Positions 1 through 64,000 of a stretch of DNA of 64,000 nucleotides are shown here, piece by piece (position 1 is the first letter of the stretch; every line of letters starts with the position of its first letter). The stretch is taken from positions 186,001 through 250,000 of the forward strand of contig JALMLS010000027.1 of assembly GCA_038496445.1 (NCBI GenBank). The letters are read 5' to 3'. The position numbers were made by a program, and so were the translations under genes. This stretch comes from Trichosphaerium sp. ATCC 40318 (taxonomy: Eukaryota > Protista > Tubulinea). The notes under the pieces were generated by a model, which saw only the letters and a list, made by a program, of their open reading frames with translations, had not been told where the DNA came from and ran no database searches.

Positions 1-2445
1 TCTTTAAGAATCCACCCAGCTTTGTCAGGATTAGATATCTCAGGCTTCGCTGTTGGTGCTTCCTCAGGTTCTTCTCTACAAAAAAAATTAACGTAATCAT
101 AACAAGTGCAATGCCCTTCGTACGGTGCGCCTGTAGGTTTATATGCTTTGTTAAGTCCCAAGTCCTGCTTCACCCTATCATACTCGCACAACGTAGAAGA
201 TCGTCTACGCGCAATACCTTTGTTGCCAGGGACCTAAATGCTAGCTTAACACTTACAAGAAATTAAGTCGCGGTTTTTAATTAATTGTACCCAATGAGAG
301 CTGTCATCTTCCAGGTTCAAAGGTACGTCCTGGTTTATTTTCATTGAGTGAACACGTAGATTTATAGCAGCTCCAGAAGGCCTTGCAACACGTTTACGGT
401 TATAAAAACTTTTTCTACTCGGTCTTCTAGAGCGTTGAATGATATGTGCGACTTTGAAGAAAGAATCTAATATGATGAGTTTGATTTATCTGAAATTTCT
501 TACCTCTGACGTTTTGACCCGTTTTCGCTGAAACCTCAAAGAAAGGACAATCAAAAAGCTCTGCAAGATCAGCACCTTCTTGTTTTGTTACTTGTCTGTC
601 GTTTTCGCGCTCAACTGGATATGTATAAGCTTGTATTTGCTGATTTATGAATAAAGTGTACCTTGTGTAGCTATTATAACCATTGCAAGGTTCTCTCGCT
701 CCGATACCGTCTTTATTATCTCTACAAAAGTTCGCAATAGATCGAAACTACTCTTCTTTGCTATGCTGTAACATAGAAGGTAACCAGATGCCCATGAGAA
801 CCACTAAAGTTGTGTAAAAGATATTGAAAACAAGTGATAATGTTGTGCACATTAGAGTTTCTGTTGGTGTTTTTTTTTATTGAAACTTACCTGCTGGTGC
901 TTATCAGAATGAGAAAAATCTGTACTGATGTCCAGAACATCCATCATAAGCGGTTCACGGCCACCAAGCTTGACTTCTTTGTAGTAATGCTTTTCTGAAA
1001 AAAAAATTAGTTCTTCATCGGAATCTTTGCTCCGAGAGCATACCAACAGAACCTTTTGTCCCTTCTGTGCGTTCGAAAAAATCATATCCCAACTTATCTA
1101 CAAGACCTGATTTTCCTGACTGACTACCAACCAGACACTACGAGAAAAAAAAAAGATTAATTTTCGAAGTATTTTTTTCGGACTTGGCCTTCTTTATCAA
1201 AAAAAAAAGTTACTTACAATTCTAAGCGTGCTTGGTGATACTCTATGATCAGCAGCCAAGAAATTTCTTCTCCTACGCCTACTTTTCGACTTTTTCTTTG
1301 TCTTTGTGTCCATGAGTGAAACTGTCTCATCAGGTTGAGTTTCTTTTGCTGGTTCCTCGAATATCTTCGAAACACCCTTTTGGAAGTCAGATAATTCCCG
1401 TAACAACGTGTCAAGATAATTATATTACTAAACAAGAACACATTGTCCCAACTTCAAAAAAAAATTGCCTTGTTTTCGAAAACACAAAAAAAAAAGATTA
1501 TTATGCAAGTACCGAATCTGAATGTGATCGCTTGCGCACGTGACCGTTTTCAGGTGTTTTTGAAGGTGCATTCTTTTCATCTTGTGTTTTTTCTTCACCT
1601 TTTTCGTTTGTGCCATTACTTTTATCACGTGTCGCCAAAGTAAATGACACACCTCCACCATTTGCTTCATTTTTTCTATCATTATTAAGTATACTTCCAT
1701 TAGTTCCAGAATGCTCTGTTTTAATCCGCCTTTTTTTTAGTTTTCTCGTTTGTCTCAATAAACGATCTTTAATCTTCTTCTGTGGTTGAGTATTAGAAAC
1801 CCCAGCGCCTGGGTCGGGAGTAATTTTCCTTTTAGAGTCATCTAAATCTAATTCATCCCCAAAAGCATCAATTAACTGTCTCATTCTATCGGAAGATAAA
1901 ATTTGGTCAGGTTCTACTGTAGTAGAAGGAGTTGGTGAAGTTTTTGATTTTTGCAACCCAGGAGACACACGTGGGCTCTGATGTGCGGTATTATCGCTTT
2001 TAGATAACTGTCTCGATGTACTGAAACCGTTACCGCTTGCTGGTGGTCGAGTACCCTTGCCCAAATGTACCCGCACCTGGTTTACCACACTCTTTCTATT
2101 ACGTGGTCTACTTGTATTTGATTCTGTACGCTTATTTACGAGTCTATCGTTGTTTATGTTTCTACTCTTTCGATGTGGTTTTTCCATCACTGTGGTGCTC
2201 ATAGCATTTACTGGCGAGGATTGATTGGTCGGTTGACTTTTTTGACTCTTAGGAGCAGAGCGAATTGGTTTACTTTCATAGCTCGTCAACCTATTAACGA
2301 ATGGTGCAATAGGTCTATGTCTACTCCTCTTTACTGCTAGTTTTAATGTACCACCTGTATTTTTTTCCGAAATGTCTTCCCATTTCGAGACGAGAGTTGT
2401 GAAACTAGCGCTGAGCCGTCGCCCCTGCCTTTTGCGAGTTGTCAT
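1..2445 (-). CDS. Centaurin-gamma/AGAP-like protein: long disordered N-terminus, atypical Ras-like GTPase domain, start of a PH domain; multi-exon, continues off the left edge
   Basis: Spliced translation gives LRI|CLVGSQSGKSGLVDKL (G1), MMDVLDISTD (G3 position), WFSWASGYLLCYSI, MVIIATQ|VE (G4 position), FFEVSAKTGQNV (G5), then NPDKAGWILK at 1-40, a typical first PH strand. Confidence 0.65.
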
Positions 2446-2636
2446 TGTTGCTAAGCCAGTTTTTCTGGCTGCGTTGACTCCTTTGTATCTTGTGAATTGA
2501 CATAAAAAACACTTCTCTATGCGCTAGTGTACTATGAATAACGTAGTGTAGTTAAATAATATGTTTGTTAAGTTTACATTGTTGGCAGGCACGCCAGTAC
2601 TCCAATACATGCGTGTTACGGATTTTGATCAGATTA

Positions 2637-3155
2637 TTACCATACTCGATTTGCTGAGATTATAGAAATGATCTAAGGCCATGTAAATCACAGAGTGGCT
2701 GTTTTAAGTTGTTGTACCTCATTGAACGTTGCTGGCGTCTCGTTTTTAAGTGCTAAAGACATGACGACTGGCTTGTTACATTGACTGGCAGCAAGCACCT
2801 ACAAAAGTCAACGAAGTGTCTGTTTGCGCAAAATCATACCTCTATAACGCGTCTAGGGTATATGTGGTGCGCAGGGTCGCGTTTACCAACAAGAGTGTCC
2901 ACAGTGTACGTACTATCCCCATCAATTGACATGTCCCTTGTAGCGCGCATCTACGTTATGTTAGTGTGCTTTAAGCAAATATGTTAATAATTTAGCGCGT
3001 ACAATGGTTCCAAGCTTATTTCTTTGCGTGACGACTAGAAATACAGCGTCTTTAAAGTTTGATAACAAAAATTCTGTGTGCTCTCCTTGCACCTTCGCAG
3101 CGAACTGCTTGGTTTGCACAGGAAACGTATTGGTGTTTCCTTGCCTACTTTGCAT
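2637..3155 (-). CDS. PSMG3: Proteasome assembly chaperone 3 (PAC3)
   Basis: FPVQTKQF...VFLVVTQRNKLGTI...TVDTLVGKRDP...KPVVMSLALKN...IISANRVW* matches PAC3 motifs (VVVTQxGKMGT, C-terminal VW). Confidence 0.85.
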
Positions 3156-3364
3156 GCCTATACAGTGAACAATAACTATTTACAAAATGGGCCGAACTTA
3201 AACAGATTTATTACAGCTTCGTAGGAACTTATTTACACATCAACAGGTGTCAAATTATTTTGTTCATGGGCGTGTTCTAATGAGGCTATGTACTGGAGGT
3301 AACTATTAAAGATAATTAGTGCAACATGTCAATTTTTAAAAGTATTGTTTTTTCCGCCTAGCCG

Positions 3365-3884
3365 TTATGACAGGACGTACTCGATTGACTTCTGCAAGAT
3401 AAGAGAGCGTGGAATTCTAGGACCAGCTAACATTTGTGTAAATCTTAAAATAAACGGAGAAATACAACGTACGATCTGATGGGTTAGGCAATGATGGTAA
3501 CAGCCTCTGTATGGTAAGGTACTTTTCACGTTGCTCTGTTCTACGTTGTCTCTCTGTGGCAGCGTGATGATTTCGTCTGGCGACCTCTTCTTGTACAATC
3601 CTGGCAGTATTAGGTGCTATGTAAACAAGTTAGATTACTGCTACTAATGTGAACATACTGTTGCTATAACGTTGTTGTTGATTCATGTATTCAGGTACAG
3701 GTAAAGCCATATTGATAGATGTTAAATTATTATTATGAGTGCCGTGATTGAAGTTCTCTCGAGGGCGTTGGGGATATGGAAGTTGTTCTCCTGTTGCAAT
3801 GTGAGAATAACTTAGTATTCTAAAGTACATGCCTGTGTTGTAATCCCACATGTCATTATTTTGTCCCCACGCTCTGTTATCCAT
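3365..3884 (-). CDS. Small hypothetical protein, probably multi-exon
   Basis: ORFs 3630-3884 and 3365-3598 with plausible GT-AG introns; no recognisable domain. Confidence 0.3.
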
Positions 3885-4287
3885 GCTAGTTTGAATTTTA
3901 TGATTCTAAACGTGCAGAAAAGTCATCACAATTTGTGTGAATTTCTATCATCGTGAAATTATTGACGTTTGTGATGGATTCGCCGCGTTATCATGAGCTA
4001 ATGCCTTTCGTATGATGGCAGCGAGTAAGGTAAAATCGTAAACTTACAAATGTCTAAAATCAATATATTGACAGTCTTGAGTGAAGGTAGTGTTCTTCCT
4101 ACAATAAGTTTGACGCTTTATTGAGCAATAAAGTTGTCGCAAAGTCAAAGCTAGTTTTTGTACAAACGCGAAAAGAGGTGAGCAGAGCAGTACATAAGCT
4201 ACAATTAATTTGTAGTATATCATAGTTCATTTTTTATCGCATTTAGCAAGCATTTTGTCGTTGACAGTTGATTTAGTGTAAAACAAC

Positions 4288-4986
4288 ATGAGTGACCAAA
4301 GATCAAAGGAAGGCGGCTTCAAATGGGCTCTACAAACTGGTACGTTATTTCTAGAGCAATTTTTAGTTTAGTCGTTTAACGTTTCTTGTAGGAGATTTGA
4401 CTAGCGTAAAGGATTTCATAGAGAAACAAGGGTGTCCTGTTGATGAGGCTGACGCTACAGTACAACAACGTCAACCTATTGTCTACGCTGCGGACTATGG
4501 TCAAGGCACGCGTTATTTACACCTACATAATCATTATTAATTTGAAAACCTCTAATGACATGAAATACTGACGCCAAACTAGTCGAAATCGTTAAATACC
4601 TCATCTCAAAGGGCGCTAATGTACTATAAAGCAACAAAATAATATTTTCAAACGCTAAAATGACACAAAGGTAAACTCTAAGGATAAGTTCGGTATTACG
4701 CCGCTCCTCGCTGCTACATACGAAGGTATGCCACACGGAACACATTGTTACTTCTCCGCTTCTCTGACTATTTCCTTTAGGTCACTTTGAAGTTGTAAAG
4801 TACCTTGTAAGCGTAGGTGCTGACCTAAAGGCCAAAGGACCAGATGGTACTACCGCAAAAGAAGCCGCTGAAAAAAGCGTACGTGTTTTTTAATGTTTCA
4901 CAACGCCAGAATTCATTTTCTATTAGGAAATCAAAGCTTTTTTGAAGAAGGCAAAGCAAGTAAAGGTAAAGGTTAGTGTAGAGTGA
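4288..4986 (+). CDS. MTPN: Myotrophin / V-1 (ankyrin-repeat capping-protein inhibitor)
   Basis: FKWALQTGDLTSVKDF...PIVYAADYGQVEIVKYLISKGAN...DKFGITPLLAATYEGH...KGPDGTTAKEAAE aligns along the full length of myotrophin. Confidence 0.93.
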
Positions 4987-5278
4987 TCAGACTGTCTTTT
5001 TTTTTTTCTTTTATTTTCTTTTCCCTTTGTTTAGAGTCTTAAAATTATTTTTACACTGTCCTTTGTGTTGTACGCTGACAGTTTACGCGCATAGAAGTAA
5101 AGATACCGCACTAGTAAATCGCTTGTAATGCAGACATTGTAAACACCTATCATGACAGTAGTAAAATATATGTTTTGTTAGAACAGTAGTAAAGAATAGT
5201 TATTGTTTGCTGGAAAAGGTTGACACTTGGGTGTTGCTTAAATACTCAAATTTAAGTCCGTATTTTACAAAGGGAAGC

Positions 5279-8200
5279 ATGAGCGTGTCCTCCTACCTCT
5301 CTACGCTGTCTGAGAACTGTAAGTGTTCACCAAGAGAGCCAACAGTGCAAACACCTATTGGATGCGTGTCAACTACCGTTGATGTAAAGGCAAATGACAC
5401 TATATTACGCAAAGAGCCTCTCTTTGCGCTCTCTACTTATTCAGGTACATTTCTCGGTTCAGTATTTTTTACTAACCTTTTAAGTACCCGAGTACGCGTT
5501 ATTAGAGGCTGAGGCGCTGTCTGGCGTCTTTTTTCAGCAATCAACGCAAACGCCAGACTCTGTTTTTCAAACCTTGTTTACAAGCTTTAAAACCAAGCTC
5601 GGCAATAAAATAGACCTTCTCGACGAGTTTTTAGAGGATTCGTACTCGCTCACTGTCATAATCTTAACTTCTTGGCTTATTCTAAACAAAGATGTGCCGT
5701 CATTCTTATTGGCACTTTCTCAAGTATGGTTTTTTTCTGGATGCGTCACGGTTGGTTCTCTTATTAAAACTAGAAAGTCACAGATGAAGAGACCGCACCC
5801 ATGAGCTCAGAAGATGAGGAGTTGTGGTCTTTTTTAACAAGCGCACTGCCAGAAATACAATCTTTATTTTCAAAAGCAAAATACACAAATTTTCTGTCTC
5901 TAATTGCTCGTTGTATTCTACCACTTGATGTCGAAGTTGAAGGCGATGAACCGGAGACTGAGGAAACAATTCAAGAGGAGGTTGATAGCGAAGACGCAGA
6001 TGTATATGATAGTGAAGAAGAAGAAGAAGATGATGGCGTTGTAACTTTAGGTGAGACTGAGAACTCGTTCTTGTTTAATTCTTATTTTTTTTTTTAAAGG
6101 TTACGGGTTTTTTCAGATGCCTTGTGTTTTAAATCATAGCTGCGAACCTAATTCGACAATGAGCGCTTCAGAGGTACACTGAATATGTAGAACAAGATGA
6201 TAACAGCGTTGATGCTAAACATATCCTGCATGCTTTAACAGAAGAAATATAGGTTGATGGAAGATTCTTACTTCAATTGACGGCTTTGAAAGACTTGAAA
6301 AAAGAGGATACGCTCACTATATCACTACTAAATGAAGAGGAACTTAATATGCGCATGGAAGATCGCCATGATATGCTAGGATTTGCATGCAACTGCAACA
6401 GGTAGAACAATTTTTATGGTATTGGAATCATACACAAACTTTTTTAAAGGTGTATTTCGGAGAACGTAGTAGACAACCTATGGCATTTTGAAATGCTACA
6501 TGATAAAGAGCGTAATGAAGCGTATAAAAAAGCTCTTGACACGGTCGTAAAACCACAAGACATCGTACTTGACATAGGTAAGAGTAGAGAAAGCTGTTCT
6601 TCAAAAAATTGACAACAACCTGAAGGTACTGGTAGTGGTCTGCTTGCAATGATGGCTGCTTCTGCAGGTGCAAAAAAAGTTGTTGGTTGCGAGATGAATA
6701 GTGCAATCGCAACCATTGCTTCTGATGTAGTTAAGCAAAACAACTTTGAAAATATTGTCCAAGTTGTACCGAAAGCTTCCCATGATATTGAGGTACATGC
6801 CCTAATTTCTACATAAACCTCTTTTTTAAAATAAATTCTAGATAGACCCTAAAACGGCTGTTGTTGTTACAGAAACTATGGATGCAGCGCTCATTGGTGA
6901 AGGAATATTGCCTTCGTTAAAGGTAGACACCTTTTTTTTGTTGAAGCACGCTTCTAATACTTTACAGCATGCGGTTGATACTATTGCATCTGACGATGTA
7001 CAAATAATACCATGTGGTGCAAAAGGTATTAATCTTATAGCTTGAGGTGTCTTAGCTTTATTCAACTAATAACAAAATAGTTTTTGCAACACTTGGTTCA
7101 AGTGAGATTTTAACGAAAATGTCCACTCAGCCTCCTTCAAGCTTAGCTTGTCCTCTTCAAATATCCTCTGAAGGGGAATACATCCATGTTAGACATATAC
7201 CAGACTTAGTTTATCTGACAGACCCAACACCAGCCTTTGAAGTAAGTTCAACAGCATATATTAATGAGCTTTCTTTAATGCACGTCTTGTAGTTTGATTT
7301 TAAAGCTATACAACTTGAAGGCTCTGCAAATTTGAATCTAGCTATTAAACAACCTGGTATGCTCCTTTTTCCTTCTGTAATACTGAAGTGTAATCTATTC
7401 ACTAGGTTCTATTAGCGCTGTTATTGTTTGGTGGGAAACATATCTAACTGCTGATAAAGACGTCATTATCTCCTCTGATCCATCTCAAACTGTTAATGCG
7501 CATCAACATTGGACACAAGCAGTTTATTTCTTACCAGAGAAACGTTGTGTTGATAAAGGAGATAATGTTGAGATAACTGCAATACATACTTCAACATCCC
7601 TTAAGTTTTTCTTTAAAGATACAAAACCTGTGTCTCGTGGCTTGTCATGTTCTCCTTATAGACTATGGATGCTTAATGATAATTTTTATACTGAAAATTA
7701 CCGCAAGGTACGTGGTTAGCGGACAAACAAGCAAGTTAAGCGTATTTAACTCTTCAACAAGGCAATTGAAAGCAGTTCTTCGAAAAATGTTATCTCAATA
7801 GATGGTGGTTGTGGAATGCTACCAAGCATGATCTTAGGAAGCGATACAGTAAGTGCAAGTATAAATGTTTAAGCGTTAAGGCTTTGATATTTAGGAATGC
7901 AATGTGCTTGACATTGAATGGAAAGACGAAATAGCAGCTGCTTTAAGAGAACATTTCAAAGCTGTTAAAAATATGACCATTGTTGCTTCTCAAGGCGATA
8001 TTAATCTGGATACTGTTGCAAGTGTATCAGATACTGTTGCATCTATTATAGGAGAACCTCATTTTGCTGAAGCGCTTGGTACAGTGTGGCAAAAGTCTCA
8101 TGTATTGCTATACTTCTGGTCAGTATACAAACTAAAAAAATTACTTGGAGATAAGTTAGACAGTACAAAAACTATGCCTCAGGAAGCTCACTTGATGGGC

Positions 8201-8724
8201 CAACCTGTTTGCTTTGAAACGTTAGCAAAACAATCATCACTTGTATCAAATGTCTGTGGTTATAACTTGGAGGCTTTCAACACTCTAAGAAATGAGAATC
8301 GCATAGGTACCTTTTATTGGACTGAAAATTCTGAAAAGAATTTCGTACCTGCTCTTACCTTTTTTTTTCATTAGGAAGTTACTTTGTGTGGCAGTATCCG
8401 TTTGTACAATGTGGATCTCCTAAGCGACTAGGAACAATATCTTTCTTATTCAAGGAAGATACAGAGCTAGAGAGTAATATACAACTAAGTGGTGAATTCA
8501 ACACTGAGCAAGAAGGAACTTGCAATGGTTTCATTTTTTGGTTTGACTTCACTTTGGCACCTAATGTATACTTGACACGTGATCCACAAAAGCCTTCACC
8601 AAAGCCATATGGTGTATTCTTTTTAAAACAAGATATTCAACTTGAAAAAAATGATGTCTTGTCATTTAGCGCTATTTTAGAGCTACTTTCTGGTGACTTG
8701 ACTTTTATAAATGTAAATAAGTAA
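5279..8724 (+). CDS. SET/post-SET domain fused to a PRMT7-like tandem arginine methyltransferase
   Basis: SET motifs GYGFFQMPCVLNHSCEPN, LTALKDLKKEDTLTISL and GFACNCNR|C, then WHFEMLHDKERNEAY, VLDIGTGSGLLAMMAA, VTETMDAALIGEG, HQHWTQ; second module IIGEPHF...LLYFW and FIFWFDF. Confidence 0.88.
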
Positions 8725-8909
8725 ATTGGTCTCGTGGGTGTTTCCACAAAACGCATACTGTAGCTGCCCTGTTGCAATTCATTTTCCTTCGCCCGTACTC
8801 ATAGTTGTGTGGTGATTGGTAACCACTTAGTCCACTTTAAACAAGACCTGTTTCTGCTTATTTAAGTAAATCATGATCGTGCTTAATCAAACCACGTTGC
8901 CATTTGGCG

Positions 8910-10074
8910 ATGGGTGTTACAACTTACTTGTTGACCTCTTCGTCGATACTCCCGTTAGCATTGGGACCTCCAACTACGATTAGAGTCATTAAACAGCTGT
9001 ACCCCAAACAATTTGACGGTAATCGTTTGACATTGTACCACGTGTTTATTATCTAAGGAACATACGGTTACGTTGACATTATATGGACGTTATTCATTTC
9101 TGGAGGTTTTACTGTATTTTGGAGCGGCGTTTGGCTTGAAGTTTTAAGACGAACAATACTATCTGTATGATTTACAATATTTAAAAGTTGTTTTAACAGT
9201 TTTTTGACAAACACGTGACCTACATTCATAAATCTCAAGTGCAATTAGTTGCCAATATTTTTGTGTGTCCATTCTCACATATTTTATCTTAGGTATTGCT
9301 TTTGGTTGTGAGGAGTAGAACTAGATTGTCCGGGAATAAAATAGGAATTAAACATGTAGTTGATGGTGAGTAAACTATAGGATTGTGTAGGTACCTTGAA
9401 CACTTATATTATTTGAGCTATTTCCTTTGTATCTATTTACTGGTTGCGCTCTGTACAAGAAAAGTACGTTCTATGACATCGGTTGGTTGTGTGTTTACTT
9501 CATTCCATAGTTTCATTGCAAGAAGTATTGAGGAAACTGCTCCTTTAACTTTTTTAAACTCGTTTGACGTAAGGGCGTACAACCGTACGTACATTAATTA
9601 GAAGCCTTTAATGTTGCTTAGGGTATTGTTATAAGTGCATCTGCCTATGTTGTGTGTCGTTTTATTATTATTAAAGTTTCCAGCCGTTTACGCTTTATGC
9701 AATATCGGACCCCAGAGTTAACTCTTTTGGCAACTACGATACTCGTAGCAATATTGAATCACCCTGCAGATGTCATATCGTACGAAGGAGTACTGTATCT
9801 AACAATATTATTCTGATACCTCTGCAAAGGTGTCATCAACGTGTTTTTCATACATCTTTATGGGATAGTATTACAAGTATCCAAGAACAAAATGTAAGTA
9901 GAGGTTTTTATCATGTGCACAATTAACAAATGGCAAAAGGGTTTTTGGTCAGGTGTTAGTATGCGTATTGTTGGTTGTTGCTTCCATACTCTTATTATTG
10001 TTGGTATAAGATACATACAAAGATACAAAACTAGATCACAACGACCTCCAATAGAATACAGGACACATGCTTAA
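8910..10074 (+). CDS. Divergent mitochondrial carrier family (SLC25-like) protein
   Basis: GPPTTIRVIKQ, GYVDIIWTLFISGGFTVFWSG, LNHPADVI and KGFWSGVSMRI resemble the carrier Px[DE]xx[KR] and GxxxxWxG motifs but are degenerate; internal exons uncertain. Confidence 0.5.
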
Positions 10075-10513
10075 CATTTTGCTAAAACTGAAACATGGTA
10101 TGACAATGAACAACTTACAGGCAAGAGCTGAATGTACTTCAGTTTTGAAAAGAAAAAGCAAATAAAGTACTCGGTTTGTTCCAGTTAGTAGAGCGTACCT
10201 TCCAGAAGTTTGGTGCTCTTTTTTTGTGATTGTTTTTTTCGTTTTCACTGAGACTTTGCTATTGTCTTCAAAAAATGTCTGTAAGTAAGTGATAACGCCT
10301 ACAATACGTAAGGCCATCTCTGACAACCCACATGCTCACCACCTTATTCTAGTTAGTACTCCTGTTAACAATTTCGTACATGGTTACCAGAATACAACAA
10401 ACTACTAGTCATTTCAAGATACTTGGGTGATAAGTTTATTTAATAGGGTGAAAAAAACAATATTTACAATGTGTGTTATTATCAATCCAAAATCTATCAA
10501 TCTATTTTACAAG

Positions 10514-12948
10514 CTAGGAAAACTGCTGACCAATTGGTTTTCCTTCATCATATGTGGCATTATTCACATCTTCATCAGTGACGGTCTTAAGGTTACTCCA
10601 CATAAACTTCTCATCAAACCACGCTCCAAGTTTGGCATAGTCTGTTTTTTGTGCATACGCCATAGGTACTTTGAAATAAGGGAGTAAATTATCCCAATTC
10701 ATACTAAGTTTCTTTTGGGCAGCAGAACTACGTTGTGGATCTGTAACCCAATCAATTTGTTCGAATGGTTCAACAAAACACTCGATACGAGCTTGTCTTG
10801 GCAGTGTCAAGTATGCATACATCTTGACAAGGGATACGAGATCATGCCATGGTCGTGGAGTAAAGTTGACATCACGTTTGTACTCCAGGCACAATTTTGA
10901 AGGTGCAAACAGAACGTTGCCTTGGAACAGAACTTCCACGCCTTTTTTGGCAGCACATGCCCAGTCAATAATATACAACTCATTTTCAAACCATATCACG
11001 TTTGTAAGTGAGATATCCCTGAAAGAGAAAAAAGAGTTAATAAGAGCATAATAAGTTCAAGAAAAGAAAAAAAGAAGAAAAAAAACCCACGTGAATGAGC
11101 ATACCTGTGTACAAATCCTAAATTGTGTGCAACCTTTAGTGTCTTAACAAGAGATGAAAATGAGCACACAAGTCCTGTAATAGAAAATTCATCTGCACTC
11201 AGCACTTGACCCACGGGTTCAGATACGAAAAATATTTTGTTAGGGTTCTGGTAACAACATCAGTACAAACAAGAAAGAAGGAAAAGAAAGAAAAAAACCA
11301 AAACGTACTTGTCTTCTAGGTTTCCACGATGTACATGCTACTGTTGGAACATGAGCATCCTCACACGGATTTAGCTTATTGAGTACGTCCACTTCATGTT
11401 TCGCCTCCTCCAGGAATTGTGGAAGGAGATGTTTTACAGCATAAGTCTTATCATCTGCTCGGACCTGGTAGACAGATGCTGATGCACCTTTACCAAGAAT
11501 ATTCGTTGCTGCATAGTAAGTTCCACCAATTTTAAACTGAGGTACGGTCCATCCAAGTTGCTCAGGAGAGCATGCCATGAGTTGGTTGATCATCTTTGCG
11601 CCCTCAGAGTCTTTACCGACAAAATCATATACTTCTGTAAAATAGAATTTATCGCCTTTTGCAGTTATGCCGTCCCACTCCATACGCAAGAACTGGACGT
11701 ATTTTTCATTTGAAATAACTGCTGTCACTGATGTACGTGTTGGTTGAGCAGCCACAAGGCGAATACAATACATCCTAGAAACTATGTTAACAACATACGC
11801 AAAAGAAAAAGCAAAAAAGTCACACATGCAGAGCACGAAAAAGAGATAAGATGTCATACATTATTTGTCCAAGTTTTGCTGGTTCAAAACCTTTAGATTG
11901 TCCCACAACCAACTTCACCTCCCATGGTACTATAATCTGATACGATGTTGGCAATGTAATACCAAGGTTTCTAGGTGCCAGAAGAATGTCTGGTTTAGCA
12001 AAACCGTGCGTAGATGTTTTTGGAAATGTGTGGTTACTTTTGGTGTCAAAAGCCATCATGTAATCAGACGTATTCCCCTTGTTCAACAGTTCAACAGTTT
12101 TCTCGGTGAGGTAGTCTTCCTTTTGTTGCCAGGTTTTCTTTGGTTTATCTGTGGTTTTTGTGGCTGTTCGTTGCTTGAGCATCTTTGCAAACACGTTTTT
12201 AGGCAGTCCGCGAAAATACTTTAAACATGAACCGTCGAACCATGACTTCTCCTTGAATAGTATATCTCCAAGGTCGTCGAATTTACTGTACAGTTCTGAG
12301 TACTCTAAAATAAAAGTGTCATTTGAATACACGTGTTATCACAAAAAAAAGAGTGGTAAAAAAACTGAGCGTACTCAATATTGAGAGAGAATGGAGGTGG
12401 TCCTTTCGCAGTCTTATCAATGCAATTGCAGTGCCATGTTCTTTTAGTAGTGCGTCCCTTTCAGCATCTTTCGCGTCTCTTTCAGCATCTCTTGCATCTC
12501 TTTCAGCATCTCTTTGAGCATCTTTCGCTTTCAATTTTCGAATCTCGCTCATAATAATTTCACGTTGTGCATCTTTTGCATCTCTTGCTGCATCTTTCGC
12601 TTTCAATTTTCGAATCTCGCTCATAATAATTTCATCCATACTCCTTTCTTGTTCACAACCCTCATCATATGGTATTGAACCAGTTGAGCTTCCACTATAT
12701 TTATTTGACAGACCTACGCGTGTGGTAGGACTAGTTGGCCTCAAGGTCTTTGGTGTGTGCGTAATACGGCGTTTAGTTGGACAAGTTCGTTTTATTTTGA
12801 TGATTCGGCGGCCTTTGTTTGCCAAATGTAGGGCAGGTGTTTTGGTTGCGTTTTTTTGCTTTTTGGTGAGCCTGTCGGTATTTAGTGGCGCTTTTGGGGC
12901 TTTGCGCTTGTTTGACGCTTTCTTGCGAGTTTCTCTGAGTTTGGACAT
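10514..12948 (-). CDS. REase-like + FunK1/Crinkler-type protein kinase, copy A (short basic header)
   Basis: Multi-exon: basic header, DAERDA coiled coil, KPDI...WEVK...GQIM|MY...QPTR, then kinase LGKGASASVY, YAVK, FVHR|DISLTN, IIDWACA, WHDLVSL. Confidence 0.8.
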
Positions 12949-13348
12949 GTCGTCACTGTGCCCCTTTTGTGGGTTATGTGTAATACAAGTGTTTACTATC
13001 AGTGGTCGTTGTGTTGTTTCGTTAAAATAATGACTTAAATGTGAGCTTACAGGTGAACATGTGTGGATTGGTTTTTTCGTTTCACTGAGACTTTGATTTT
13101 CCGTTCAAAAGTGTCTGTTAGTGATAACGCCTACAAGGCTTAAGATCGTCTCTGATAACCTATGTGTTCATGCCCTTATTCTAGTTAGTATTCCTGTTAA
13201 CATGTTCGTACATGGTTACCAGAATACAACAAACCACTAGTCATTTCAAGATACTTGGGTGATAAGTTTATTTAATAGGGTGAAAAAAACAATATTTACA
13301 ATGTGATGTGTTATTATCAATCTAAAATCCATCAATCTATTTTACAAG

Positions 13349-16206
13349 CTAGGAAAACTGCTGACCAATTGGTTTTCCTTCATCATATGTTACATTATTC
13401 ACGTATTCATCAGTGACGGTCTTAATATTACTCCACGTAAACTTCTCATCAAACCATGCTCCAAGTTTGGCATAGTCTGTTTTTTGTGCATACGCCATAG
13501 GCACTTTGAAATGAGGGAGTAAATTATCCCAATTAATACTGATTTTCTTTTGGGCAGCAGAACTACGTTGTGGATCTGTAACCCAATCAATTTGTTCAAA
13601 TGGTTCAATAAAACACTCAATACGAGCTTGCCTTGGCAGTGTCAAGTATGCATACATCTTGACAAGGGATACAAGATCATGCCATGGTCGTGGAGTAAAT
13701 TTGACATCACGTTTGTACTCCAGACACAATTTTGAAGGTGCAAACAGAACGTTGCCTTGGAACAGAACTTCCACACCTTTTTTAGCAGCACATGCCCAGT
13801 CAATAATATACAACTCATTTTCAAACCATATCACGTTTGTAAGTGAGATATCCCTGAAAGAGAAAAAGAGTTAATTAAGAGGACATAATAAGTTCAAGAA
13901 AAGAAAAACCCACGTGAATGAGCATACCTGTGTACAAATCCTAAATTGTGTGCAACCTTTAGTGTCTTAACAAGAGATGAAAATGAGCACACAAGGCCTG
14001 TAATAGAGAATTCATCTGCGCTCAGCACTTGACCCACGGGTTCAGATACGAAAAATATTTTGCCAGGGTTCTGGTAACAACGTCAGTACAAACAAGTAGA
14101 AAAAAGTAAAGAATAAAAAACCAAAACGTACTTGTCTTCCAGGTTTCCAAGAGGTACGTGTTACTGTTGGAACATGAGCATCTTCATATGGATTTAGCTT
14201 ATTGAGTACGTCCACTTCATGTTTCGCCTCCTCCAGGAATTGTGGAAGGAGATGTTTTACAGCATAAGTCTTATCATCTGCTCGGACCTGGTAGACAGAT
14301 GCTGATGCACCTTTACCAAGAATATTCGTTGCTGCATAGTAAGTTCCACCAATTTTAAACTGAGGTACGGTCCATCCAAGTTGCTCAGGAGAGCATGCCA
14401 TGAGTTGGTTGATCATCTTTGCACCCTCAGAGTTTTTACCAACAAAGTCATAGACTTTTGTAAAATAGAATTTATCGCCTTTTGCAGTTATGCCGTCCCA
14501 CTCCATACGCAAGAACTGGACGTATTTCTCATTTGAAATAACTGCTGTTACTGATGTACGTGTTGGCTGAGCAGCCATGACACGAATACAATACATCCTA
14601 GAACTATGTTAACAATGCACGCAAAAGAGAAGAAAAAACAAGTCCGTACATTATTTGTCCGAGTTTTGCTGGTTCAAAACCTTTGGATTGTCCCACAACC
14701 AACTTCACCTCCCATGGTACTATAATCTGATACGATGTTGGCAACGTAATACCAAGGTTTCTAGGTGCCAGAAGAATGTCTGGTTTGGCAAAACCGTGCG
14801 TAGATGTTTTTGGAAATGTGTGGTTACTTTTGGCATCAAAAGCCATCATGTAATCAGACGTATTACCCTTGTTCAACAGTTCAACAGTTTTCTCAGTGAG
14901 GTAGTCTTCCTTTTGTTGCCAGGTTTTCTTTGGTTTATCTGTGGTTTTTGTGGCTGTTCGTTGCTTGAGCATCTTTGCGAACACGTTTTTAGGCAGTCCG
15001 CGAAAATACTTCAAACATGAACCGTCGAACCATGAGTTCTCCTTGAATAGTATATCTCCAAGGGCGTCAAATTTACTGTACAGTTCTGAGTACTCTAAAA
15101 TTAAAGTGTGAGTGTCATTTGAATACACGTGAAAAGAGTGGTAAAAAACTGAGCGTACTCAATATTGAGAGAGAATGGAGGTGGTCCTTTCGCAGTCTTA
15201 TCAATGCAATTGCATATTCATTTGATTTAGCCAGCGCCTTTGTAGCACGCATATCAGCATCTCTTTCAGCATCTCTAATATCTCTTTGAGCATCTTTCGC
15301 TTTCAATTTTCGAATCTCGCTCATAAGAATTGCATTCACGCTCTTTTCTTGTTCATAACCCTCATTTGTGACGACCACCTGTCGAAGGCGCTTAGATTTG
15401 GTAGTTTCTGGAGAATCAGATGCGTTGTATGATATTGAATCAGTTGAGCTTCCACTTGACCGCCTACTGACAGATATGTTCAGTGGAGATGCGGGTGCGA
15501 TTGGACCAGTGGATCTCGAGGCTTTTTGTTCGCTTGTGGCACGTGTAGAAGAGCCTGGAGTCTTACGAGTTCGTTTTATTTTGATGATTCGGCGACATTT
15601 GCGCCTTTTTTTTACTTTACCGGCAAGAGCTTGGGAAGTTGGGGTTGATCCCTTGGTTACTCTTGGTCGAATAGCCGGTTTGGGTACTACAGCGCATTGA
15701 TTAGAAGGCAACACAAACAAGTAATTCAAGGTATTTTTTTTGAACCGTTTTTTAAAAATCCGCGGTAAAAAAAAAAAAGCGTACGTTTATACTTTGTTAG
15801 GAGACTAACGGCCAATTGCGCCTTTACTTTTTTACCAATTGGCACTTCAAGGCTTCTACATAGATCCTTTAATTCTGGCACCTTCAAACGCTGCAATTGG
15901 ACTAGAATAACGGTTATTGATCAATAAGTGTCATTAAACGCAAAAAAAAAAAGTACTAAAAAAGGCTACCGTACGTGTTTTAGGATGCTGTTCAATGGTA
16001 TCAACTAATTGTTGAGCGGTACGGCCTTTTGTACTCAACTTTAGAGCAGAACAAATGGCGCGCAGCTCCCTTCGCGGAAATTTAGTCATCACTGACGCCA
16101 CTGTCAAGTGCTTTTGCTTTTTTGCTGCCCTTCTGGTGGATAGTGGCGCCTTTGGAGCTTTGCGCTTATTTGACGCTTTCTTGCGACCTCCCCTCAGGTT
16201 GGACAT
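13349..16206 (-). CDS. REase-like + FunK1/Crinkler-type protein kinase, copy B (header with two SAP-like motifs)
   Basis: Near-identical to copy A downstream; extra exons RRELRAICSALKLSTKG and LQRLKVPELKDLCRSLEVPIG resemble SAP/HeH motifs. Confidence 0.8.
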
Positions 16207-16397
16207 TATCGCTTCCCCCTTTTGGGCTCGTTTGATTTGCCGTCAGGTGGTCATAATGTTGTTTCGCTAAAAAATAATGACTTAAAACTTAATCCAAGCT
16301 AAGCCAAATACTTGTGAACAGAGGACACTTCGAATTTCTTGAGCTATAGTGGTTTAAAAACGTGAAACGTTAACCACGTGCTTTTGTGCTTCCAAGG

Positions 16398-16674
16398 ACC
16401 AACAATACGCATAGACACCTCTCTTTTGCCATTTGTAAATTGCACGATATACAACTTACCGTTCTTGGATACTTAATATTGCGTACCCTTCAAGTCAAAC
16501 ATTAAAATAAATACGCTGTTGTAGTTGCTTGTTTTACACAGGCCAAAGTGAATAATATTTAATGTTTGACTTGAAGGGTACAATAGTGATACTATCGCAT
16601 GCATTGTCATAGATATTAACATTTAGACATAACACAATTAATAGTACAATATGCCATCTGCAGGGTGATTCAAT
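16398..16674 (-). pseudogene. Inverted, decayed copy of the 3' part of the carrier-like gene (9753-9975)
   Basis: Reverse complement shares attgaatcaccctgcagatg, aagtatccaagaac, acaaatggcaaaag and tatgcgtattgttggt with 9753-9975, in the same order. Confidence 0.75.
16483..16581. repeat. 99-bp fold-back element with perfect 24-bp inverted ends (possible tiny TA-flanked MITE)
   Basis: gtacccttcaagtcaaacattaaa ... tttaatgtttgacttgaagggtac; absent from the homologous sequence near 9870. Confidence 0.7.
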
Positions 16675-16863
16675 GCAGTATACTGGTGTTAACAATTGTG
16701 CTCACGTGACAGTTGAAGGTCACTAAAACTTAAGGTTGTTTTTGCGATATTTATAGTGCCATATTTAGAGCTGATTGAAAGTGCATAGTCTTCTAATTTC
16801 TAAACATTGATTGCATAGTATTTAACGTTAACACCCTTGGATCAGGCACTATCAGTTAAAACA

Positions 16864-17926
16864 ATGAAAAGGGTAGGAAGCACCTTTGTGTATCAATTCC
16901 TTCTAATGAACACAATAGGTTAAAACAAAGGCAAATCAAACACAAGCTAGTATTCCTCAAATATTAACGCTTCCTGGCGACGTTTTCAATTGTATAATGG
17001 ATACTAACTGTGACGTGTATTTAAAACTACCGCTAGTTTGTAAGAGGATAGCAACCTCAACCAGGTTCAATGGTGCTTTCAAGAAGCACGGAAAATGGCT
17101 ACAGCGAGATTACTCAGGCAGATTGATTAAGGAAAGTTATTTTTTAAACGGTCAACTACATGGACCTACAAAAAAATGGGGTGCCCAGAGCTTAGTTTTC
17201 TATTGCAACTACATCAATGGAAAACGACATGGAGAGGAAAAGGCGTGGTATGGAAATACCCTATTATTAAAATCGCACTACCACTTCTTGAACGGAAAAC
17301 CACACGGTGACTGCCTTGAATGGTTTGAAAATGGGGACCCAAAGACGCAATGTACGTACACCAACGGACAAAAACAGGGAGATTGCCTAGAATGGTTTGA
17401 AAATGGGAACAGTTTAAAGACACAATGTACTTATGCCGATGGACTAAAACACGGAGACTGCCTAGAATGGTTCGAAAATGGGAACAAAAAGAGACATTAT
17501 TCGTACACCAAAGGTAAAGAAAACGGCGAGTTTAAACGGTGGATTGAAAGCGGTATTTTGCAAAAACATGAGCACTATGTACATGGTACGTTGCATGGAG
17601 AGGCCAGGGGTTGGGATATCGTCGGTAACTTAACTAGTCATTGTCACTTTGTAAAAGGTGCTGTCGAGGGAAAGTTCACACGTTTTTTTTATAATGGCAA
17701 TGTGGAGTCAGAGTGTCAATATGTTAATGGCACACGTCATGGGGAATTTAAAAAATATTTTTATGATGGTAGTATATGCAAGGAGGGTACTTACATTAAT
17801 GGTAAGCGTGAAGGGATACAGACACAGTATTGCATAAAAGGAAAAAAAAGAGTTTGCCACTATGAAAATGACCAAAAAGTCATTGTTAGTACAAAAAAAT
17901 CATTTACCTGGTACACCAGTGACTAA
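16864..17926 (+). CDS. F-box-like + MORN_2 (YwqK-like) repeat protein
   Basis: LTLPGDVFNCIMD...LPLVCKRI followed by about ten repeats of the form NGKxHGxxxxWxENG; main exon uninterrupted; probable 5' intron 16873-16918. Confidence 0.8.
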
Positions 17927-18196
17927 AAAATGCAGTCAAACTCGTTTACGACTGCACAGATACGGATGATAATTTGGAAAAACGTCTCGATAATAAACTA
18001 TTTACAAAACGAGTTTATTTGGGCTAAAAAGCCTGATTTTTCGGGACGGTTGTGAACTTAGGTAATGTTTTGCAACTCTTGCAAGCTATACATTAGTGTA
18101 TAAGAACAGAAAGTCACGTGCGTGCTACAAATCGAAGTGGCTGTTTAACAGTAGGCATAAAAAAAAAAATAGCTTGTGAGTATTGATGGCGTAGCC

Positions 18197-18532
18197 TAAC
18201 GCCCTTCCGTTATGAATATTCATTGTCCCGTAAGCCATATTCATGAATATTCATGGGCGTTTGGTGAGTCAGGATGTTGAGGAACTTTTGGTTTGTAGCA
18301 CCTAGAGATATTCCAAATGGATAGATTCAACAAGTTACATTTGAAAACCGAATTGGAATAGTCAACAGAACACCAAAACCCACAAATCCAGTCAAAATCA
18401 GCCATCAAATTGCACAATTTTCGACCGTTTACTGTGTGCATGAATAATGAATGAATTTTTTTAGTCGTGAATATTTGTGTATGTAGGCTTATTTGAATAT
18501 TCAAATTATTCATTCATAACGGAAGGGTGTTA
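18197..18532. mobile_element. Non-autonomous DNA transposon (MITE), 336 bp, 21-bp TIRs, 8-bp TSD
   Basis: TIR taac(g/a)cccttccgttatgaat at both ends; direct repeat gcgtagcc at 18189-18196 and 18533-18540; internal tgaatattca repeats. Confidence 0.9.
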
Positions 18533-18603
18533 GCGTAGCCTAGGATAAAATATAACAACTTTTCTTCGTTTTAAAAGTATTTATTTACTCAGTGCCAGCA
18601 CAG

Positions 18604-20177
18604 TTACATGTATCGGTAAATGGAAATATGCGTATCCTCATAAATCTCTCTCAAAGAGCTTTCCAGAAACATGTCATAATAATTAACAAAAATAGTGAGC
18701 ATACGATCAAATGAAACTGAGCTTTCACGAGATACTGAAACAGCAAAAAGACCTTTAGGTACTAGTGCTTTGATACCTTCATTTGTCACGTGATTACAAT
18801 CGTTAAGGCCAATAGTATGAACTCCAACAAGTGCTTTGACACCCTCATCTGTAACTGAAGTACCTTCTAGATTAATGGCATGAACTCCCGCAAGTGTTTT
18901 GACACCTTCATCTGTCACAGCAGTGTTGCAGAGATCAATGGCGTAAACTCTAGTGAGAGCTTTGATTCCCTTATCTGTAACCGAAGTGCCTCCAAGGTGA
19001 ATAATAGAAACTCCTGCAAGCGCTTTGATGCCTTCATCTGTAACTGAAGTTTCATCAAGGTAAATCGTATGAACTCCTGCAAGCGCTTTAATGCCTTCAT
19101 CTGTAACTGGAGTGCTTGATAGGAAGATGGAGTGTACTCCTCTTAGTGATTTTATACTATCATCGGTCACCGAAGTGTCAGTGAGATCAATGGTATGTAC
19201 ACCACTTAATGATTTAATTCCTTCATCTGTTACATTTGTGAGCATTAAATCAATAGTATGAACACCTTTTAATGCTTTAATACCATTGTCCGTAATACTT
19301 TTACAAGCACAAAGGCAAATAGAATGAACGCCATTTAGTGCCGTTATACCCTCATCAGTCACTGAAGTACGAGATAGGTCTATCGCATGTACACCACTTA
19401 ATGCCTTTATACCTTCGTCTGTCACATATTTGCAACGCCCCAGACCAATAGCATCAACACCTGCAAGTGCTTTTAAATCCAAATCATTAATGACACTACT
19501 TTTTTCATAGGCTTCTACGGACCTTCTAATAAAAGATGTATCAATATTAGAACATCCTCGTAGCAATGAATATGATGTGTTGTTCTCAACATTCACAACA
19601 ATGATAGTGTTGTTCATGATTCCTTTGTACTGTCTAATCTTTAGAATATCCTGAATGCTATACAGATATATCTTTTTGTATCCAACAACATCATGGATAA
19701 TATCAGCCATCAAACGACACGATTGAGCAATATTGAACCTTGATTTGGCATCTGTATGATGTACAATAGTTGCAATAACCTCTGGAGGAAAATCCATAAT
19801 GATAGGTTCTTTGTGTGTTGTCTGTTGCTGTGTTCTTTTTTTGTTGTTAGTGTGATCAGAAGTAAACAGTTTTTAGCGTACTGCCTTGTTTGTTTGCGCT
19901 TTGTTAACTTTTTGTCCTCAGACTCAACTTGTGAAACTCGTGTAGGTAAAATCGAGTCTGTTGGAAGTATTGTATGCAGTTTGCTTGTGTCATCAGTGGT
20001 TTTGAAGAGATATTCATCTAATTGTCGCAGATAGTGTGCATTTGCGACGTTTAAAATGGTTTCGAGTTGGTTACTGAATGTTGTAAGCTGTTCGGCTTTA
20101 ATTTTACTGAATTCTTCTTTGTGGTTTGTCTTGTAGTACACAATAGCCTGTTCAACAGATACAGAGGGAAAAATCAT
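18604..20177 (-). CDS. F-box + leucine-rich repeat protein (GVHTIDL-type LRRs); main exon covers 18604-19797
   Basis: MDFPPEVIATIV F-box-like motif, about 11 repeats of xTDEGIKALxGVHTIxL; the 19710-20177 ORF can splice in frame onto it through a short GT-AG intron. Confidence 0.8.
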
Positions 20178-20322
20178 GATTTGCTATGTGTGGCGCTTGT
20201 TCGACATGTCCAAAATTCACTGAACTCGCTCAGAAACTATTTGACTACTAAGTCGTTCCATTTTCAAATACCAAAATCTGCCCATTACAACAACAAAATT
20301 TGGCACCAATTACTTTTTTACA

Positions 20323-21441
20323 ATGCAACACAATACCAGGTAATTTTTGAAGCACCTAAACTGTGTTTTGACGTGAACTAGAATAGAACTCGATTTATTG
20401 AGCCTACCTACCGAAATCCTCGCTATAATACTCTCCGGAGGCGAAAATACGCGTAAAATGGGATGTTGTTGCAAATACTTGTACAATATTGTACAACGCT
20501 TTGTGGGATATGGTAGCGTAGAAATAAGAGCACTCGAGATGTTTTCTTCGCTTTCTGACAGTCCTTTGTTGAAAAACACAGATTTCAGTGTTTCGAAAAG
20601 GATACGCCGTAGCGTAACTGGCGAACACTTAAAACACCTCAAAGGTATACGTACATTAAGCCTTGTAGGTTGCGAGAAGATAACAGCCGAAGGATTCAGA
20701 TTTCTCAGTGGCGTTGAGTCTATAAACGTTGAGTTTACGCGGATTACAGATGAAGGCCTAGCGTCATTTGCTGTCGCCAAGAATGTAAATATAACTAACT
20801 GTCGTTTCATAACTGATAAGGGCGTTCAAGCTCTTAAAGGAGTGCATACTATCAATGCCTCTAAGACACGTATTACAGATAAAGGTGTTGTAGCTTTCTC
20901 AGGATCTTACAATATAAGCCTTGCTTGTTGTACTGATATCACGGATTCTGGTATAAAAGCTTTAGCTGGTGTACATACAATAGACTTGTCTAAAACGTCT
21001 GTGGGCACTGAAGGACTCAAAGCTCTTCGTGGTGTACATACCATTGCATTATGTAATTGTAAATCTGTTAATGATGAAGGTGTTAAACATCTTGCTGGCG
21101 CTTATGAAGTCAACTTGAGAGGATGTAGACAAGTTACAGATGAAAGTGTGAAGTCATTAAAAGGTGTACATACAATTAATTTATTCGGAGTTAAAGTTAC
21201 TGATGAATCACTCTTCGCACTTGCTGGTGTTCATTCTTTGAATATCGGAGGTAACAGGAACGTGAGTGATGCTGGTTTAAGAGCTATTGCTGGTGTACAC
21301 TCATTGTGGATGGAGAGGTGCTATAACACTACTGAGGAAGGGATAAAGGCTCTTGTTGGTATAAAATACCTTAATGTAAGAGGTACAAAACTACAGCAAG
21401 AAACTGTGGATGTCCTTGTTGGTACAACCATACAAAAATAA
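20323..21441 (+). CDS. F-box + leucine-rich repeat protein, paralogue of the previous gene, head-to-head
   Basis: LLSLPTEILAIIL then the same GVHTI LRRs; ATG at 20323 with intron 20340-20381 supplies a start for the TTG-initiated ORF at 20398. Confidence 0.82.
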
Positions 21442-21486
21442 ACACATGTCACTTGATAAATAATGTATTTGTACAAAGAATAATTC

Positions 21487-23179
21487 TCAATTGTTTGCTG
21501 CAATTGGGCTATAATCAGTACTCTTTTCTTCATGTGGTGTATTTTTTTCAGCTGTTTCTATTGCTTTAACATTCTTTATGTTGTCTAATTGTTGTTTCAA
21601 TGTAAACTTTTTGTACAGATACACTAGAATAGCTACTGTAACCTGTATTGAATGGTTAATATAAAACGTTCAGAATTAATTAATTGTAGCAACATTTACA
21701 AGCGACGTACTGGTAAAATCAATATTACCAAAACAATCAAAACAATACCCCATACTGGTATGCCAGTGGATTCATTAGCTTGATAACATCCATTTTGTTG
21801 AGGTTCGAACATCATGGCTGTACTGGTGAAGGTGGTTCGCAGTTTAACTGAATTGCATGTTGGTGACTGTCCTTGTACATCATCAAGTGTTCCTTCTCGG
21901 CATTCATATAAAATCGATGTTGTATTAAATTCAATATCATCTGATACAATTTTAAGGTTTCCTGACAGTTTGACACATCCTTGAACAGTCACTGAGATTC
22001 CATGTTGAAGAGTTATGTTTCGACCAAATGTCACATTATTCCCGATAACCAAATCAACATCAATGATTACTCCATCAATAATACGCTCATTTGTTACCCA
22101 CTGACCATTGATACATTGTAAATCTCTAAGTGTGAGTATTGTAGGTTCACATGGTTCTGAAAAAGAAGGTGGTGTTATTTATATTCTGTTATTGGTATGG
22201 AGGTACCTTGAGGTGATTGTGTTGGCACTATTGGTATAGTTGTAGGACTAATTGAAGGTATAGTTGTGGGACTATCTGTAGGTGTTTGCGTTGGGGAGAG
22301 TGTGGTCGGCAATAAAGTTGGTGGTCTTGTGGGAGGTGCTACCCAATCTATAGTGAGCCGTGGACGGTTGCTAGACTGTCCGTTTTGTCTGCTACCAATA
22401 TGAGCTATTTCATTACTATTAGCAACATTCGAAAAAAAAATAGTCACTCACTTCCTCCGTCAGCATCCCCTATTATTATCCACCCTTGATTTGATATTGT
22501 CCCTTGTGACCACTTTCTAACGGAGGCTTCAGGTATGTTAGCTCATGAAAGGTAAACACTGAAAGGCCATACAAGTAACAGTTACTTCAAAGTGTTGTAG
22601 CAAACGTCCGGGCTCTATAGATGGAATCATCGCTACACGTGGCCCACTGGGGTTAATCAAGGATTGATCTAGCGACTGTGTTTTAATTTGTGCACCTATT
22701 TTGAATATTGGTACGCACCGACATTAGTACCAGTTACCGAATTAGGGTTCCAAGAAGTAGTAGCTTCATAAAGCAACCCATTTGATCCTCCGGTATCGAC
22801 ATATACCCTCAAAGTAGCGCTCGTTATTTCAACACCATCTGGTATGGGACCACCTGATGTATTGAGTCAGTCGACATAGATGATAACAAATATAAAATAA
22901 GTAGCTCACCCTGACTACCAAATATTGAGAACTTTAACAGTGAATAATCCGGGCCGAGGCTATGTTCACCGTATCTTAAAAAAGGGTCTCCAACAAAATT
23001 ATTACTATTATCAATTCTTATCCATGTGTCTTCGCGATTGGAATACGAATCTGTAATTACCGCTTTTGTAAAGTTAGTATGACGATATTGGTTTTTATTT
23101 CTGGTTTTAAAAGCGCACCATAACAGGAGGAAGCGAGTATAAATATTACAATGGCTAAAACGAAGGTGCTTTTGGGCAT
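21487..23179 (-). CDS. Type I membrane protein: signal peptide, DNRLRE/CBM96-like domain, Pro/Thr stalk, Cys-containing beta domain, TM (copy 1)
   Basis: MPKSTFVLAIVIFILASS, EDTWIR, LLKFSI, ITSATLRVYV, KWSQGTISNQGWIII, IGSRQ...NRPRLTIDW, PTxSPT repeats, TM GIVLIVLVILILP. Confidence 0.72.
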
Positions 23180-23430
23180 CACGTGCTTTGTCGGTTGATT
23201 TTGAAAACTACAATTTTACTTCATGATTAAGTGACTTACCCAGATTGTCGCTTGATGACGTGTTTACATAATGTGTACTCTCGCTACATTAATTGCCCGG
23301 TTTGAGATCTTGTCGCTACATTATAGCTGATGTAGCCTATCTACATTAAGTCTATGAAGTTTACTGACAAACGCTTGGTAGATGGCAAAATACCTCCTAA
23401 AGGTTTACGTACCTGAAATAAGGATTACTC

Positions 23431-23476
23431 CAATTAATTTGTTCGGAGTCAAAGTTGCTGATGAATCACTTTTCAC
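23431..23476 (+). pseudogene. Remnant of the LRR gene (matches 21173-21218) at the tandem-duplication junction
   Basis: caattaatttgttcggagtcaaagttgctgatgaatcact versus caattaatttattcggagttaaagttactgatgaatcact. Confidence 0.7.
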
Positions 23477-23581
23477 AGCATCGCTTTTGAGACAGTATCA
23501 ATTACGAATTTTTGATATTTTACAGATGTTTTTACTTACCTCAGAACCATCTTAAACTTCAATTGTTATTTTAAACATGTA
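23476..23581. repeat. About 105-bp dispersed repeat, copy 1
   Basis: cagcatcgcttttgagacagt ... tcagaaccatcttaa ... aacatgta also found at 40681-40789. Confidence 0.75.
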
Positions 23582-23631
23582 CACAACTTACTAATGTCAC
23601 TTGATAAATGAACGAATTTATGAGAATAGTG

Positions 23632-25323
23632 TTAATTGTTTACTGCAATGGGATTATAGTCAGTGCTCTTTTCTTGTGCGCCACCTTGCTCAGTTAGTTC
23701 TGTTGATCTAATATTCCTTATAGTGTCTAATTTTTGCTTCAATGTACGCTTTTTGTAAAGATACACTAGAATAGCCACTGTCACCTACATTGACTTGTTA
23801 GCTTAAAATCCGTAGAATTTCAGTAAGATTCAGACGTACTGGTAAAATCAATATTACCAAAACGATCAAAACGATGCTCCATACTGGTAAGCCAGTGGAT
23901 TCATTAGCTTGATAACATCCATTTTGTTGAGGTTCAATCAACACAACTGTTCTGGTGAATGTTTTACGCAGTTTAACTGAATTGCATGTTGGCGACTGTC
24001 CTTGTACATCATCAAGTGTTCCTTCTCGGCATTCATATAAAATCGATGTTGTATTAAATTCAATATCATCTGATACAATTTTAAGGTTTCCTGACAGTTT
24101 GACACATCCTTGAACAGTCACTGAGACTCCATGTTGAAGAGTTATGTTTCGACCAAATGTCACATTATTCCCGATAACCAAATCAACATCAATGATTACT
24201 CCATCAATAATACGCTCATTTGTTACCCACTGACCATTGATACATTGTAAATCTCTAAGTGTGAGCATTGTAGGTTCACATGGCTCTAAAAAAAAGTGTT
24301 ATTATTGTATTGCTCTTGTTGCTACGTATGTACCTTGAGGTGATTGTGTAGGTGCTATCGTAGGTATAGTTGTAGGACTGTTTGTAGGTGATTGTGTCGC
24401 ACTTGAAGGTATAGTTGTGGGACTGTCTGTGGGTGTTTGCGTTGGGGAGAGTGTGGTCGGCGATAAAGTTGGTGGTCTTGTGGGTGGTGCTACCCATTCT
24501 ATAGTGAGCTTCGGACGATTGTTCGGTTCTGTTTGTTGTCTGCTGCCAATTTTAGCTATTTCATTACTATTAGCAACATTCGAAAAAAAAATAGTCACTC
24601 ACTTCCTCCGTCAGCATTATCCCCTATTATTATCCACCCTTGATTTGATATTGTCCCTTGTGACCACTTTCTTATGGAGGCTTAGGTATGTTAGCTCATG
24701 AAAGGTAAACACTGAAAGGGCCATACAAGTAACAGTTACTTCAAAGTGTTGTAGCAAAAGTGCAGCCTCTATAGTTGGAATTATCGCTACACGTGGCCCA
24801 CTGGGGTTAATCAAGGATTGACCTAGCGACTGTGTTTAATGTTCACATTGTCTATTTTGTATACGGTACCGGCATTACTACCAGTTACTGAACTAGGGTT
24901 CCAAGAGGCAGTAGCTTCATACAACAAGCCATTTGATCCTCCATTCCTAACAAATAATCTCAAAGTGGCTCGCGTTATTTCAACACCATCTGGTATGGGA
25001 CCACCTGGTGTTACGAGTCAGTTAGCATAGAATGAAAAAACAAGAAAAAAACAAATAACTCACCCTGACTACCAAATATTGAGAATCTTAACAGTGAATA
25101 ATCCATGTCGTCACCGTATCTTAATAAAGGGTCTGCAACAAAATTATTGTCATTGTTACTTCTTATCCATGTGTCTTCGCGGCTCGAATACGAATCTGTA
25201 ATCACCCCTTTGGTAAGTTAGTAAGATGACCTTGATTTTTATTTCTGGTTTTAAAAGCACACCATAACAGGAGGAAGCGAGTATAAATATTACAATGGCT
25301 AAAACGAAGGTGCTTTTGGGCAT
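23632..25323 (-). CDS. Type I membrane protein with DNRLRE/CBM96-like domain (copy 2, tandem duplicate)
   Basis: Same exon structure as copy 1; SREDTWIRS...LLRYGD...SLLRFSI, IGSRQ...NRPKLTIEW. Confidence 0.72.
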
Positions 25324-25668
25324 CACGTGCTTTGTCGGTTGATTTTGAAAACTACAATTTTACTTCATGATTAAGTGACTTACCCAGATTGTCGCTTGAT
25401 GACGTGTTTACATAATGTGTACTCCCGCTACATTAATTGCCCGGTTTGAGATACATCGCTTTATGACGTGTCGAGCGGCAATGCACAGCCCTTACACGAT
25501 CGTATATTATTTAGAATACACAACTTGAGTTGTAGTCAGTCAGCTGAAAATTCGTTCAAAATCATGTGGTTTTTTTTTTGTACAGCAAATTTTTGTTGCG
25601 CTATTTTGAAGTTAGTGGTTGATTTAAAACGTGATAACGAGGCACTAATTAATTGTTTTATTTACAAT

Positions 25669-26769
25669 TTATATTTCGATGAGCTCCGTCAGGTTTTTTT
25701 CTTTTACTTTTCTTCCATCCTCTCCGGCAATGGGTATATCCTATGCCTCCATCTGTAAATTTGCATACGTATCTACAATGGTTACTTAATAAACAAAGCA
25801 GAAAAAGGAGATATAAAGCAATGTGTAAGTTAATTGTACGTCTCTATTGTTATCAATGCTCTCTTCTCTTATACGCCTGTTTCTTTCCTTCTCTTCATGT
25901 TGCTTCACGACAGACAGTAAACTTTGACGTTCTTGTTCTTGGAATTCTTGTAGAAGTAAATCCGCTTTAATCTGGTTCAGGAGTTAGTTGGACTTTAAAC
26001 GGGTTGTACTTACTCTTCTAGCTCTTTCTTTTTCTTCTTGAGATCTTACTTTTTTAGCAGTTGTGTTATGTATTGTAACTGGTCCAATAGGCTTCTTTAC
26101 AACAAATACAGCACATTTTGCGTGCTCAACACAGTACTGAGATGTTGACCCAATAAACATTCTTTACGAAATGGCACGGATTAGTATGTGCACGTGGCTA
26201 ACCTCTTGTATTACCTTGACACATTGTGACGATCACATCTACTGACAACCAATACATCTATGCTTTGTTCTTTGACGTACTAATGACAGAAAGTGGATTA
26301 GTACAGACCTACATTAGCCTTAGTATTTCGTACTTTGCAAATACCACTTCCCACGTGACTGCCTTTACCAAGAATGAGAATAGCCTTTATACCTATTTCC
26401 AGACCCCTTTCATAAAAATAGTGTAAGAATGCTTTGCATTCACGCTCCTATCAAGTGGTGTAAGAATGTGAATTTATAACTGATCATGTGCGCACTTGTT
26501 TATCTGTGTAGGCTGCTATTACGCCTAGAAAGTCAGCGTTGGTTATTGTGCTGTCATTTAAAGGGCTAGCAGCCATATAAATGTGGAGATTGTCTGATTT
26601 GGCATCTATCACGCTCATTACCTTGTAAACTATTAACCAATGATTGTGAAGGACGTTTTAGTGTTACTGTATTAAATGCCCATTTAGATCTTTCAGACTT
26701 TGTAATACAAACTAGGTAGTTTGTCATGGTGTTAACGAATCGTCTTTACACTTTCTTTGTCTTCTCCAT
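25669..26769 (-). CDS. Universal stress protein (USP) domain protein with charged C-terminal tail
   Basis: SERSKWAF, SIDVLVVS, RMFIGSTSQYCVEHAKCAVFVVK (USP GSxS...A.C.V.VV motif); termini approximate. Confidence 0.7.
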
Positions 26770-27034
26770 TTTGTGCCGCTAAGGCGATACAACTTAACTA
26801 CCTGTATAGGTATTCCTACCTTTACACGCTTGGTTGTTCAGACTGTGCTTCTTGATTAAGCAAACTTGTCCCCGAAACAAGCCTCGGACCCTGACTTACC
26901 GACAGTTAAGTCAAGAATACAGTTGCATTCCTTGAATGTTGAATGGTGACTGTGCAAGGTCAAAATATATGCAGCATATGAATAAGTTTAAATCAGCAAC
27001 AAGATTGCCCATTGAAGGTGGTATAGCTTCACAA

Positions 27035-27721
27035 TATGCTATTATGCGATTTCGCGACTACAACATCTCTTGTTTGTTTCAACAGCTATGATTCTATGTT
27101 GGCAAGGTTTGATACTTGTAACTGGTTGTAATACACCCGTCATAGTTTCCAAAATGTGCGCATATACATAGAAAACAACTTGTTGTTCATGTTTCTATAT
27201 CAAGACACTAGAAAGCAACTGTTGCTTTTCGAATTTTTTTAAATTGCAAAACTTAGCTGTTTGTAGGTACAGTAATACTCTTGTGTTTAACATGGGAACA
27301 ATACTATTCTTATACAAACCAAGCAAACCATTAAAAGTAGGCGATATTGTCGTATTTAAGATAGATAACCGGATAGTTATACACCACGTGATTGTAATAA
27401 AGGAACGGAACACTACAATTTCTGACCAAGAATCCGTTCAATGATGTGGACGACAGGTAGCAAAAGGTGTATTTTGTTAGTATGTTAATCTCTCTTAGAC
27501 AGTTATATGGTGACGGCAAAGAATGACAAAAGAAGACATAGACGCCATCGTAATAGGGTACAAAACCAGTAACAACTTTATGAAAACAACTTCTTACAAA
27601 CAGTAGGAGTGTATCATATCTACGATACATATATTTAATTACTGGTGATGTCTTGTTTGTACCTTGTCTATTATTGGCTTATCTAATACTGACTGAAGTT
27701 GTGATGATCACTACCCAATAA
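27035..27721 (+). pseudogene. Signal peptidase SEC11-like pseudogene
   Basis: WQGLILVTGCNTPVIV, GTILFL...LKVGDIVVFKIDNRIVIHHV, and FLTKNPFNDVDDR in a shifted frame, then LYGDGKE*; the SGSM and GDNN motifs are lost. Confidence 0.6.
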
Positions 27722-28366
27722 AACCTTCTCTAATTACAGTGGCACATTCTTTTCGCAAAGAACCAGAACAAGCTACTTACCAAAAAGAGGTGTTTGCGTA
27801 GCGTGCCCCGAAGTTAATAGTAGACGCTGTAGTGTTTTTACACTATAAGCATCATACGATATTCGAAGAAGAAAGGTTGCCTTTTCCTCTTCGTTGCAAG
27901 ACACAACGAAGAAAGATATTCCACACCATAGCTCTGTGACCCAAATGAGTCATCACAAACGAAGTATATAAGTCACAAAGCCCGCAATATTTGATTCAGT
28001 GCGAAGTATTAATTATCACTAGGTGTGGAAAGATGGGGCACATCTACTATGCATCTCACTAGAGAAATGATCTAAAATCGTTTTAAAGTTCGCTATATTT
28101 AAAAGCAATCTTATTGTGGTTCAAATATAGCGAAATTTCAAATGACAAGTATAAATTAAGAAAGGCAAGATAAGTAGTTTGCAGTGCTTAGTAGAAGCTT
28201 GTTAAGTTTAGATTTTGTATACCAAACCATACGTAGTAAATTTATCTTCAACAATCTTAATAACAAAAAAATGATGTTGCTGTTTTTAGATCGTACAAAA
28301 TCAATCGTAAGCAGAAAATATGAGTTTATTTTATTGTCTTTATGTTTTTAATACAGTTAATTTTAT

Positions 28367-31044
28367 CTAGAACTCTTCTGGGTCTATACAAAAAAGAAGT
28401 TAGTGACAACCAAAAAAAATAACAAGTGTTGTATTACTTACCAACGACGTAACCAACGAATGTGTTATTAGAGAAGATACTTCCGTGACATTTAGATCCA
28501 GGACAGTCTCTTGACAAACGCAATTGACGAGACGCCTATTAAAAATCAGTTTTGTTGATATAAACAACTTAATCATTGCTTTGTGCAACAAAGCACGTGT
28601 CTCATACCTTAGCTACAAGATCAACAACGTTTCCTTTAACTTCGATCTTCTTAGTTCCTTTAGATGTCTTGATATGGATCCAGAATCCTTTCAAAACAAT
28701 AAACAAATCTAACTAAAAAATTTATATATTTACCTTTTTTGTCAGCTCCTTGGTACACGCGCTGGTGAGTAATAACGCCCTTTCTTGTCATCTATTGTAC
28801 ACTTTAAGTTTTTATCCTCATACGTTTTAATTTTTTTAAAAATACATACCTTAGATATCGTGTAAGGCGTCTTATGTGGCTCTGTCATTGACAAGCGAAT
28901 CAAGAAAGTTTCTTTCTTTTGTCCTGTCAATAACTCTTCAGCTTCACCTCTCGTGATAGCACCGTGGAACCATCTAAATCAAGCATAGTCAGTATACATA
29001 CAACGCAAGCTATTTGATAAATCCACTAGCGTACTTGTTTTGAATTACCATTTGACACTTGGTAACAATAGTGCTTGTCTTGGAATTTGTCTTAAGAGGA
29101 CCAAACCAAGAAACAAAGTTACCAAAGTTTTCGAGTGTAACAATCTGTTCTGAGCTATCAGATATTTCCACTACAAAACCAATTAGCATCAAAAGTCATG
29201 CGTCAAAAAAAAAAGCACTATCAAGGAGCTTTTATCGCCTTTTAGAGCAAGAATACGTACTGAGTATAAGCTGCAAGCATTTATAAGATATGTCATCCTC
29301 TTTTTCTTGCTTTAAACCAACCTCACGGCACAGTATTTTATAGAATTTCGTCCAAGGAACTGATTTCTATCGAAATTTTAGTTCAAGGAAACAAAGTAAC
29401 CGTCTTTTTTTTCACTTGGGTTTAGAGGCGTACCATGCCCTTGAAGTGCTTACGCCACATCTCTTGTGCTGGTTTATCGCCAACAATACTACATTCAATA
29501 GACACAACATCAAGGAAATCAATAATTTCAGCAAAGCTCGGACGCTTAGTATCGCTTTCATCCCAGCTAGTCTCTAGCAATCCACGAAGGGATGGATGTA
29601 TTTTTTTAGTCAATGGAGGACGTTCCTAGCGCATTTAGAACAAAATCTATAAACAAAAAGCTTCGTTTTGCTTCAAACATACTTTCTTATCGCAAACAGC
29701 GGAAACAAAGCCATCATAATCATCGTGTTGTGCGAAAGGTTCCTCTTGCGTGAAGACTTCCCATAGTACAATAGCTACAAACGAAATAAATGAAGGTTTC
29801 AAAGAAAAATGTTCAAAAACTCCAATAATCTTCAGTAGGCGCACCATAAGCGTAGACATCAGCCTTTTCTGTCAGAACTTTACCTAGAAGTACTTCTGGA
29901 CTCATCCAAAGAGGCTTTAAGAGGCAAGTAAGTAAGAACAAGTACAATAATAAAAAAAATAAACAAAAACAAAATAGAGCCTTACAGTTCCTGGAGCGAT
30001 ACCCTTATCTTGAATATAACGCTCTTTGAGCACAGCACTCAAACCGAAATCGCACAACTTAACATTCCAGTTGTTGTCTACAAGAAGATTTGTAGGCTTT
30101 AAATCTCTAAAGACCACAGTCAACGCTGTATAATACGCTAAAAAAAAACCACGAAATTACCTGTGAATAATTAACGGCTTTGAGCAATGGAGCCAATTCA
30201 TGCCCTATATAACAGTTAAATTACTCGTTTATCATACGTATATGATAAGCGGTGTAAAGGTGTTTACCTGAGCGATATCTTTTGCCATTTTCAACTTTTG
30301 ACCAAGTGTCAATGACACTTTATCGTTGTGCAAAATTTCGTGCAAGTTTCCCTTTGGTAATAGCTCTGTGATGATTGCTAGACTACCCTATACATGTATT
30401 AACAATACGCTGTTATTATATAACATACAGAGCAAGAGTAAGCTCAGTATGTGTTCAGTGTGGAAGAAAAAGCTGTTTTTAAAAACCCTTTCTTCTGAAA
30501 GACTTCAAAAAGGGTAAAAAGTACTACGTACTGGTTCAGTGCAAGCACCCATATACAAAACAATGTTTGGATGGCGTAAATGGCTACATATGATTATAAA
30601 TAACGTATTTAAAACAATAAACGCACGTCATAATCTCTACTTCTCTTCTAAAGTCCTCAAGAAGCTCTTCGTCCATTTCTTGCTGGTGCAATTTCTTAAT
30701 TGCGACTTCTTTACCTCGACATGTTCCTATTCGACTATTAGCAACGTTTGCGATATATAGTTTTGTTGTACCTTTGTATACATTACCAAAACAACCTCCA
30801 CCAATTTTTTCGCTTGTAATAATCTCGTCGGGTAATATTTCAGGTGTTTCGAATGCACCGGCCTCTCCTGAACAATATTTAAGCTTAGGTCTGTTGAATG
30901 GAAATGAAAACCACAGTGCATCTATTACGTACCACCACTACCTAGTGTACTCTTTATTCCAAAACGCTACAAATACGTTAGTTCCTTTAAATACAATTAT
31001 GTCCTCAAAATACGTACACTGCCTTTGTACGATAGCTGTGCCAT
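28367..31044 (-). CDS. SH2-domain-containing tyrosine-kinase-like kinase (Dictyostelium SHK family)
   Basis: [36 protein letters not shown], helical linker, then SH2 [15 protein letters not shown]...FLIRLS. Confidence 0.9.
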
Positions 31045-31126
31045 GTCGGGTTTAACAACGGGTAATAATATATGCGTAAGTCAAGTTTTCGTTAAGAAAC
31101 GTTTTGCGATTCACACTCTTGTTTAA

Positions 31127-34100
31127 ATGGCTTTGAATGAGGTGCTTTGTTTATTCGATGAAGACAAGGGCGATGCCATTGCGCTTGAGCAATACGTTAT
31201 AAAAATTACTAAGTTGATAGTTCCAGTACGCACACAACGGCTCAATATACGTAAAAGCGTTAAAAAACAACTAGAAAGATTCAGTTGATGAAATAAAGGT
31301 TTTAGGCAAGTTTCTCGAATCTACAGTACGCCAACCGCTACTACGAAATATATTCATCGCGTATATACCATTTTTACTAGGTTGTACAAAAGTACCTTTC
31401 AAGAAACGCAATACCTAACAAAATCAACGTCATACTCGAAGTTACGCGTAGAAATTTGATTTTTGTAACAAATGACAGGTTTTGAACAATGTGACGAAAA
31501 ACGCCAAACCCACAAATTGTGTATGTGTTTGGAGAGCCATAGCGCGTTGTACACATGCTAAAAGGTATACTACCAGACAACTGGTTCTAGACATTGGCTG
31601 GACGATCTTTTCAAGGATAGGAGGTACCTACAACATCGCTTAGGATGTTTAAGATGCCTTTGAGTGCCAACAAATCCTAAACTGCTGCAGACGCATCCAA
31701 GGTCCGAGAGTACCTATTGGCTATAGCACACACTTCCAATGATTCACGTTGGTCTATACGGCAACGATTTCTTCAAGTTGTAAATGATTCATTCGTACTA
31801 CATCCAGTACGATAGTCAAACTCATAACTTTGATTTTTATTTACCTTATTCAAGAGTGTTGGAACTTGTCTTGAGCGTTTTGTTGTACCCAGACTTATTG
31901 ATGATATTGATGAAGTTAAACAAGCTGCTATTGATACAATTAATACAATGCTTGCTGCTTATAAATGGTCACATGATACGGTATCCAAAAAAGCCGAAAG
32001 AATGTTCACTTGCTTACGAACTTCAGATTTTTTCACAGTTTCTTAAACGGCTTTTTGACCCTGAGGATGATACTGATGGTAGAGAAGCACAAAGAGCTAT
32101 TATCGCGTGCATATGTGGTCCTATAGACATACTAGTTAAGGTGAGTATTGTTACGCTTTCTGTGGTTTAGTGATTCGCGCGTTAGGCCAATTGCAATAAA
32201 GATTATGATATTTTAGAGAAATTCTCAAACACAAAGAAACAGAAAACTGGTGTCAGTGTTGATGCCTTTATTGCTGCTATTGGAAAGTCTAGGTCTATGG
32301 ATGTTATTTCTGTTTATTTTTATAAATCTTGTGATGCATGTAACATGAGTAACATGGAAGTGTCTGAGGTAATTTAGGCTCTTAAAGTTTTTACTCACTT
32401 TTTGTAGTTCGAACAAGAAAAAATTGAGAATAATACTCGGCTGTTTTCCATGTGTTGTGATGTCTTAAGGGAGAGCTTGAAAAAAACAAAAGTGGATACA
32501 GCAATATTAAATGCACTCCTAGAAGCTCTTTCTGATGCTCTTATGGTACCGAGTTTCTTTGATACAATGGACGGTAAGCCCAAAAAAAACAATTGTACAG
32601 AAATCAAATCGGATCTAATCTTGTTTAAAAAGGTTACCGAAGTGTGGATGATAATAAAAAGTTATATAATATGGCAGATAGATATAAAGCTCTAGCTTTA
32701 CTTTATTTTGAAGCATCAAAAAATATTCTAGAAGCGCTCAAAGAAAAGGGAAACACAGTGGTATAAACAATTAGTTTATATTAATATACTTCTCCTGCAA
32801 GTTTTTGACTCTAATTATTAGCCTGACGAAGCTGTAACCGACGCACTGTTAGATATTTGCTTAATATACAATACCCCAAAGGAGTGGTTCAATACTAAGA
32901 TACAGAAGCAAAATCAAGGTAAGCGAACGCTAAGTGTAGCACTGAAAACCGCCTTACCTTTTGCTTTAGAATTACTTAGAGTTTTATGTTCTCACCTTGG
33001 TGTTGAGCCAAAAACTGCTCTTTTGAATCGATTGGATGCTCAGATTAGGAGAATTAAACCAACTGCTCGCTTGAGTATTGTAAAATCGCTTGTATATGCG
33101 TTTGTAATGTTAGATGATACGCAGATTGCAGAACCAGACAGATTTTCTCGGTTCATGACTACAAGCTTAATGTTGTTTGACAGTCACAAGCCAGAGCTTA
33201 AATTAGAGGGAGTGAGGGCTTTAACAGCTTTAATTAATTCACAGAACGATGCGACTAAACTTGTACCTTACAAGAAGGAGTTCATTGAGGTAAAACTAAA
33301 AATACATGTTCTTGTATTGATTAATCTTTTCGTAGGGTGTAGAGAAAGCTCTTGGTTTTCGAGAAACTCCATTGTTAGAGATACTTATTCCTTTATCTGT
33401 GAAGTTTGTATGTATTCTAGGTACTAATATATGACACTACGACATGTTTTGTTTATTGGTTTTTATTCTAGGTAAGTTAGATGACGAATGGGAGTCATCA
33501 GCTAAAGTTCTTGATACTTTTATTTACGAGTTTGCGTTTATAAAAGAACGTGATCATACTAAGGTGTGATATTCAGCCTTATGTTGAACCATCTGAACAA
33601 TTTACTTATTGATTGTATTAGCTGTATTTGAAGGAATTACCAAAATTACTTTCGCACATGGGTATTGGTGTAGCATTGTCTTTGAAGGTGCAAAGTTATT
33701 CTTATTTTTTTCTTATATAATATCATCGTACTTGCTTACTAAGATTTTATACAGAGACTTCTTAGATCTGTGTATATATACCTCGAAGATTATAATAGAG
33801 ATATATCCATGCTAGCTTATCAAGTACTTTCAACAATAATGACAGTAGCAAAAGCAAGGTAAGTGATAAACATTCCAACTTCCCTTTTTTGGTAATTGTT
33901 GTTTACAACGAATAGGATTCCGCATCACGCTGAGGATATTTTCAAAGCTATTATTGCTTCGTATATTGAAACTTTAGATGATGAGGACGAAGATGCAATA
34001 TCACCAATAAGAAAAGTTGCGGTGGAGAACTGTCGAAATCTTAAAGAAGTAATTGACCCAAAAGAGTTTACAAGAATGATAAACTTAATTAGAAAATATC

Positions 34101-34141
34101 CAGAGCTTGAGGATTTTGTACATAAAGTAACATCAAAATAA
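31127..34141 (+). CDS. TTI2: TELO2-interacting protein 2-like HEAT/ARM protein
   Basis: SLMLFDSHKPELKLEGVRAL, YLKELPKLLSHMGIGV and RIPHHAEDIFKAII correspond to conserved TTI2 segments; long N-terminal HEAT-like region. Confidence 0.6.
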
Positions 34142-34282
34142 TAACAACAACAAGTGTGTACTAAGTTTACGGAGGTTTTTTTTGGGTGTATTTACAATTA
34201 TACATTAATGGGAGGGTAGGTGTAAGCACTTTTTTGTATGTTTCAATTTTTTTTTGGAGATTTTTCCGGGGTTTTTTTGGTA

Positions 34283-36482
34283 TTACAAGAATGAGCGCAT
34301 GTGACTGAATTTAGATGTGTATGTGTAATGAAGGGGTTGACTAAAGTTTCTTCCATCATTTGTTACTAGTACTTCAACTCTAACATCAGGTTGATTTGAC
34401 ATACCTTGCACTAAGAAAAACCAATGTGAGAAAAAAAAAATCTAATACCGCGCAACAAAAAACTTGATTTGCCCAAAGGTTTTCTTTGTTTAAGGTTTAA
34501 GTACATACTTGTGCCAGGATAAGCAGGTGCTGTGAAAAACAACACAGTATCAGAATAACGTCGTAAGTTTGAAACAGATACATCGCCTCTATCACTGCGA
34601 AAAACTAATTGAAGAGAAGGACCTAAAGAAAAAAGACAACATGAGAAAAGCGTTCGAACCAAAAAAAATTTGCGGAGATTTTCAATACGACAAATCACGT
34701 GACGAACAAAATAAATACGTACCCTTAATAAATGGGTTTCCTACTACATGCATTTTCTCTCCGCCTTGAAAAGAACCAAAATTACGACTCAAAACCTCAA
34801 GCTGAATATTCCCTAAAAAATCACAAAATTAGAAGGCGCTAGGTTCTATTTTTAATGGATACGTACGCCGTCTGGTCAAAACTTTGCTATTTGAGTACGC
34901 ATAAAAAGGGCTAGAGAGACACGTTACATGCTCTAATTTAGTTCCATTACCCAACAATGTAAACCTAGACAAACAAAAAAGTCAGAAGATAAGAAAATCG
35001 AAAATGAAAGGTTTACCGAAGACAGAATTCGCGTTCGTTGTGTTTTGTCGAAGCTTCGGACATTGATAAGTTTGTAAAGTCTACACGACCATCTGGTTTA
35101 ATTTGTACTCTCTTACTTCCTGTGAGAATACCTTGACGTGGCTAAAAAGAGCGAACATGAGCAATGGTTCAAAACAACTTTTTTGGAAACAAAAACTCGT
35201 AATGTCTCGTAACATACCTTGCTTGTATCACCAGGGGCTTGACTCTGTGGAGAATATGCAAGCTCGGCAATCACTGATTTAGCACCAAGGCTCTTCCAAG
35301 GACCCAAAAGAGTTACTGAAGCGCTAAACGACCTAAATAATGAGAGTCAGTTATAAAATTATAGGCACAATTGTATTGATTGAATGACGCTGTCACTGTG
35401 GTCACATGTTAATGAGACGTTGCGGAAAAAGATCTCTAGATTAAATTTTTTGTACAAGGCTGTTAAGAAGCAGCAGCTATGTAAAAAAAAGCGCAAAAAG
35501 AGTTGTTCGTTGGTCGTAATAACGTTGCGAAAAAAAAAATTCTTTTGTTTACCTTTTCTCGCTTGGTGTTCGTGTGCGAACTTCAACTGGTGGTTGTGTA
35601 TGTACTACAATAACAACTTGCCCTGGAGCTAGAAAAAGAGAAAGGGAATAAGCAAAACAAAAAGCAATAACAAACAGCGAGGCAAAACTACCAAAAAGAT
35701 CACGTGTAATCTCACTTTCCGACTTATTTCAGAAGGAAAACGAAAAAAAAAATCCAAAACCTTGCGTAATCGATAAGTCGATTTCTTGCATACCTACTCT
35801 CCCTGTCATTGGTGCGTTTGCTAGCATATTATTACTGTTTACTAATGTCCTTGGAGGATGTGCAGTACGTGGTCTTGGTAGAGTAGCTGTTGGTTCTACT
35901 TTAATATCTCGTTTACCCTATGAAAGGTCCAAAGTTAGAAAAGTTCGCTTCATCCTGTCAATCACTCAAGTGAAAATTTTTGTTGAAATGTTTTTTTTTT
36001 GGTTTCTTGAGAGCTTTATTAGGCTTCAATAAGTATTTACGCTATTTTATGCGATGTAGACTCTTCGGGTAATAGTTTGAGCGCAAATAGACAAAATAGT
36101 GTTTTGACAAATTAAAAAATCGTACCAAGGCCGTTAATTCTCTATTACTTGATGGTTTTTGGTTGCCTCGTTGAACCACGAATGAAGGAAAGATTATTGG
36201 GGTATTTGAATCCATCATTGGCGAGTTTTGAGGCACCGCAAAGGACTGAGTGGGTGTTAAATAGGTGTCTTGACTTCTTCGACGTTCTCGCCCATTATAG
36301 CTGTAATCCATGTCCATTGACTCAAAATTCCCTCCAGAGTTGAAAGGAGACTCGCTTGACTCCATAAACGCTGGTGGCGCAAATTCTGTTGAAGTTAGGT
36401 CGAACATCGTTCCATAACCCACAGATTGGCTGTTGTATGACGGTTCTTCCTTCCAGTCATCATCCCAACCATAGAATGCCAT
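34283..36482 (-). CDS. CudA-like (STAT/Rel-fold) DNA-binding protein with C-terminal IPT/TIG domain
   Basis: VVHTQPPVEVRTRTPSEK, VDFTNLSMSEASTKHNEREFCL, SPFYAYSN, GGEKMHVVGNPF, VLFFTAP, VLVTNDGRNFSQPLHYTY; acidic/aromatic N-terminus. CudA assignment is from memory. Confidence 0.6.
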
Positions 36483-38448
36483 TATTTTCCGTTGGGAACT
36501 TCGAAGATCCCACGCTGTAGCGTTTTGCTTTTTACTACGGCGCGATACGCCCTGTTCTAAAGTACTTGGTCAACTTTGAAGGCCGAATTGACGAAAACAG
36601 ACTCTCAGACTTAAACTCGCCCAAAGTGCCCGAAGTCTTACTACGTGTTTCAACAGCTGGTTTAAACGAACACCAAATTCGTTTTTTAGTGTTGCTGTAG
36701 AAAGAATTCTCGACTTTTGTTTTTTCTTTGATTTTTTTTTTTCTCAAACAACCGTTACTTCGTCTATGTACCTCTTTTTATTTGAACAGTCATAAACTGC
36801 TGTTGATGTCTCTCTCGTTTTGGCATTGAAATCTTGTGTGAACAGAAGAGCACAAGGCAATGGTTCTAGGGTACCGCTAGTGCATGACTTGGGAACATTA
36901 ATAAATAACGCATTTTGGCCTATAATAAGGCTGTAGCATTACATGTATATTCGAAAATGGAAAATAGTTTTTGCGGTTTTTTGAACAATTATTTTTTCCA
37001 TGGACCACAAAAATGGCGTCATGGTATTGGAGGGTGATTGGGGGTCGGAATGTGTACATATTCTGTGCCCTGGTGCTCCTGTATTTCCCAACTGTTGAGT
37101 AACAGTAGCAACTTTTAATTTAATCACGTGCTACCCACTAGACAGTGAATATAAACTCGAACCCCAATAATACCGAAAAATAACTATTATGATACCCACG
37201 ATAGTGTATTAATATGAATAGCAAAGTACACTGTGGAATCTTTGGAACCTTCATTGTAAAAAACCCAACGAATACGTTGATTCACCCGATATTTTATGAC
37301 TTCATTTGCTTGTATTTATACCTATGACTACTTGCGAGAAGTATACCCAAATAATCAGGCTGTGAACACAAAGAATTTTTATAAATTCTGGAGAATTTTG
37401 AATACACCGTGTCCTTGTTCGGACTAAATTATGGAACGTGACAACGTGTAGTTTATAATGAGTTTTGGCGAATTCTTTGATTTGTTAAAATTCGCAGACC
37501 GTAGCCAAGTGAAGGTTCACAGGGTCTTGGTGTGCGAATAAAACACCAGGCGGGTCTATATTTCTCCGAGTCAGTTTAAAAAAAAGGTAACGTTTGTAAC
37601 CGGACGTTTCAGGGGTAGCTATCGACCCAACCCAGGCCATGCAGTTAGTATCAGGCTCTACACGCTTGAATTTGGATTGTCTTTAAACTGTAAGTGGATA
37701 GAGTTCGCTACTATATTAGCAGCGTACGTCGGAATATAAATGTCCCAGTCAACTCTTCAGAGTTGGTAGCTTTTATTTGGTTAACGCCACTGCTTACAAG
37801 AATTGTGATCTAGTATTTATTGTTCTTACAAGTACGAGACGTAGTTGTTGTCTGTATCCATAGGATTTTAATGTGTACAACCAAGTTCGCGGTATTGAAC
37901 ATACACACCTTCTATTCAACACAAAGAACCTATAACCGTCCACCATACAACAAACTACATTTTAAGGCATCGCATTTATTGTGGGTTTACAATGCAGTAT
38001 TTGCGACTGAGGTTATCTCCATGTTAGATTCTACAAAAATTAGACATCTCACTGCCAAAGACAAAATAATAGCTGAGCAGGATGCATTACTAGATTCACA
38101 GTAAGAAAATCAGTACACTCTGTACCGACCCAACAAGAAATTCAAAGCTTTTGCTCACTGTAGAAGATCTGCAACGTAAATAAAAAACCAATACGTTCAA
38201 GCCGAACCACATAAAACAAGTAGAAAGTTCTGTTAGTCTTGCCTAATGATAGTTTTTAAACTCAAATACTGAAAGTCAGTAAAAACTAAATTGCATTTTC
38301 TTTTAAACGACAATATTAGTCCGAACCCAGTGTACAGGTATCACCTGCACAAACACTAGAACATTGATCGGTGGAAATACTGTTATTAGTTAAATAGAAC
38401 AAGAGGGAAGTGAACAAAGTCAATAAGTATCAAAAGGGTTTTTTACTT

Positions 38449-40553
38449 TTATATGTGAGGTTCGAATCCAGGCATATGATAGTCATTACCAACAAGCATA
38501 TCTGACCATAAAACAATAGCACCACAGTAGCTCCCAGCTGATTTTAAAAAAGTAAGAAAGTACAAAGAACAGAACTAAGAGACTAACCAAAGCCCATGTA
38601 AGGTGTTGGTGTGGGTTTTCTCATTAATGTTGGATCTGAAACAATCGGGTTTTCAACTACAAATTGCTGGAACTTTATTGCTCTGTAGAGGTATTTATCG
38701 TCTCCTGTTGCTCTGTGTATATACCTATATATTCCATTAATATACTGAAAGTAGTAGATAGGTCTAGTACAGTTGCATGTAGGTGTTACCGCTTATGCCA
38801 TGTCCAAGCATTAAACCTTTTGTTAAAAGACCTTTTTCCCATACATTATCTGCAGCTTTTCTAGCTGTAGCTAACCAAGAATCGTTTTTAAACGTTTGCC
38901 ATGCTTTCACAAGAACTGGTATAAATCCTGGAGAGCCATGGCACCACTAAAGGGTATAAGAAAATGAAGAGCACGTTTGACTGTTAAACAAAAAACAAGG
39001 CTTCAAAACATGCCTGTACAAGAATGTCCGGTTTTAGAGGGTAAGGAGACACTAGAGGTGTGGGAAAGTTTCCTTTTAAGATGTAAACGTTAACACTTGC
39101 TGTTGTAACTCATCGTAGAGTACCTGAAGGAAGTTGGAGCTACCAAAAAGTTAGAAACAAAAACCTGTAAAAGAAAACAAACCTTGACATAGTAGTTCAT
39201 TGTATCTGAAATCTGCTTCGCATAAGTTGTGTTTGAGACAATACCTTGTTTCATTTAATTCAAAAATAAAATTAACCTTAGATCATTACATACCTGGTAC
39301 ATCCAACAATTGTGTAATTATTCCTGTGGAACCCATACCTTGTCCCCAAAAGTACTGATCTATTTATGAAAATAAAATTATACTGCAATAAGAAACAACA
39401 CAAGACTCGTCAAAGATATGTGACGCACTGAATTCTGCGTTTTTCCATGATAAATGACCATCAATAGGATCAACGACAGCATGAGATAGTACTTGCTCGG
39501 CAACATTTACTATCAGCGATGCCGGAATGACTTCTTGTTTAAAGTAGTTATTAAGATAGTTCCCTGCGAAAATAAAATCAAAACCACACGTGATTATAAT
39601 ACAAAGAACCTATCATAATCAACCCGGCTCTTCCACTGTCTATGTCATTATAACTCGTCAAATGAGCATTTTTGAACCCTTCATTGAGTCATTCTCTCGC
39701 TTTCTTTTTTTTTTCTTATTTAGGGTTGTTACCTGTCAAAATCTCTTGAACGAATTGTTTGGATTGCTCTTTATCACCTTGCAAATCGTATATGACTGAT
39801 GCCAAGCAATACACTCCATTAGACGAGTATAAAAACGAAACATCCTCTACAAACACTGTAAATTAGTTATACATCATTCAAACGCACCAGTAGGCGTAAC
39901 AGACATGTGCGATAATGAATAATCAATGTATTGCCTATGGAACGATGTGTAAGATAGAGAGTAGTGATTAATTTTAATCACGTGATTGAAACAGCAACTA
40001 TCAAATTGACAATCTGCAGACTAGATTACATCCGTACCTCGCCCAACCAAGAACAGTTTCATTTTTGGTGTTAGCATATACACGTAAGAACGTCATTGCT
40101 CTTCCTGCACTACCAGCCATAACACTCCATCCAGCAGCATCCACCTAAAACTCAAGATTAGCACGTATTGACAACATAGCTGCTTTTTTTTTCTCACCTG
40201 TGGAGACGCATAGGCTATCACTTCGTCAATGTAACTGTTTTGTAGCTTCTCAATACCTAGAAACCGTTATACAATAATATTGCATCTTTTTAAGTATAAA
40301 ACGTGCTTTGACGAACAGTCGCAGGTAGGATAGTTGAGTCCCCTGGTTTATAGTCTTCATAGGGATTATCGTAGTATCTTGTCAATAAAATGAGCTGTTT
40401 TAACACTTAATAGCGGTGTAGTACGCACCTAGGACATGGTGGTCCTATTTTTTGAGGACATTCTGGTGGTACAGGCTCCAATGCGATATTAGCACCAAAA
40501 GCAGCAAGAAAAATACAACAAAGAGCCAAGAACATAAGAAAGTTCATCTTCAT
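38449..40553 (-). CDS. LanC-like (lanthionine synthetase C-like) protein with signal peptide
   Basis: GSAGRAM, SGRAG, LVQ|WCHGSPG, VWEKGLLTKGLMLGHGISGNTY, KYLYRAIKF, C-terminal MPGFE; N-terminus MKMNFLMFLALCCIFLAAFG. Confidence 0.85.
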
Positions 40554-40680
40554 TTTAGACACTATATTTATTAAGATGTGCTAAGGCAATCAAAACGGTG
40601 GTAGATTAAGTTCCGACCAACACTTTTTGTGATTGTATACTTTGTGGAGAATACCCAAATGGAGATACTTATCAATGGGG

Positions 40681-40789
40681 CAGCATCGCTTTTGAGACAG
40701 TTTCGAACTTGATTTTTGATTTACAGAATCTGAGACGTTTTTACTCACGTCAGAACCATCTTAACTTCGATGGCTATTTTGAACATGTA
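40681..40789. repeat. About 105-bp dispersed repeat, copy 2
   Basis: Homologous to 23476-23581. Confidence 0.75.
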
Positions 40790-41164
40790 GCTAGGGTTCT
40801 ATACTTGTAGGTATAAAAACAGTTTTGCGATTCGTTTGTGCTGTACCGAGGAAAAGTACTGACAGTCAAAGCAATTTTTTTGTAAACCACTTAGTATGTA
40901 TCATGCTTTGTTTTACAACTTCATTTTTTTTCATTTTGATTGGCGTTGAGCAAAAGTTAACTAATCAAATGTTAAATCCTACCAATACACGTGATATCCA
41001 AATCACAATGTTACTCTTTAAACTATCTATGACAAATATGTGCTTAATTGCAAGCATGCAATAGAGCTAACCTTAATTAATTGTTGCTATCTCAAAGTGG
41101 CACTTCATTTCGTTGTTTATTGTACAAGTTTTTTTTTATAGTTCTATTTTGCATTTCAACACAC

Positions 41165-44100
41165 TCACATAATAAAATCGTCATTTTTCCTGTCTTCAAA
41201 AAATTGATGTATTACAGACAAGGCATCATCAGGTTTTCTAGTTGTAATATTTTCTCTTAACCAAGCAGGTAGATTCTTAGCATTGCCAGCACCTGCAAAT
41301 CTACCATCTACAACAATACAACTTAGAAGAGATATAATTAAAGAAATTTAGGGACAATTACCTAACAAAACCATGACACCGTAATCGTCTTTGTGTCGAA
41401 GACATCTACCAATTGCTGAAGAAAAAAGTAAGAAAAATCAAGAATTCTAACTGATTAGCTGCGGGCGTTCTTATTTTGATAAAAATTTAATTACCTTGGT
41501 TTAATGCACGCCAAGCTTGTAGTGTATACCATTCTGTACCATTTAAAAATCCATCTGATTGACGTGTGTTGTTGTACTCTTTTTTTAATTTTATTTTCAA
41601 ATCAGTCCTGTTTTGAAAATTAGTAAGGTATATCTTAAAGACTGGAATACGAATAGAAATAAACGTACAACTGAGCAAAGGGTATGCCAACAGATATAAC
41701 ACCTCTAGCATTTGCATCCTTAAAATCAACACCTTCACTGACTTTTCCACTACATAAGAAGTTAGCGATAAAAAGACAGATAATAATGTTCTATCATTGT
41801 GTATTCTGTACTCACCGACAAACAGCAAACATGAGTGCACCACGTTCAGTACCGGTTGCTAATGCGTAGAATTGCTTTATTGTTTTATCAAACTCACGAC
41901 CTGACGATCTTGGTTCAATAATGAGATCTTTCGTTTCCTCTAATTTCTCCCTAACAAAACGTAAGCACACTCACCCATTATAAATACTAAAAATGATAAA
42001 GGCTTGTAATTGACGTACCAAATATCCGTTTCTTGCCAACGTTGGATACAACTAGTCATAAAAGAGTACCTATTTGTGAACACGTGAGTAAAAGTTTTGC
42101 GAATAGCAAATCATGTTCGCTTTGTAAAAGTGAGTCGTACGAAGGAAAGAAACACAAGACACCATTTGGGATCTTTTCAGCAAGATCGTTGATATGGTTA
42201 CCGAGATCATCAGTAACTTTTACATCACTACGTGTCTGATATGTGTATCTAGCCGTAGGTACAACAAGGGCTAATCTGTTCTCTTCTGGTACAACTAACG
42301 AGATAATAAATACGACGTTCAATTTCTAAGATGACTACAACACATACCATGAGGTGTTTGTACTTGAAATGCAAAGTTACAATCAAGTTCTGGCTCAAAT
42401 AACTTCAGAGGATGAAGTGTTCCTAAAGAGAAAAAAATAAGAAAGGCTCAACAACCTCTTTTCTCAAGCTTGGTTTTTCGTGTTATAAAAATAGTACCTG
42501 ACGCGAGAATAACTGAGTGAGCATCTTTTAATGGACTAAAACCAACTGCTGGATTCATACACCATATATGAAAAGAGTAAGAATAAGTTGTTACCCTCTT
42601 TCTAGGTAGTTTTTCTCTTTTAACCATAATACGATAATCATTAATTGGAGCACAACCGTTACTTAACATATGAGAAACTAGTCTAAATAATGTTCCAAGA
42701 ATCTGAGTTGCCTTGCTAGGTAGTACTTCCTTTGTTTCTGCAAGAGCAGTCATGCATTCTATGGAGTATACGTTAGAGATATTGTTGCATATGAAAACAA
42801 AACTACAAGTAGTATCCAGCCTATCAACATAGCACTGTTCATTGTTCTTGTTGAAGACGCACCTCTGTATTTTGATTGAGCGTTCTCTTCATTTACATCT
42901 ATTAGCGAGAGGACTTGCATGAAATTATCACTTGATACAATAAAAGCACGTTGATCATTTTTGAAAAGGCCAGCAGCTCCCTCTAACCATTCTGTGATAC
43001 CAATAGCAACCTTAATATCGTTAACATAAGCTTTGTGTTTAACACAAAAAGTATAAAGCATCATGTTGTACGTCTGCAGCATCCTTTAGGCGAGCATGGC
43101 GTGCTACGATTGACAGCATAGATTCTCGCAAATCTATTCAAAAAAATTAAGGTTCTCACTTGTCACGTGATATAAAAAAACCCAAGTTGATCACGTGATT
43201 TTGTGACTTATACTACGTACCTCTCATATCATCTAATTTTACATCAAAACTATAAGCAGTACGGGAAGCGTCCTCAATATTACTGCACAATTATTAGAAT
43301 CTTCACGAAAAAAAGCAAAAAAATAACCAGCTTACTGTGCCTCATCAATGATAACAATATCACCATTAATATCTATACCCATAGCATCTCTATAACTTAA
43401 ATTAGATTGAACATAGTACAAGCGGAAACAATGGAGACACTGCCACTCCTTCAGCAACGAAGACGAGATACAATTTTTTTAAAACTGGTAAATGAGTAAT
43501 ATCTCTGTCACAAGAATGTTCAAATACGTGCTTGATTGATGGTTCTATAATAAAATTGTATGGACAAATAATAAGCTCTGACATCAGTATCAGTGATTTA
43601 GACGCATAGAACGGGCAAGCCTAATTAAAGAAAAATAAATAATTAAATAACTCTAACCATTAATGTCTACCTTTTGCTCTTTGCCTATGGAAACAATATC
43701 ATTCACATTCCATACTTCATCTTCTGATCCTCTCAAAATAGGCGAAGGGGATGTTGTCAGTACTTTAGAACGAGACTAGAACTCACATTAACAATGAGTT
43801 TATAAATTAAGTTAAAAATACCTTGAATTCACATCCACCTTGTCTGATCTCACGCTTACAAGAAGCATTGATATCATATGACTTCGATACCTCAGGATTA
43901 ATACAATAGTGTTTCCTATAAACTAATAAGTACTGAAACAAGTAAATCCGAGAAAAAAAAACAAGCTTTCAAAAGTGAAATCTCAATAGCACCAAAACTT
44001 CAGTCACTAAAGTAAGACTTACCGTGCTGCTAAAACATTTAACTGAGGTCTGTATGGCGTTTTCTTAAGCTCTTTCACTAGTTGAGTCACTTGTGCATGC

Positions 44101-44500
44101 GTTCTGAGGAAGAACAAAGTAAGTACAAGTGTCAACACTATGTGAGTCTTCGATACCTTGTCCCATAGTAAATCTTTGGTACACGCTGGCCAGAGCGCAT
44201 ATCTTTTTGCTTTGCTTGCCAAGCAAGGCAAGCCGTTAAGAGAGCCAGTGATTTACCTGTACCAGTTGGAGACTCTATCAGCGCATTCTGTTTGCTGTCA
44301 AGCGCCTAGTAGCGAAAATATTACAAGATTGCTTGTCTTTTTTTTAATGTCCTTTTTGTTACCTGTATAATGTTCTCCATTGCCTCTATTTGCGTTGCAT
44401 AAGGAGTATACGGAAATGAAATGGTTGTGTCAGCGAGAGTAGTTTGATACTTAGCATTTGCAGCAGCTCTAGATGAGCCTCGTCGTGGTGTACGCTTTAG
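41165..44500 (-). CDS. Rad3/XPD-family Fe-S DEAH helicase, FANCJ/BRIP1-like (RTEL1 not excluded); start approximate
   Basis: [23 protein letters not shown], four Fe-S cysteines (YCINP, ASCK, GCEF, CPFY), [43 protein letters not shown]. Confidence 0.88.
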
Positions 44501-44951
44501 TTTGCGTAAAGACTAGTGATTGGTCAGAGAAACAATAGAAGCACAATAACGTCATATATAAGCGTAAAATAAAGTATTTAGGCGTTGCAGACGCGTCATA
44601 CGCTACTACAGATTTTTTTTAAACTTTTCGCCGTTTTCTTCGTCACATCTACTATTTGAACGTACTCCAAGTGTTGTAACCAATCGTGAAGCCATTGATG
44701 GTAATTTTTATTAAACGTACACTAACACTTACAAAATTGACATATACCTCTGCTATACGCAACGAAAATCTAGTATTGCAATCTTCAAATACTTTCCTGG
44801 CTTATCAACAAAAAACGGTGAGCTTACGAAGAAAACTAAACAAATTTCGCCTAAACCGAATAAAAAACTCACGTGTCCATAACAAGTACTCTCAAATATA
44901 CATCAACAACACAAGGCGTTTATTTACCCATCTCCAAAAAAAAACTTGTTT

Positions 44952-46980
44952 CTACTGCATTACAATCTTGATTTTACGACCTTGAGATATATCCGGTTTT
45001 ATAGCATTTGTGACTTGTGTGCATCCACAAATGTCAAGCATTTTTAATTTTTTGAGACCTAATACTCTATGTATTACTGCATCTGTAATTTTATCCAACC
45101 AAGCCATTGAGAGCTCCTAAATACCGTTATAAGATATTCTACGACAACTTTTTTCATCTGAAAAATAAAAAAACTAAAATCATACCTCCAAGTTATTCAT
45201 ATGAACAAAAAAGTCAGCTCCTTCATTAGATATACTGCTACAACCACTCACAGATAACACAGATATTGTCTTAATTTGACATAGGAACCTCATACCATTA
45301 TCTGTTAAAGAATCACAGAAGGAAAGATCAAGAACAGTAAGTTGTTTCGCCTAAATTCTCATTAGCTTCAAGTCAAATCACTCTGTCGTGCATACCTGAG
45401 TAAGTTGAGCTAAATAATTATCTGTGATGCGTCCTCGTGATAAATAGAGTCTTGTGAGGTTTTGTAATGGAATACGATGAGCGCCTGACAAAGGTTAGGT
45501 ATTGTTTCATTTAATAACAAGAACATTAGGCTACACGTTCTAAATCATTCCACATACCATTATCAGTAATTCCAAAACAATTTGACAAGCTCAACACTTT
45601 AAGTGAATGTAGATTTTCAATATTTGGCATACCCTATTCGAAGCACGTAAGCATCAAAACTCAAGAGTAAAAAAAACTTCAGTGAAAAAAAATACTAACC
45701 TGATCTGTGAGACGCATACATCCATGAAGCATTAGTCTTGTCAAGCTGTGTTCCAAATGTTTAAAAGCCTCAGCTCCTCTATCTGATATTTGACACTCAA
45801 AAATATCCTAAACAACGTCCGTTCAGTTAAGAGGTTTTTTTTTGCCGTTTCAAAAAAAATGACACTTACCAATTTTTTCAGGTTAGACAAATGTGACAGC
45901 TGCAAAAAGCTCTTGTCTGTGATTTTCGGGCAGAAAGACATATCTAGAATCTCCAAATTTGAAAGACTACTCAATTTTTCCAGTCCGAAGTCTACAGCGT
46001 ATAAGAGAACAAATCGTTGTTTGAGCAGTTTGAAAGAAAAAAATTTAAGCCTTCAACAGGCCTGTCAATATTCGAGCTACTTGCCTGTGAGTTTGTGACA
46101 ACCAGCCAGGTTCAATGCGATAATTCTCGGCAAAGAAATAGTACTAAAGAATTTTTCTATCGATTGGTTCGTTAAATCAGTCCTGAAGCTTAGATTGACG
46201 GCCTTACGCCGTCTCGCTAAAGCCAACCATTGTTTGCAAACGCGCAGAACTCTTTTTGCGTTAATAAGTTACAAAACGGGTTATATACGCACCCGCTTAC
46301 TTGTATGAGGTCCAACTGGTCTAGAATCATCTCAACAACTTCTGGGGGAAGTAAAGGATCTGGTGCTTTCTCCTATCATTTTATGTTAAACTTTGAGCTT
46401 ATTAGGCAACTGTTAATACCGGTTGTTGCTTTGCGCGTTTTATAGCGTCTCGTTGTAACGCCAACCGACGCCTCGCACTTTGTACTTGCGCTGTGGAATA
46501 TGTAGGGCCTTTAGCGTGGGCATGTGGAACGCCTGCGTAACCATGACCTTTGGCGTAAGCTGGGTTACCTGGTGCCCCACGCATAGGCATACGAGCCCTC
46601 CCACCCATCTGTTGCCTTTGTAAGAGCTGATGCTGCATAGCAGTTGGCGTAGGTGCCCTTCCTGGCTGTCTAGTTATTGGTTGATTACCCCTCATTGCCA
46701 GCACCGTCTTGTAGCCAGAAATACACCGATTTGACTTTTGAGTTACCAAATGGCTAGCTTAACACATAGTTGTAAAAAAACCGCGCGTAATACAACGTTA
46801 GTTCAGAATGTCACTAGAAGTGCTACGCAACCTGCCATCTGCCGAAAGCCACATGGGCAAATTTGTAGACCGCCACACTCCCACACGGCGTTACCGACTA
46901 CATACAGTGCGTAGAATTTAAATCTTGTCATGTAACTCTGTGTAGCAGCAAATAAACATTGATGCAAGCGCGCCGTCCAT
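44952..46980 (-). CDS. F-box/LRR protein (FBXL, AMN1-type LRRs); 5' end uncertain
   Basis: LLPPEVVEMIL...RVCKQW F-box, then LNLAGCHKLTD, LDMSFCPKITD, LSLSNCFGITD, LDLSFCDSLTD, LDICGCTQVT. Confidence 0.8.
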
Positions 46981-47595
46981 CCTTATAAAGGGTTACACAC
47001 CCCCAAGCAGTGAAAAAACGCCTGCCAAAAGAAAAAGGTAGTTAAAAAACCGTTGTAAATTGCTATTGCAACTTCATTAGTGTAAAATTACGCGCTTCGC
47101 ACTGCCTTCGCACTGGCGCCTTCCAACGTTTGAGATGACATCTCATGTAATTGTAGGAAATCATCTCGATGGGCTACACCAGACAAAGAGGTTCTAAAGC
47201 TAACACTAAGCCCAACAAGTGACAAGGGCAGGTACGTAGCCAAAAAAAAATTTTACTCGATTTGTCAAACTCATTTGACGCCTTTGTAGCACACCATTGC
47301 ATACCCCCAAACGCCGAAAACTTGTCCATACAGACGATAAAACAGAAATAAAGAACCCACAAAAGACGCGTAAGCGAAGACTACGCATAAAAATAACAAA
47401 AAAATCAAAAAACCCAAAAAGATTTCGTGTTCGTGTCTACGCGAACAAAACGTTTACAAAAGATCAAGTACTGCAATTATTGGAGCATGCCGCTAAAAAG
47501 AAGCGACAAAAGGCTGAATTAAAGAAGAAAAACTTGACAACATAATTTCAAAAAGCGAAGTTCATTTTTTTGATTTCAAATCTCGCTCACTAGCT

Positions 47596-50155
47596 CTATC
47601 CGAGTCTCACGATACCAGCGGCTATCAATGTCTCTATTTTCTTGGCTACGATTGGATCTTTCAAATGGCTAGAGAAAAGAGAAATAAGCGATAAGAAAGC
47701 AACATAACAGTATCACATGTACATAAAACAAACACAACAAATTCTTGTAGTTTTTTTTGTGATAGTTGTAGACAAAAAGTTTGAGCAGGGCTACAATCGC
47801 TTTTAAACGTTGAAGTATAACCCATTTCTGGTTTAAAATAATATGTTTAGCAGGGACGTACACTGCAGCGGCGTTAGGATCGTTTTTCATGTCTTGAAGT
47901 GCTTTTTGAATGACAGGGTCACGCAAGATTTTCTAAAGCGAAGTGAGTAACTAATTGATTTTTTTCTTGTTTTAGAATCAAGGTACCTGGATTTCTGGAT
48001 CTTGCATAGCGGCTTGAGCAGCTTGCTCGTTTCCACCACCACCTTGCATCATCTGAATGGCCATCATAGCTTTTTGTCTACCTTGTTGCATTTCCTAGTG
48101 ACAAAGCTTAGAATTTTGAAGAAGCACAGTGCTTATTGACATACTCTGTTTGTTGGATCAATAGCAAGCCCCTTATCGTATACAGTCAGGCATTTGTAGT
48201 ATTCCTTCTTCATTTCATATACGTAACCCTTTCTAATGTATGATTTCACTAATAAATTATTAGTACAACAAAATAGAAACGACTGTCACAGATAAAAAAA
48301 AAGTTTGAAAAACATACAGTATTTTGGATCAATCTCTATAGCTTTGTCACAATCCTTGATAGCTTCAGGGTATGCCATCAATTTAGTGTATGCAGCAGCA
48401 CGATTTGAATAAGGCACGCAATTGTTAGGATCACGTTTAATGGCCTAAAATAAAGTCAATACATAAATTAAACACTAGTCAAAGCGGTTAAAAAAACGAA
48501 CCTCAGTGTACTCTTTCACTGCTTCTGGGTACTGACCACCTTTGAAAAAATCGTTACCTCTCTTTTTGGCTGCGAGAGAGAGTTCTGGATCAATGTAAGC
48601 TAGCTTTTTCTTCTCCTCCCAAATCTTTTCAGCCTAAAATGAAAAAGGTCAGTTTGAGGTTTTGCTTTTGAAAAAAAAATTCATTAATGCCTTTTTCAAA
48701 GCTGAAAGAGTTCTGGCGTTTCTGTCATCAGTAAGTGCATTTTTATAAGCTTCAATTGCTTTTTCGTATTCCTCTTTCTTCATGAGAGCATTACCAATAC
48801 GATGAGTAGCCCTATTAGAAAGCCAATAAGTCAACTGGTTTTTTTTTCAAAAGCAAAAAAAGGCAAAAATCTTACTTGGCGCGAAGGGCGAAGTCTGCGT
48901 AGTTTTTCTTGCCAACAGCAAGGGCTTCTTCACAATCAGCGATACAAGTATCATAATCACCTTTTTCAAAGTGAACAGCAGCTCTACAAAACCGATTTAG
49001 CACTACGTTGCTTCATTATAACATCATACCTGTTGGACAAAAATACCATGTTCGTTGAATCAGTCTCAAAAGCTTTTGTGTACCATTCAATAGCCTCATC
49101 AAACTTTCTTGCCTTGTAAGCAACGTTTCCCTTTTGTTTTAATTCTTGGGATGCTTGTTGCTCTGCAGTCAACTCAACCTTTGTTTCTTCTTTTTTTTCT
49201 ACTTTAGCTGGTTTTTTTTCTGGTTTTTTGAGTTTATCCCAACCGGCTTGATTCCAGTATAAAGCGGCTTGAATATACGTCTGGATTTGAATATCTTGTA
49301 TATACCTGTATTCAAAATTAGACCTCCAAGAGTAAAAGTAACGATATGTGGCAACAAACTTAAAAGTTTTTGGATTTTAAAAGGTTTTTTTTGTAAACGC
49401 ACTCTGAAACTTTTTGAGGGCTTCCTTGAATGGTACGGAGCTTTGTGATAAATGCTTTATCCTTAGCGAATGTTTGGGTTTGAGGCATCATCAACGCACG
49501 CTCTTCAACATCACCTTGGATACACGTAAGTTGTCACCTCAACAAAAGATTTTTATCAAATTTTGTTTGTTTTAAATGCGCGTACCGCTGAATGCTATTG
49601 GTAGTTGGCTGTAAAAGTTCTTGGTAGCTTCTTCCCTTTGCTTTTTGGTTTTGTTAAGCAACTCTTGGCATTGCATAAACTTCGCTCTGATGGTTTGATT
49701 GTTTGGGTCAATTTGAAGGCCTTTGGCGACGGTTTAGTAATTTTTGTGTTGTTAGCGTTGTACCCTTCTGGAAAGAAGCGATGGCATCTTCGTAATGCTC
49801 TGTTAGCTGTAGAGCTGTACCGCGTCTGGAATAGCCCTGGATACATTAAAACACGAGAATAAGCACGTATTAGCGTACTTTTGGCCAGTCAGGTTTCAAT
49901 TTGATGACCATATCAGCGTCCTCCAAGGCTTTGTCATAAGCGCCACTGCTTGCATGCGCTCCTGATCTGTTACTGTAGTAGACATGATTTGTTCCATCAA
50001 GTTTGATCGCTCCTGTAAAGTAGCTGACAGCTTGTCGGAAGTCTCCTTTAGCAAAAGAAGCGTTTCCCTTTTTTTTTAACTCTAATGCCTTTGGTGGGTT
50101 AGAAAATGTAACGTAGTACTCCTATTACTTGTGCTTTTGCCTCTGCGGTTGCCAT
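47596..50155 (-). CDS. STIP1: Hsp70/Hsp90 organising protein STI1/Hop
   Basis: TPR1 (KKKGNASF...YSNRS), TPR2A (KQKGNVAYK), TPR2B (KKRGNDFFKGGQYPEA), DP2 (MQDPEIQ, RDPVIQ, LIAAGIV). Confidence 0.95.
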
Positions 50156-50429
50156 AGGTGTCTTTCTCCGTTTCAACTACAAAAAAAGGCGAGTTTCACG
50201 CGAATTTCACCAAGTTTTTCTCCTTCTTTCCGAAGCGCTGGGATAACTACTTCAAAGTATAATTCTCAAGGTTACGGTAGAATACGCGCCAAGAACTAGT
50301 ATGAGCCTGTTAAACAACTATTAACCAATGTAACTAAGTCGTTAACCGATTGAGTATTGGCAACTTGCCATTCAAACAAAAGGTGGATAAACATCCGTTT
50401 TTAATACAGTACAATCCGCTACAAAAATG

Positions 50430-51387
50430 CTAGTTCGACCCTGGCAAATGTACGCTTATGCTCAAATAGTCACCAGTTTTGAATCTAAGATCTTTTAGCG
50501 ACCTGTCGCTTCCGTTTCTCGTTGGTGTAGAGCCTACAGGTTCTCTAAATCTTGTTAAACCATTCCTAAAGTAGTCAGATATATCGCTAGTACTACAATA
50601 CGGGTGGAGAGTTTGTCCATGGATATGTAAACAAACAATAAACAAAAGCATGCTAGTACCTTGGATCTGGGTACATGAAGCGAAAGCCAAATCTGGCTTG
50701 TCTGTTCCTCGCCTCAACATTCACTTTCTTTACAAGATCGGTAACTTCGCGTAAAGTAGCGTCCTAATAAATCATAAGATAAAAAAAGAGGTGTCACTAT
50801 TTTGAGTCAAAATGTCGTGCCATCCATGTGTAAATCTGAACTTCGGATTCTTCTGGTAGTTTGCCATCAAAGTCAGACTCTCTACGACGGTATTTAGCGT
50901 ATTGTTGCTGTGAACATAATTTTTATTTTATTCAACGTACTTGTGGTGGTTTCCAACTTTGAGAAATACGCGTAATAGAAGGGGACATGTCTGTTAAAAC
51001 AATTAATTGGTGGCGTTTTTGTGATAACTCTTTGAACTTGCCTTTTCTCTGTCAACCTTGAAATTGGTAGCATTACGTGTAGCAAAGACCTTTCTGCCTC
51101 TATTTGGTGGTGCTCGCCTACAAAACACGATTTTAATTAACTTCAACGCTGGCAGTGTACCTATCACCGCCCATGCGCCTATCAGCCGGTCTGCCACCTC
51201 TAAAATCTCTTCTGTCTCTGTCCCTCCTGTTATCCCTCATATCTCTGTCTGATTGCCATCTACCACCTCGTGGGCCTCCTTTATCACCACGAAAGCCTCT
51301 ATCGCGTGTCGGCCCTCTATCGCGCCTATCATCTCTCCTATCATCCCTGCGATAATTGTCCCTGTCGTTTCTACCACGGTACGACAT
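50430..51387 (-). CDS. SAP18: Sin3-associated protein SAP18 with RD/RG-rich N-terminal extension
   Basis: VDREK|TCPLLLRVF, EVQIYTW, DATLREVTDLVK, LRFKTGDYLSISV. Confidence 0.92.
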
Positions 51388-51701
51388 TTTGTAGTGGCTT
51401 AAGCTCAAGCTGTTATTCCGTTAAGCAGCTAATTCGTCATACCCTTTTGTTACAACACCTCCAATCTTGTACGTACACATCTTCATTCATCCCAACGAAT
51501 ACGCGTTTACTGGAGCACCGCTTTTTTTTTGCTGGCATTTTACGTGTTCCCCAACGAAAACGTTCGTAAATATGTTCCTGAAATCACTCTTATGGTGTAA
51601 TTTCGTTTCTTTAAATTGAGGGGAACGAACAGTTTACCACTACTTTCTTATTGCATATTTTATTGTCGTTATGGGCTGTACACCTAATATGTATTCAGAA
51701 A

Positions 51702-53376
51702 ATGGCAAGACAAGCTCCTTTAAAACCTTGGCAAACTGGTAGCGCTGATGGCCCTCCTACAGCTACTAGCGCGTTAGCTCTTCAGTCCCCGAGCGCTATG
51801 AGCGCTGCTGGAAGCACCAGTCCAGCAATTCCTGCTCGCGATGGTACAGGCGTCTCGCCTGGTTTTTCCACGTATGGTGGTAGCTACAATACAGCAGGCA
51901 TGCTAACACGTTTGCCACATTTTGTTAATTATTCAGCAGGTGGATACGGAAGTAGTTACGGCAGTAGATATGGCAGTGGGTATGGTGGCTATGGCGGTGG
52001 TACGTAATATTACAATTCTTCCATTACATTGGGAAATACGAGTTTCCTTGTTTTTTTTTTTTGGTTTGGCGATTATTACTTTTTTTTGGCTTATTTCTTA
52101 TTTCAAGGCCTCTCGAGCTATGGTGGCGGGTATAATCGATTTGGTAGTTCTTATGGAGGCTATGGCAGTAGCTATGGTAGCAGGTATGGCGGTGGTTACG
52201 GAAGTAGTTTTGGAAGCAGTTATGGCGGTGGTTATGGTGGTGGCTATGGAAGTAGTTATGGCGGTTACGGCGGTGGCTATGGTGGTTATGGCGGCGGAAT
52301 GATGCAAAATGGACAAATGGGTCCTCAGGGTGGCATGATGCAAAACGGTGTACGTAGTATTATATTAATCTAACAGTGCTTTTTCACATAAGAGCCTATT
52401 CAGTTTTTTTTTGTTAAAACCCTTCTACTCGTCAGCGTCTACGTGTCATTTATTTATTTTTTTTTAATTTTATTCTAGATGGTACAACGCGGTATGGGAT
52501 GGCTACAACAAATTGAATCTGTCACAACAAATGTTGGCCGATTTTCTTGGCTTTTGGACACAAACTTTCAAGCTGTTCATGGTTCCTTTACTTCTATTCT
52601 ACAATTAATAGAAGGAGTCACAATACTCACTAGAGAGCTCGGTTGCACTTTCTCGAGCATTTTCATAATTAAACTATTCTACGCGGGTTTACGACGTATA
52701 ATCAATATGGTAATGAAAGCAATGGGCGCTAAAGAGGAGTTTAACCTCAAAGCGTTCGAAAAATTTTCAGAAGAGTCAAATGTGGCTGCTTCAGCTGGTG
52801 GAAAGCCTAAACCAAAGAACAAAGCATACTGGGCTTCTATTTTCGTTACAATTGGCGTTTTTTGTATTGGTGGACCTCTTTTGATTGGAATAATTGAAGG
52901 TATAATTAACCGCGTACGTGGTGGTAAAAAATCAGGTTCAATGGATAAAGCTTGGGGAAAAGGTGAAAGAATGAGGTACATAATACAAATACACGTGTAA
53001 AATTTTTTTATTTTTCCCAGCCGAAAAAGCACACTTGACTGATTTTTATTTCGAATTTTTCGACTTTTTGAATGAAATAAATGACTGGAAAAATTGTTAA
53101 AACTCTTTTGTAGAGCTCAACATGATTATCGTGCTCAGCGACGTGATGAGTTGGAATTTAGAGCAGGTGAAGTTATAGTGATAAAAGGTATGCAAAGCTT
53201 TTTTTTTTTTTTTTTTGGTGTTTTATTAATCTTCTTTGTTAGAAAAACCTTTTGATAAATGGTGGGTTGGTGAAATTGAAGGTGTCATGCCACCTCGGGT
53301 GGGACTTGTACCTTCGACTTTGTTGAGTCCAATTGTAGAAACTGTTAAAGTAGAACCTGTAGAGCCTGTAAAATAA
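51702..53376 (+). CDS. PEX13: Peroxisomal docking protein Pex13
   Basis: PLKPWQ, YG-rich region, QIESV...[26 protein letters not shown]-terminal SH3 ([27 protein letters not shown]). Confidence 0.92.
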
Positions 53377-53896
53377 GAAAATTACTGTTTACTACGCTGT
53401 TTGTTTGTTTGCTATTCTCCACAATGTTGTACGTGTTAAAAAACTGGTGATTTACAAAGGGTGTAGTAGATGTTCTCTATCATAGGGTCCAAGTGAGGGC
53501 GTAAATGAGGCAATAAAACCTATTGCTATCGGTCAATATTAATGTAATGTCTGTATTCGATATTGGATTCTGAGATGCGAAGTTGTGAAGTAGTAAATCA
53601 GCCAAAAGAAAAAACTGAAATTTCGCTAAAAATACACGTAATGAAAATTGTAAGCAAAAATCGTGGAGTATCCAAGTTTTTAATTAAAAAGTGTATTTAC
53701 AATAGAAACTGATGTATGTACTCACGCGTATTTAGCGTCATCGCTAGTGCTTCTAATCTTATGTCAAGTTAAAAACACGGAAAATAGCCTATTTCGGTTT
53801 AGAAGTCACACAACCAACAAATAACTAGTAAACTAGTATATTTCTCCTTCTATCCCTAAAGTAGAGTTGTGTTAGCTATCACTTAATATGACTACA

Positions 53897-56800
53897 CTTC
53901 ATCTGTCACGTGATCACAGTTGTTAGGACAACATCGTACAGGTTGATAAAACCTTGGAAGCAGTACAAAAAGCACGTGGTTAGCATTTTATAGAAACTTC
54001 GCGTCGCTTAAACATTTCCAGCTCAAGGAGAAATTCGAAGTGTCCTCTGTTCACAAGTATTTGGCTTAGCTTGGATTAAGTTTTTTAAGTCATTATTTTT
54101 AGCGAAACAACATTATGACCACCTGACGGCAAATCAAACGAGCCCAAAAGGGGGGAAGCGATAATGTCCAACCTGAGGGGAGGTCGCAAGAAAGCGTCAA
54201 ATAAGCGCAAAGCTCCAAAAGCGCCACTATCCACCAGAAGGGCAGCAAAAAAGCAAAAGCACTTGACAGTGGCGTCAGTGATGACTAAATTTCCGCGAAG
54301 GGAGCTGCGCGCCATTTGTTCTGCTCTAAAGTTGAGTACAAAAGGCCGTACCGCTCAACAATTAGTTGATACCATTGAACAGCATCCTAAAACACGTACG
54401 GTAGCCTTTTTTTAGTACTTTTTTTTTTTTTTTTGCGTTTAATGACACTTATTGATCAATAACCGTTATTCTAGTCCAATTGAAGCGTTTGAAGGTGCCA
54501 GAATTAAAGGATCTATGTAGAAGCCTTGAAGTGCCAATTGGTAAAAAAGTAAAGGCGCAATTGGCCGTTAGTCTCCTAACAAAGTATAAACGTACGCTTT
54601 TTTTTTTACCGCGGATTTTTCAAACTGCCGCGTGTTTTTGAAAAACGGTTCAAAAAAATACCTGGAATTACTTGTTGTGTTGCCTTCTAATCAATGCTCT
54701 GTAGTACCCAAACCGGCCATTCGACCAAGAGTAACCAAGGGATCAACCCCAACTTCCCAAGCTCTTGCCGGTAAAGTAAAAAAAAGGCGCAAATGTCGCC
54801 GAATCATCAAAATAAAACGAACTCGTAAGACTCCAGGCTCGTCTACACGTGCCACAAGCGAACAAAAAGCCTCGAGATCCACTGGTCCAATCGCACCCGC
54901 ATCTCCACTGAACATATCTGTCAGTAGGCGGTCAAGTGGAAGCTCAACTGATTCAATATCATACAACGCATCTGATTCTCCAGAAACTACCAAATCTAAG
55001 CGCCTTCGACAGGTGGTCATCACAAATGAGGGTTATGAACAAGAAAAGAGCGTGAATAATGCAATTCTTATGAGCGAGATTCGAAAATTGAAAGCGAAAG
55101 ATGCTCAAAGAGACGCGAAAGATGCTGAAAGAGACGCGAAAGATGCTGAACGAGATGCTGAAGTGCGTGCCACAAAGGCGCTGGCGAAATCAAATGAATA
55201 TGCAATTGCATTGATAAAACTGCGAAAGGACCACCTCCATTCTCTCTCAATATTGAGTACGCTCAGTTTTTTGACCACTCTTTTTTTTGTGATAACACGT
55301 GTACTCAAATGACACTCACACTTAATTTTATTGTAGAGTACTCAGAACTGTACAGTAAATTCGACAACCTTGGAGATATACTATTCAAGGAGAACTCATG
55401 GTTCGACGGTTCATGTTTGAAGTATTTTCGCGGACTGCCTAAAAACGTGTTCGCAAAGATGCTCAAGCAACAAACAGCCACAAAAACCACAGATAAACCA
55501 AAGAAAACCTGGCAACAAAAGGAAGACTACCTCACCGAGAAAACTGTTGAACTGTTGAACAAGGGTAATACGTCTGATTACATGATGGCTTTTGACGCCA
55601 AAAGTAACCACACATTTCCAAAAACATCTACGCACGGTTTTGCCAAACCAGACATTCTCCTGGCACCTAGAAACCTTGGTATTACGTTGCCAACATCGTA
55701 TCAGATTATAGTACCATGGGAGGTGAAGTTGGTTGTGGGACAATCCAAAGGTTTTGAACCAGCAAAACTCGGACAAATAATGTACGGACTTCTTTTTTCT
55801 TCTCTTTTGTGTGCATTGTTGACCTAGTTCTAGGATGTATTGTATTCGTGTCATGTCTGCTCAGCCAACACGTACATCAGTGACAGCAGTTATTTCAAAT
55901 GAAAAATACGTCCAGTTCTTGCGTATGGAGTGGGACGGCATAACTGCAAAAGGCGATAAATTCTATTTTACAGAAGTTTATGATTTTGTTGGTAAAGACT
56001 CTGAGGGTGCAAAGATGATCAACCAACTCATGGCATGCTCTCCTGAGCAACTTGGATGGACCGTACCTCAGTTTAAAATCGGTGGGACTTACTATGCAGC
56101 AACGAATATTCTTGGTAAAGGTGCATCAGCATCTGTCTACCAGGTCCGAGCAGATGATAAGACTTATGCTGTAAAACATCTCCTTCCAAAGTACCTGCCA
56201 GAGGCGAAACATGAAGTGAAAATACTCAATAAGCTAAAGCCATGTGAGGATGCTCATGTTCCAACAGTAGCACGTACCTCTTGGAAACCTGGAAGACAAG
56301 TACGTTTTGGTTTTTTATTCTTGATTGGAAAGTTTTGTGTTTTTTTTCCTTGTTTGTACTGACGTTGTTACCAGAACCCTAACAAGATATTTTTCGTATC
56401 TGAACCCGTGGGTCAAGTGCTGAGCGCAGATGAATTCTCTATTACAGGCCTCGTGTGCTCATTTTCATCTCTTGTTAAGACACTACAGGCTGCACACAAT
56501 TTAGGATTTGTACACAGGTATGCTCATTCACGTGGGTTTTTCTTATCTTGAACTTATTATGTCCTCTTAATTAACTCTTTTTCTCTTTCAGGGATATCTC
56601 ACTTACAAACGTGATATGGTTTGAAAATGAGTTGTATATTATTGACTGGGCATGTGCTGCTAAAAAAGGTGTGGAAGTTCTGTTCCAAGGCAACGTTCTG
56701 TTTGCACCTTCAAAATTGTGTCTGGAGTACAAACGTGATGTCAAATTTACTCCACGACCATGGCACGATCTCGTATCCCTTGTCAAGATGTATGCATACT

Positions 56801-57273
56801 TGACACTACCAAGGCAAGCTCGTATCGAGTGTTTTATTGAACCATTCGAACAAATTGATTGGGTTACAGATCCACAACGTAGTTTTGCTGCCCAAAAGAA
56901 ACTTAGTATGAATTGGGAAAATTTACTCCCTTATTTCAAAATACCTATGGCGTATGCACAAAAAACAGACTATGCCAAACTTGGAGCATGGTTTGATGAG
57001 AAGTTTATGTGGAGTAACCTTAAGACCGTCACTGATGAAGACGTGAATAATGCCACATATGATGAAGGAAAACCAATTGGTCAGCGATTTTCCTAGCTTG
57101 TAAAATAGATTGATAGATTTTGGATTGATAATAACACACATTGTAAATATTGTTTTCTTCACCCTATTAAATAAACTTATCACCCAAAGTATCTTGAAAT
57201 GACTAGTGGTTTGTTGTATTCTGGTAACCGTGTACGAGATTTTTAACAGGAAATACTAACTACAATAGGGTGG
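53897..57273. repeat. Right arm of the long inverted repeat; partner about 13180-16720
   Basis: Reverse complement of copy B and its flanks. Confidence 0.9.
54164..57096 (+). CDS. REase-like + FunK1/Crinkler-type protein kinase, copy C (SAP-like header)
   Basis: Same exons and motifs as copy B, opposite strand. Confidence 0.8.
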
Positions 57274-57557
57274 CGTGGGAAAGTACGTGTATGGAACAAG
57301 CTAGGTACATTTCTTCCATCTTACATAAAATAAAAATGCTGGTTGGATTCTATTTGGTTTTTATTCCACGATAACCGAGTCTGTTTTTATTTTTTATAAC
57401 CTACATGATTTTTTTGAATCTTCACACTGAAAATAAACGCATAGTTTGAATCCCATCACCGAAAATAAATACACAGTTTATTCGATAAGGTGAAAAAACC
57501 CCAATATTTACAATGTGTGTTATTATCAATCCAAAATCCATCAATCTATTTTACAAG

Positions 57558-59985
57558 CTAGGAAAATCGCTGACCAATTGGTTTTCCTTCATCATATGTG
57601 GTATTATTCACGTCTTCAGCAGTAACAGCCTTAATATTACTCCACATAAACTTCTCATCAAACCATGCTCCAAGTTTGGCATAGTCTGTTTTTTGTGCAT
57701 ACGCCATAGGTACTTTGAAATAAGGGAGTAAATTTTCCCAATTCATACTTATCATCTTTTGGGCAGTAGAACTACGTTGTGGATCTGTATTCCAATCAAT
57801 TTGTTCGAATGGTTCAATAAAACACTCAATACGAGCTTGCCTTGGTAGTGTCAAGTATGCATACATCTTGACAAGGGATACAAGATCGTGCCATGGTCGT
57901 GGAGTAAATTTGACATTGCGTCTGTACTCGATACACAATTTTGAAGGTGCAAATAGAACGTTGCCTTGGAACAGAACTTCCACACCTTTTTTGGTAGCAC
58001 ACGCCCAGTCAATAATATACAACTCATTTTCAAACCATATCACGTTTGTAAGTGAGATATCCCTGAAAGAAAAAAAGAGTTAATTAAGAGCATAATAAGT
58101 TCAAGATAAGAAAAACCCACGTGAATGAGCATACCTGTGTACAAATCCTAAATTGTGTGCAGCCTGTAGTGTCTTAACAAGAGATGAAAATGAGCACACG
58201 AGGCCTGTAATAGAGAATTCATCTGCGCTCAGCACTTGACCCACTGGTTCAGATACGAAAAATATCTTGTTAGGGTTCTGGTAACAATGTCAGTACAAAC
58301 AAGAAAGAAGGAAAAGAAAGAAAAAAACCAAACGTACTTGTCTTCCAGGTTTCCATGATGTACATGCTACTGTTGGAACATGAGCATTCTCATACGGCTT
58401 TAACTTATTGAGTATGTCCACTTCATGTTTCGCCTCCTCCAGGAATTGTGGAAAGAGATGTTTCACAGCATAAGTCTTATCATCTGCTCGGACCTGGTAG
58501 ACAGATGCTGATGCACCTTTACCAAGAATATTCGTTGCTGCATAGTAAGTCCCACCGATTTTAAACTGAGGTACGGTCCATCCAAGTTCCTCAGGAGAGC
58601 ATGCCATGAGGTGGTTGATCATCTTTGCACCCTCAGAGTCTTTACCAACAAAATCATAAACTTCTGTAAAATAGAATTTATCGCCTTTTGCAGTTATGCC
58701 GTCCCACTCCATACGCAAGAACTGGACGTATTTCTCATTTGAAATAACTGCTGTCACTGATGTACGTGTTGGCTGAGCAGACATGACACGAATACAATAC
58801 ATCCTAGAAACTATGTTAGCAACACACAAAAGAAAAAGCAAAAAAGTGACATTCAGGAGGTCATACATTATTTGTCCAAGTTTTGCTGGTTCGAATGTTT
58901 TGGATTGTCCCACAACCAACTTCACCTCCCATGGTACTATAATCTGATACGATGTTGGAAACGTAATACCAAGGTTTCTAGGTGCCAGAAGAATGTCTGG
59001 TTTAGCAAAACCGTGCGTAGATGTTTTTGGAAATGTGTGGTTACTTTTGGCATCAAAAGCCATCATGTAATCAGACGTATTACCCTTGTTCAACAGTTCA
59101 ACAGTTTTCTCGGTGAGGTAGTCTTCCTTTTGTTGCCAGGTTTTCTTTGGTTTATCTGTGGTTTTTGTGGCTGTTTGTTGCTTGAGCATCTTTGCGAACA
59201 CGTTTTTAGGCAGTCCGCGAAAATACTTCAAACATGAACCGTCGAACCATGAGTTCTCCTTGAATAGTATATCTCCAAGGTCGTCGAATTTACTGTACAG
59301 TTCTGAGTACTCTACAATAAAATTAAGTGTGAGTGTCATTTGAGTACACGTGGTACAAAAAAAAGAGTGGGGTCAAAAAACTGAGCGTACTCATTATTGA
59401 GAGAGAATGGAGGTGGTTCTTTCGCAGTCTTATCAATGCAACTGCAGCGTCAAGTCCGTTTAATCGTGCCTCTGTGATCTTCTCTCTCGCGTCCCTTTCA
59501 GCATCTTTCGCGTCTCTTTCAGCATCTCTTGCATCTCTTTCAGCATCTCTTTGAGCATCTTTCGCTTTCAATTTTCGAATCTCGCTCGTAATAATTTCAC
59601 GTTGTGCATCTTTTGCATCTCTTGCTACATCTTTCGCTTTCAATTTTCGAATCTCGCTCATAATAATTTCATCCATACTCCTTTCTTGTTCACAACCCTC
59701 ATCATATGGTATTGAACCAGTTGAGCTTCCACTATATTTATTTGACAGACCTACGCGTGTGGTAGGACTAGTTGGCCTCAAGGTCTTTGGTGTGTGCGTA
59801 ATACGGCGTTTAGTTGGACAAGTTCGTTTTATTTTGATGATTCGGCGGCCTTTGTTTGCCAAATGTAGGGCAGGTGTTTTGGTTGCCTTTTTTTGCTTTT
59901 TGGCGAGCCTGTCGGTGTTTAGTGGCGCTTTTGGGGCTTTGCGCTTATTTAACGCTTTCTTGCGAGTTTCTCTGAGTTTGGACAT
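57558..59985 (-). CDS. REase-like + FunK1/Crinkler-type protein kinase, copy D (short basic header)
   Basis: Header as in copy A, body as in copy C; convergent with C. Confidence 0.8.
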
Positions 59986-60435
59986 GTTCGGCGCTGTGCC
60001 CTTGTGGGTTATGTGTAATACAAGTGTTTGCTACCAGTGGTCATTGTGTTGTTTCGTTAAAATAATGACTTAAATGCTGATACACATGTGAACATATAAA
60101 TGTATATAAATGTTAGACACGTGCTTGAACAAGAGGCAGAGCGCTAGCTCATACTGTATTATTCACGTGCTTTTTGTACTAGTGATTACAAAGTTGTGTC
60201 CATCTTCTCCACAAACAAGAACAAGCGTTGCCCAGATCTGCAAGATTTAATAGCAAAGTGCATGTTCAACAAGAGCCAGTTTTCTTCGTTGTGGTACTTG
60301 TAAAAAAACAATAAACGTAAACTTTGGGTAAGGTATACGTCATACTAACTGGAACAAACTCCAAGTAAGCTTCTTCCATCTTATACATAACGATAGGACA
60401 AGGTGACTTGCTTGGTTTTCGTTCCACATTTACAA

Positions 60436-61578
60436 CTAATCATTCTTTATTTTACTTTTTACACAACAACATTTATATAGGCTGTACGTAAGTATCATCA
60501 AACCTAAGACAGCGCCAATGCATAATACCATAAAGTATTTGATGATAAAACTCATTTCATCTAAGTTACATAGCATAGGAGAACCGTGTTTAGGAAACTT
60601 TTCACAAAACAATTCTGTGTATCTTTCTTTGATTGTTCTTTCATCCTTAGCTCCCAGTGGCTTTAACACAAAATCAAACTTCACATCATTACCTTCAGGT
60701 AAGCGTAGTGACAACATGTTACTACCTAGCACTGCCAATAGCATAAGTAAGAGTATGGTACAACGTGAAGTACGTACCATCATGTGAGCCAACCAAAGAT
60801 GCACGAAAGTCATGCTCAGTAGCCGGGTCATCGTCAAAGTACAGTTGAGTTCCCAGTGGCTCGTATCCAGGATGGCTTACAATTGCGTGAATATGTCTAG
60901 GACCAAAAGGAGGAATATCCATATGATTACCAGTCCAGAAGAACAGGCCTAGCTGAAGATTAAACTTGTTTGGTAGAAAGCAATAATAGCTCACCATATG
61001 CTGACGGTTTCACCGTGGATATCACGTATCCTCCGGCTTCATCCGATGATATTTTTCCTCTGCAATAAGTCCAGTCATTCCCCACTCCGTAGTTTCCAGA
61101 ACCATCAACTTGCCAAATGTCAATAGTGGCGTTTTTAATAATATCTCCAGAATCAGCATCTTTTACTGTGCCACGGATAATCAAACTGCGTGTTTATTTA
61201 GTGATGGGATTCAAAAACTCTCAAAGTGCCTCTAACCTCATGTCATCGTCTGCTACGAACTTCCGCCTCCAACAAAATCCTCCAACACACGAATCGGCGT
61301 CACTGAGGTAAGAAAATAAGTGCTAAAAAAATGTTGTAGTTTCGTTTTGTTTTACCTTATGTAATAACCTGAAAAACCTTCAGTCGGGCATATTTGAGAT
61401 CGCTCAGGCGCATTTAGAACGTAAACTGGTCCTACAATGAGTTTTAGCGTTAACTACTTTTGAGAAAGTTAATTTGAAGGAAAGGAAGGGTACCAAGGGC
61501 AGTTTGAAGCGTAGGACTGAGTTTTTGTGATGCTGCCAAGCACGATAGTATGCACAATGATAAAAATAGAAGATGCAT
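60436..61578 (-). CDS. Intradiol ring-cleavage dioxygenase-like protein with signal peptide and C-terminal TM helix
   Basis: ALGPVY, IIRGTVKD, IDIWQVDGSGNY, CRG, TVKPSAY, PRHIH, GTQLYFDDDP; signal MHLLFLSLCILSCLA; TM YFMVLCIGAVLGLMILTYSLY. Confidence 0.85.
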
Positions 61579-61844
61579 TGTTCTGCGTGGGACAGAGGTT
61601 ACTTTATGTCAAACAGGAGGTCTTAGGTTTTAGTGTATTGGTAGTTAAGTTGTAGGCATCTTTAAATGAAACGACGCACGTGATGCTCCGTGAAACGGTA
61701 AAAATTAAGCCTAAAGTTGTTTGTTCTCGAAACGTCTACAATAAGGATGTAGTACTAGCTGGCATGTTTTAGCTGATGGAGGGTATTTTCGACCAAATTT
61801 GCAATTTTTGGCGACCAAAAACCACAGTGGAAGTTAACCGCACA

Positions 61845-62377
61845 ATGAAGGCTGTACTTCTGTTTCTTTTTACTATTTTATGCGTCTACGCTCTTGATAG
61901 CTATACATGCAAACAACAAGGCGGTGGACAACTAAACACTGCTGTCTGCAACTGCTCCGGATTGAATTTTGGGTGCTGTTCTACTGCTTTTGAATACCGT
62001 ACGATAATTTAGCTAATTTGAGTTGTAATAGCTCTCCGTGCGTAATTTAACCTTGTTTAGGCGAAAACAACCAATCCATTGCGTGTTACTTCGATATAGC
62101 CAAAGATGAGTGTTTTGCAGCAAAACCTTGTCAGCTTGCTGTTGAAACAAACAAATATGACAGCGTCATATGCGCTAAGCAACAATCAATCGAAGAGTGT
62201 ATAGGTAGCTCTCCAAGTGTCTCAGAGATTGAACAAGACCCTATTTTCTGTACTTATGCTGACAATATTGCTTTTCAATGCGTGTGGAACAAGAAAGGTG
62301 TATGTGAGCGAGCCGATGCTGACTTAAATACCGCATTGCTTACACGTGTAACCTATAAACCACCGAAGTGTGAATAA
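61845..62377 (+). CDS. Small secreted cysteine-rich protein
   Basis: Signal MKAVLLFLFTILCVYA; two exons; about 14 Cys in the mature chain. Confidence 0.65.
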
Positions 62378-62681
62378 AGTACTTGAAACTACCTTCCAAT
62401 ATTATTGTCTTTTCATTCACAAAAGTATATTCTTGACATTGTTGGAGTGTAGTCGTAACTGGGGTGAGGGTCCGATCATCCTTGCTTACAACCAAACAAT
62501 CATAGAATAAATGTAAAAACGGCAAGCGACAAAAAAGCTCATCTAGAACGCAAGGCAGAAATAAACAACATTGATTGTTTGAGATGTTATTTGTTTAATT
62601 ATCCTTGTGATATGTTGTTTGTTCCACGTGAAGAAAATTAAATGTTACAATGAAATTGAGTGAGCTCAGAATTTGGTTTTA

Positions 62682-64000
62682 TTATCTGTTTGCCTCAATC
62701 AGTTTAAGAGCCAAACTATAGACTCGCTTATTTGCGAGGTATCCTAAAGTAAAGTCTAGATGCCCGAAAGTCTATAAAGAAAGTCACTAGTGGCTACACA
62801 GTAGACAATCAAAGGAAACTCAGTTGGGGCGTACAGGTTCGTTGTGAATGAAAGGTTTTGTTGGGAGATTCTCTACTATTTGTTTCACATCCTCAGGATC
62901 CGCTAATAATCGTTGTTCGTTAGTTCATTACTGAACTTCAAAGAAACCGGGGCGATTGTTTGTACCTAAGGCGTCAATGCTGCCAGTAAATAAAGCTACT
63001 GGAAGAGTTGTTGGGAATTTTTTAAGATCATAAGCAGGAGGCCTCAATTGGTGATATCTCTCCAAATTACCGATATCACCATAATCAAACTTCTGAAATA
63101 CATTCTCCCTTATACCTTGTGACCTACACAAGCAACGTTATTGGAATATCAAGAAAATATATAGCAAGTTTTTTTTGGCTAGTTAATCTGTTGTAGGGAC
63201 GTACCAATGAATTAGGTTTTTGACAGAGGTAGGAAACGGTTCATTTAGTACATAGAAAGGGAATTGAGTCTTATTTTTGTACGTGAAGTCACCAGTCGCA
63301 GCAATCATGGTAAATTCACAAGACCTATTGTTTTTGGAAAGAAGTTACTGAGAAAAGGCTAGTTAACTATTTCAAACTTACTCTGGATCAAGTTCGCAAA
63401 GGTAAGGAGTTAATTTATGTATAAGGCTTGGTAAGTACACTTCATGGATTCTATTTTTAAAGGTTAAAGGAAATCTAAGCAAAAAAAAAGAAAAAAAAAG
63501 CCCATACCCAAGCAACTCGCCTAGTGTAGCCGTGTCAATCGCTGCCAACACCTTCATTATTGTAACGTCAATATGTTTAACCCAAGCTACAGGCGCCATT
63601 GCTATGAATATCGAAGCCTTTGCAGCTACTGATGGATCTAAAAAGCCTGCGAAAGCCTGAATTGTACCCTAACAAAGTAAGAAATGCGAAAACAACTTTT
63701 GCAACGGTTCACCTGTGAATGTCCGATGTACGGTATTTTCTCTTGTCCCGTGTGTTTAATAATATAGTCTAGTTGTGCTGGAAGGTCATACTGAGCCATG
63801 TCATCGTAACTACCATTTGTTAAAATAAGAAGGAAAAAACGTCGTACGTAAAATCCCAGAACTCGACATCAGATGGCGTGTATTTGATGTGCTCCATGCT
63901 AATACCATTCCCTCTGTTATTACCCAACCTATAACATACTTTTTAGCAAAAAACCGAGCGCTCTGACAACAGTACCAAACATCAAATCCAGCATCAGCAA
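62682..64000 (-). CDS. Lysosomal/gastric acid lipase family protein (5' part outside the window)
   Basis: [46 protein letters not shown]. Confidence 0.93.

Follow-up and report, generated by a model that had tools for sequence, protein, structure and literature searches.

A predicted gene fusing a SET-like domain to a two-module PRMT7-type arginine methyltransferase

A gene on the forward strand of a 64-kb stretch of DNA of the marine amoeba Trichosphaerium (the window) appears to encode a 904-residue protein in which a SMYD-like SET domain, devoid of a MYND finger, is joined to a two-module PRMT7-type enzyme. We consider this SET-like/PRMT7 fusion to be probably real. The pairing of SET and PRMT in one protein is found nowhere else among the PRMT7 relatives, metagenomic loci and literature that we surveyed, and its components are of known kinds. 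The interpretation that we tentatively favor from the sequence is that the first PRMT module would be active, and that the SET-like part would for the most part be an accessory domain, non-catalytic or atypical.

Gene model and the SET/PRMT junction

The gene model spans positions 5279-8724 (+ strand, as for all features below) and consists of 15 exons at 5279-5444, 5485-5723, 5774-6050, 6100-6173, 6253-6401, 6450-6577, 6626-6792, 6842-6922, 6968-7025, 7081-7241, 7293-7356, 7406-7707, 7762-7848, 7895-8306 and 8375-8724. It starts at the first ATG downstream of an in-frame stop. Phases, splice sites and per-exon translations were examined by script: the exon phases are consistent, the reading frame is stop-free throughout its coding length of 2715 nt (904 codons plus TAA), and all 14 introns, 40-79 nt in size, have GT...AG ends. 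Mean G+C is 0.32 in the introns and 0.39 in the exons. A preliminary description of this DNA had placed a SET domain and a PRMT7-like enzyme in one polypeptide; the fused gene model, a split CxCxxC motif and a two-module PRMT body all sustain the fusion, while the single polypeptide is a prediction from splice logic only, just as a single transcript over both parts is predicted from the structure of the gene.

The junction lies at the post-SET zinc motif. Intron 5 (6402-6449; 48 nt, phase 2, GTAGAA...TTTTTTAAAG) was originally described as interrupting CxCxxC (C-N-C-N-R-C) with GT-AG ends, and a script check showed that this matches the sequence exactly. The intron divides an AGG Arg codon, whose first two bases end exon 5 (6401) and whose G opens exon 6 (6450). 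The next codon, the first complete one in exon 6, is TGT (6451-6453) for the third Cys of the motif, and the exon continues directly into the start of the PRMT, ISENVVDNLWHFEMLHDKERN, again as described. With a G+C of 0.25, intron 5 is the lowest among the 14 introns, and it has its acceptor, TTTTTTAAAG, in common with intron 3; its retention would lead to an immediate stop (TAG, 6403-6405).

Exon 6 (6450-6577), which completes the Arg and supplies the third Cys and the PRMT start (NLWHFEMLHDKERN...VLDI), matches the N-termini of PRMT7 and PRMT9 in the PDB and aligns with PRMT7 relatives. Its frame contains a TAA at 6445-6447 and a first in-frame ATG at 6493, with no ATG between them. PDB matches, the PRMT7-relative alignment and metagenomic loci all show PRMT7-type homology beginning 5' of Met 6493, at NLWHF. 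Because the homology precedes this Met and no ATG follows the TAA ahead of it, exon 6 has to lie inside the gene and not at its start.

The PRMT7-type half

The C-terminal ~570 residues form a two-module PRMT7-type enzyme. Pfam identifies PrmA on exon 7 (E 1e-5) and PRMT_C on exons 12 (E 1e-10) and 15 (E 2.2e-5), and PRMT7 proteins are colinear over 6472-8673 in tblastn, in agreement with the PRMT7-like enzyme first proposed. In module 1, the signatures VLDIGTGSGLL, VTETMDAALIGEG and QHW align to VLDIGTGTGLL, VTELFDTELIGEG and DHW of PRMT7. Motif I (6565-6639, from PRMT7 alignments) is broken between VLDIG and TGSG by the intron at 6578-6625; the double-E loop (E-TMDAALIG-E, 6872-6901) aligns to its counterpart in hamster PRMT7 and other PRMT7s; and QHW occupies the THW-loop position (7504-7512), opposite the DHW of C. 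elegans, mouse and hamster PRMT7. The second module (7663-8721, from LWMLND to the C-terminus) is colinear with PRMT7 second modules in tblastn, and its double-E region is degenerate (IIGEPHFAEAL).

Within the PRMT family, the best PDB matches of exon 12 were C. elegans and mouse PRMT7, with PRMT9 absent from the matches. Exon 7 scored about equally against PRMT1-type structures (33.6 bits) and PRMT7 (31.2 bits), versus 24.6 bits for PRMT9, and the matches of the PRMT part among protein representatives were PRMT7s. A PRMT9-like identity was provisionally rejected, as exon 12 matches PRMT7 structures only. A protist-type WHF insertion is common to this protein and to three relatives (P0013, P0015 and P0027). 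The N-terminal helix of PRMT7 (DExYDYxQExARSxY, before MLHD) is absent from the alignment of this protein with PRMT7 relatives, where only CISENVVDNLWHFE precedes MLHD, and loss of this YDY...Y helix could impair SAM binding.

The SET-like half

The SET assignment comes from exons 4 and 5 only, by way of NHSCEPN, the motif-IV region and CxCxxC. Exon 4 (6100-6173) holds the SET core, seen in a sub-threshold Pfam match, a profile scan and alignments to viral SET ORFs, and its NHSCEPN (6132-6152) is the sole match to NH[SAC]CxP[NSC] in a six-frame translation of the window. When the Pfam SET model (PF00856) was scored exon by exon, exon 4 alone gave a score, 14.4 bits (E 0.054), under the gathering cut-off of 22.4. 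When 2694 fragments from the six-frame translation of the window were scanned with a SET profile, exon 4 ranked first (E 0.013), and exon 5, colinear with it, ranked second (E 0.051). Exon 4 also aligned to four viral SET ORFs with z-scores of 6-8.

Exon 5 (6253-6401) was resolved by hhalign, MAFFT and the profile scan into the motif-IV region, a helix, ML-GFACNCN and the first two Arg bases. It matched a viral SET alignment (A6) with an E of 2.9e-4 over 42 columns in hhalign and the viral ORF L092 with a z-score of 7.3, and SET clusters made up 24 of its 30 matches by ESM Atlas features. A phmmer search of the PDB with exons 4 and 5 returned nothing useful, and exon 5 gave no match in a scan of viral sequences and no candidates in a 5.8-billion-sequence collection.

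Both MAFFT and hhalign align EDTLTISL (6304-6327) to GEELCNSY, so that the Tyr ending SET motif IV (ELxxxY) is here a Leu (6325-6327). All sequences of A6 carry that Tyr, and in the viral ORF L089 the alignment to the Pfam SET model stops at it. The same two programs place another Leu (6376-6378, in ML-GFACNCN) at the second Tyr, which SET proteins carry just upstream of CxCxxC. In SMYD enzymes, we take the residues at these two positions to form part of the wall of the lysine channel. Read across intron 5, GFACNCNRC, with its first two Cys at 6388-6390 and 6394-6396, fits the post-SET pattern F-x-C-x-C-x-x-C and aligns to FNCECDKC, FECKCTKC and FDCNCSHC. Its third Cys is equally spaced in the alignment of L089 and L092 and is present in the sequence of a further viral ORF, L095, itself. 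Together with the Cys of NHSC, all four zinc ligands are retained.

Exons 1-3 (5279-6050) are presumed to hold the N-terminal SET lobe and a long helical and acidic insert, the acidic part of which is located in exon 3. These exons have no Pfam match, and hhalign and BLASTP comparisons with the viral SET ORFs were not significant. The best alignment of exon 1 pairs CVSTTVDVKANDTILRKEP with CLIASKEIQKNTIIIKEKP of L089 at the place expected for N-SET, with a weak z-score of 2.2 that was equalled in 10 of 300 shuffles, and the GxG region, the SAM-binding turn of the lobe, is at best IGC. Among ESM Atlas features, the only and weak indication for exon 1 was a SET cluster in fourth place (score 0.82); exon 1 gave no match in a scan of viral sequences, and phmmer against the PDB with exons 1 and 2 gave nothing useful. 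Exons 1-3 contain neither a Cys/His cluster nor a zf-MYND Pfam match, and with no MYND finger an assignment to SMYD proper was rejected.

Search for the same architecture

No described example of a SET-PRMT protein had been known at the outset, and none emerged from ~160 PRMT7 relatives and 80 PRMT7-like loci of metagenomes, nor from the literature surveyed. Neither the 120 top-ranked relatives of a PRMT7 from a spider nor the 41 of a PRMT7-like protein from a dinoflagellate carried PF00856, and a Pfam rescan of the long members (770-970 aa) did not reveal it either. The 80 metagenomic loci contained no NHSCxPN motif and gave no tblastn match to SET exons 1-5. A phmmer search of 1.84 billion representatives with exon 12 produced no self or close match, its top rows being spurious WD40 repeats, and a scan of metagenomes with the same exon gave no match. 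The two short fragments closest to exon 12 are on 1-kb contigs that have no upstream DNA.

Possible roles and alternative explanations

Lysine and arginine are methylated by enzymes of unrelated folds, and studies of cross-talk between the two marks normally concern separate proteins. A true SET-PRMT7 fusion would be a single polypeptide for testing whether both chemistries couple on one substrate, and for asking how a PRMT can employ a SET fold for its regulation or targeting. In the arrangement that we favor, the post-SET zinc knuckle would be the fusion point. As this point is 14 residues ahead of the MLHD motif of PRMT7, the C-terminus of the SET-like domain would replace the usual PRMT7 N-terminal helix. 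PRMT module 1 is predicted to be active as an arginine monomethyltransferase whose substrates, as for PRMT7, are probably basic and of the RxR type. The SET-like domain would be mainly non-catalytic or atypical: NHSC and the four Cys of the zinc site are still there, but both Tyr are Leu. Equipped with the acidic insert, the domain could bring in basic substrates or hold them in place, or control access to the adjacent PRMT active site, and would not be an efficient second lysine methyltransferase. A counter-point is that the fusion is seen in this genome only, with no orthologue among the 1.84 billion representatives to speak for its conservation. If the SET half is inactive, the protein would be an instance of a different writer that has taken on a pseudo-enzyme domain, a less striking case that would still be informative.

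The preliminary description had inferred a dual Lys/Arg writer or a SET-targeted PRMT. The dual-writer reading is weakened by the fact that the single polypeptide is a prediction from splicing, and by the Leu at both SET Tyr positions together with the undetected N-terminal SET lobe; a silent or atypical SET-like domain beside an active PRMT7 is therefore likelier than two active writers. A true dual writer, with the SET domain placing methyl-lysine and PRMT7 module 1 monomethyl-arginine on the same basic substrates (for example, the K16-R17-H18-R19-K20 patch of histone H4, or RNA-binding or ribosomal proteins), seems unlikely to us. The shared ORF, the retained SAM-binding NHSC, zinc ligands and PRMT loops, and a long acidic insert in exon 3 that would suit basic substrates all speak for it, and it has to contend with the loss of the Tyr that ends the SET model and of the Tyr before CxCxxC, an N-lobe GxG that is at best IGC in a lobe that no profile detects, and a Pfam SET score below the cut-off on every exon. 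A more specific form we regard as quite unlikely: a single-chain Lys and Arg methyltransferase in which an active SET domain with a leucine-lined lysine channel sits next to an active PRMT7 module, and the two modify one basic stretch of a substrate (such as H4 K16-R20). Each activity might then gate the other.

Equally doubtful to us is that the locus yields separate SET and PRMT7 proteins, the continuous model being a minor form or a prediction artefact. A SET mRNA could, for example, retain intron 5 and stop at once at the TAG, with a PRMT7 mRNA arising from an internal promoter. The junction is predicted from gene structure, the fusion is not found in any other organism among the PRMT7 relatives and metagenomic loci, and translation from in-frame Met codons of exon 5 (NMRMEDRHDM) could give PRMT7 by itself, its N-terminal tail being as long as usual. 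The space for such an arrangement is small, however: the first ATG in exon 6 follows the TAG after only 88 nt. The ORF is also unbroken across an intron typical for the gene, a SET protein stopping at CNCNR would be without the fourth zinc ligand, and the PRMT homology that reaches upstream of Met 6493 has no start codon in exon 6. Finally, the upstream 330 codons could be what is left of a decaying SET gene that PRMT7 acquired at its 5' end. They would have no domain function, and their frame would be open by chance or because they encode a disordered tail. The unrecognizable exons 1-3, the lost conserved Tyr and the lack of relatives to reveal constraint are compatible with decay, but five exons still open over 330 codons with correct splice phases, an intact NHSCEPN and complete CxCxxC zinc site, and a coding-like exon G+C (0.39-0.46 versus 0.32 in introns) make it very unlikely.

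Comparison with known proteins

The fused protein favored here resembles PRMT7 (PDB 4C4A from mouse, 3WST and 3X0D from C. elegans, 4M36 from T. brucei) in having two tandem modules in one chain, the first with motif I, double-E loop and xHW loop and the second degenerate. Unlike PRMT7, it has a SET-like region of ~335 residues in place of the N-terminal 35-45 residues that include the YDY...Y helix, and its PRMT part is compact, at ~570 versus ~690 residues. The SET-like part resembles SMYD1-5, yeast Set5 and Set6, and the giant-virus SMYD-like ORFs used for comparison (L089:443-1096, L095:909-1532 and L092:3454-4410), all of which share with it NHSCxPN, a motif-IV region ~30 residues farther on, a helix after motif IV and then F-x-C-x-C-x-x-C. 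It differs from SMYD-type SET domains in the missing MYND finger, the two conserved Tyr that are Leu and the undetected N-lobe, and from SMYD proteins in having no SMYD C-terminal domain, the PRMT following directly after the SET-like part.

Two modifying-enzyme folds in one chain, possibly for one substrate, are found in other proteins. METTL13 carries two methyltransferase domains. Here, as there and in SET-JmjC and JmjC-SET fusions, two folds share a chain, with other partners in those proteins and none of them joining a SET fold to a PRMT. Such two-enzyme chromatin fusions include SET-JmjC in Phaeodactylum and JmjC-SET in Neurospora (PMC3145265).

In the position of the junction, the protein resembles PRMT9 and TPR-PRMT proteins, in which a foreign N-terminal domain meets the PRMT core just before xWHFxM(L/M)(N/H)D. 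They differ from the present protein in that their N-terminal domain is a TPR array, a binding module, and not an enzyme fold; metagenomic TPR-PRMTs have one PRMT module versus two here, and in the PDB search PRMT9 has no match to exon 12. The joining of a foreign N-terminal domain at exactly this point is not without precedent: TPR repeats abut xWHFxMxND in two intronless metagenomic ORFs (L009:759-2183 and L004:2586-3977), and a true fusion would mean that the PRMT7 N-terminal helix is replaceable by another domain, as in these TPR-PRMT proteins. Across the metagenomic PRMT7-like loci, TPR-PRMTs included, exon 6 aligns with 46-57% identity from its residue 10-11 onward, upstream of the Met.

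Gene structure and intron 5

Reading of region 4800-9200 and scripted reconstruction of the gene gave a plus-strand model that runs from an ATG at 5279 to a TAA at 8724, with 15 exons and a coding length of 2,715 bases (904 codons). All 14 introns are of the form GT...AG, are 40-79 nt long (median 49) and have consistent phases. The preliminary description of a post-SET zinc motif, CxCxxC, split by an intron proved exact: exon 5 ends at 6401 within an AGG codon, intron 5 occupies 6402-6449 on the plus strand, and exon 6 opens with the final G of that codon, followed by TGT (Cys) and ISENVVDNLWHFEMLHDKERN. Intron 5 looks like a genuine intron: at 0.25 its G+C is lower than that of the other 13 (the introns average 0.32 and the exons 0.39), and it shares its acceptor, TTTTTTAAAG, with intron 3. 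Upstream on the same strand, the last exons of a gene that is ankyrin-like by eye lie at 4800-4975 (…GADLKAKGPDGTTAKEAAEKS…); some 300 nt lie between its end and the ATG at 5279, which gives a measure of intergenic spacing in this region.

The PRMT half

Pfam and other searches were run with single exons. In Pfam, exon 7 matched PrmA (1e-5), and PRMT_C was matched twice, by exon 12 (1e-10) and by exon 15 (2.2e-5). With exon 12 as query, phmmer found just 27 hits among 1.84 billion representatives. WD40 aside, the longer single-stretch hits examined were PRMT7 proteins, each with two modules and about 620-710 residues; they comprise proteins of a spider, nematodes and a dinoflagellate, as well as a JGI 'type III PRMT' and an MMETSP transcript. 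Aligned to the window by tblastn, these proteins were colinear across 6472-8673 and had no match in 5279-6401. In the comparison with hamster PRMT7, motif I and the second module both align, as do the double-E loop (VTETMDAALIGEG against VTELFDTELIGEG) and the xHW loop (QHW in the window gene, DHW in hamster). The exon 12 search of the PDB matched solely C. elegans and mouse PRMT7, with PRMT9 absent. These results agree with the PRMT7-like identity first proposed, and argue that this half is a PRMT7-type enzyme whose first module looks catalytically complete. Residues 20-53 of exon 12 (7466-7566, ISSDPSQTVNAHQHWTQAVYF...) attract spurious multi-repeat WD40 matches, which rank above the true PRMT7 hits in phmmer.

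The SET half

Searched exon by exon, Pfam SET matched exon 4 alone, at NHSCEPN (14.4 bits, under the 22.4 cut-off), and in ESM Atlas features of exon 5, SET clusters made up 24 of 30 hits. Reference sequences were obtained by scanning viral contigs for NHSC(D/E)PN and extracting giant-virus ORFs, which match Pfam SET at 1e-10 to 6e-16. Three of them carry the F-x-C-x-C-x-x-C motif of the window gene, in their case about 50-75 residues past NHSC. Exon 5 aligned to the viral SET alignment in hhalign over 42 columns (E 2.9e-4). In shuffle tests exon 4 reached z of 6-8, and exon 5, compared with the ORF of giant-virus contig L092, reached 7.3. When the viral profile was run on all 2,694 six-frame fragments of the window, the two leading fragments were exon 4 (E 0.013) and then exon 5 (E 0.051), which are colinear; the third-ranked fragment had E 1.3. 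On this evidence the C-terminal SET lobe and post-SET motif are real. Exons 1-3 were recognized by no method applied; the top exon 1 alignment, at the expected N-SET position of giant-virus contig L089, reached z 2.2 only. A MYND finger is absent from this half. The SMYD-like SET ORF at L092:3454-4410 (+) has a CxCxxC post-SET motif and a long basic (SKRK)n C-terminal repeat tail.

MAFFT and hhalign alike place EDTLTISL against GEELCNSY and DMLGFACNC against EQYAFNCEC. The Tyr that ends the Pfam SET model, invariant across the viral alignment, is Leu in the window gene, as is the Tyr preceding the Cys motif; these may correspond to the two tyrosines lining the lysine channel in SMYD structures. 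The NHSC motif is retained, and so is each of the four presumed zinc ligands.

One polypeptide or two

We infer from the gene structure that a single fused protein is the probable product. The reading frame stays open across intron 5, a typical intron, and retention of that intron would end the SET product one residue before its fourth zinc ligand. In the exon 6 frame there is a TAA at 6445-6447 and no ATG ahead of 6493, yet PRMT7-type similarity already starts at NLWHF, upstream of that Met; because of this, exon 6 must, on the predicted model, be internal. Only 88 nt separate the would-be stop from the ATG at 6493. Many metagenomic PRMT7-like ORFs, in which TPR repeats abut xWHFxMxND, give precedent for a foreign domain at exactly this junction. 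Counting against one polypeptide, no conserved counterpart of the fusion turned up among the relatives searched, and Met codons within exon 5 could serve as in-frame starts for a PRMT-only isoform.

For the fused protein, the best reading is of an active PRMT7 in which a SET-like domain would replace the N-terminal helix (DExYDYxQExARSxY). That helix is missing here, with just 14 residues lying between the SET cysteine and MLHD. The SET-like domain may still fold around SAM and zinc, minus the usual lysine-channel tyrosines, and would bind or position basic substrates or gate the neighboring PRMT site; the long acidic insert in exon 3 would suit a role with basic substrates. The dual lysine and arginine writer originally proposed, with both halves active, is consistent with the fused frame, NHSC, the zinc ligands and the PRMT loops, but with both tyrosines replaced by Leu and exons 1-3 unrecognized it appears unlikely.

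Distribution and related fusions

None of an animal PRMT7's 120 best relatives carried a SET domain, and neither did any of the 41 relatives of a dinoflagellate PRMT7-like protein, among which those of 770-970 residues were scanned again with Pfam. Across 80 metagenomic loci there was neither an NHSCxPN motif nor a tblastn match of SET exons 1-5. The literature searched describes other fusions, such as SET-JmjC (PMC3145265), but no SET-PRMT fusion. Within this survey, a sample rather than an exhaustive search, in which the length limits of the exon queries kept long proteins out of sight, the architecture still lacks a described example, as had been supposed.

In intronless ORFs of about 465-475 residues at six metagenomic loci (L009:759-2183 (+), L004:2586-3977 (+), L003, L007, L013 and L017), TPR repeats are fused directly to one PRMT module (PrmA + PRMT_C), and the TPR array stops a few residues short of xWHFxMxND. 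These ORFs, probably prokaryotic TPR-PRMT proteins, share 46-57% identity with exon 6 of the window gene. By precomputed Pfam, a 1,230-residue protein model of Symbiodinium sp. CCMP2456 named CPK3 (P0164) has a kinase and EF-hands along with a PRMT7-like region; it represents either a further PRMT7 fusion or a merged gene model.

Elsewhere in the window, two near-identical 161-residue ORFs about 2.8 kb apart occupy 10514-10999 (-) and 13349-13834 (-); close by, an ORF at 11240-11857 (-) has a kinase N-lobe-like GKGASASVY...AVKHL motif. These ORFs may represent a tandemly duplicated kinase-like gene.

Follow-up and report, generated by a model that had tools for sequence, protein, structure and literature searches.

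The 64,000-nucleotide stretch of Trichosphaerium sp. DNA that we analyzed (here called the window) carries four genes from a family that is dispersed and transcribed, and we put at about 55% the probability that their products are nuclear, chromatin-held, kinase-gated DNases, likely engaged in genetic conflict. The predicted parts are, in order, a K/R-rich header, which in two of the genes (c2 and c3) includes two SAP motifs, a heptad-repeat stalk, a PD-(D/E)xK domain, and a FunK1-like kinase. The pairing of a restriction endonuclease (REase)-fold nuclease with a kinase is the basis of Crinkler effectors and of the fungal Spok gene drives; to our knowledge, the way in which the kinase holds the nuclease in check is not understood for either of them. 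In the amoeba family, this pair follows a SAP/NLS header and a stalk that bears repeats.

Four intact copies of a transcribed gene family

The earlier note had described a four-copy family free of inactivating lesions, and our gene models agree on both counts: the window holds four intact paralogues, each interrupted by short GT..AG introns. Two genes on the minus strand, c1 (10514..12948; 710 aa) and c4 (57558..59985; 717 aa; tail to tail with c3), have a K/R-rich header without SAP (type A) and five exons each, namely, 12948-12375, 12304-11860, 11774-11309, 11247-11105, and 11018-10514 for c1, with GT..AG introns, consistent frames, and no internal stops, and 59985-59391, 59311-58867, 58803-58338, 58277-58135, and 58062-57558 for c4. 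The other two have a SAP-SAP header (type B) and seven exons: c2 (13349..16206, minus strand; 811 aa) with 16206-15975, 15901-15785, 15686-15159, 15094-14650, 14597-14132, 14070-13928, and 13853-13349, and c3 (54164..57096, plus strand; 819 aa) with 54164-54395, 54475-54591, 54705-55256, 55337-55781, 55834-56299, 56375-56517, and 56592-57096. The splice sites of c2 were transferred from the RNA-supported c3 model and gave consistent frames without stops. Both type B genes reach further 5' than the long open reading frames (ORFs) suggest, through two extra exons with one SAP-like motif each. Once the four (c1 and c4) or six (c2 and c3) introns were removed, the reading frame was complete in every copy, and all four retained KPD, WEVK, GQI, GKGASASVY, AVK, HR|DISLTN, and IIDW.

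Contigs from public runs (X1-X4) carried GT..AG joints at every c3 intron, two of which, intron 3 among them, were seen as c3/c4 chimeric joints; for c4, they showed the joint 58061/58134 of intron 4 and, at 58803, the boundary of exon 3. Since these joints fall at predicted introns, the nuclease-kinase gene family is transcribed.

The shared core of the four copies was 91 to 100% identical at the nucleotide level (150-column windows). The possibility, raised by the earlier note, that the copies are assembly artefacts was checked, and because the copies diverge by 3 to 9% in the core and come with two kinds of 5' part and with different flanks, we exclude assembly duplicates. Pairwise dN/dS over exons 2 to 5 was 0.15 to 0.34 for all six pairs; all four copies are under purifying selection, and no sign of diversifying selection was found in these pairwise values. 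The neighboring genes are ordinary (PEX13, MORN, and F-box/LRR), and transposon hallmarks, looked for inside the c1 to c4 units, were not found. Purifying selection and ordinary neighbors are also compatible with a cellular job. As for the description of the family as recently expanding, it holds for the header pairs c1/c4 and c2/c3, which are 95 to 100% identical, but the core dS between copies is 0.08 to 0.15, and the mosaic pattern of identity along the sequence suggests gene conversion no less than new copies.

Predicted parts of the proteins

The first 60 residues contain 19 to 23 K/R in the four copies, as expected of the NLS-like header proposed earlier, and the headers of c1 to c4 thus look nuclear. 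None of the four copies has a hydrophobic stretch in its first 45 residues, and there is therefore no signal peptide, again as proposed. The SAP motifs of c3 lie at 54290..54385 (Pfam SAP E value of 6e-5) and 54480..54584 (2.1e-4) on the plus strand, both with checked translations, and those of c2 at 15985..16080 (8.6e-5) and 15792..15896 on the minus strand, the latter differing by one residue from the c3 exon among those printed (QLQRLK versus QLKRLK). All scores, 23.0 and 21.2 bits for c3 and 22.5 bits for the first c2 motif, are below the PF02037 cut-off of 23.9, with E values from 6e-5 to 2.1e-4. Behind the header, the c3 stalk, which appears charged and helical, contains an AKDAERD-like heptad (21-nt) tandem repeat at 55094..55155 on the plus strand (Tandem Repeats Finder: period 21, 3 copies, 95% matches), and equivalent arrays are present in c1 (12451-12523) and c4 (59483-59560), the number of 7-residue repeats varying between genes; a coiled coil is only putative.

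These headers bear on the proposal that the genes belong to the Crinkler family. Modules of the Phytophthora CRN8 type are alike in having an REase-fold domain followed by a kinase, together with nuclear targeting (PMC5289972). REase plus kinase makes up about one sixth of Crinkler C termini, and Crinkler-like proteins occur in free-living eukaryotes (PMC5289972, a review of Zhang et al. 2016). However, Crinklers, which we compared by description, start with a Ubl or LxLFLAK-DWL header, whereas the c1 to c4 headers gave no Pfam match to a Crinkler header (Ubl fold, LxLFLAK...HVLxxP) and are K/R-rich with or without SAP. Only the REase-kinase pairing is common to both, and c1 to c4 do not belong to the Crinkler family proper. 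That the amoeba exports these proteins into the nucleus of another cell, as a true Crinkler-type effector would require, is in our view very improbable: the NLS-like header would suit such a role, but a Crinkler header, a signal peptide, and any hydrophobic segment are missing, and the SAP motifs would suit a protein that works in the nucleus of the cell that makes it.

The nuclease-like domain spans 55507..56044 (plus strand) in c3, with KPD at 55645-55653 (Asp at 55651-55653), WEVK at 55717-55728 (Glu at 55720-55722, Lys at 55726-55728), and GQI at 55771-55779, followed by a QxxxY motif across intron 2. It lies on the minus strand in the other copies: at 14387..14924 in c2, with intact motifs; at 58593..59141 in c4, where it was modeled with AF2; and at 11564..12134 in c1, where it spans intron 2 and was placed by homology with the modeled c4 domain. 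Of the motif set KPDI...EVK...GQxxY given by the earlier note, KPD, WEVK, and GQI were found in every copy, but GQxxY had been read across intron 2. The spliced text, in which a Met codon is split AT|G, reads Q-I-M-M-Y, that is, QxxxY. The c4 model came from a 349-aa ORF (58290-59339) that runs through intron 2 (63 nt, in frame by chance), and the 21 residues that this intron encodes form a gap against every homologue in the alignment. Searches and folding used individual exons and this ORF rather than one spliced chain.

DSSP assigned to both models, the 349-aa one and a domain-only one, a helix, three strands, a long helix, and then further strands (alpha-beta-beta-beta-alpha-beta core). In the domain model, KPD comes directly before strand 57-61 and strand 76-80 carries E79-V-K81, so that the Asp opens strand 2 and ExK sits on strand 3, the PD-(D/E)xK arrangement. 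The 349-aa model (pLDDT 63.6) matched BpuSI (3s1s_A) with a Z score of 9.2 over 139 residues and a putative REase (9y1l_B) with 8.7 over residues 65 to 253; the domain-only model matched BpuSI (7.1), 9y1l (6.2), TT1808 (6.0), D212 (5.7), Cfr10I (5.5), Hjc (5.4), and HsdR 3h1t (5.1), its top matches being nearly all PD-(D/E)xK proteins, with NucC also in the list. Z scores of 5 to 9 are in the range that the structure-search tool calls common, and model confidence was middling, with both pLDDT values at about 64 and the strand 1-3 half weaker in the domain-only model. In ESM-Atlas, shape matches reached TM 0.60 to 0.65 to Pkinase_fungal or DUF6826 clusters and 0.51 to HSDR_N. The structural check called for by the earlier note thus came out in favor of an REase fold in the Z-score matches, but Foldseek against the PDB gave nothing below an E value of 0.05. 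Overall, the models support a PD-(D/E)xK fold with an intact D...ExK set and hence a predicted nuclease. The nuclease domains of BpuSI (type IIG), HsdR (type I), and Hjc have the same core fold and the same placement of D...(D/E)xK, at only 8 to 13% sequence identity to the middle domain, in proteins that lack a kinase. Alternatively, the nuclease-like domain could serve the kinase as a module for DNA binding or regulation that does not cut.

The kinase domain lies at 10517..11554 (minus strand) in c1, spanning introns 3 and 4 and carrying GKGASASVY, AVK, HR|DISLTN, and IIDW; at 13352..14377 (minus strand) in c2, with intact motifs; at 57561..58583 (minus strand) in c4, the N-lobe of which matched protein kinases with Z scores of 10 to 10.7; and at 56054..57093 (plus strand) in c3, with the G-loop at 56114-56140, AVK at 56168-56176, DISLTN at 56593-56610 (catalytic Asp at 56593-56595), and IIDW at 56638-56649 on the same strand. 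The HRDIS.xN and IDW motifs reported before were recovered in all four copies, HRDIS being split by intron 4 (HR|DIS). Judged from its motifs, with the G-loop, the AVK lysine, HRDISLTN, and IDW kept, the kinase has intact catalytic residues.

Relatives with DUF6826 and a kinase

A full HMMER scan returned 14 representatives among 1.8 billion, including a spurious one, with identities of 24 to 38%; the sequence relatives are only about 13 environmental eukaryotic proteins with DUF6826 plus Pkinase or Pkinase_fungal. Matches by phmmer to these relatives had E values of 2e-9 to 9e-4, and hhalign of c4 exons to the family profile gave 99.6% (E value of 9e-25) for exon 3 and 97.9% (6e-13) for exon 5, while exon 2 alone reached only 3e-3. 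The proteins from uncultured eukaryotes (P0001, P0003-P0017, and P0021; DUF6826 is PF20713) are colinear with c1 to c4 from the nuclease-like domain to the kinase end and have in common with them Q.WW, D.H, G.RKPD, G(D/E)xK, KGQ, QP.R, IQFFR, and LGW.P, then GxGAxSxVY, VVK, HRD....N, and xDWG; RKPD, G(D/E)xK, KGQ, QP.R, and IQFFR aligned in register. Their N termini differ and lack SAP, P0016 and P0021 having no Pfam match there. The PF20713 model itself gave no match to the exons or the 349-aa ORF, even with the E-value limit set at 1 or 10, and PF17667 gave none on the pieces of the window; the DUF6826 region is split by intron 2 in the window's genes. No mention of DUF6826 was found in the papers searched, and none of these relatives has a described function.

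The HRDIS..N catalytic loop of FunK1 (Pkinase_fungal, PF17667) is common to all four window copies. FunK1 is fungal, while the host of the window is an amoeba, and the SAP/NLS header and the stalk are absent from FunK1. Among the homologues, only P0007 passes the PF17667 model (28.3 bits versus a cut-off of 24.1), with P0006 at 24.0, and model positions 18 to 84 map to the nuclease-like region of the homologues. Atlas feature scores to Pkinase_fungal were 0.90 to 0.94. The FunK1-type assignment made earlier was thus upheld by the catalytic residues and by the hhalign and Atlas likeness to FunK1-overlapping relatives, and on sequence grounds c1 to c4 are kin to uncharacterized DUF6826-kinase proteins that overlap FunK1. 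A PD-(D/E)xK domain is accordingly the predicted likely function for DUF6826 and for the N-terminal part of FunK1.

FunK1 kinases are usually treated simply as kinases, and they share this N-terminal module. Together with purifying selection, ordinary neighbors, and units free of transposon hallmarks, this favors a housekeeping chromatin or DNA-repair kinase, amplified by ordinary tandem and segmental duplication, in which the nuclease-fold domain would be DNA-binding or regulatory and possibly non-cutting. We consider this unlikely, since the D...(D/E)xK...Q residues are conserved across relatives only about 25% identical and the family is too rare and patchy for a core repair factor.

Similarly improbable, in our judgment, is a defense or non-self system, with the protein attacking foreign DNA or nuclei (viruses, engulfed prey, or an incompatible fusion partner) and the kinase acting as sensor or switch. 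Nucleases with a regulatory kinase are common in conflict systems, the two header types sit on a core homogenized by gene conversion, and the kinase region weakly resembles the defense kinases PD-T4-6 and MAD6. However, these last matches are generic kinase similarity, the copies lack signs of diversifying selection, and no relatives were found in viral collections. Likewise, no link of the family to giant viruses or endosymbionts was found.

A SPOK-like order of parts and the proposed role

The order of parts in c1 to c4 appears to be the SPOK order, although their sequences do not place them in the SPOK family. In the Podospora proteins (Spok1-4), too, a helical N terminus whose repeat varies in length is followed by a PD-(D/E)xK domain carrying QxxxY and then, at the C terminus, by a kinase that has a catalytic Asp (PMC6660238). 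These proteins are found in the nucleus and target DNA (PMC6660238, PMC9972908); SPOK1 damages DNA (PMC9972908), and mutation of K240 in the nuclease of SPOK3 abolishes killing, while mutation of D667 in its kinase makes the protein toxic (PMC6660238). A single-gene toxin-antidote driver of the Spok type, with a nuclease that would kill nuclei or spores without the gene and a kinase that would protect carriers, the family gaining ground through distorted inheritance at meiosis or following cell fusion, would account for these likenesses and for the multi-copy, dispersed family. It is also in line with the match of our domain model to HsdR 3h1t, the best HHpred match of SPOK3, and with Atlas features near SPOK2_N clusters, although these scores (0.79 to 0.90) are leads only when below 0.9. 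We nevertheless hold such a driver to be rather unlikely, because Pfam SPOK2_N had no match on the window's exons or the 349-aa ORF, the SPOK Cys/His cluster C-x3-C-x13-C-x5-H-x7-H before the kinase is absent, the linker between nuclease-like domain and kinase having a single Cys, and the kinase resembles ordinary eukaryotic protein kinases, whereas that of SPOK is atypical and of a different flavor.

According to our preferred reading of a kinase-gated DNase, the protein would enter the nucleus, where its header would hold it on DNA or chromatin, and would pair with others through the stalk. DNA would be cut only when the fused kinase allows, with the kinase phosphorylating its own protein or a target; this would be a self-gated DNase as shown genetically for SPOK, which combines a nuclease that kills with a kinase that protects. 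By analogy, genetic conflict (a toxin with its antidote in a single chain, self/non-self discrimination, or defense) would be the most likely setting, over housekeeping, and the likeness to Spok makes a selfish or defensive role plausible.

A further-reaching version, in which a SPOK-like single-chain toxin-antidote exists outside fungi, its chromatin-tethered, kinase-gated nuclease destroying nuclei or meiotic spores without a matching copy and its header types setting specificity, seems to us unlikely. This version supposes a host with multinucleate plasmodia able to fuse. If true, it would explain at the molecular level how nuclei are eliminated when incompatible strains fuse, or how spores are killed; should the family prove to drive its own inheritance or to govern incompatibility, single-gene toxin-antidote nucleases would no longer be confined to fungi. 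The amoeba can be cultured and crossed, and with several transcribed, intact copies and two header types, the comparison of kinase-dead and nuclease-dead forms made for SPOK is therefore possible in a new lineage.

Gene copies, transcripts and selection

The window is eukaryotic, with about 38% G+C and short introns. Repeat finding together with a four-way alignment, read in 150-column windows, confirmed the earlier note's observation that it holds four copies of one gene, the shared core of which is 91 to 100% identical. Placing introns by the four-way alignment and GT..AG boundaries gave the gene models c1 (12948 to 10514, minus strand; 5 exons, 710 aa), c2 (16206 to 13349, minus strand; 7 exons, 811 aa), c3 (54164 to 57096, plus strand; 7 exons, 819 aa) and c4 (59985 to 57558, minus strand; 5 exons, 717 aa). 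None of the four complete models contained a stop or a frameshift, so that all copies are intact as they stand, in line with the earlier report of no inactivating lesion. c1 and c2 are arranged head to tail and c3 and c4 tail to tail, and the repeated unit reaches beyond the gene by about 90 bp on its upstream side and about 170 bp on its downstream side.

We compared transcript contigs from four public runs, belonging to three studies, with positions 54100-60000; they did not cover the first exon of c4, which is of type A. The contigs displayed splice joints of c3 (54395/54475, 54591/54705, 55256/55337, 55781/55834 and 56514/56589) and of c4 (58061/58134), and since these joints fall at predicted introns, the runs contain RNA of the nuclease-kinase family. 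Mixed joints between c3 and c4, at intron 3 (56299/58277) and a second time at intron 4 (56589/58138), come from a close paralogue, whose spliced transcripts match each copy in part. Some contig pieces were identical to c3, with zero differences; the contigs cannot separate the copies with certainty or give levels. Intron 2 of c4 (58804-58866, minus strand) is 63 nt long, in frame and stop-free, and its retention would therefore add 21 residues to the long helix of the nuclease-like domain; it was spliced out in the contigs seen.

Counted exon by exon over exons 2 to 5, pairwise dS was 0.08-0.145 and dN/dS 0.15-0.34, showing purifying selection on all four copies. The type A headers of c1 and c4 were 95 to 100% identical and the type B headers of c2 and c3 94 to 100%, whereas headers of different type shared only 68 to 78% and differed by large indels. 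Within the core, which copy is nearest depends on the exon: c3 and c4 are equal in exons 2 and 4, and exon 5 of c1 is nearest to that of c3. This shifting pattern indicates gene conversion or recombination.

Fold of the middle domain and identity of DUF6826

The middle domain is encoded by exon 2 and the first half of exon 3. It had no match in Pfam, and sequence searches of the PDB, with pieces or with a domain profile, gave chance-level matches only. AlphaFold2 was given a 349-aa open reading frame (ORF) of c4 (58290-59339), which includes the in-frame intron 2, with the homologues as alignment; the 21 intron-coded residues correspond to a gap in every homologue. The resulting model had a pLDDT of 63.6, with values of about 70 to 85 across most of residues 70-150, and a domain-only model of 191 aa reached 63.9. 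Both models consist of a helix, three strands, a long helix and more strands, with KPD directly before strand 2 and E-V-K on strand 3.

In an exhaustive structural search, residues 65-253 of the 349-aa model matched the restriction endonuclease BpuSI (Z 9.2; rmsd 3.6 over 139 aligned residues) and 9y1l, a putative REase-domain protein (Z 8.7), the sole non-kinase entries among the matches listed. The domain-only model again matched BpuSI (Z 7.1) and 9y1l (6.2), followed by TT1808 (6.0), D212 nuclease (5.7), Cfr10I (5.5), Hjc and Bse634I (both 5.4), DrdV (5.2) and HsdR 3h1t (5.1), and also NucC, SgrAI and others. The single Z scores are each middling; PD-(D/E)xK proteins made up most of the 50 matches listed. 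Foldseek found nothing below E 0.01 for the domain model in either PDB or BFVD, and with the 349-aa model its list was occupied by kinase N-lobe matches. Among ESM Atlas clusters, the domain model reached TM scores of 0.60-0.65 to those carrying Pkinase_fungal or DUF6826 and 0.51 to a bacterial HSDR_N cluster.

Because the list of matches is consistent, the motifs are placed as described and they are conserved in relatives of only about 25% identity, we read the middle domain as a PD-(D/E)xK fold, with a probability of roughly 0.85 to 0.9. The matches dominated by PD-(D/E)xK proteins and the motif placement thus support the restriction-endonuclease fold claimed in the earlier note: the domain models as REase-like, Foldseek itself not being significant. 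That it is catalytically active is less certain. In the spliced text, a Met codon divided by the intron and then MY come after GQI, so that the sequence reads Q-x-x-x-Y, a motif noted in HsdR and SPOK3 as required for nuclease activity (PMC6660238). Separately, the domain model had a weak BFVD match, far from significant (E 0.25, query TM 0.44), to A0A2U7UEV6, a DUF5898 protein of Pandoravirus macleodensis and the sole giant-virus entry with sizeable coverage.

Relatives were few. A word-index search of proteins using the 349-aa ORF, in a length window of 192-610 aa outside which full-length kin fall, returned nothing, and in a full HMMER scan across 1.84 billion representatives just 14 sequences reached E 1e-3 or lower (best E 2e-9). 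One of these 14, P0002 (E 4.6e-9), was rejected as spurious, being a bacterial CARDB-repeat protease matched via ten SPE..WT.P..G.YY repeats. Word searches started from the homologue P0008 and from the family alignment brought in only three more relatives (four ids, P0015-P0017 and P0021), beyond which ordinary kinases swamped the list, and an exon 3 search of IMG/VR and JGI metagenome contigs found no close relative. Other than P0002, the relatives come from JGI, Logan, ENA and a single NCBI assembly, on contigs of 1-2 kb (one such contig belongs to GCA_049309645.1, another to JGI sample 3300052695), and carry the Pfam domain DUF6826 followed by a kinase. Aligned with them, the family shares motifs running from the nuclease-like domain to the kinase end. 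Against the family profile, exon 3 matched at 99.6% (E 9e-25) and exon 5 at 97.9% (E 6e-13); exon 2 alone matched weakly (E 3e-3), with its motifs in register.

Positions 18-84 of the Pkinase_fungal (FunK1) model map onto the nuclease-like region of P0008 and P0003, and the last part of this model maps onto the kinase of P0006 and P0007. DUF6826 therefore appears to be a PD-(D/E)xK module, one that also opens FunK1-type proteins. This offers a likely identity for DUF6826, of which we found no mention in the literature searched. The second half of exon 3, together with exons 4 and 5, encodes the kinase itself, which displays GKGASASVY, AVK, EAKHEV, HR|DISLTN, IIDW and an FAP segment, with the usual catalytic residues all there. 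The identities PD-T4-6, MAD6 and Bud32, proposed by PADLOC and NCBIfam, reflected generic kinase similarity only and were discarded.

Header, stalk and likeness to known effectors

Among the first 60 residues of the header, 19 to 23 are Lys or Arg and only 1 or 2 are acidic. The first 45 residues contain no hydrophobic stretch and hence no signal peptide, and KRKAPK-like boxes resemble putative classical nuclear localization signals. The reading of the family as a nuclear protein that combines a REase-fold nuclease with a FunK1-like kinase was supported. c2 and c3 harbor two additional small exons with one SAP-like motif each, scoring 23.0, 22.5 and 21.2 bits, slightly below the Pfam cut-off of 23.9. 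The stalk is a charged helical stretch (IIMSEIRKLKAKDA...) holding a 21-nt, 7-residue tandem repeat, the copy number of which varies among the genes; it may equally well form one stable helix or a coiled coil. The N-termini of the full-length environmental homologues P0016 (residues 1-160) and P0021 (residues 1-140) are quite different, with neither SAP nor any other Pfam match, and have the same nuclease-kinase pair behind them. Across the family, the N-terminal part seems to be interchangeable.

The combination of REase and kinase constitutes about one sixth of Crinkler C-termini, the nuclease being thought to be a toxin and the kinase its regulator, according to the part of PMC5289972 that reports Zhang et al. 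2016. The earlier note had called the family Crinkler/FunK1-like; the four genes lack any Crinkler header, and we thus do not file them as Crinklers. The order of parts is the same as in the SPOK spore-killer proteins of Podospora, including a variable-length repeat near the N-terminus, which in SPOK is a coiled coil. Killing by SPOK needs the nuclease Lys, and the protein is toxic once the kinase Asp is lost (PMC6660238); SPOK1 causes DNA damage in Escherichia coli and yeast (PMC9972908). In contrast to SPOK, the family here lacks the cysteine cluster and has no SPOK2_N match, and by language-model features its likeness to SPOK scored only 0.79-0.90. By analogy, the nuclease-kinase family may work like a SPOK protein, and a selfish or defense effector role would be a reasonable hypothesis. 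The family makes a SPOK-style experiment possible in an amoeba.

Flanks and neighboring genes

Terminal inverted repeats around single units, sought as a test of a transposon reading, were not found. Only the c1-c2 pair as a whole lies between the arms of an imperfect inverted repeat (9875-9980, plus strand, and 16393-16474, minus strand); it has three exact blocks, AAGTATCCAAGAAC, ACAAATGGCAAAAG and TATGCGTATTGTTGGT, each present at only these two places in the window. This repeat could represent the ends of a cargo element of about 6.6 kb, or the relic of an inverted duplication. Just outside its right-hand arm lies a perfect 24-nt inverted repeat (16483-16506 and 16558-16581), a hairpin with a 51-nt loop.

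The neighbors are ordinary genes: a MORN-repeat gene, two F-box/LRR genes and PEX13. The first is an intronless 309-aa ORF of MORN_2 repeats (16997-17926, plus strand; Pfam E 2e-18), and positions 17291-17511 within it hold a 75-nt tandem repeat. It is followed by a divergent pair of LRR_6 leucine-rich-repeat genes (18604-19797, minus strand, E 7e-19; 20398-21441, plus strand, E 6e-21), only the former of which has an F-box (E 4e-4); positions 18817-19117 hold a 63-nt repeat. The stretch 21704-25452 is a tandem duplication, about 2.1 kb in size and in three segments that are 88 to 96% identical, and its ORFs (21696-22052 and 23798-24268) have no Pfam match, one having a hydrophobic end. Directly upstream of c3, so that the c3-c4 pair adjoins an ordinary housekeeping gene, is the peroxin-13 gene (51651-53000, plus strand; Peroxin-13_N, E 1e-18), which contains a Gly/Tyr/Ser-rich repeat region at 52161-52297.
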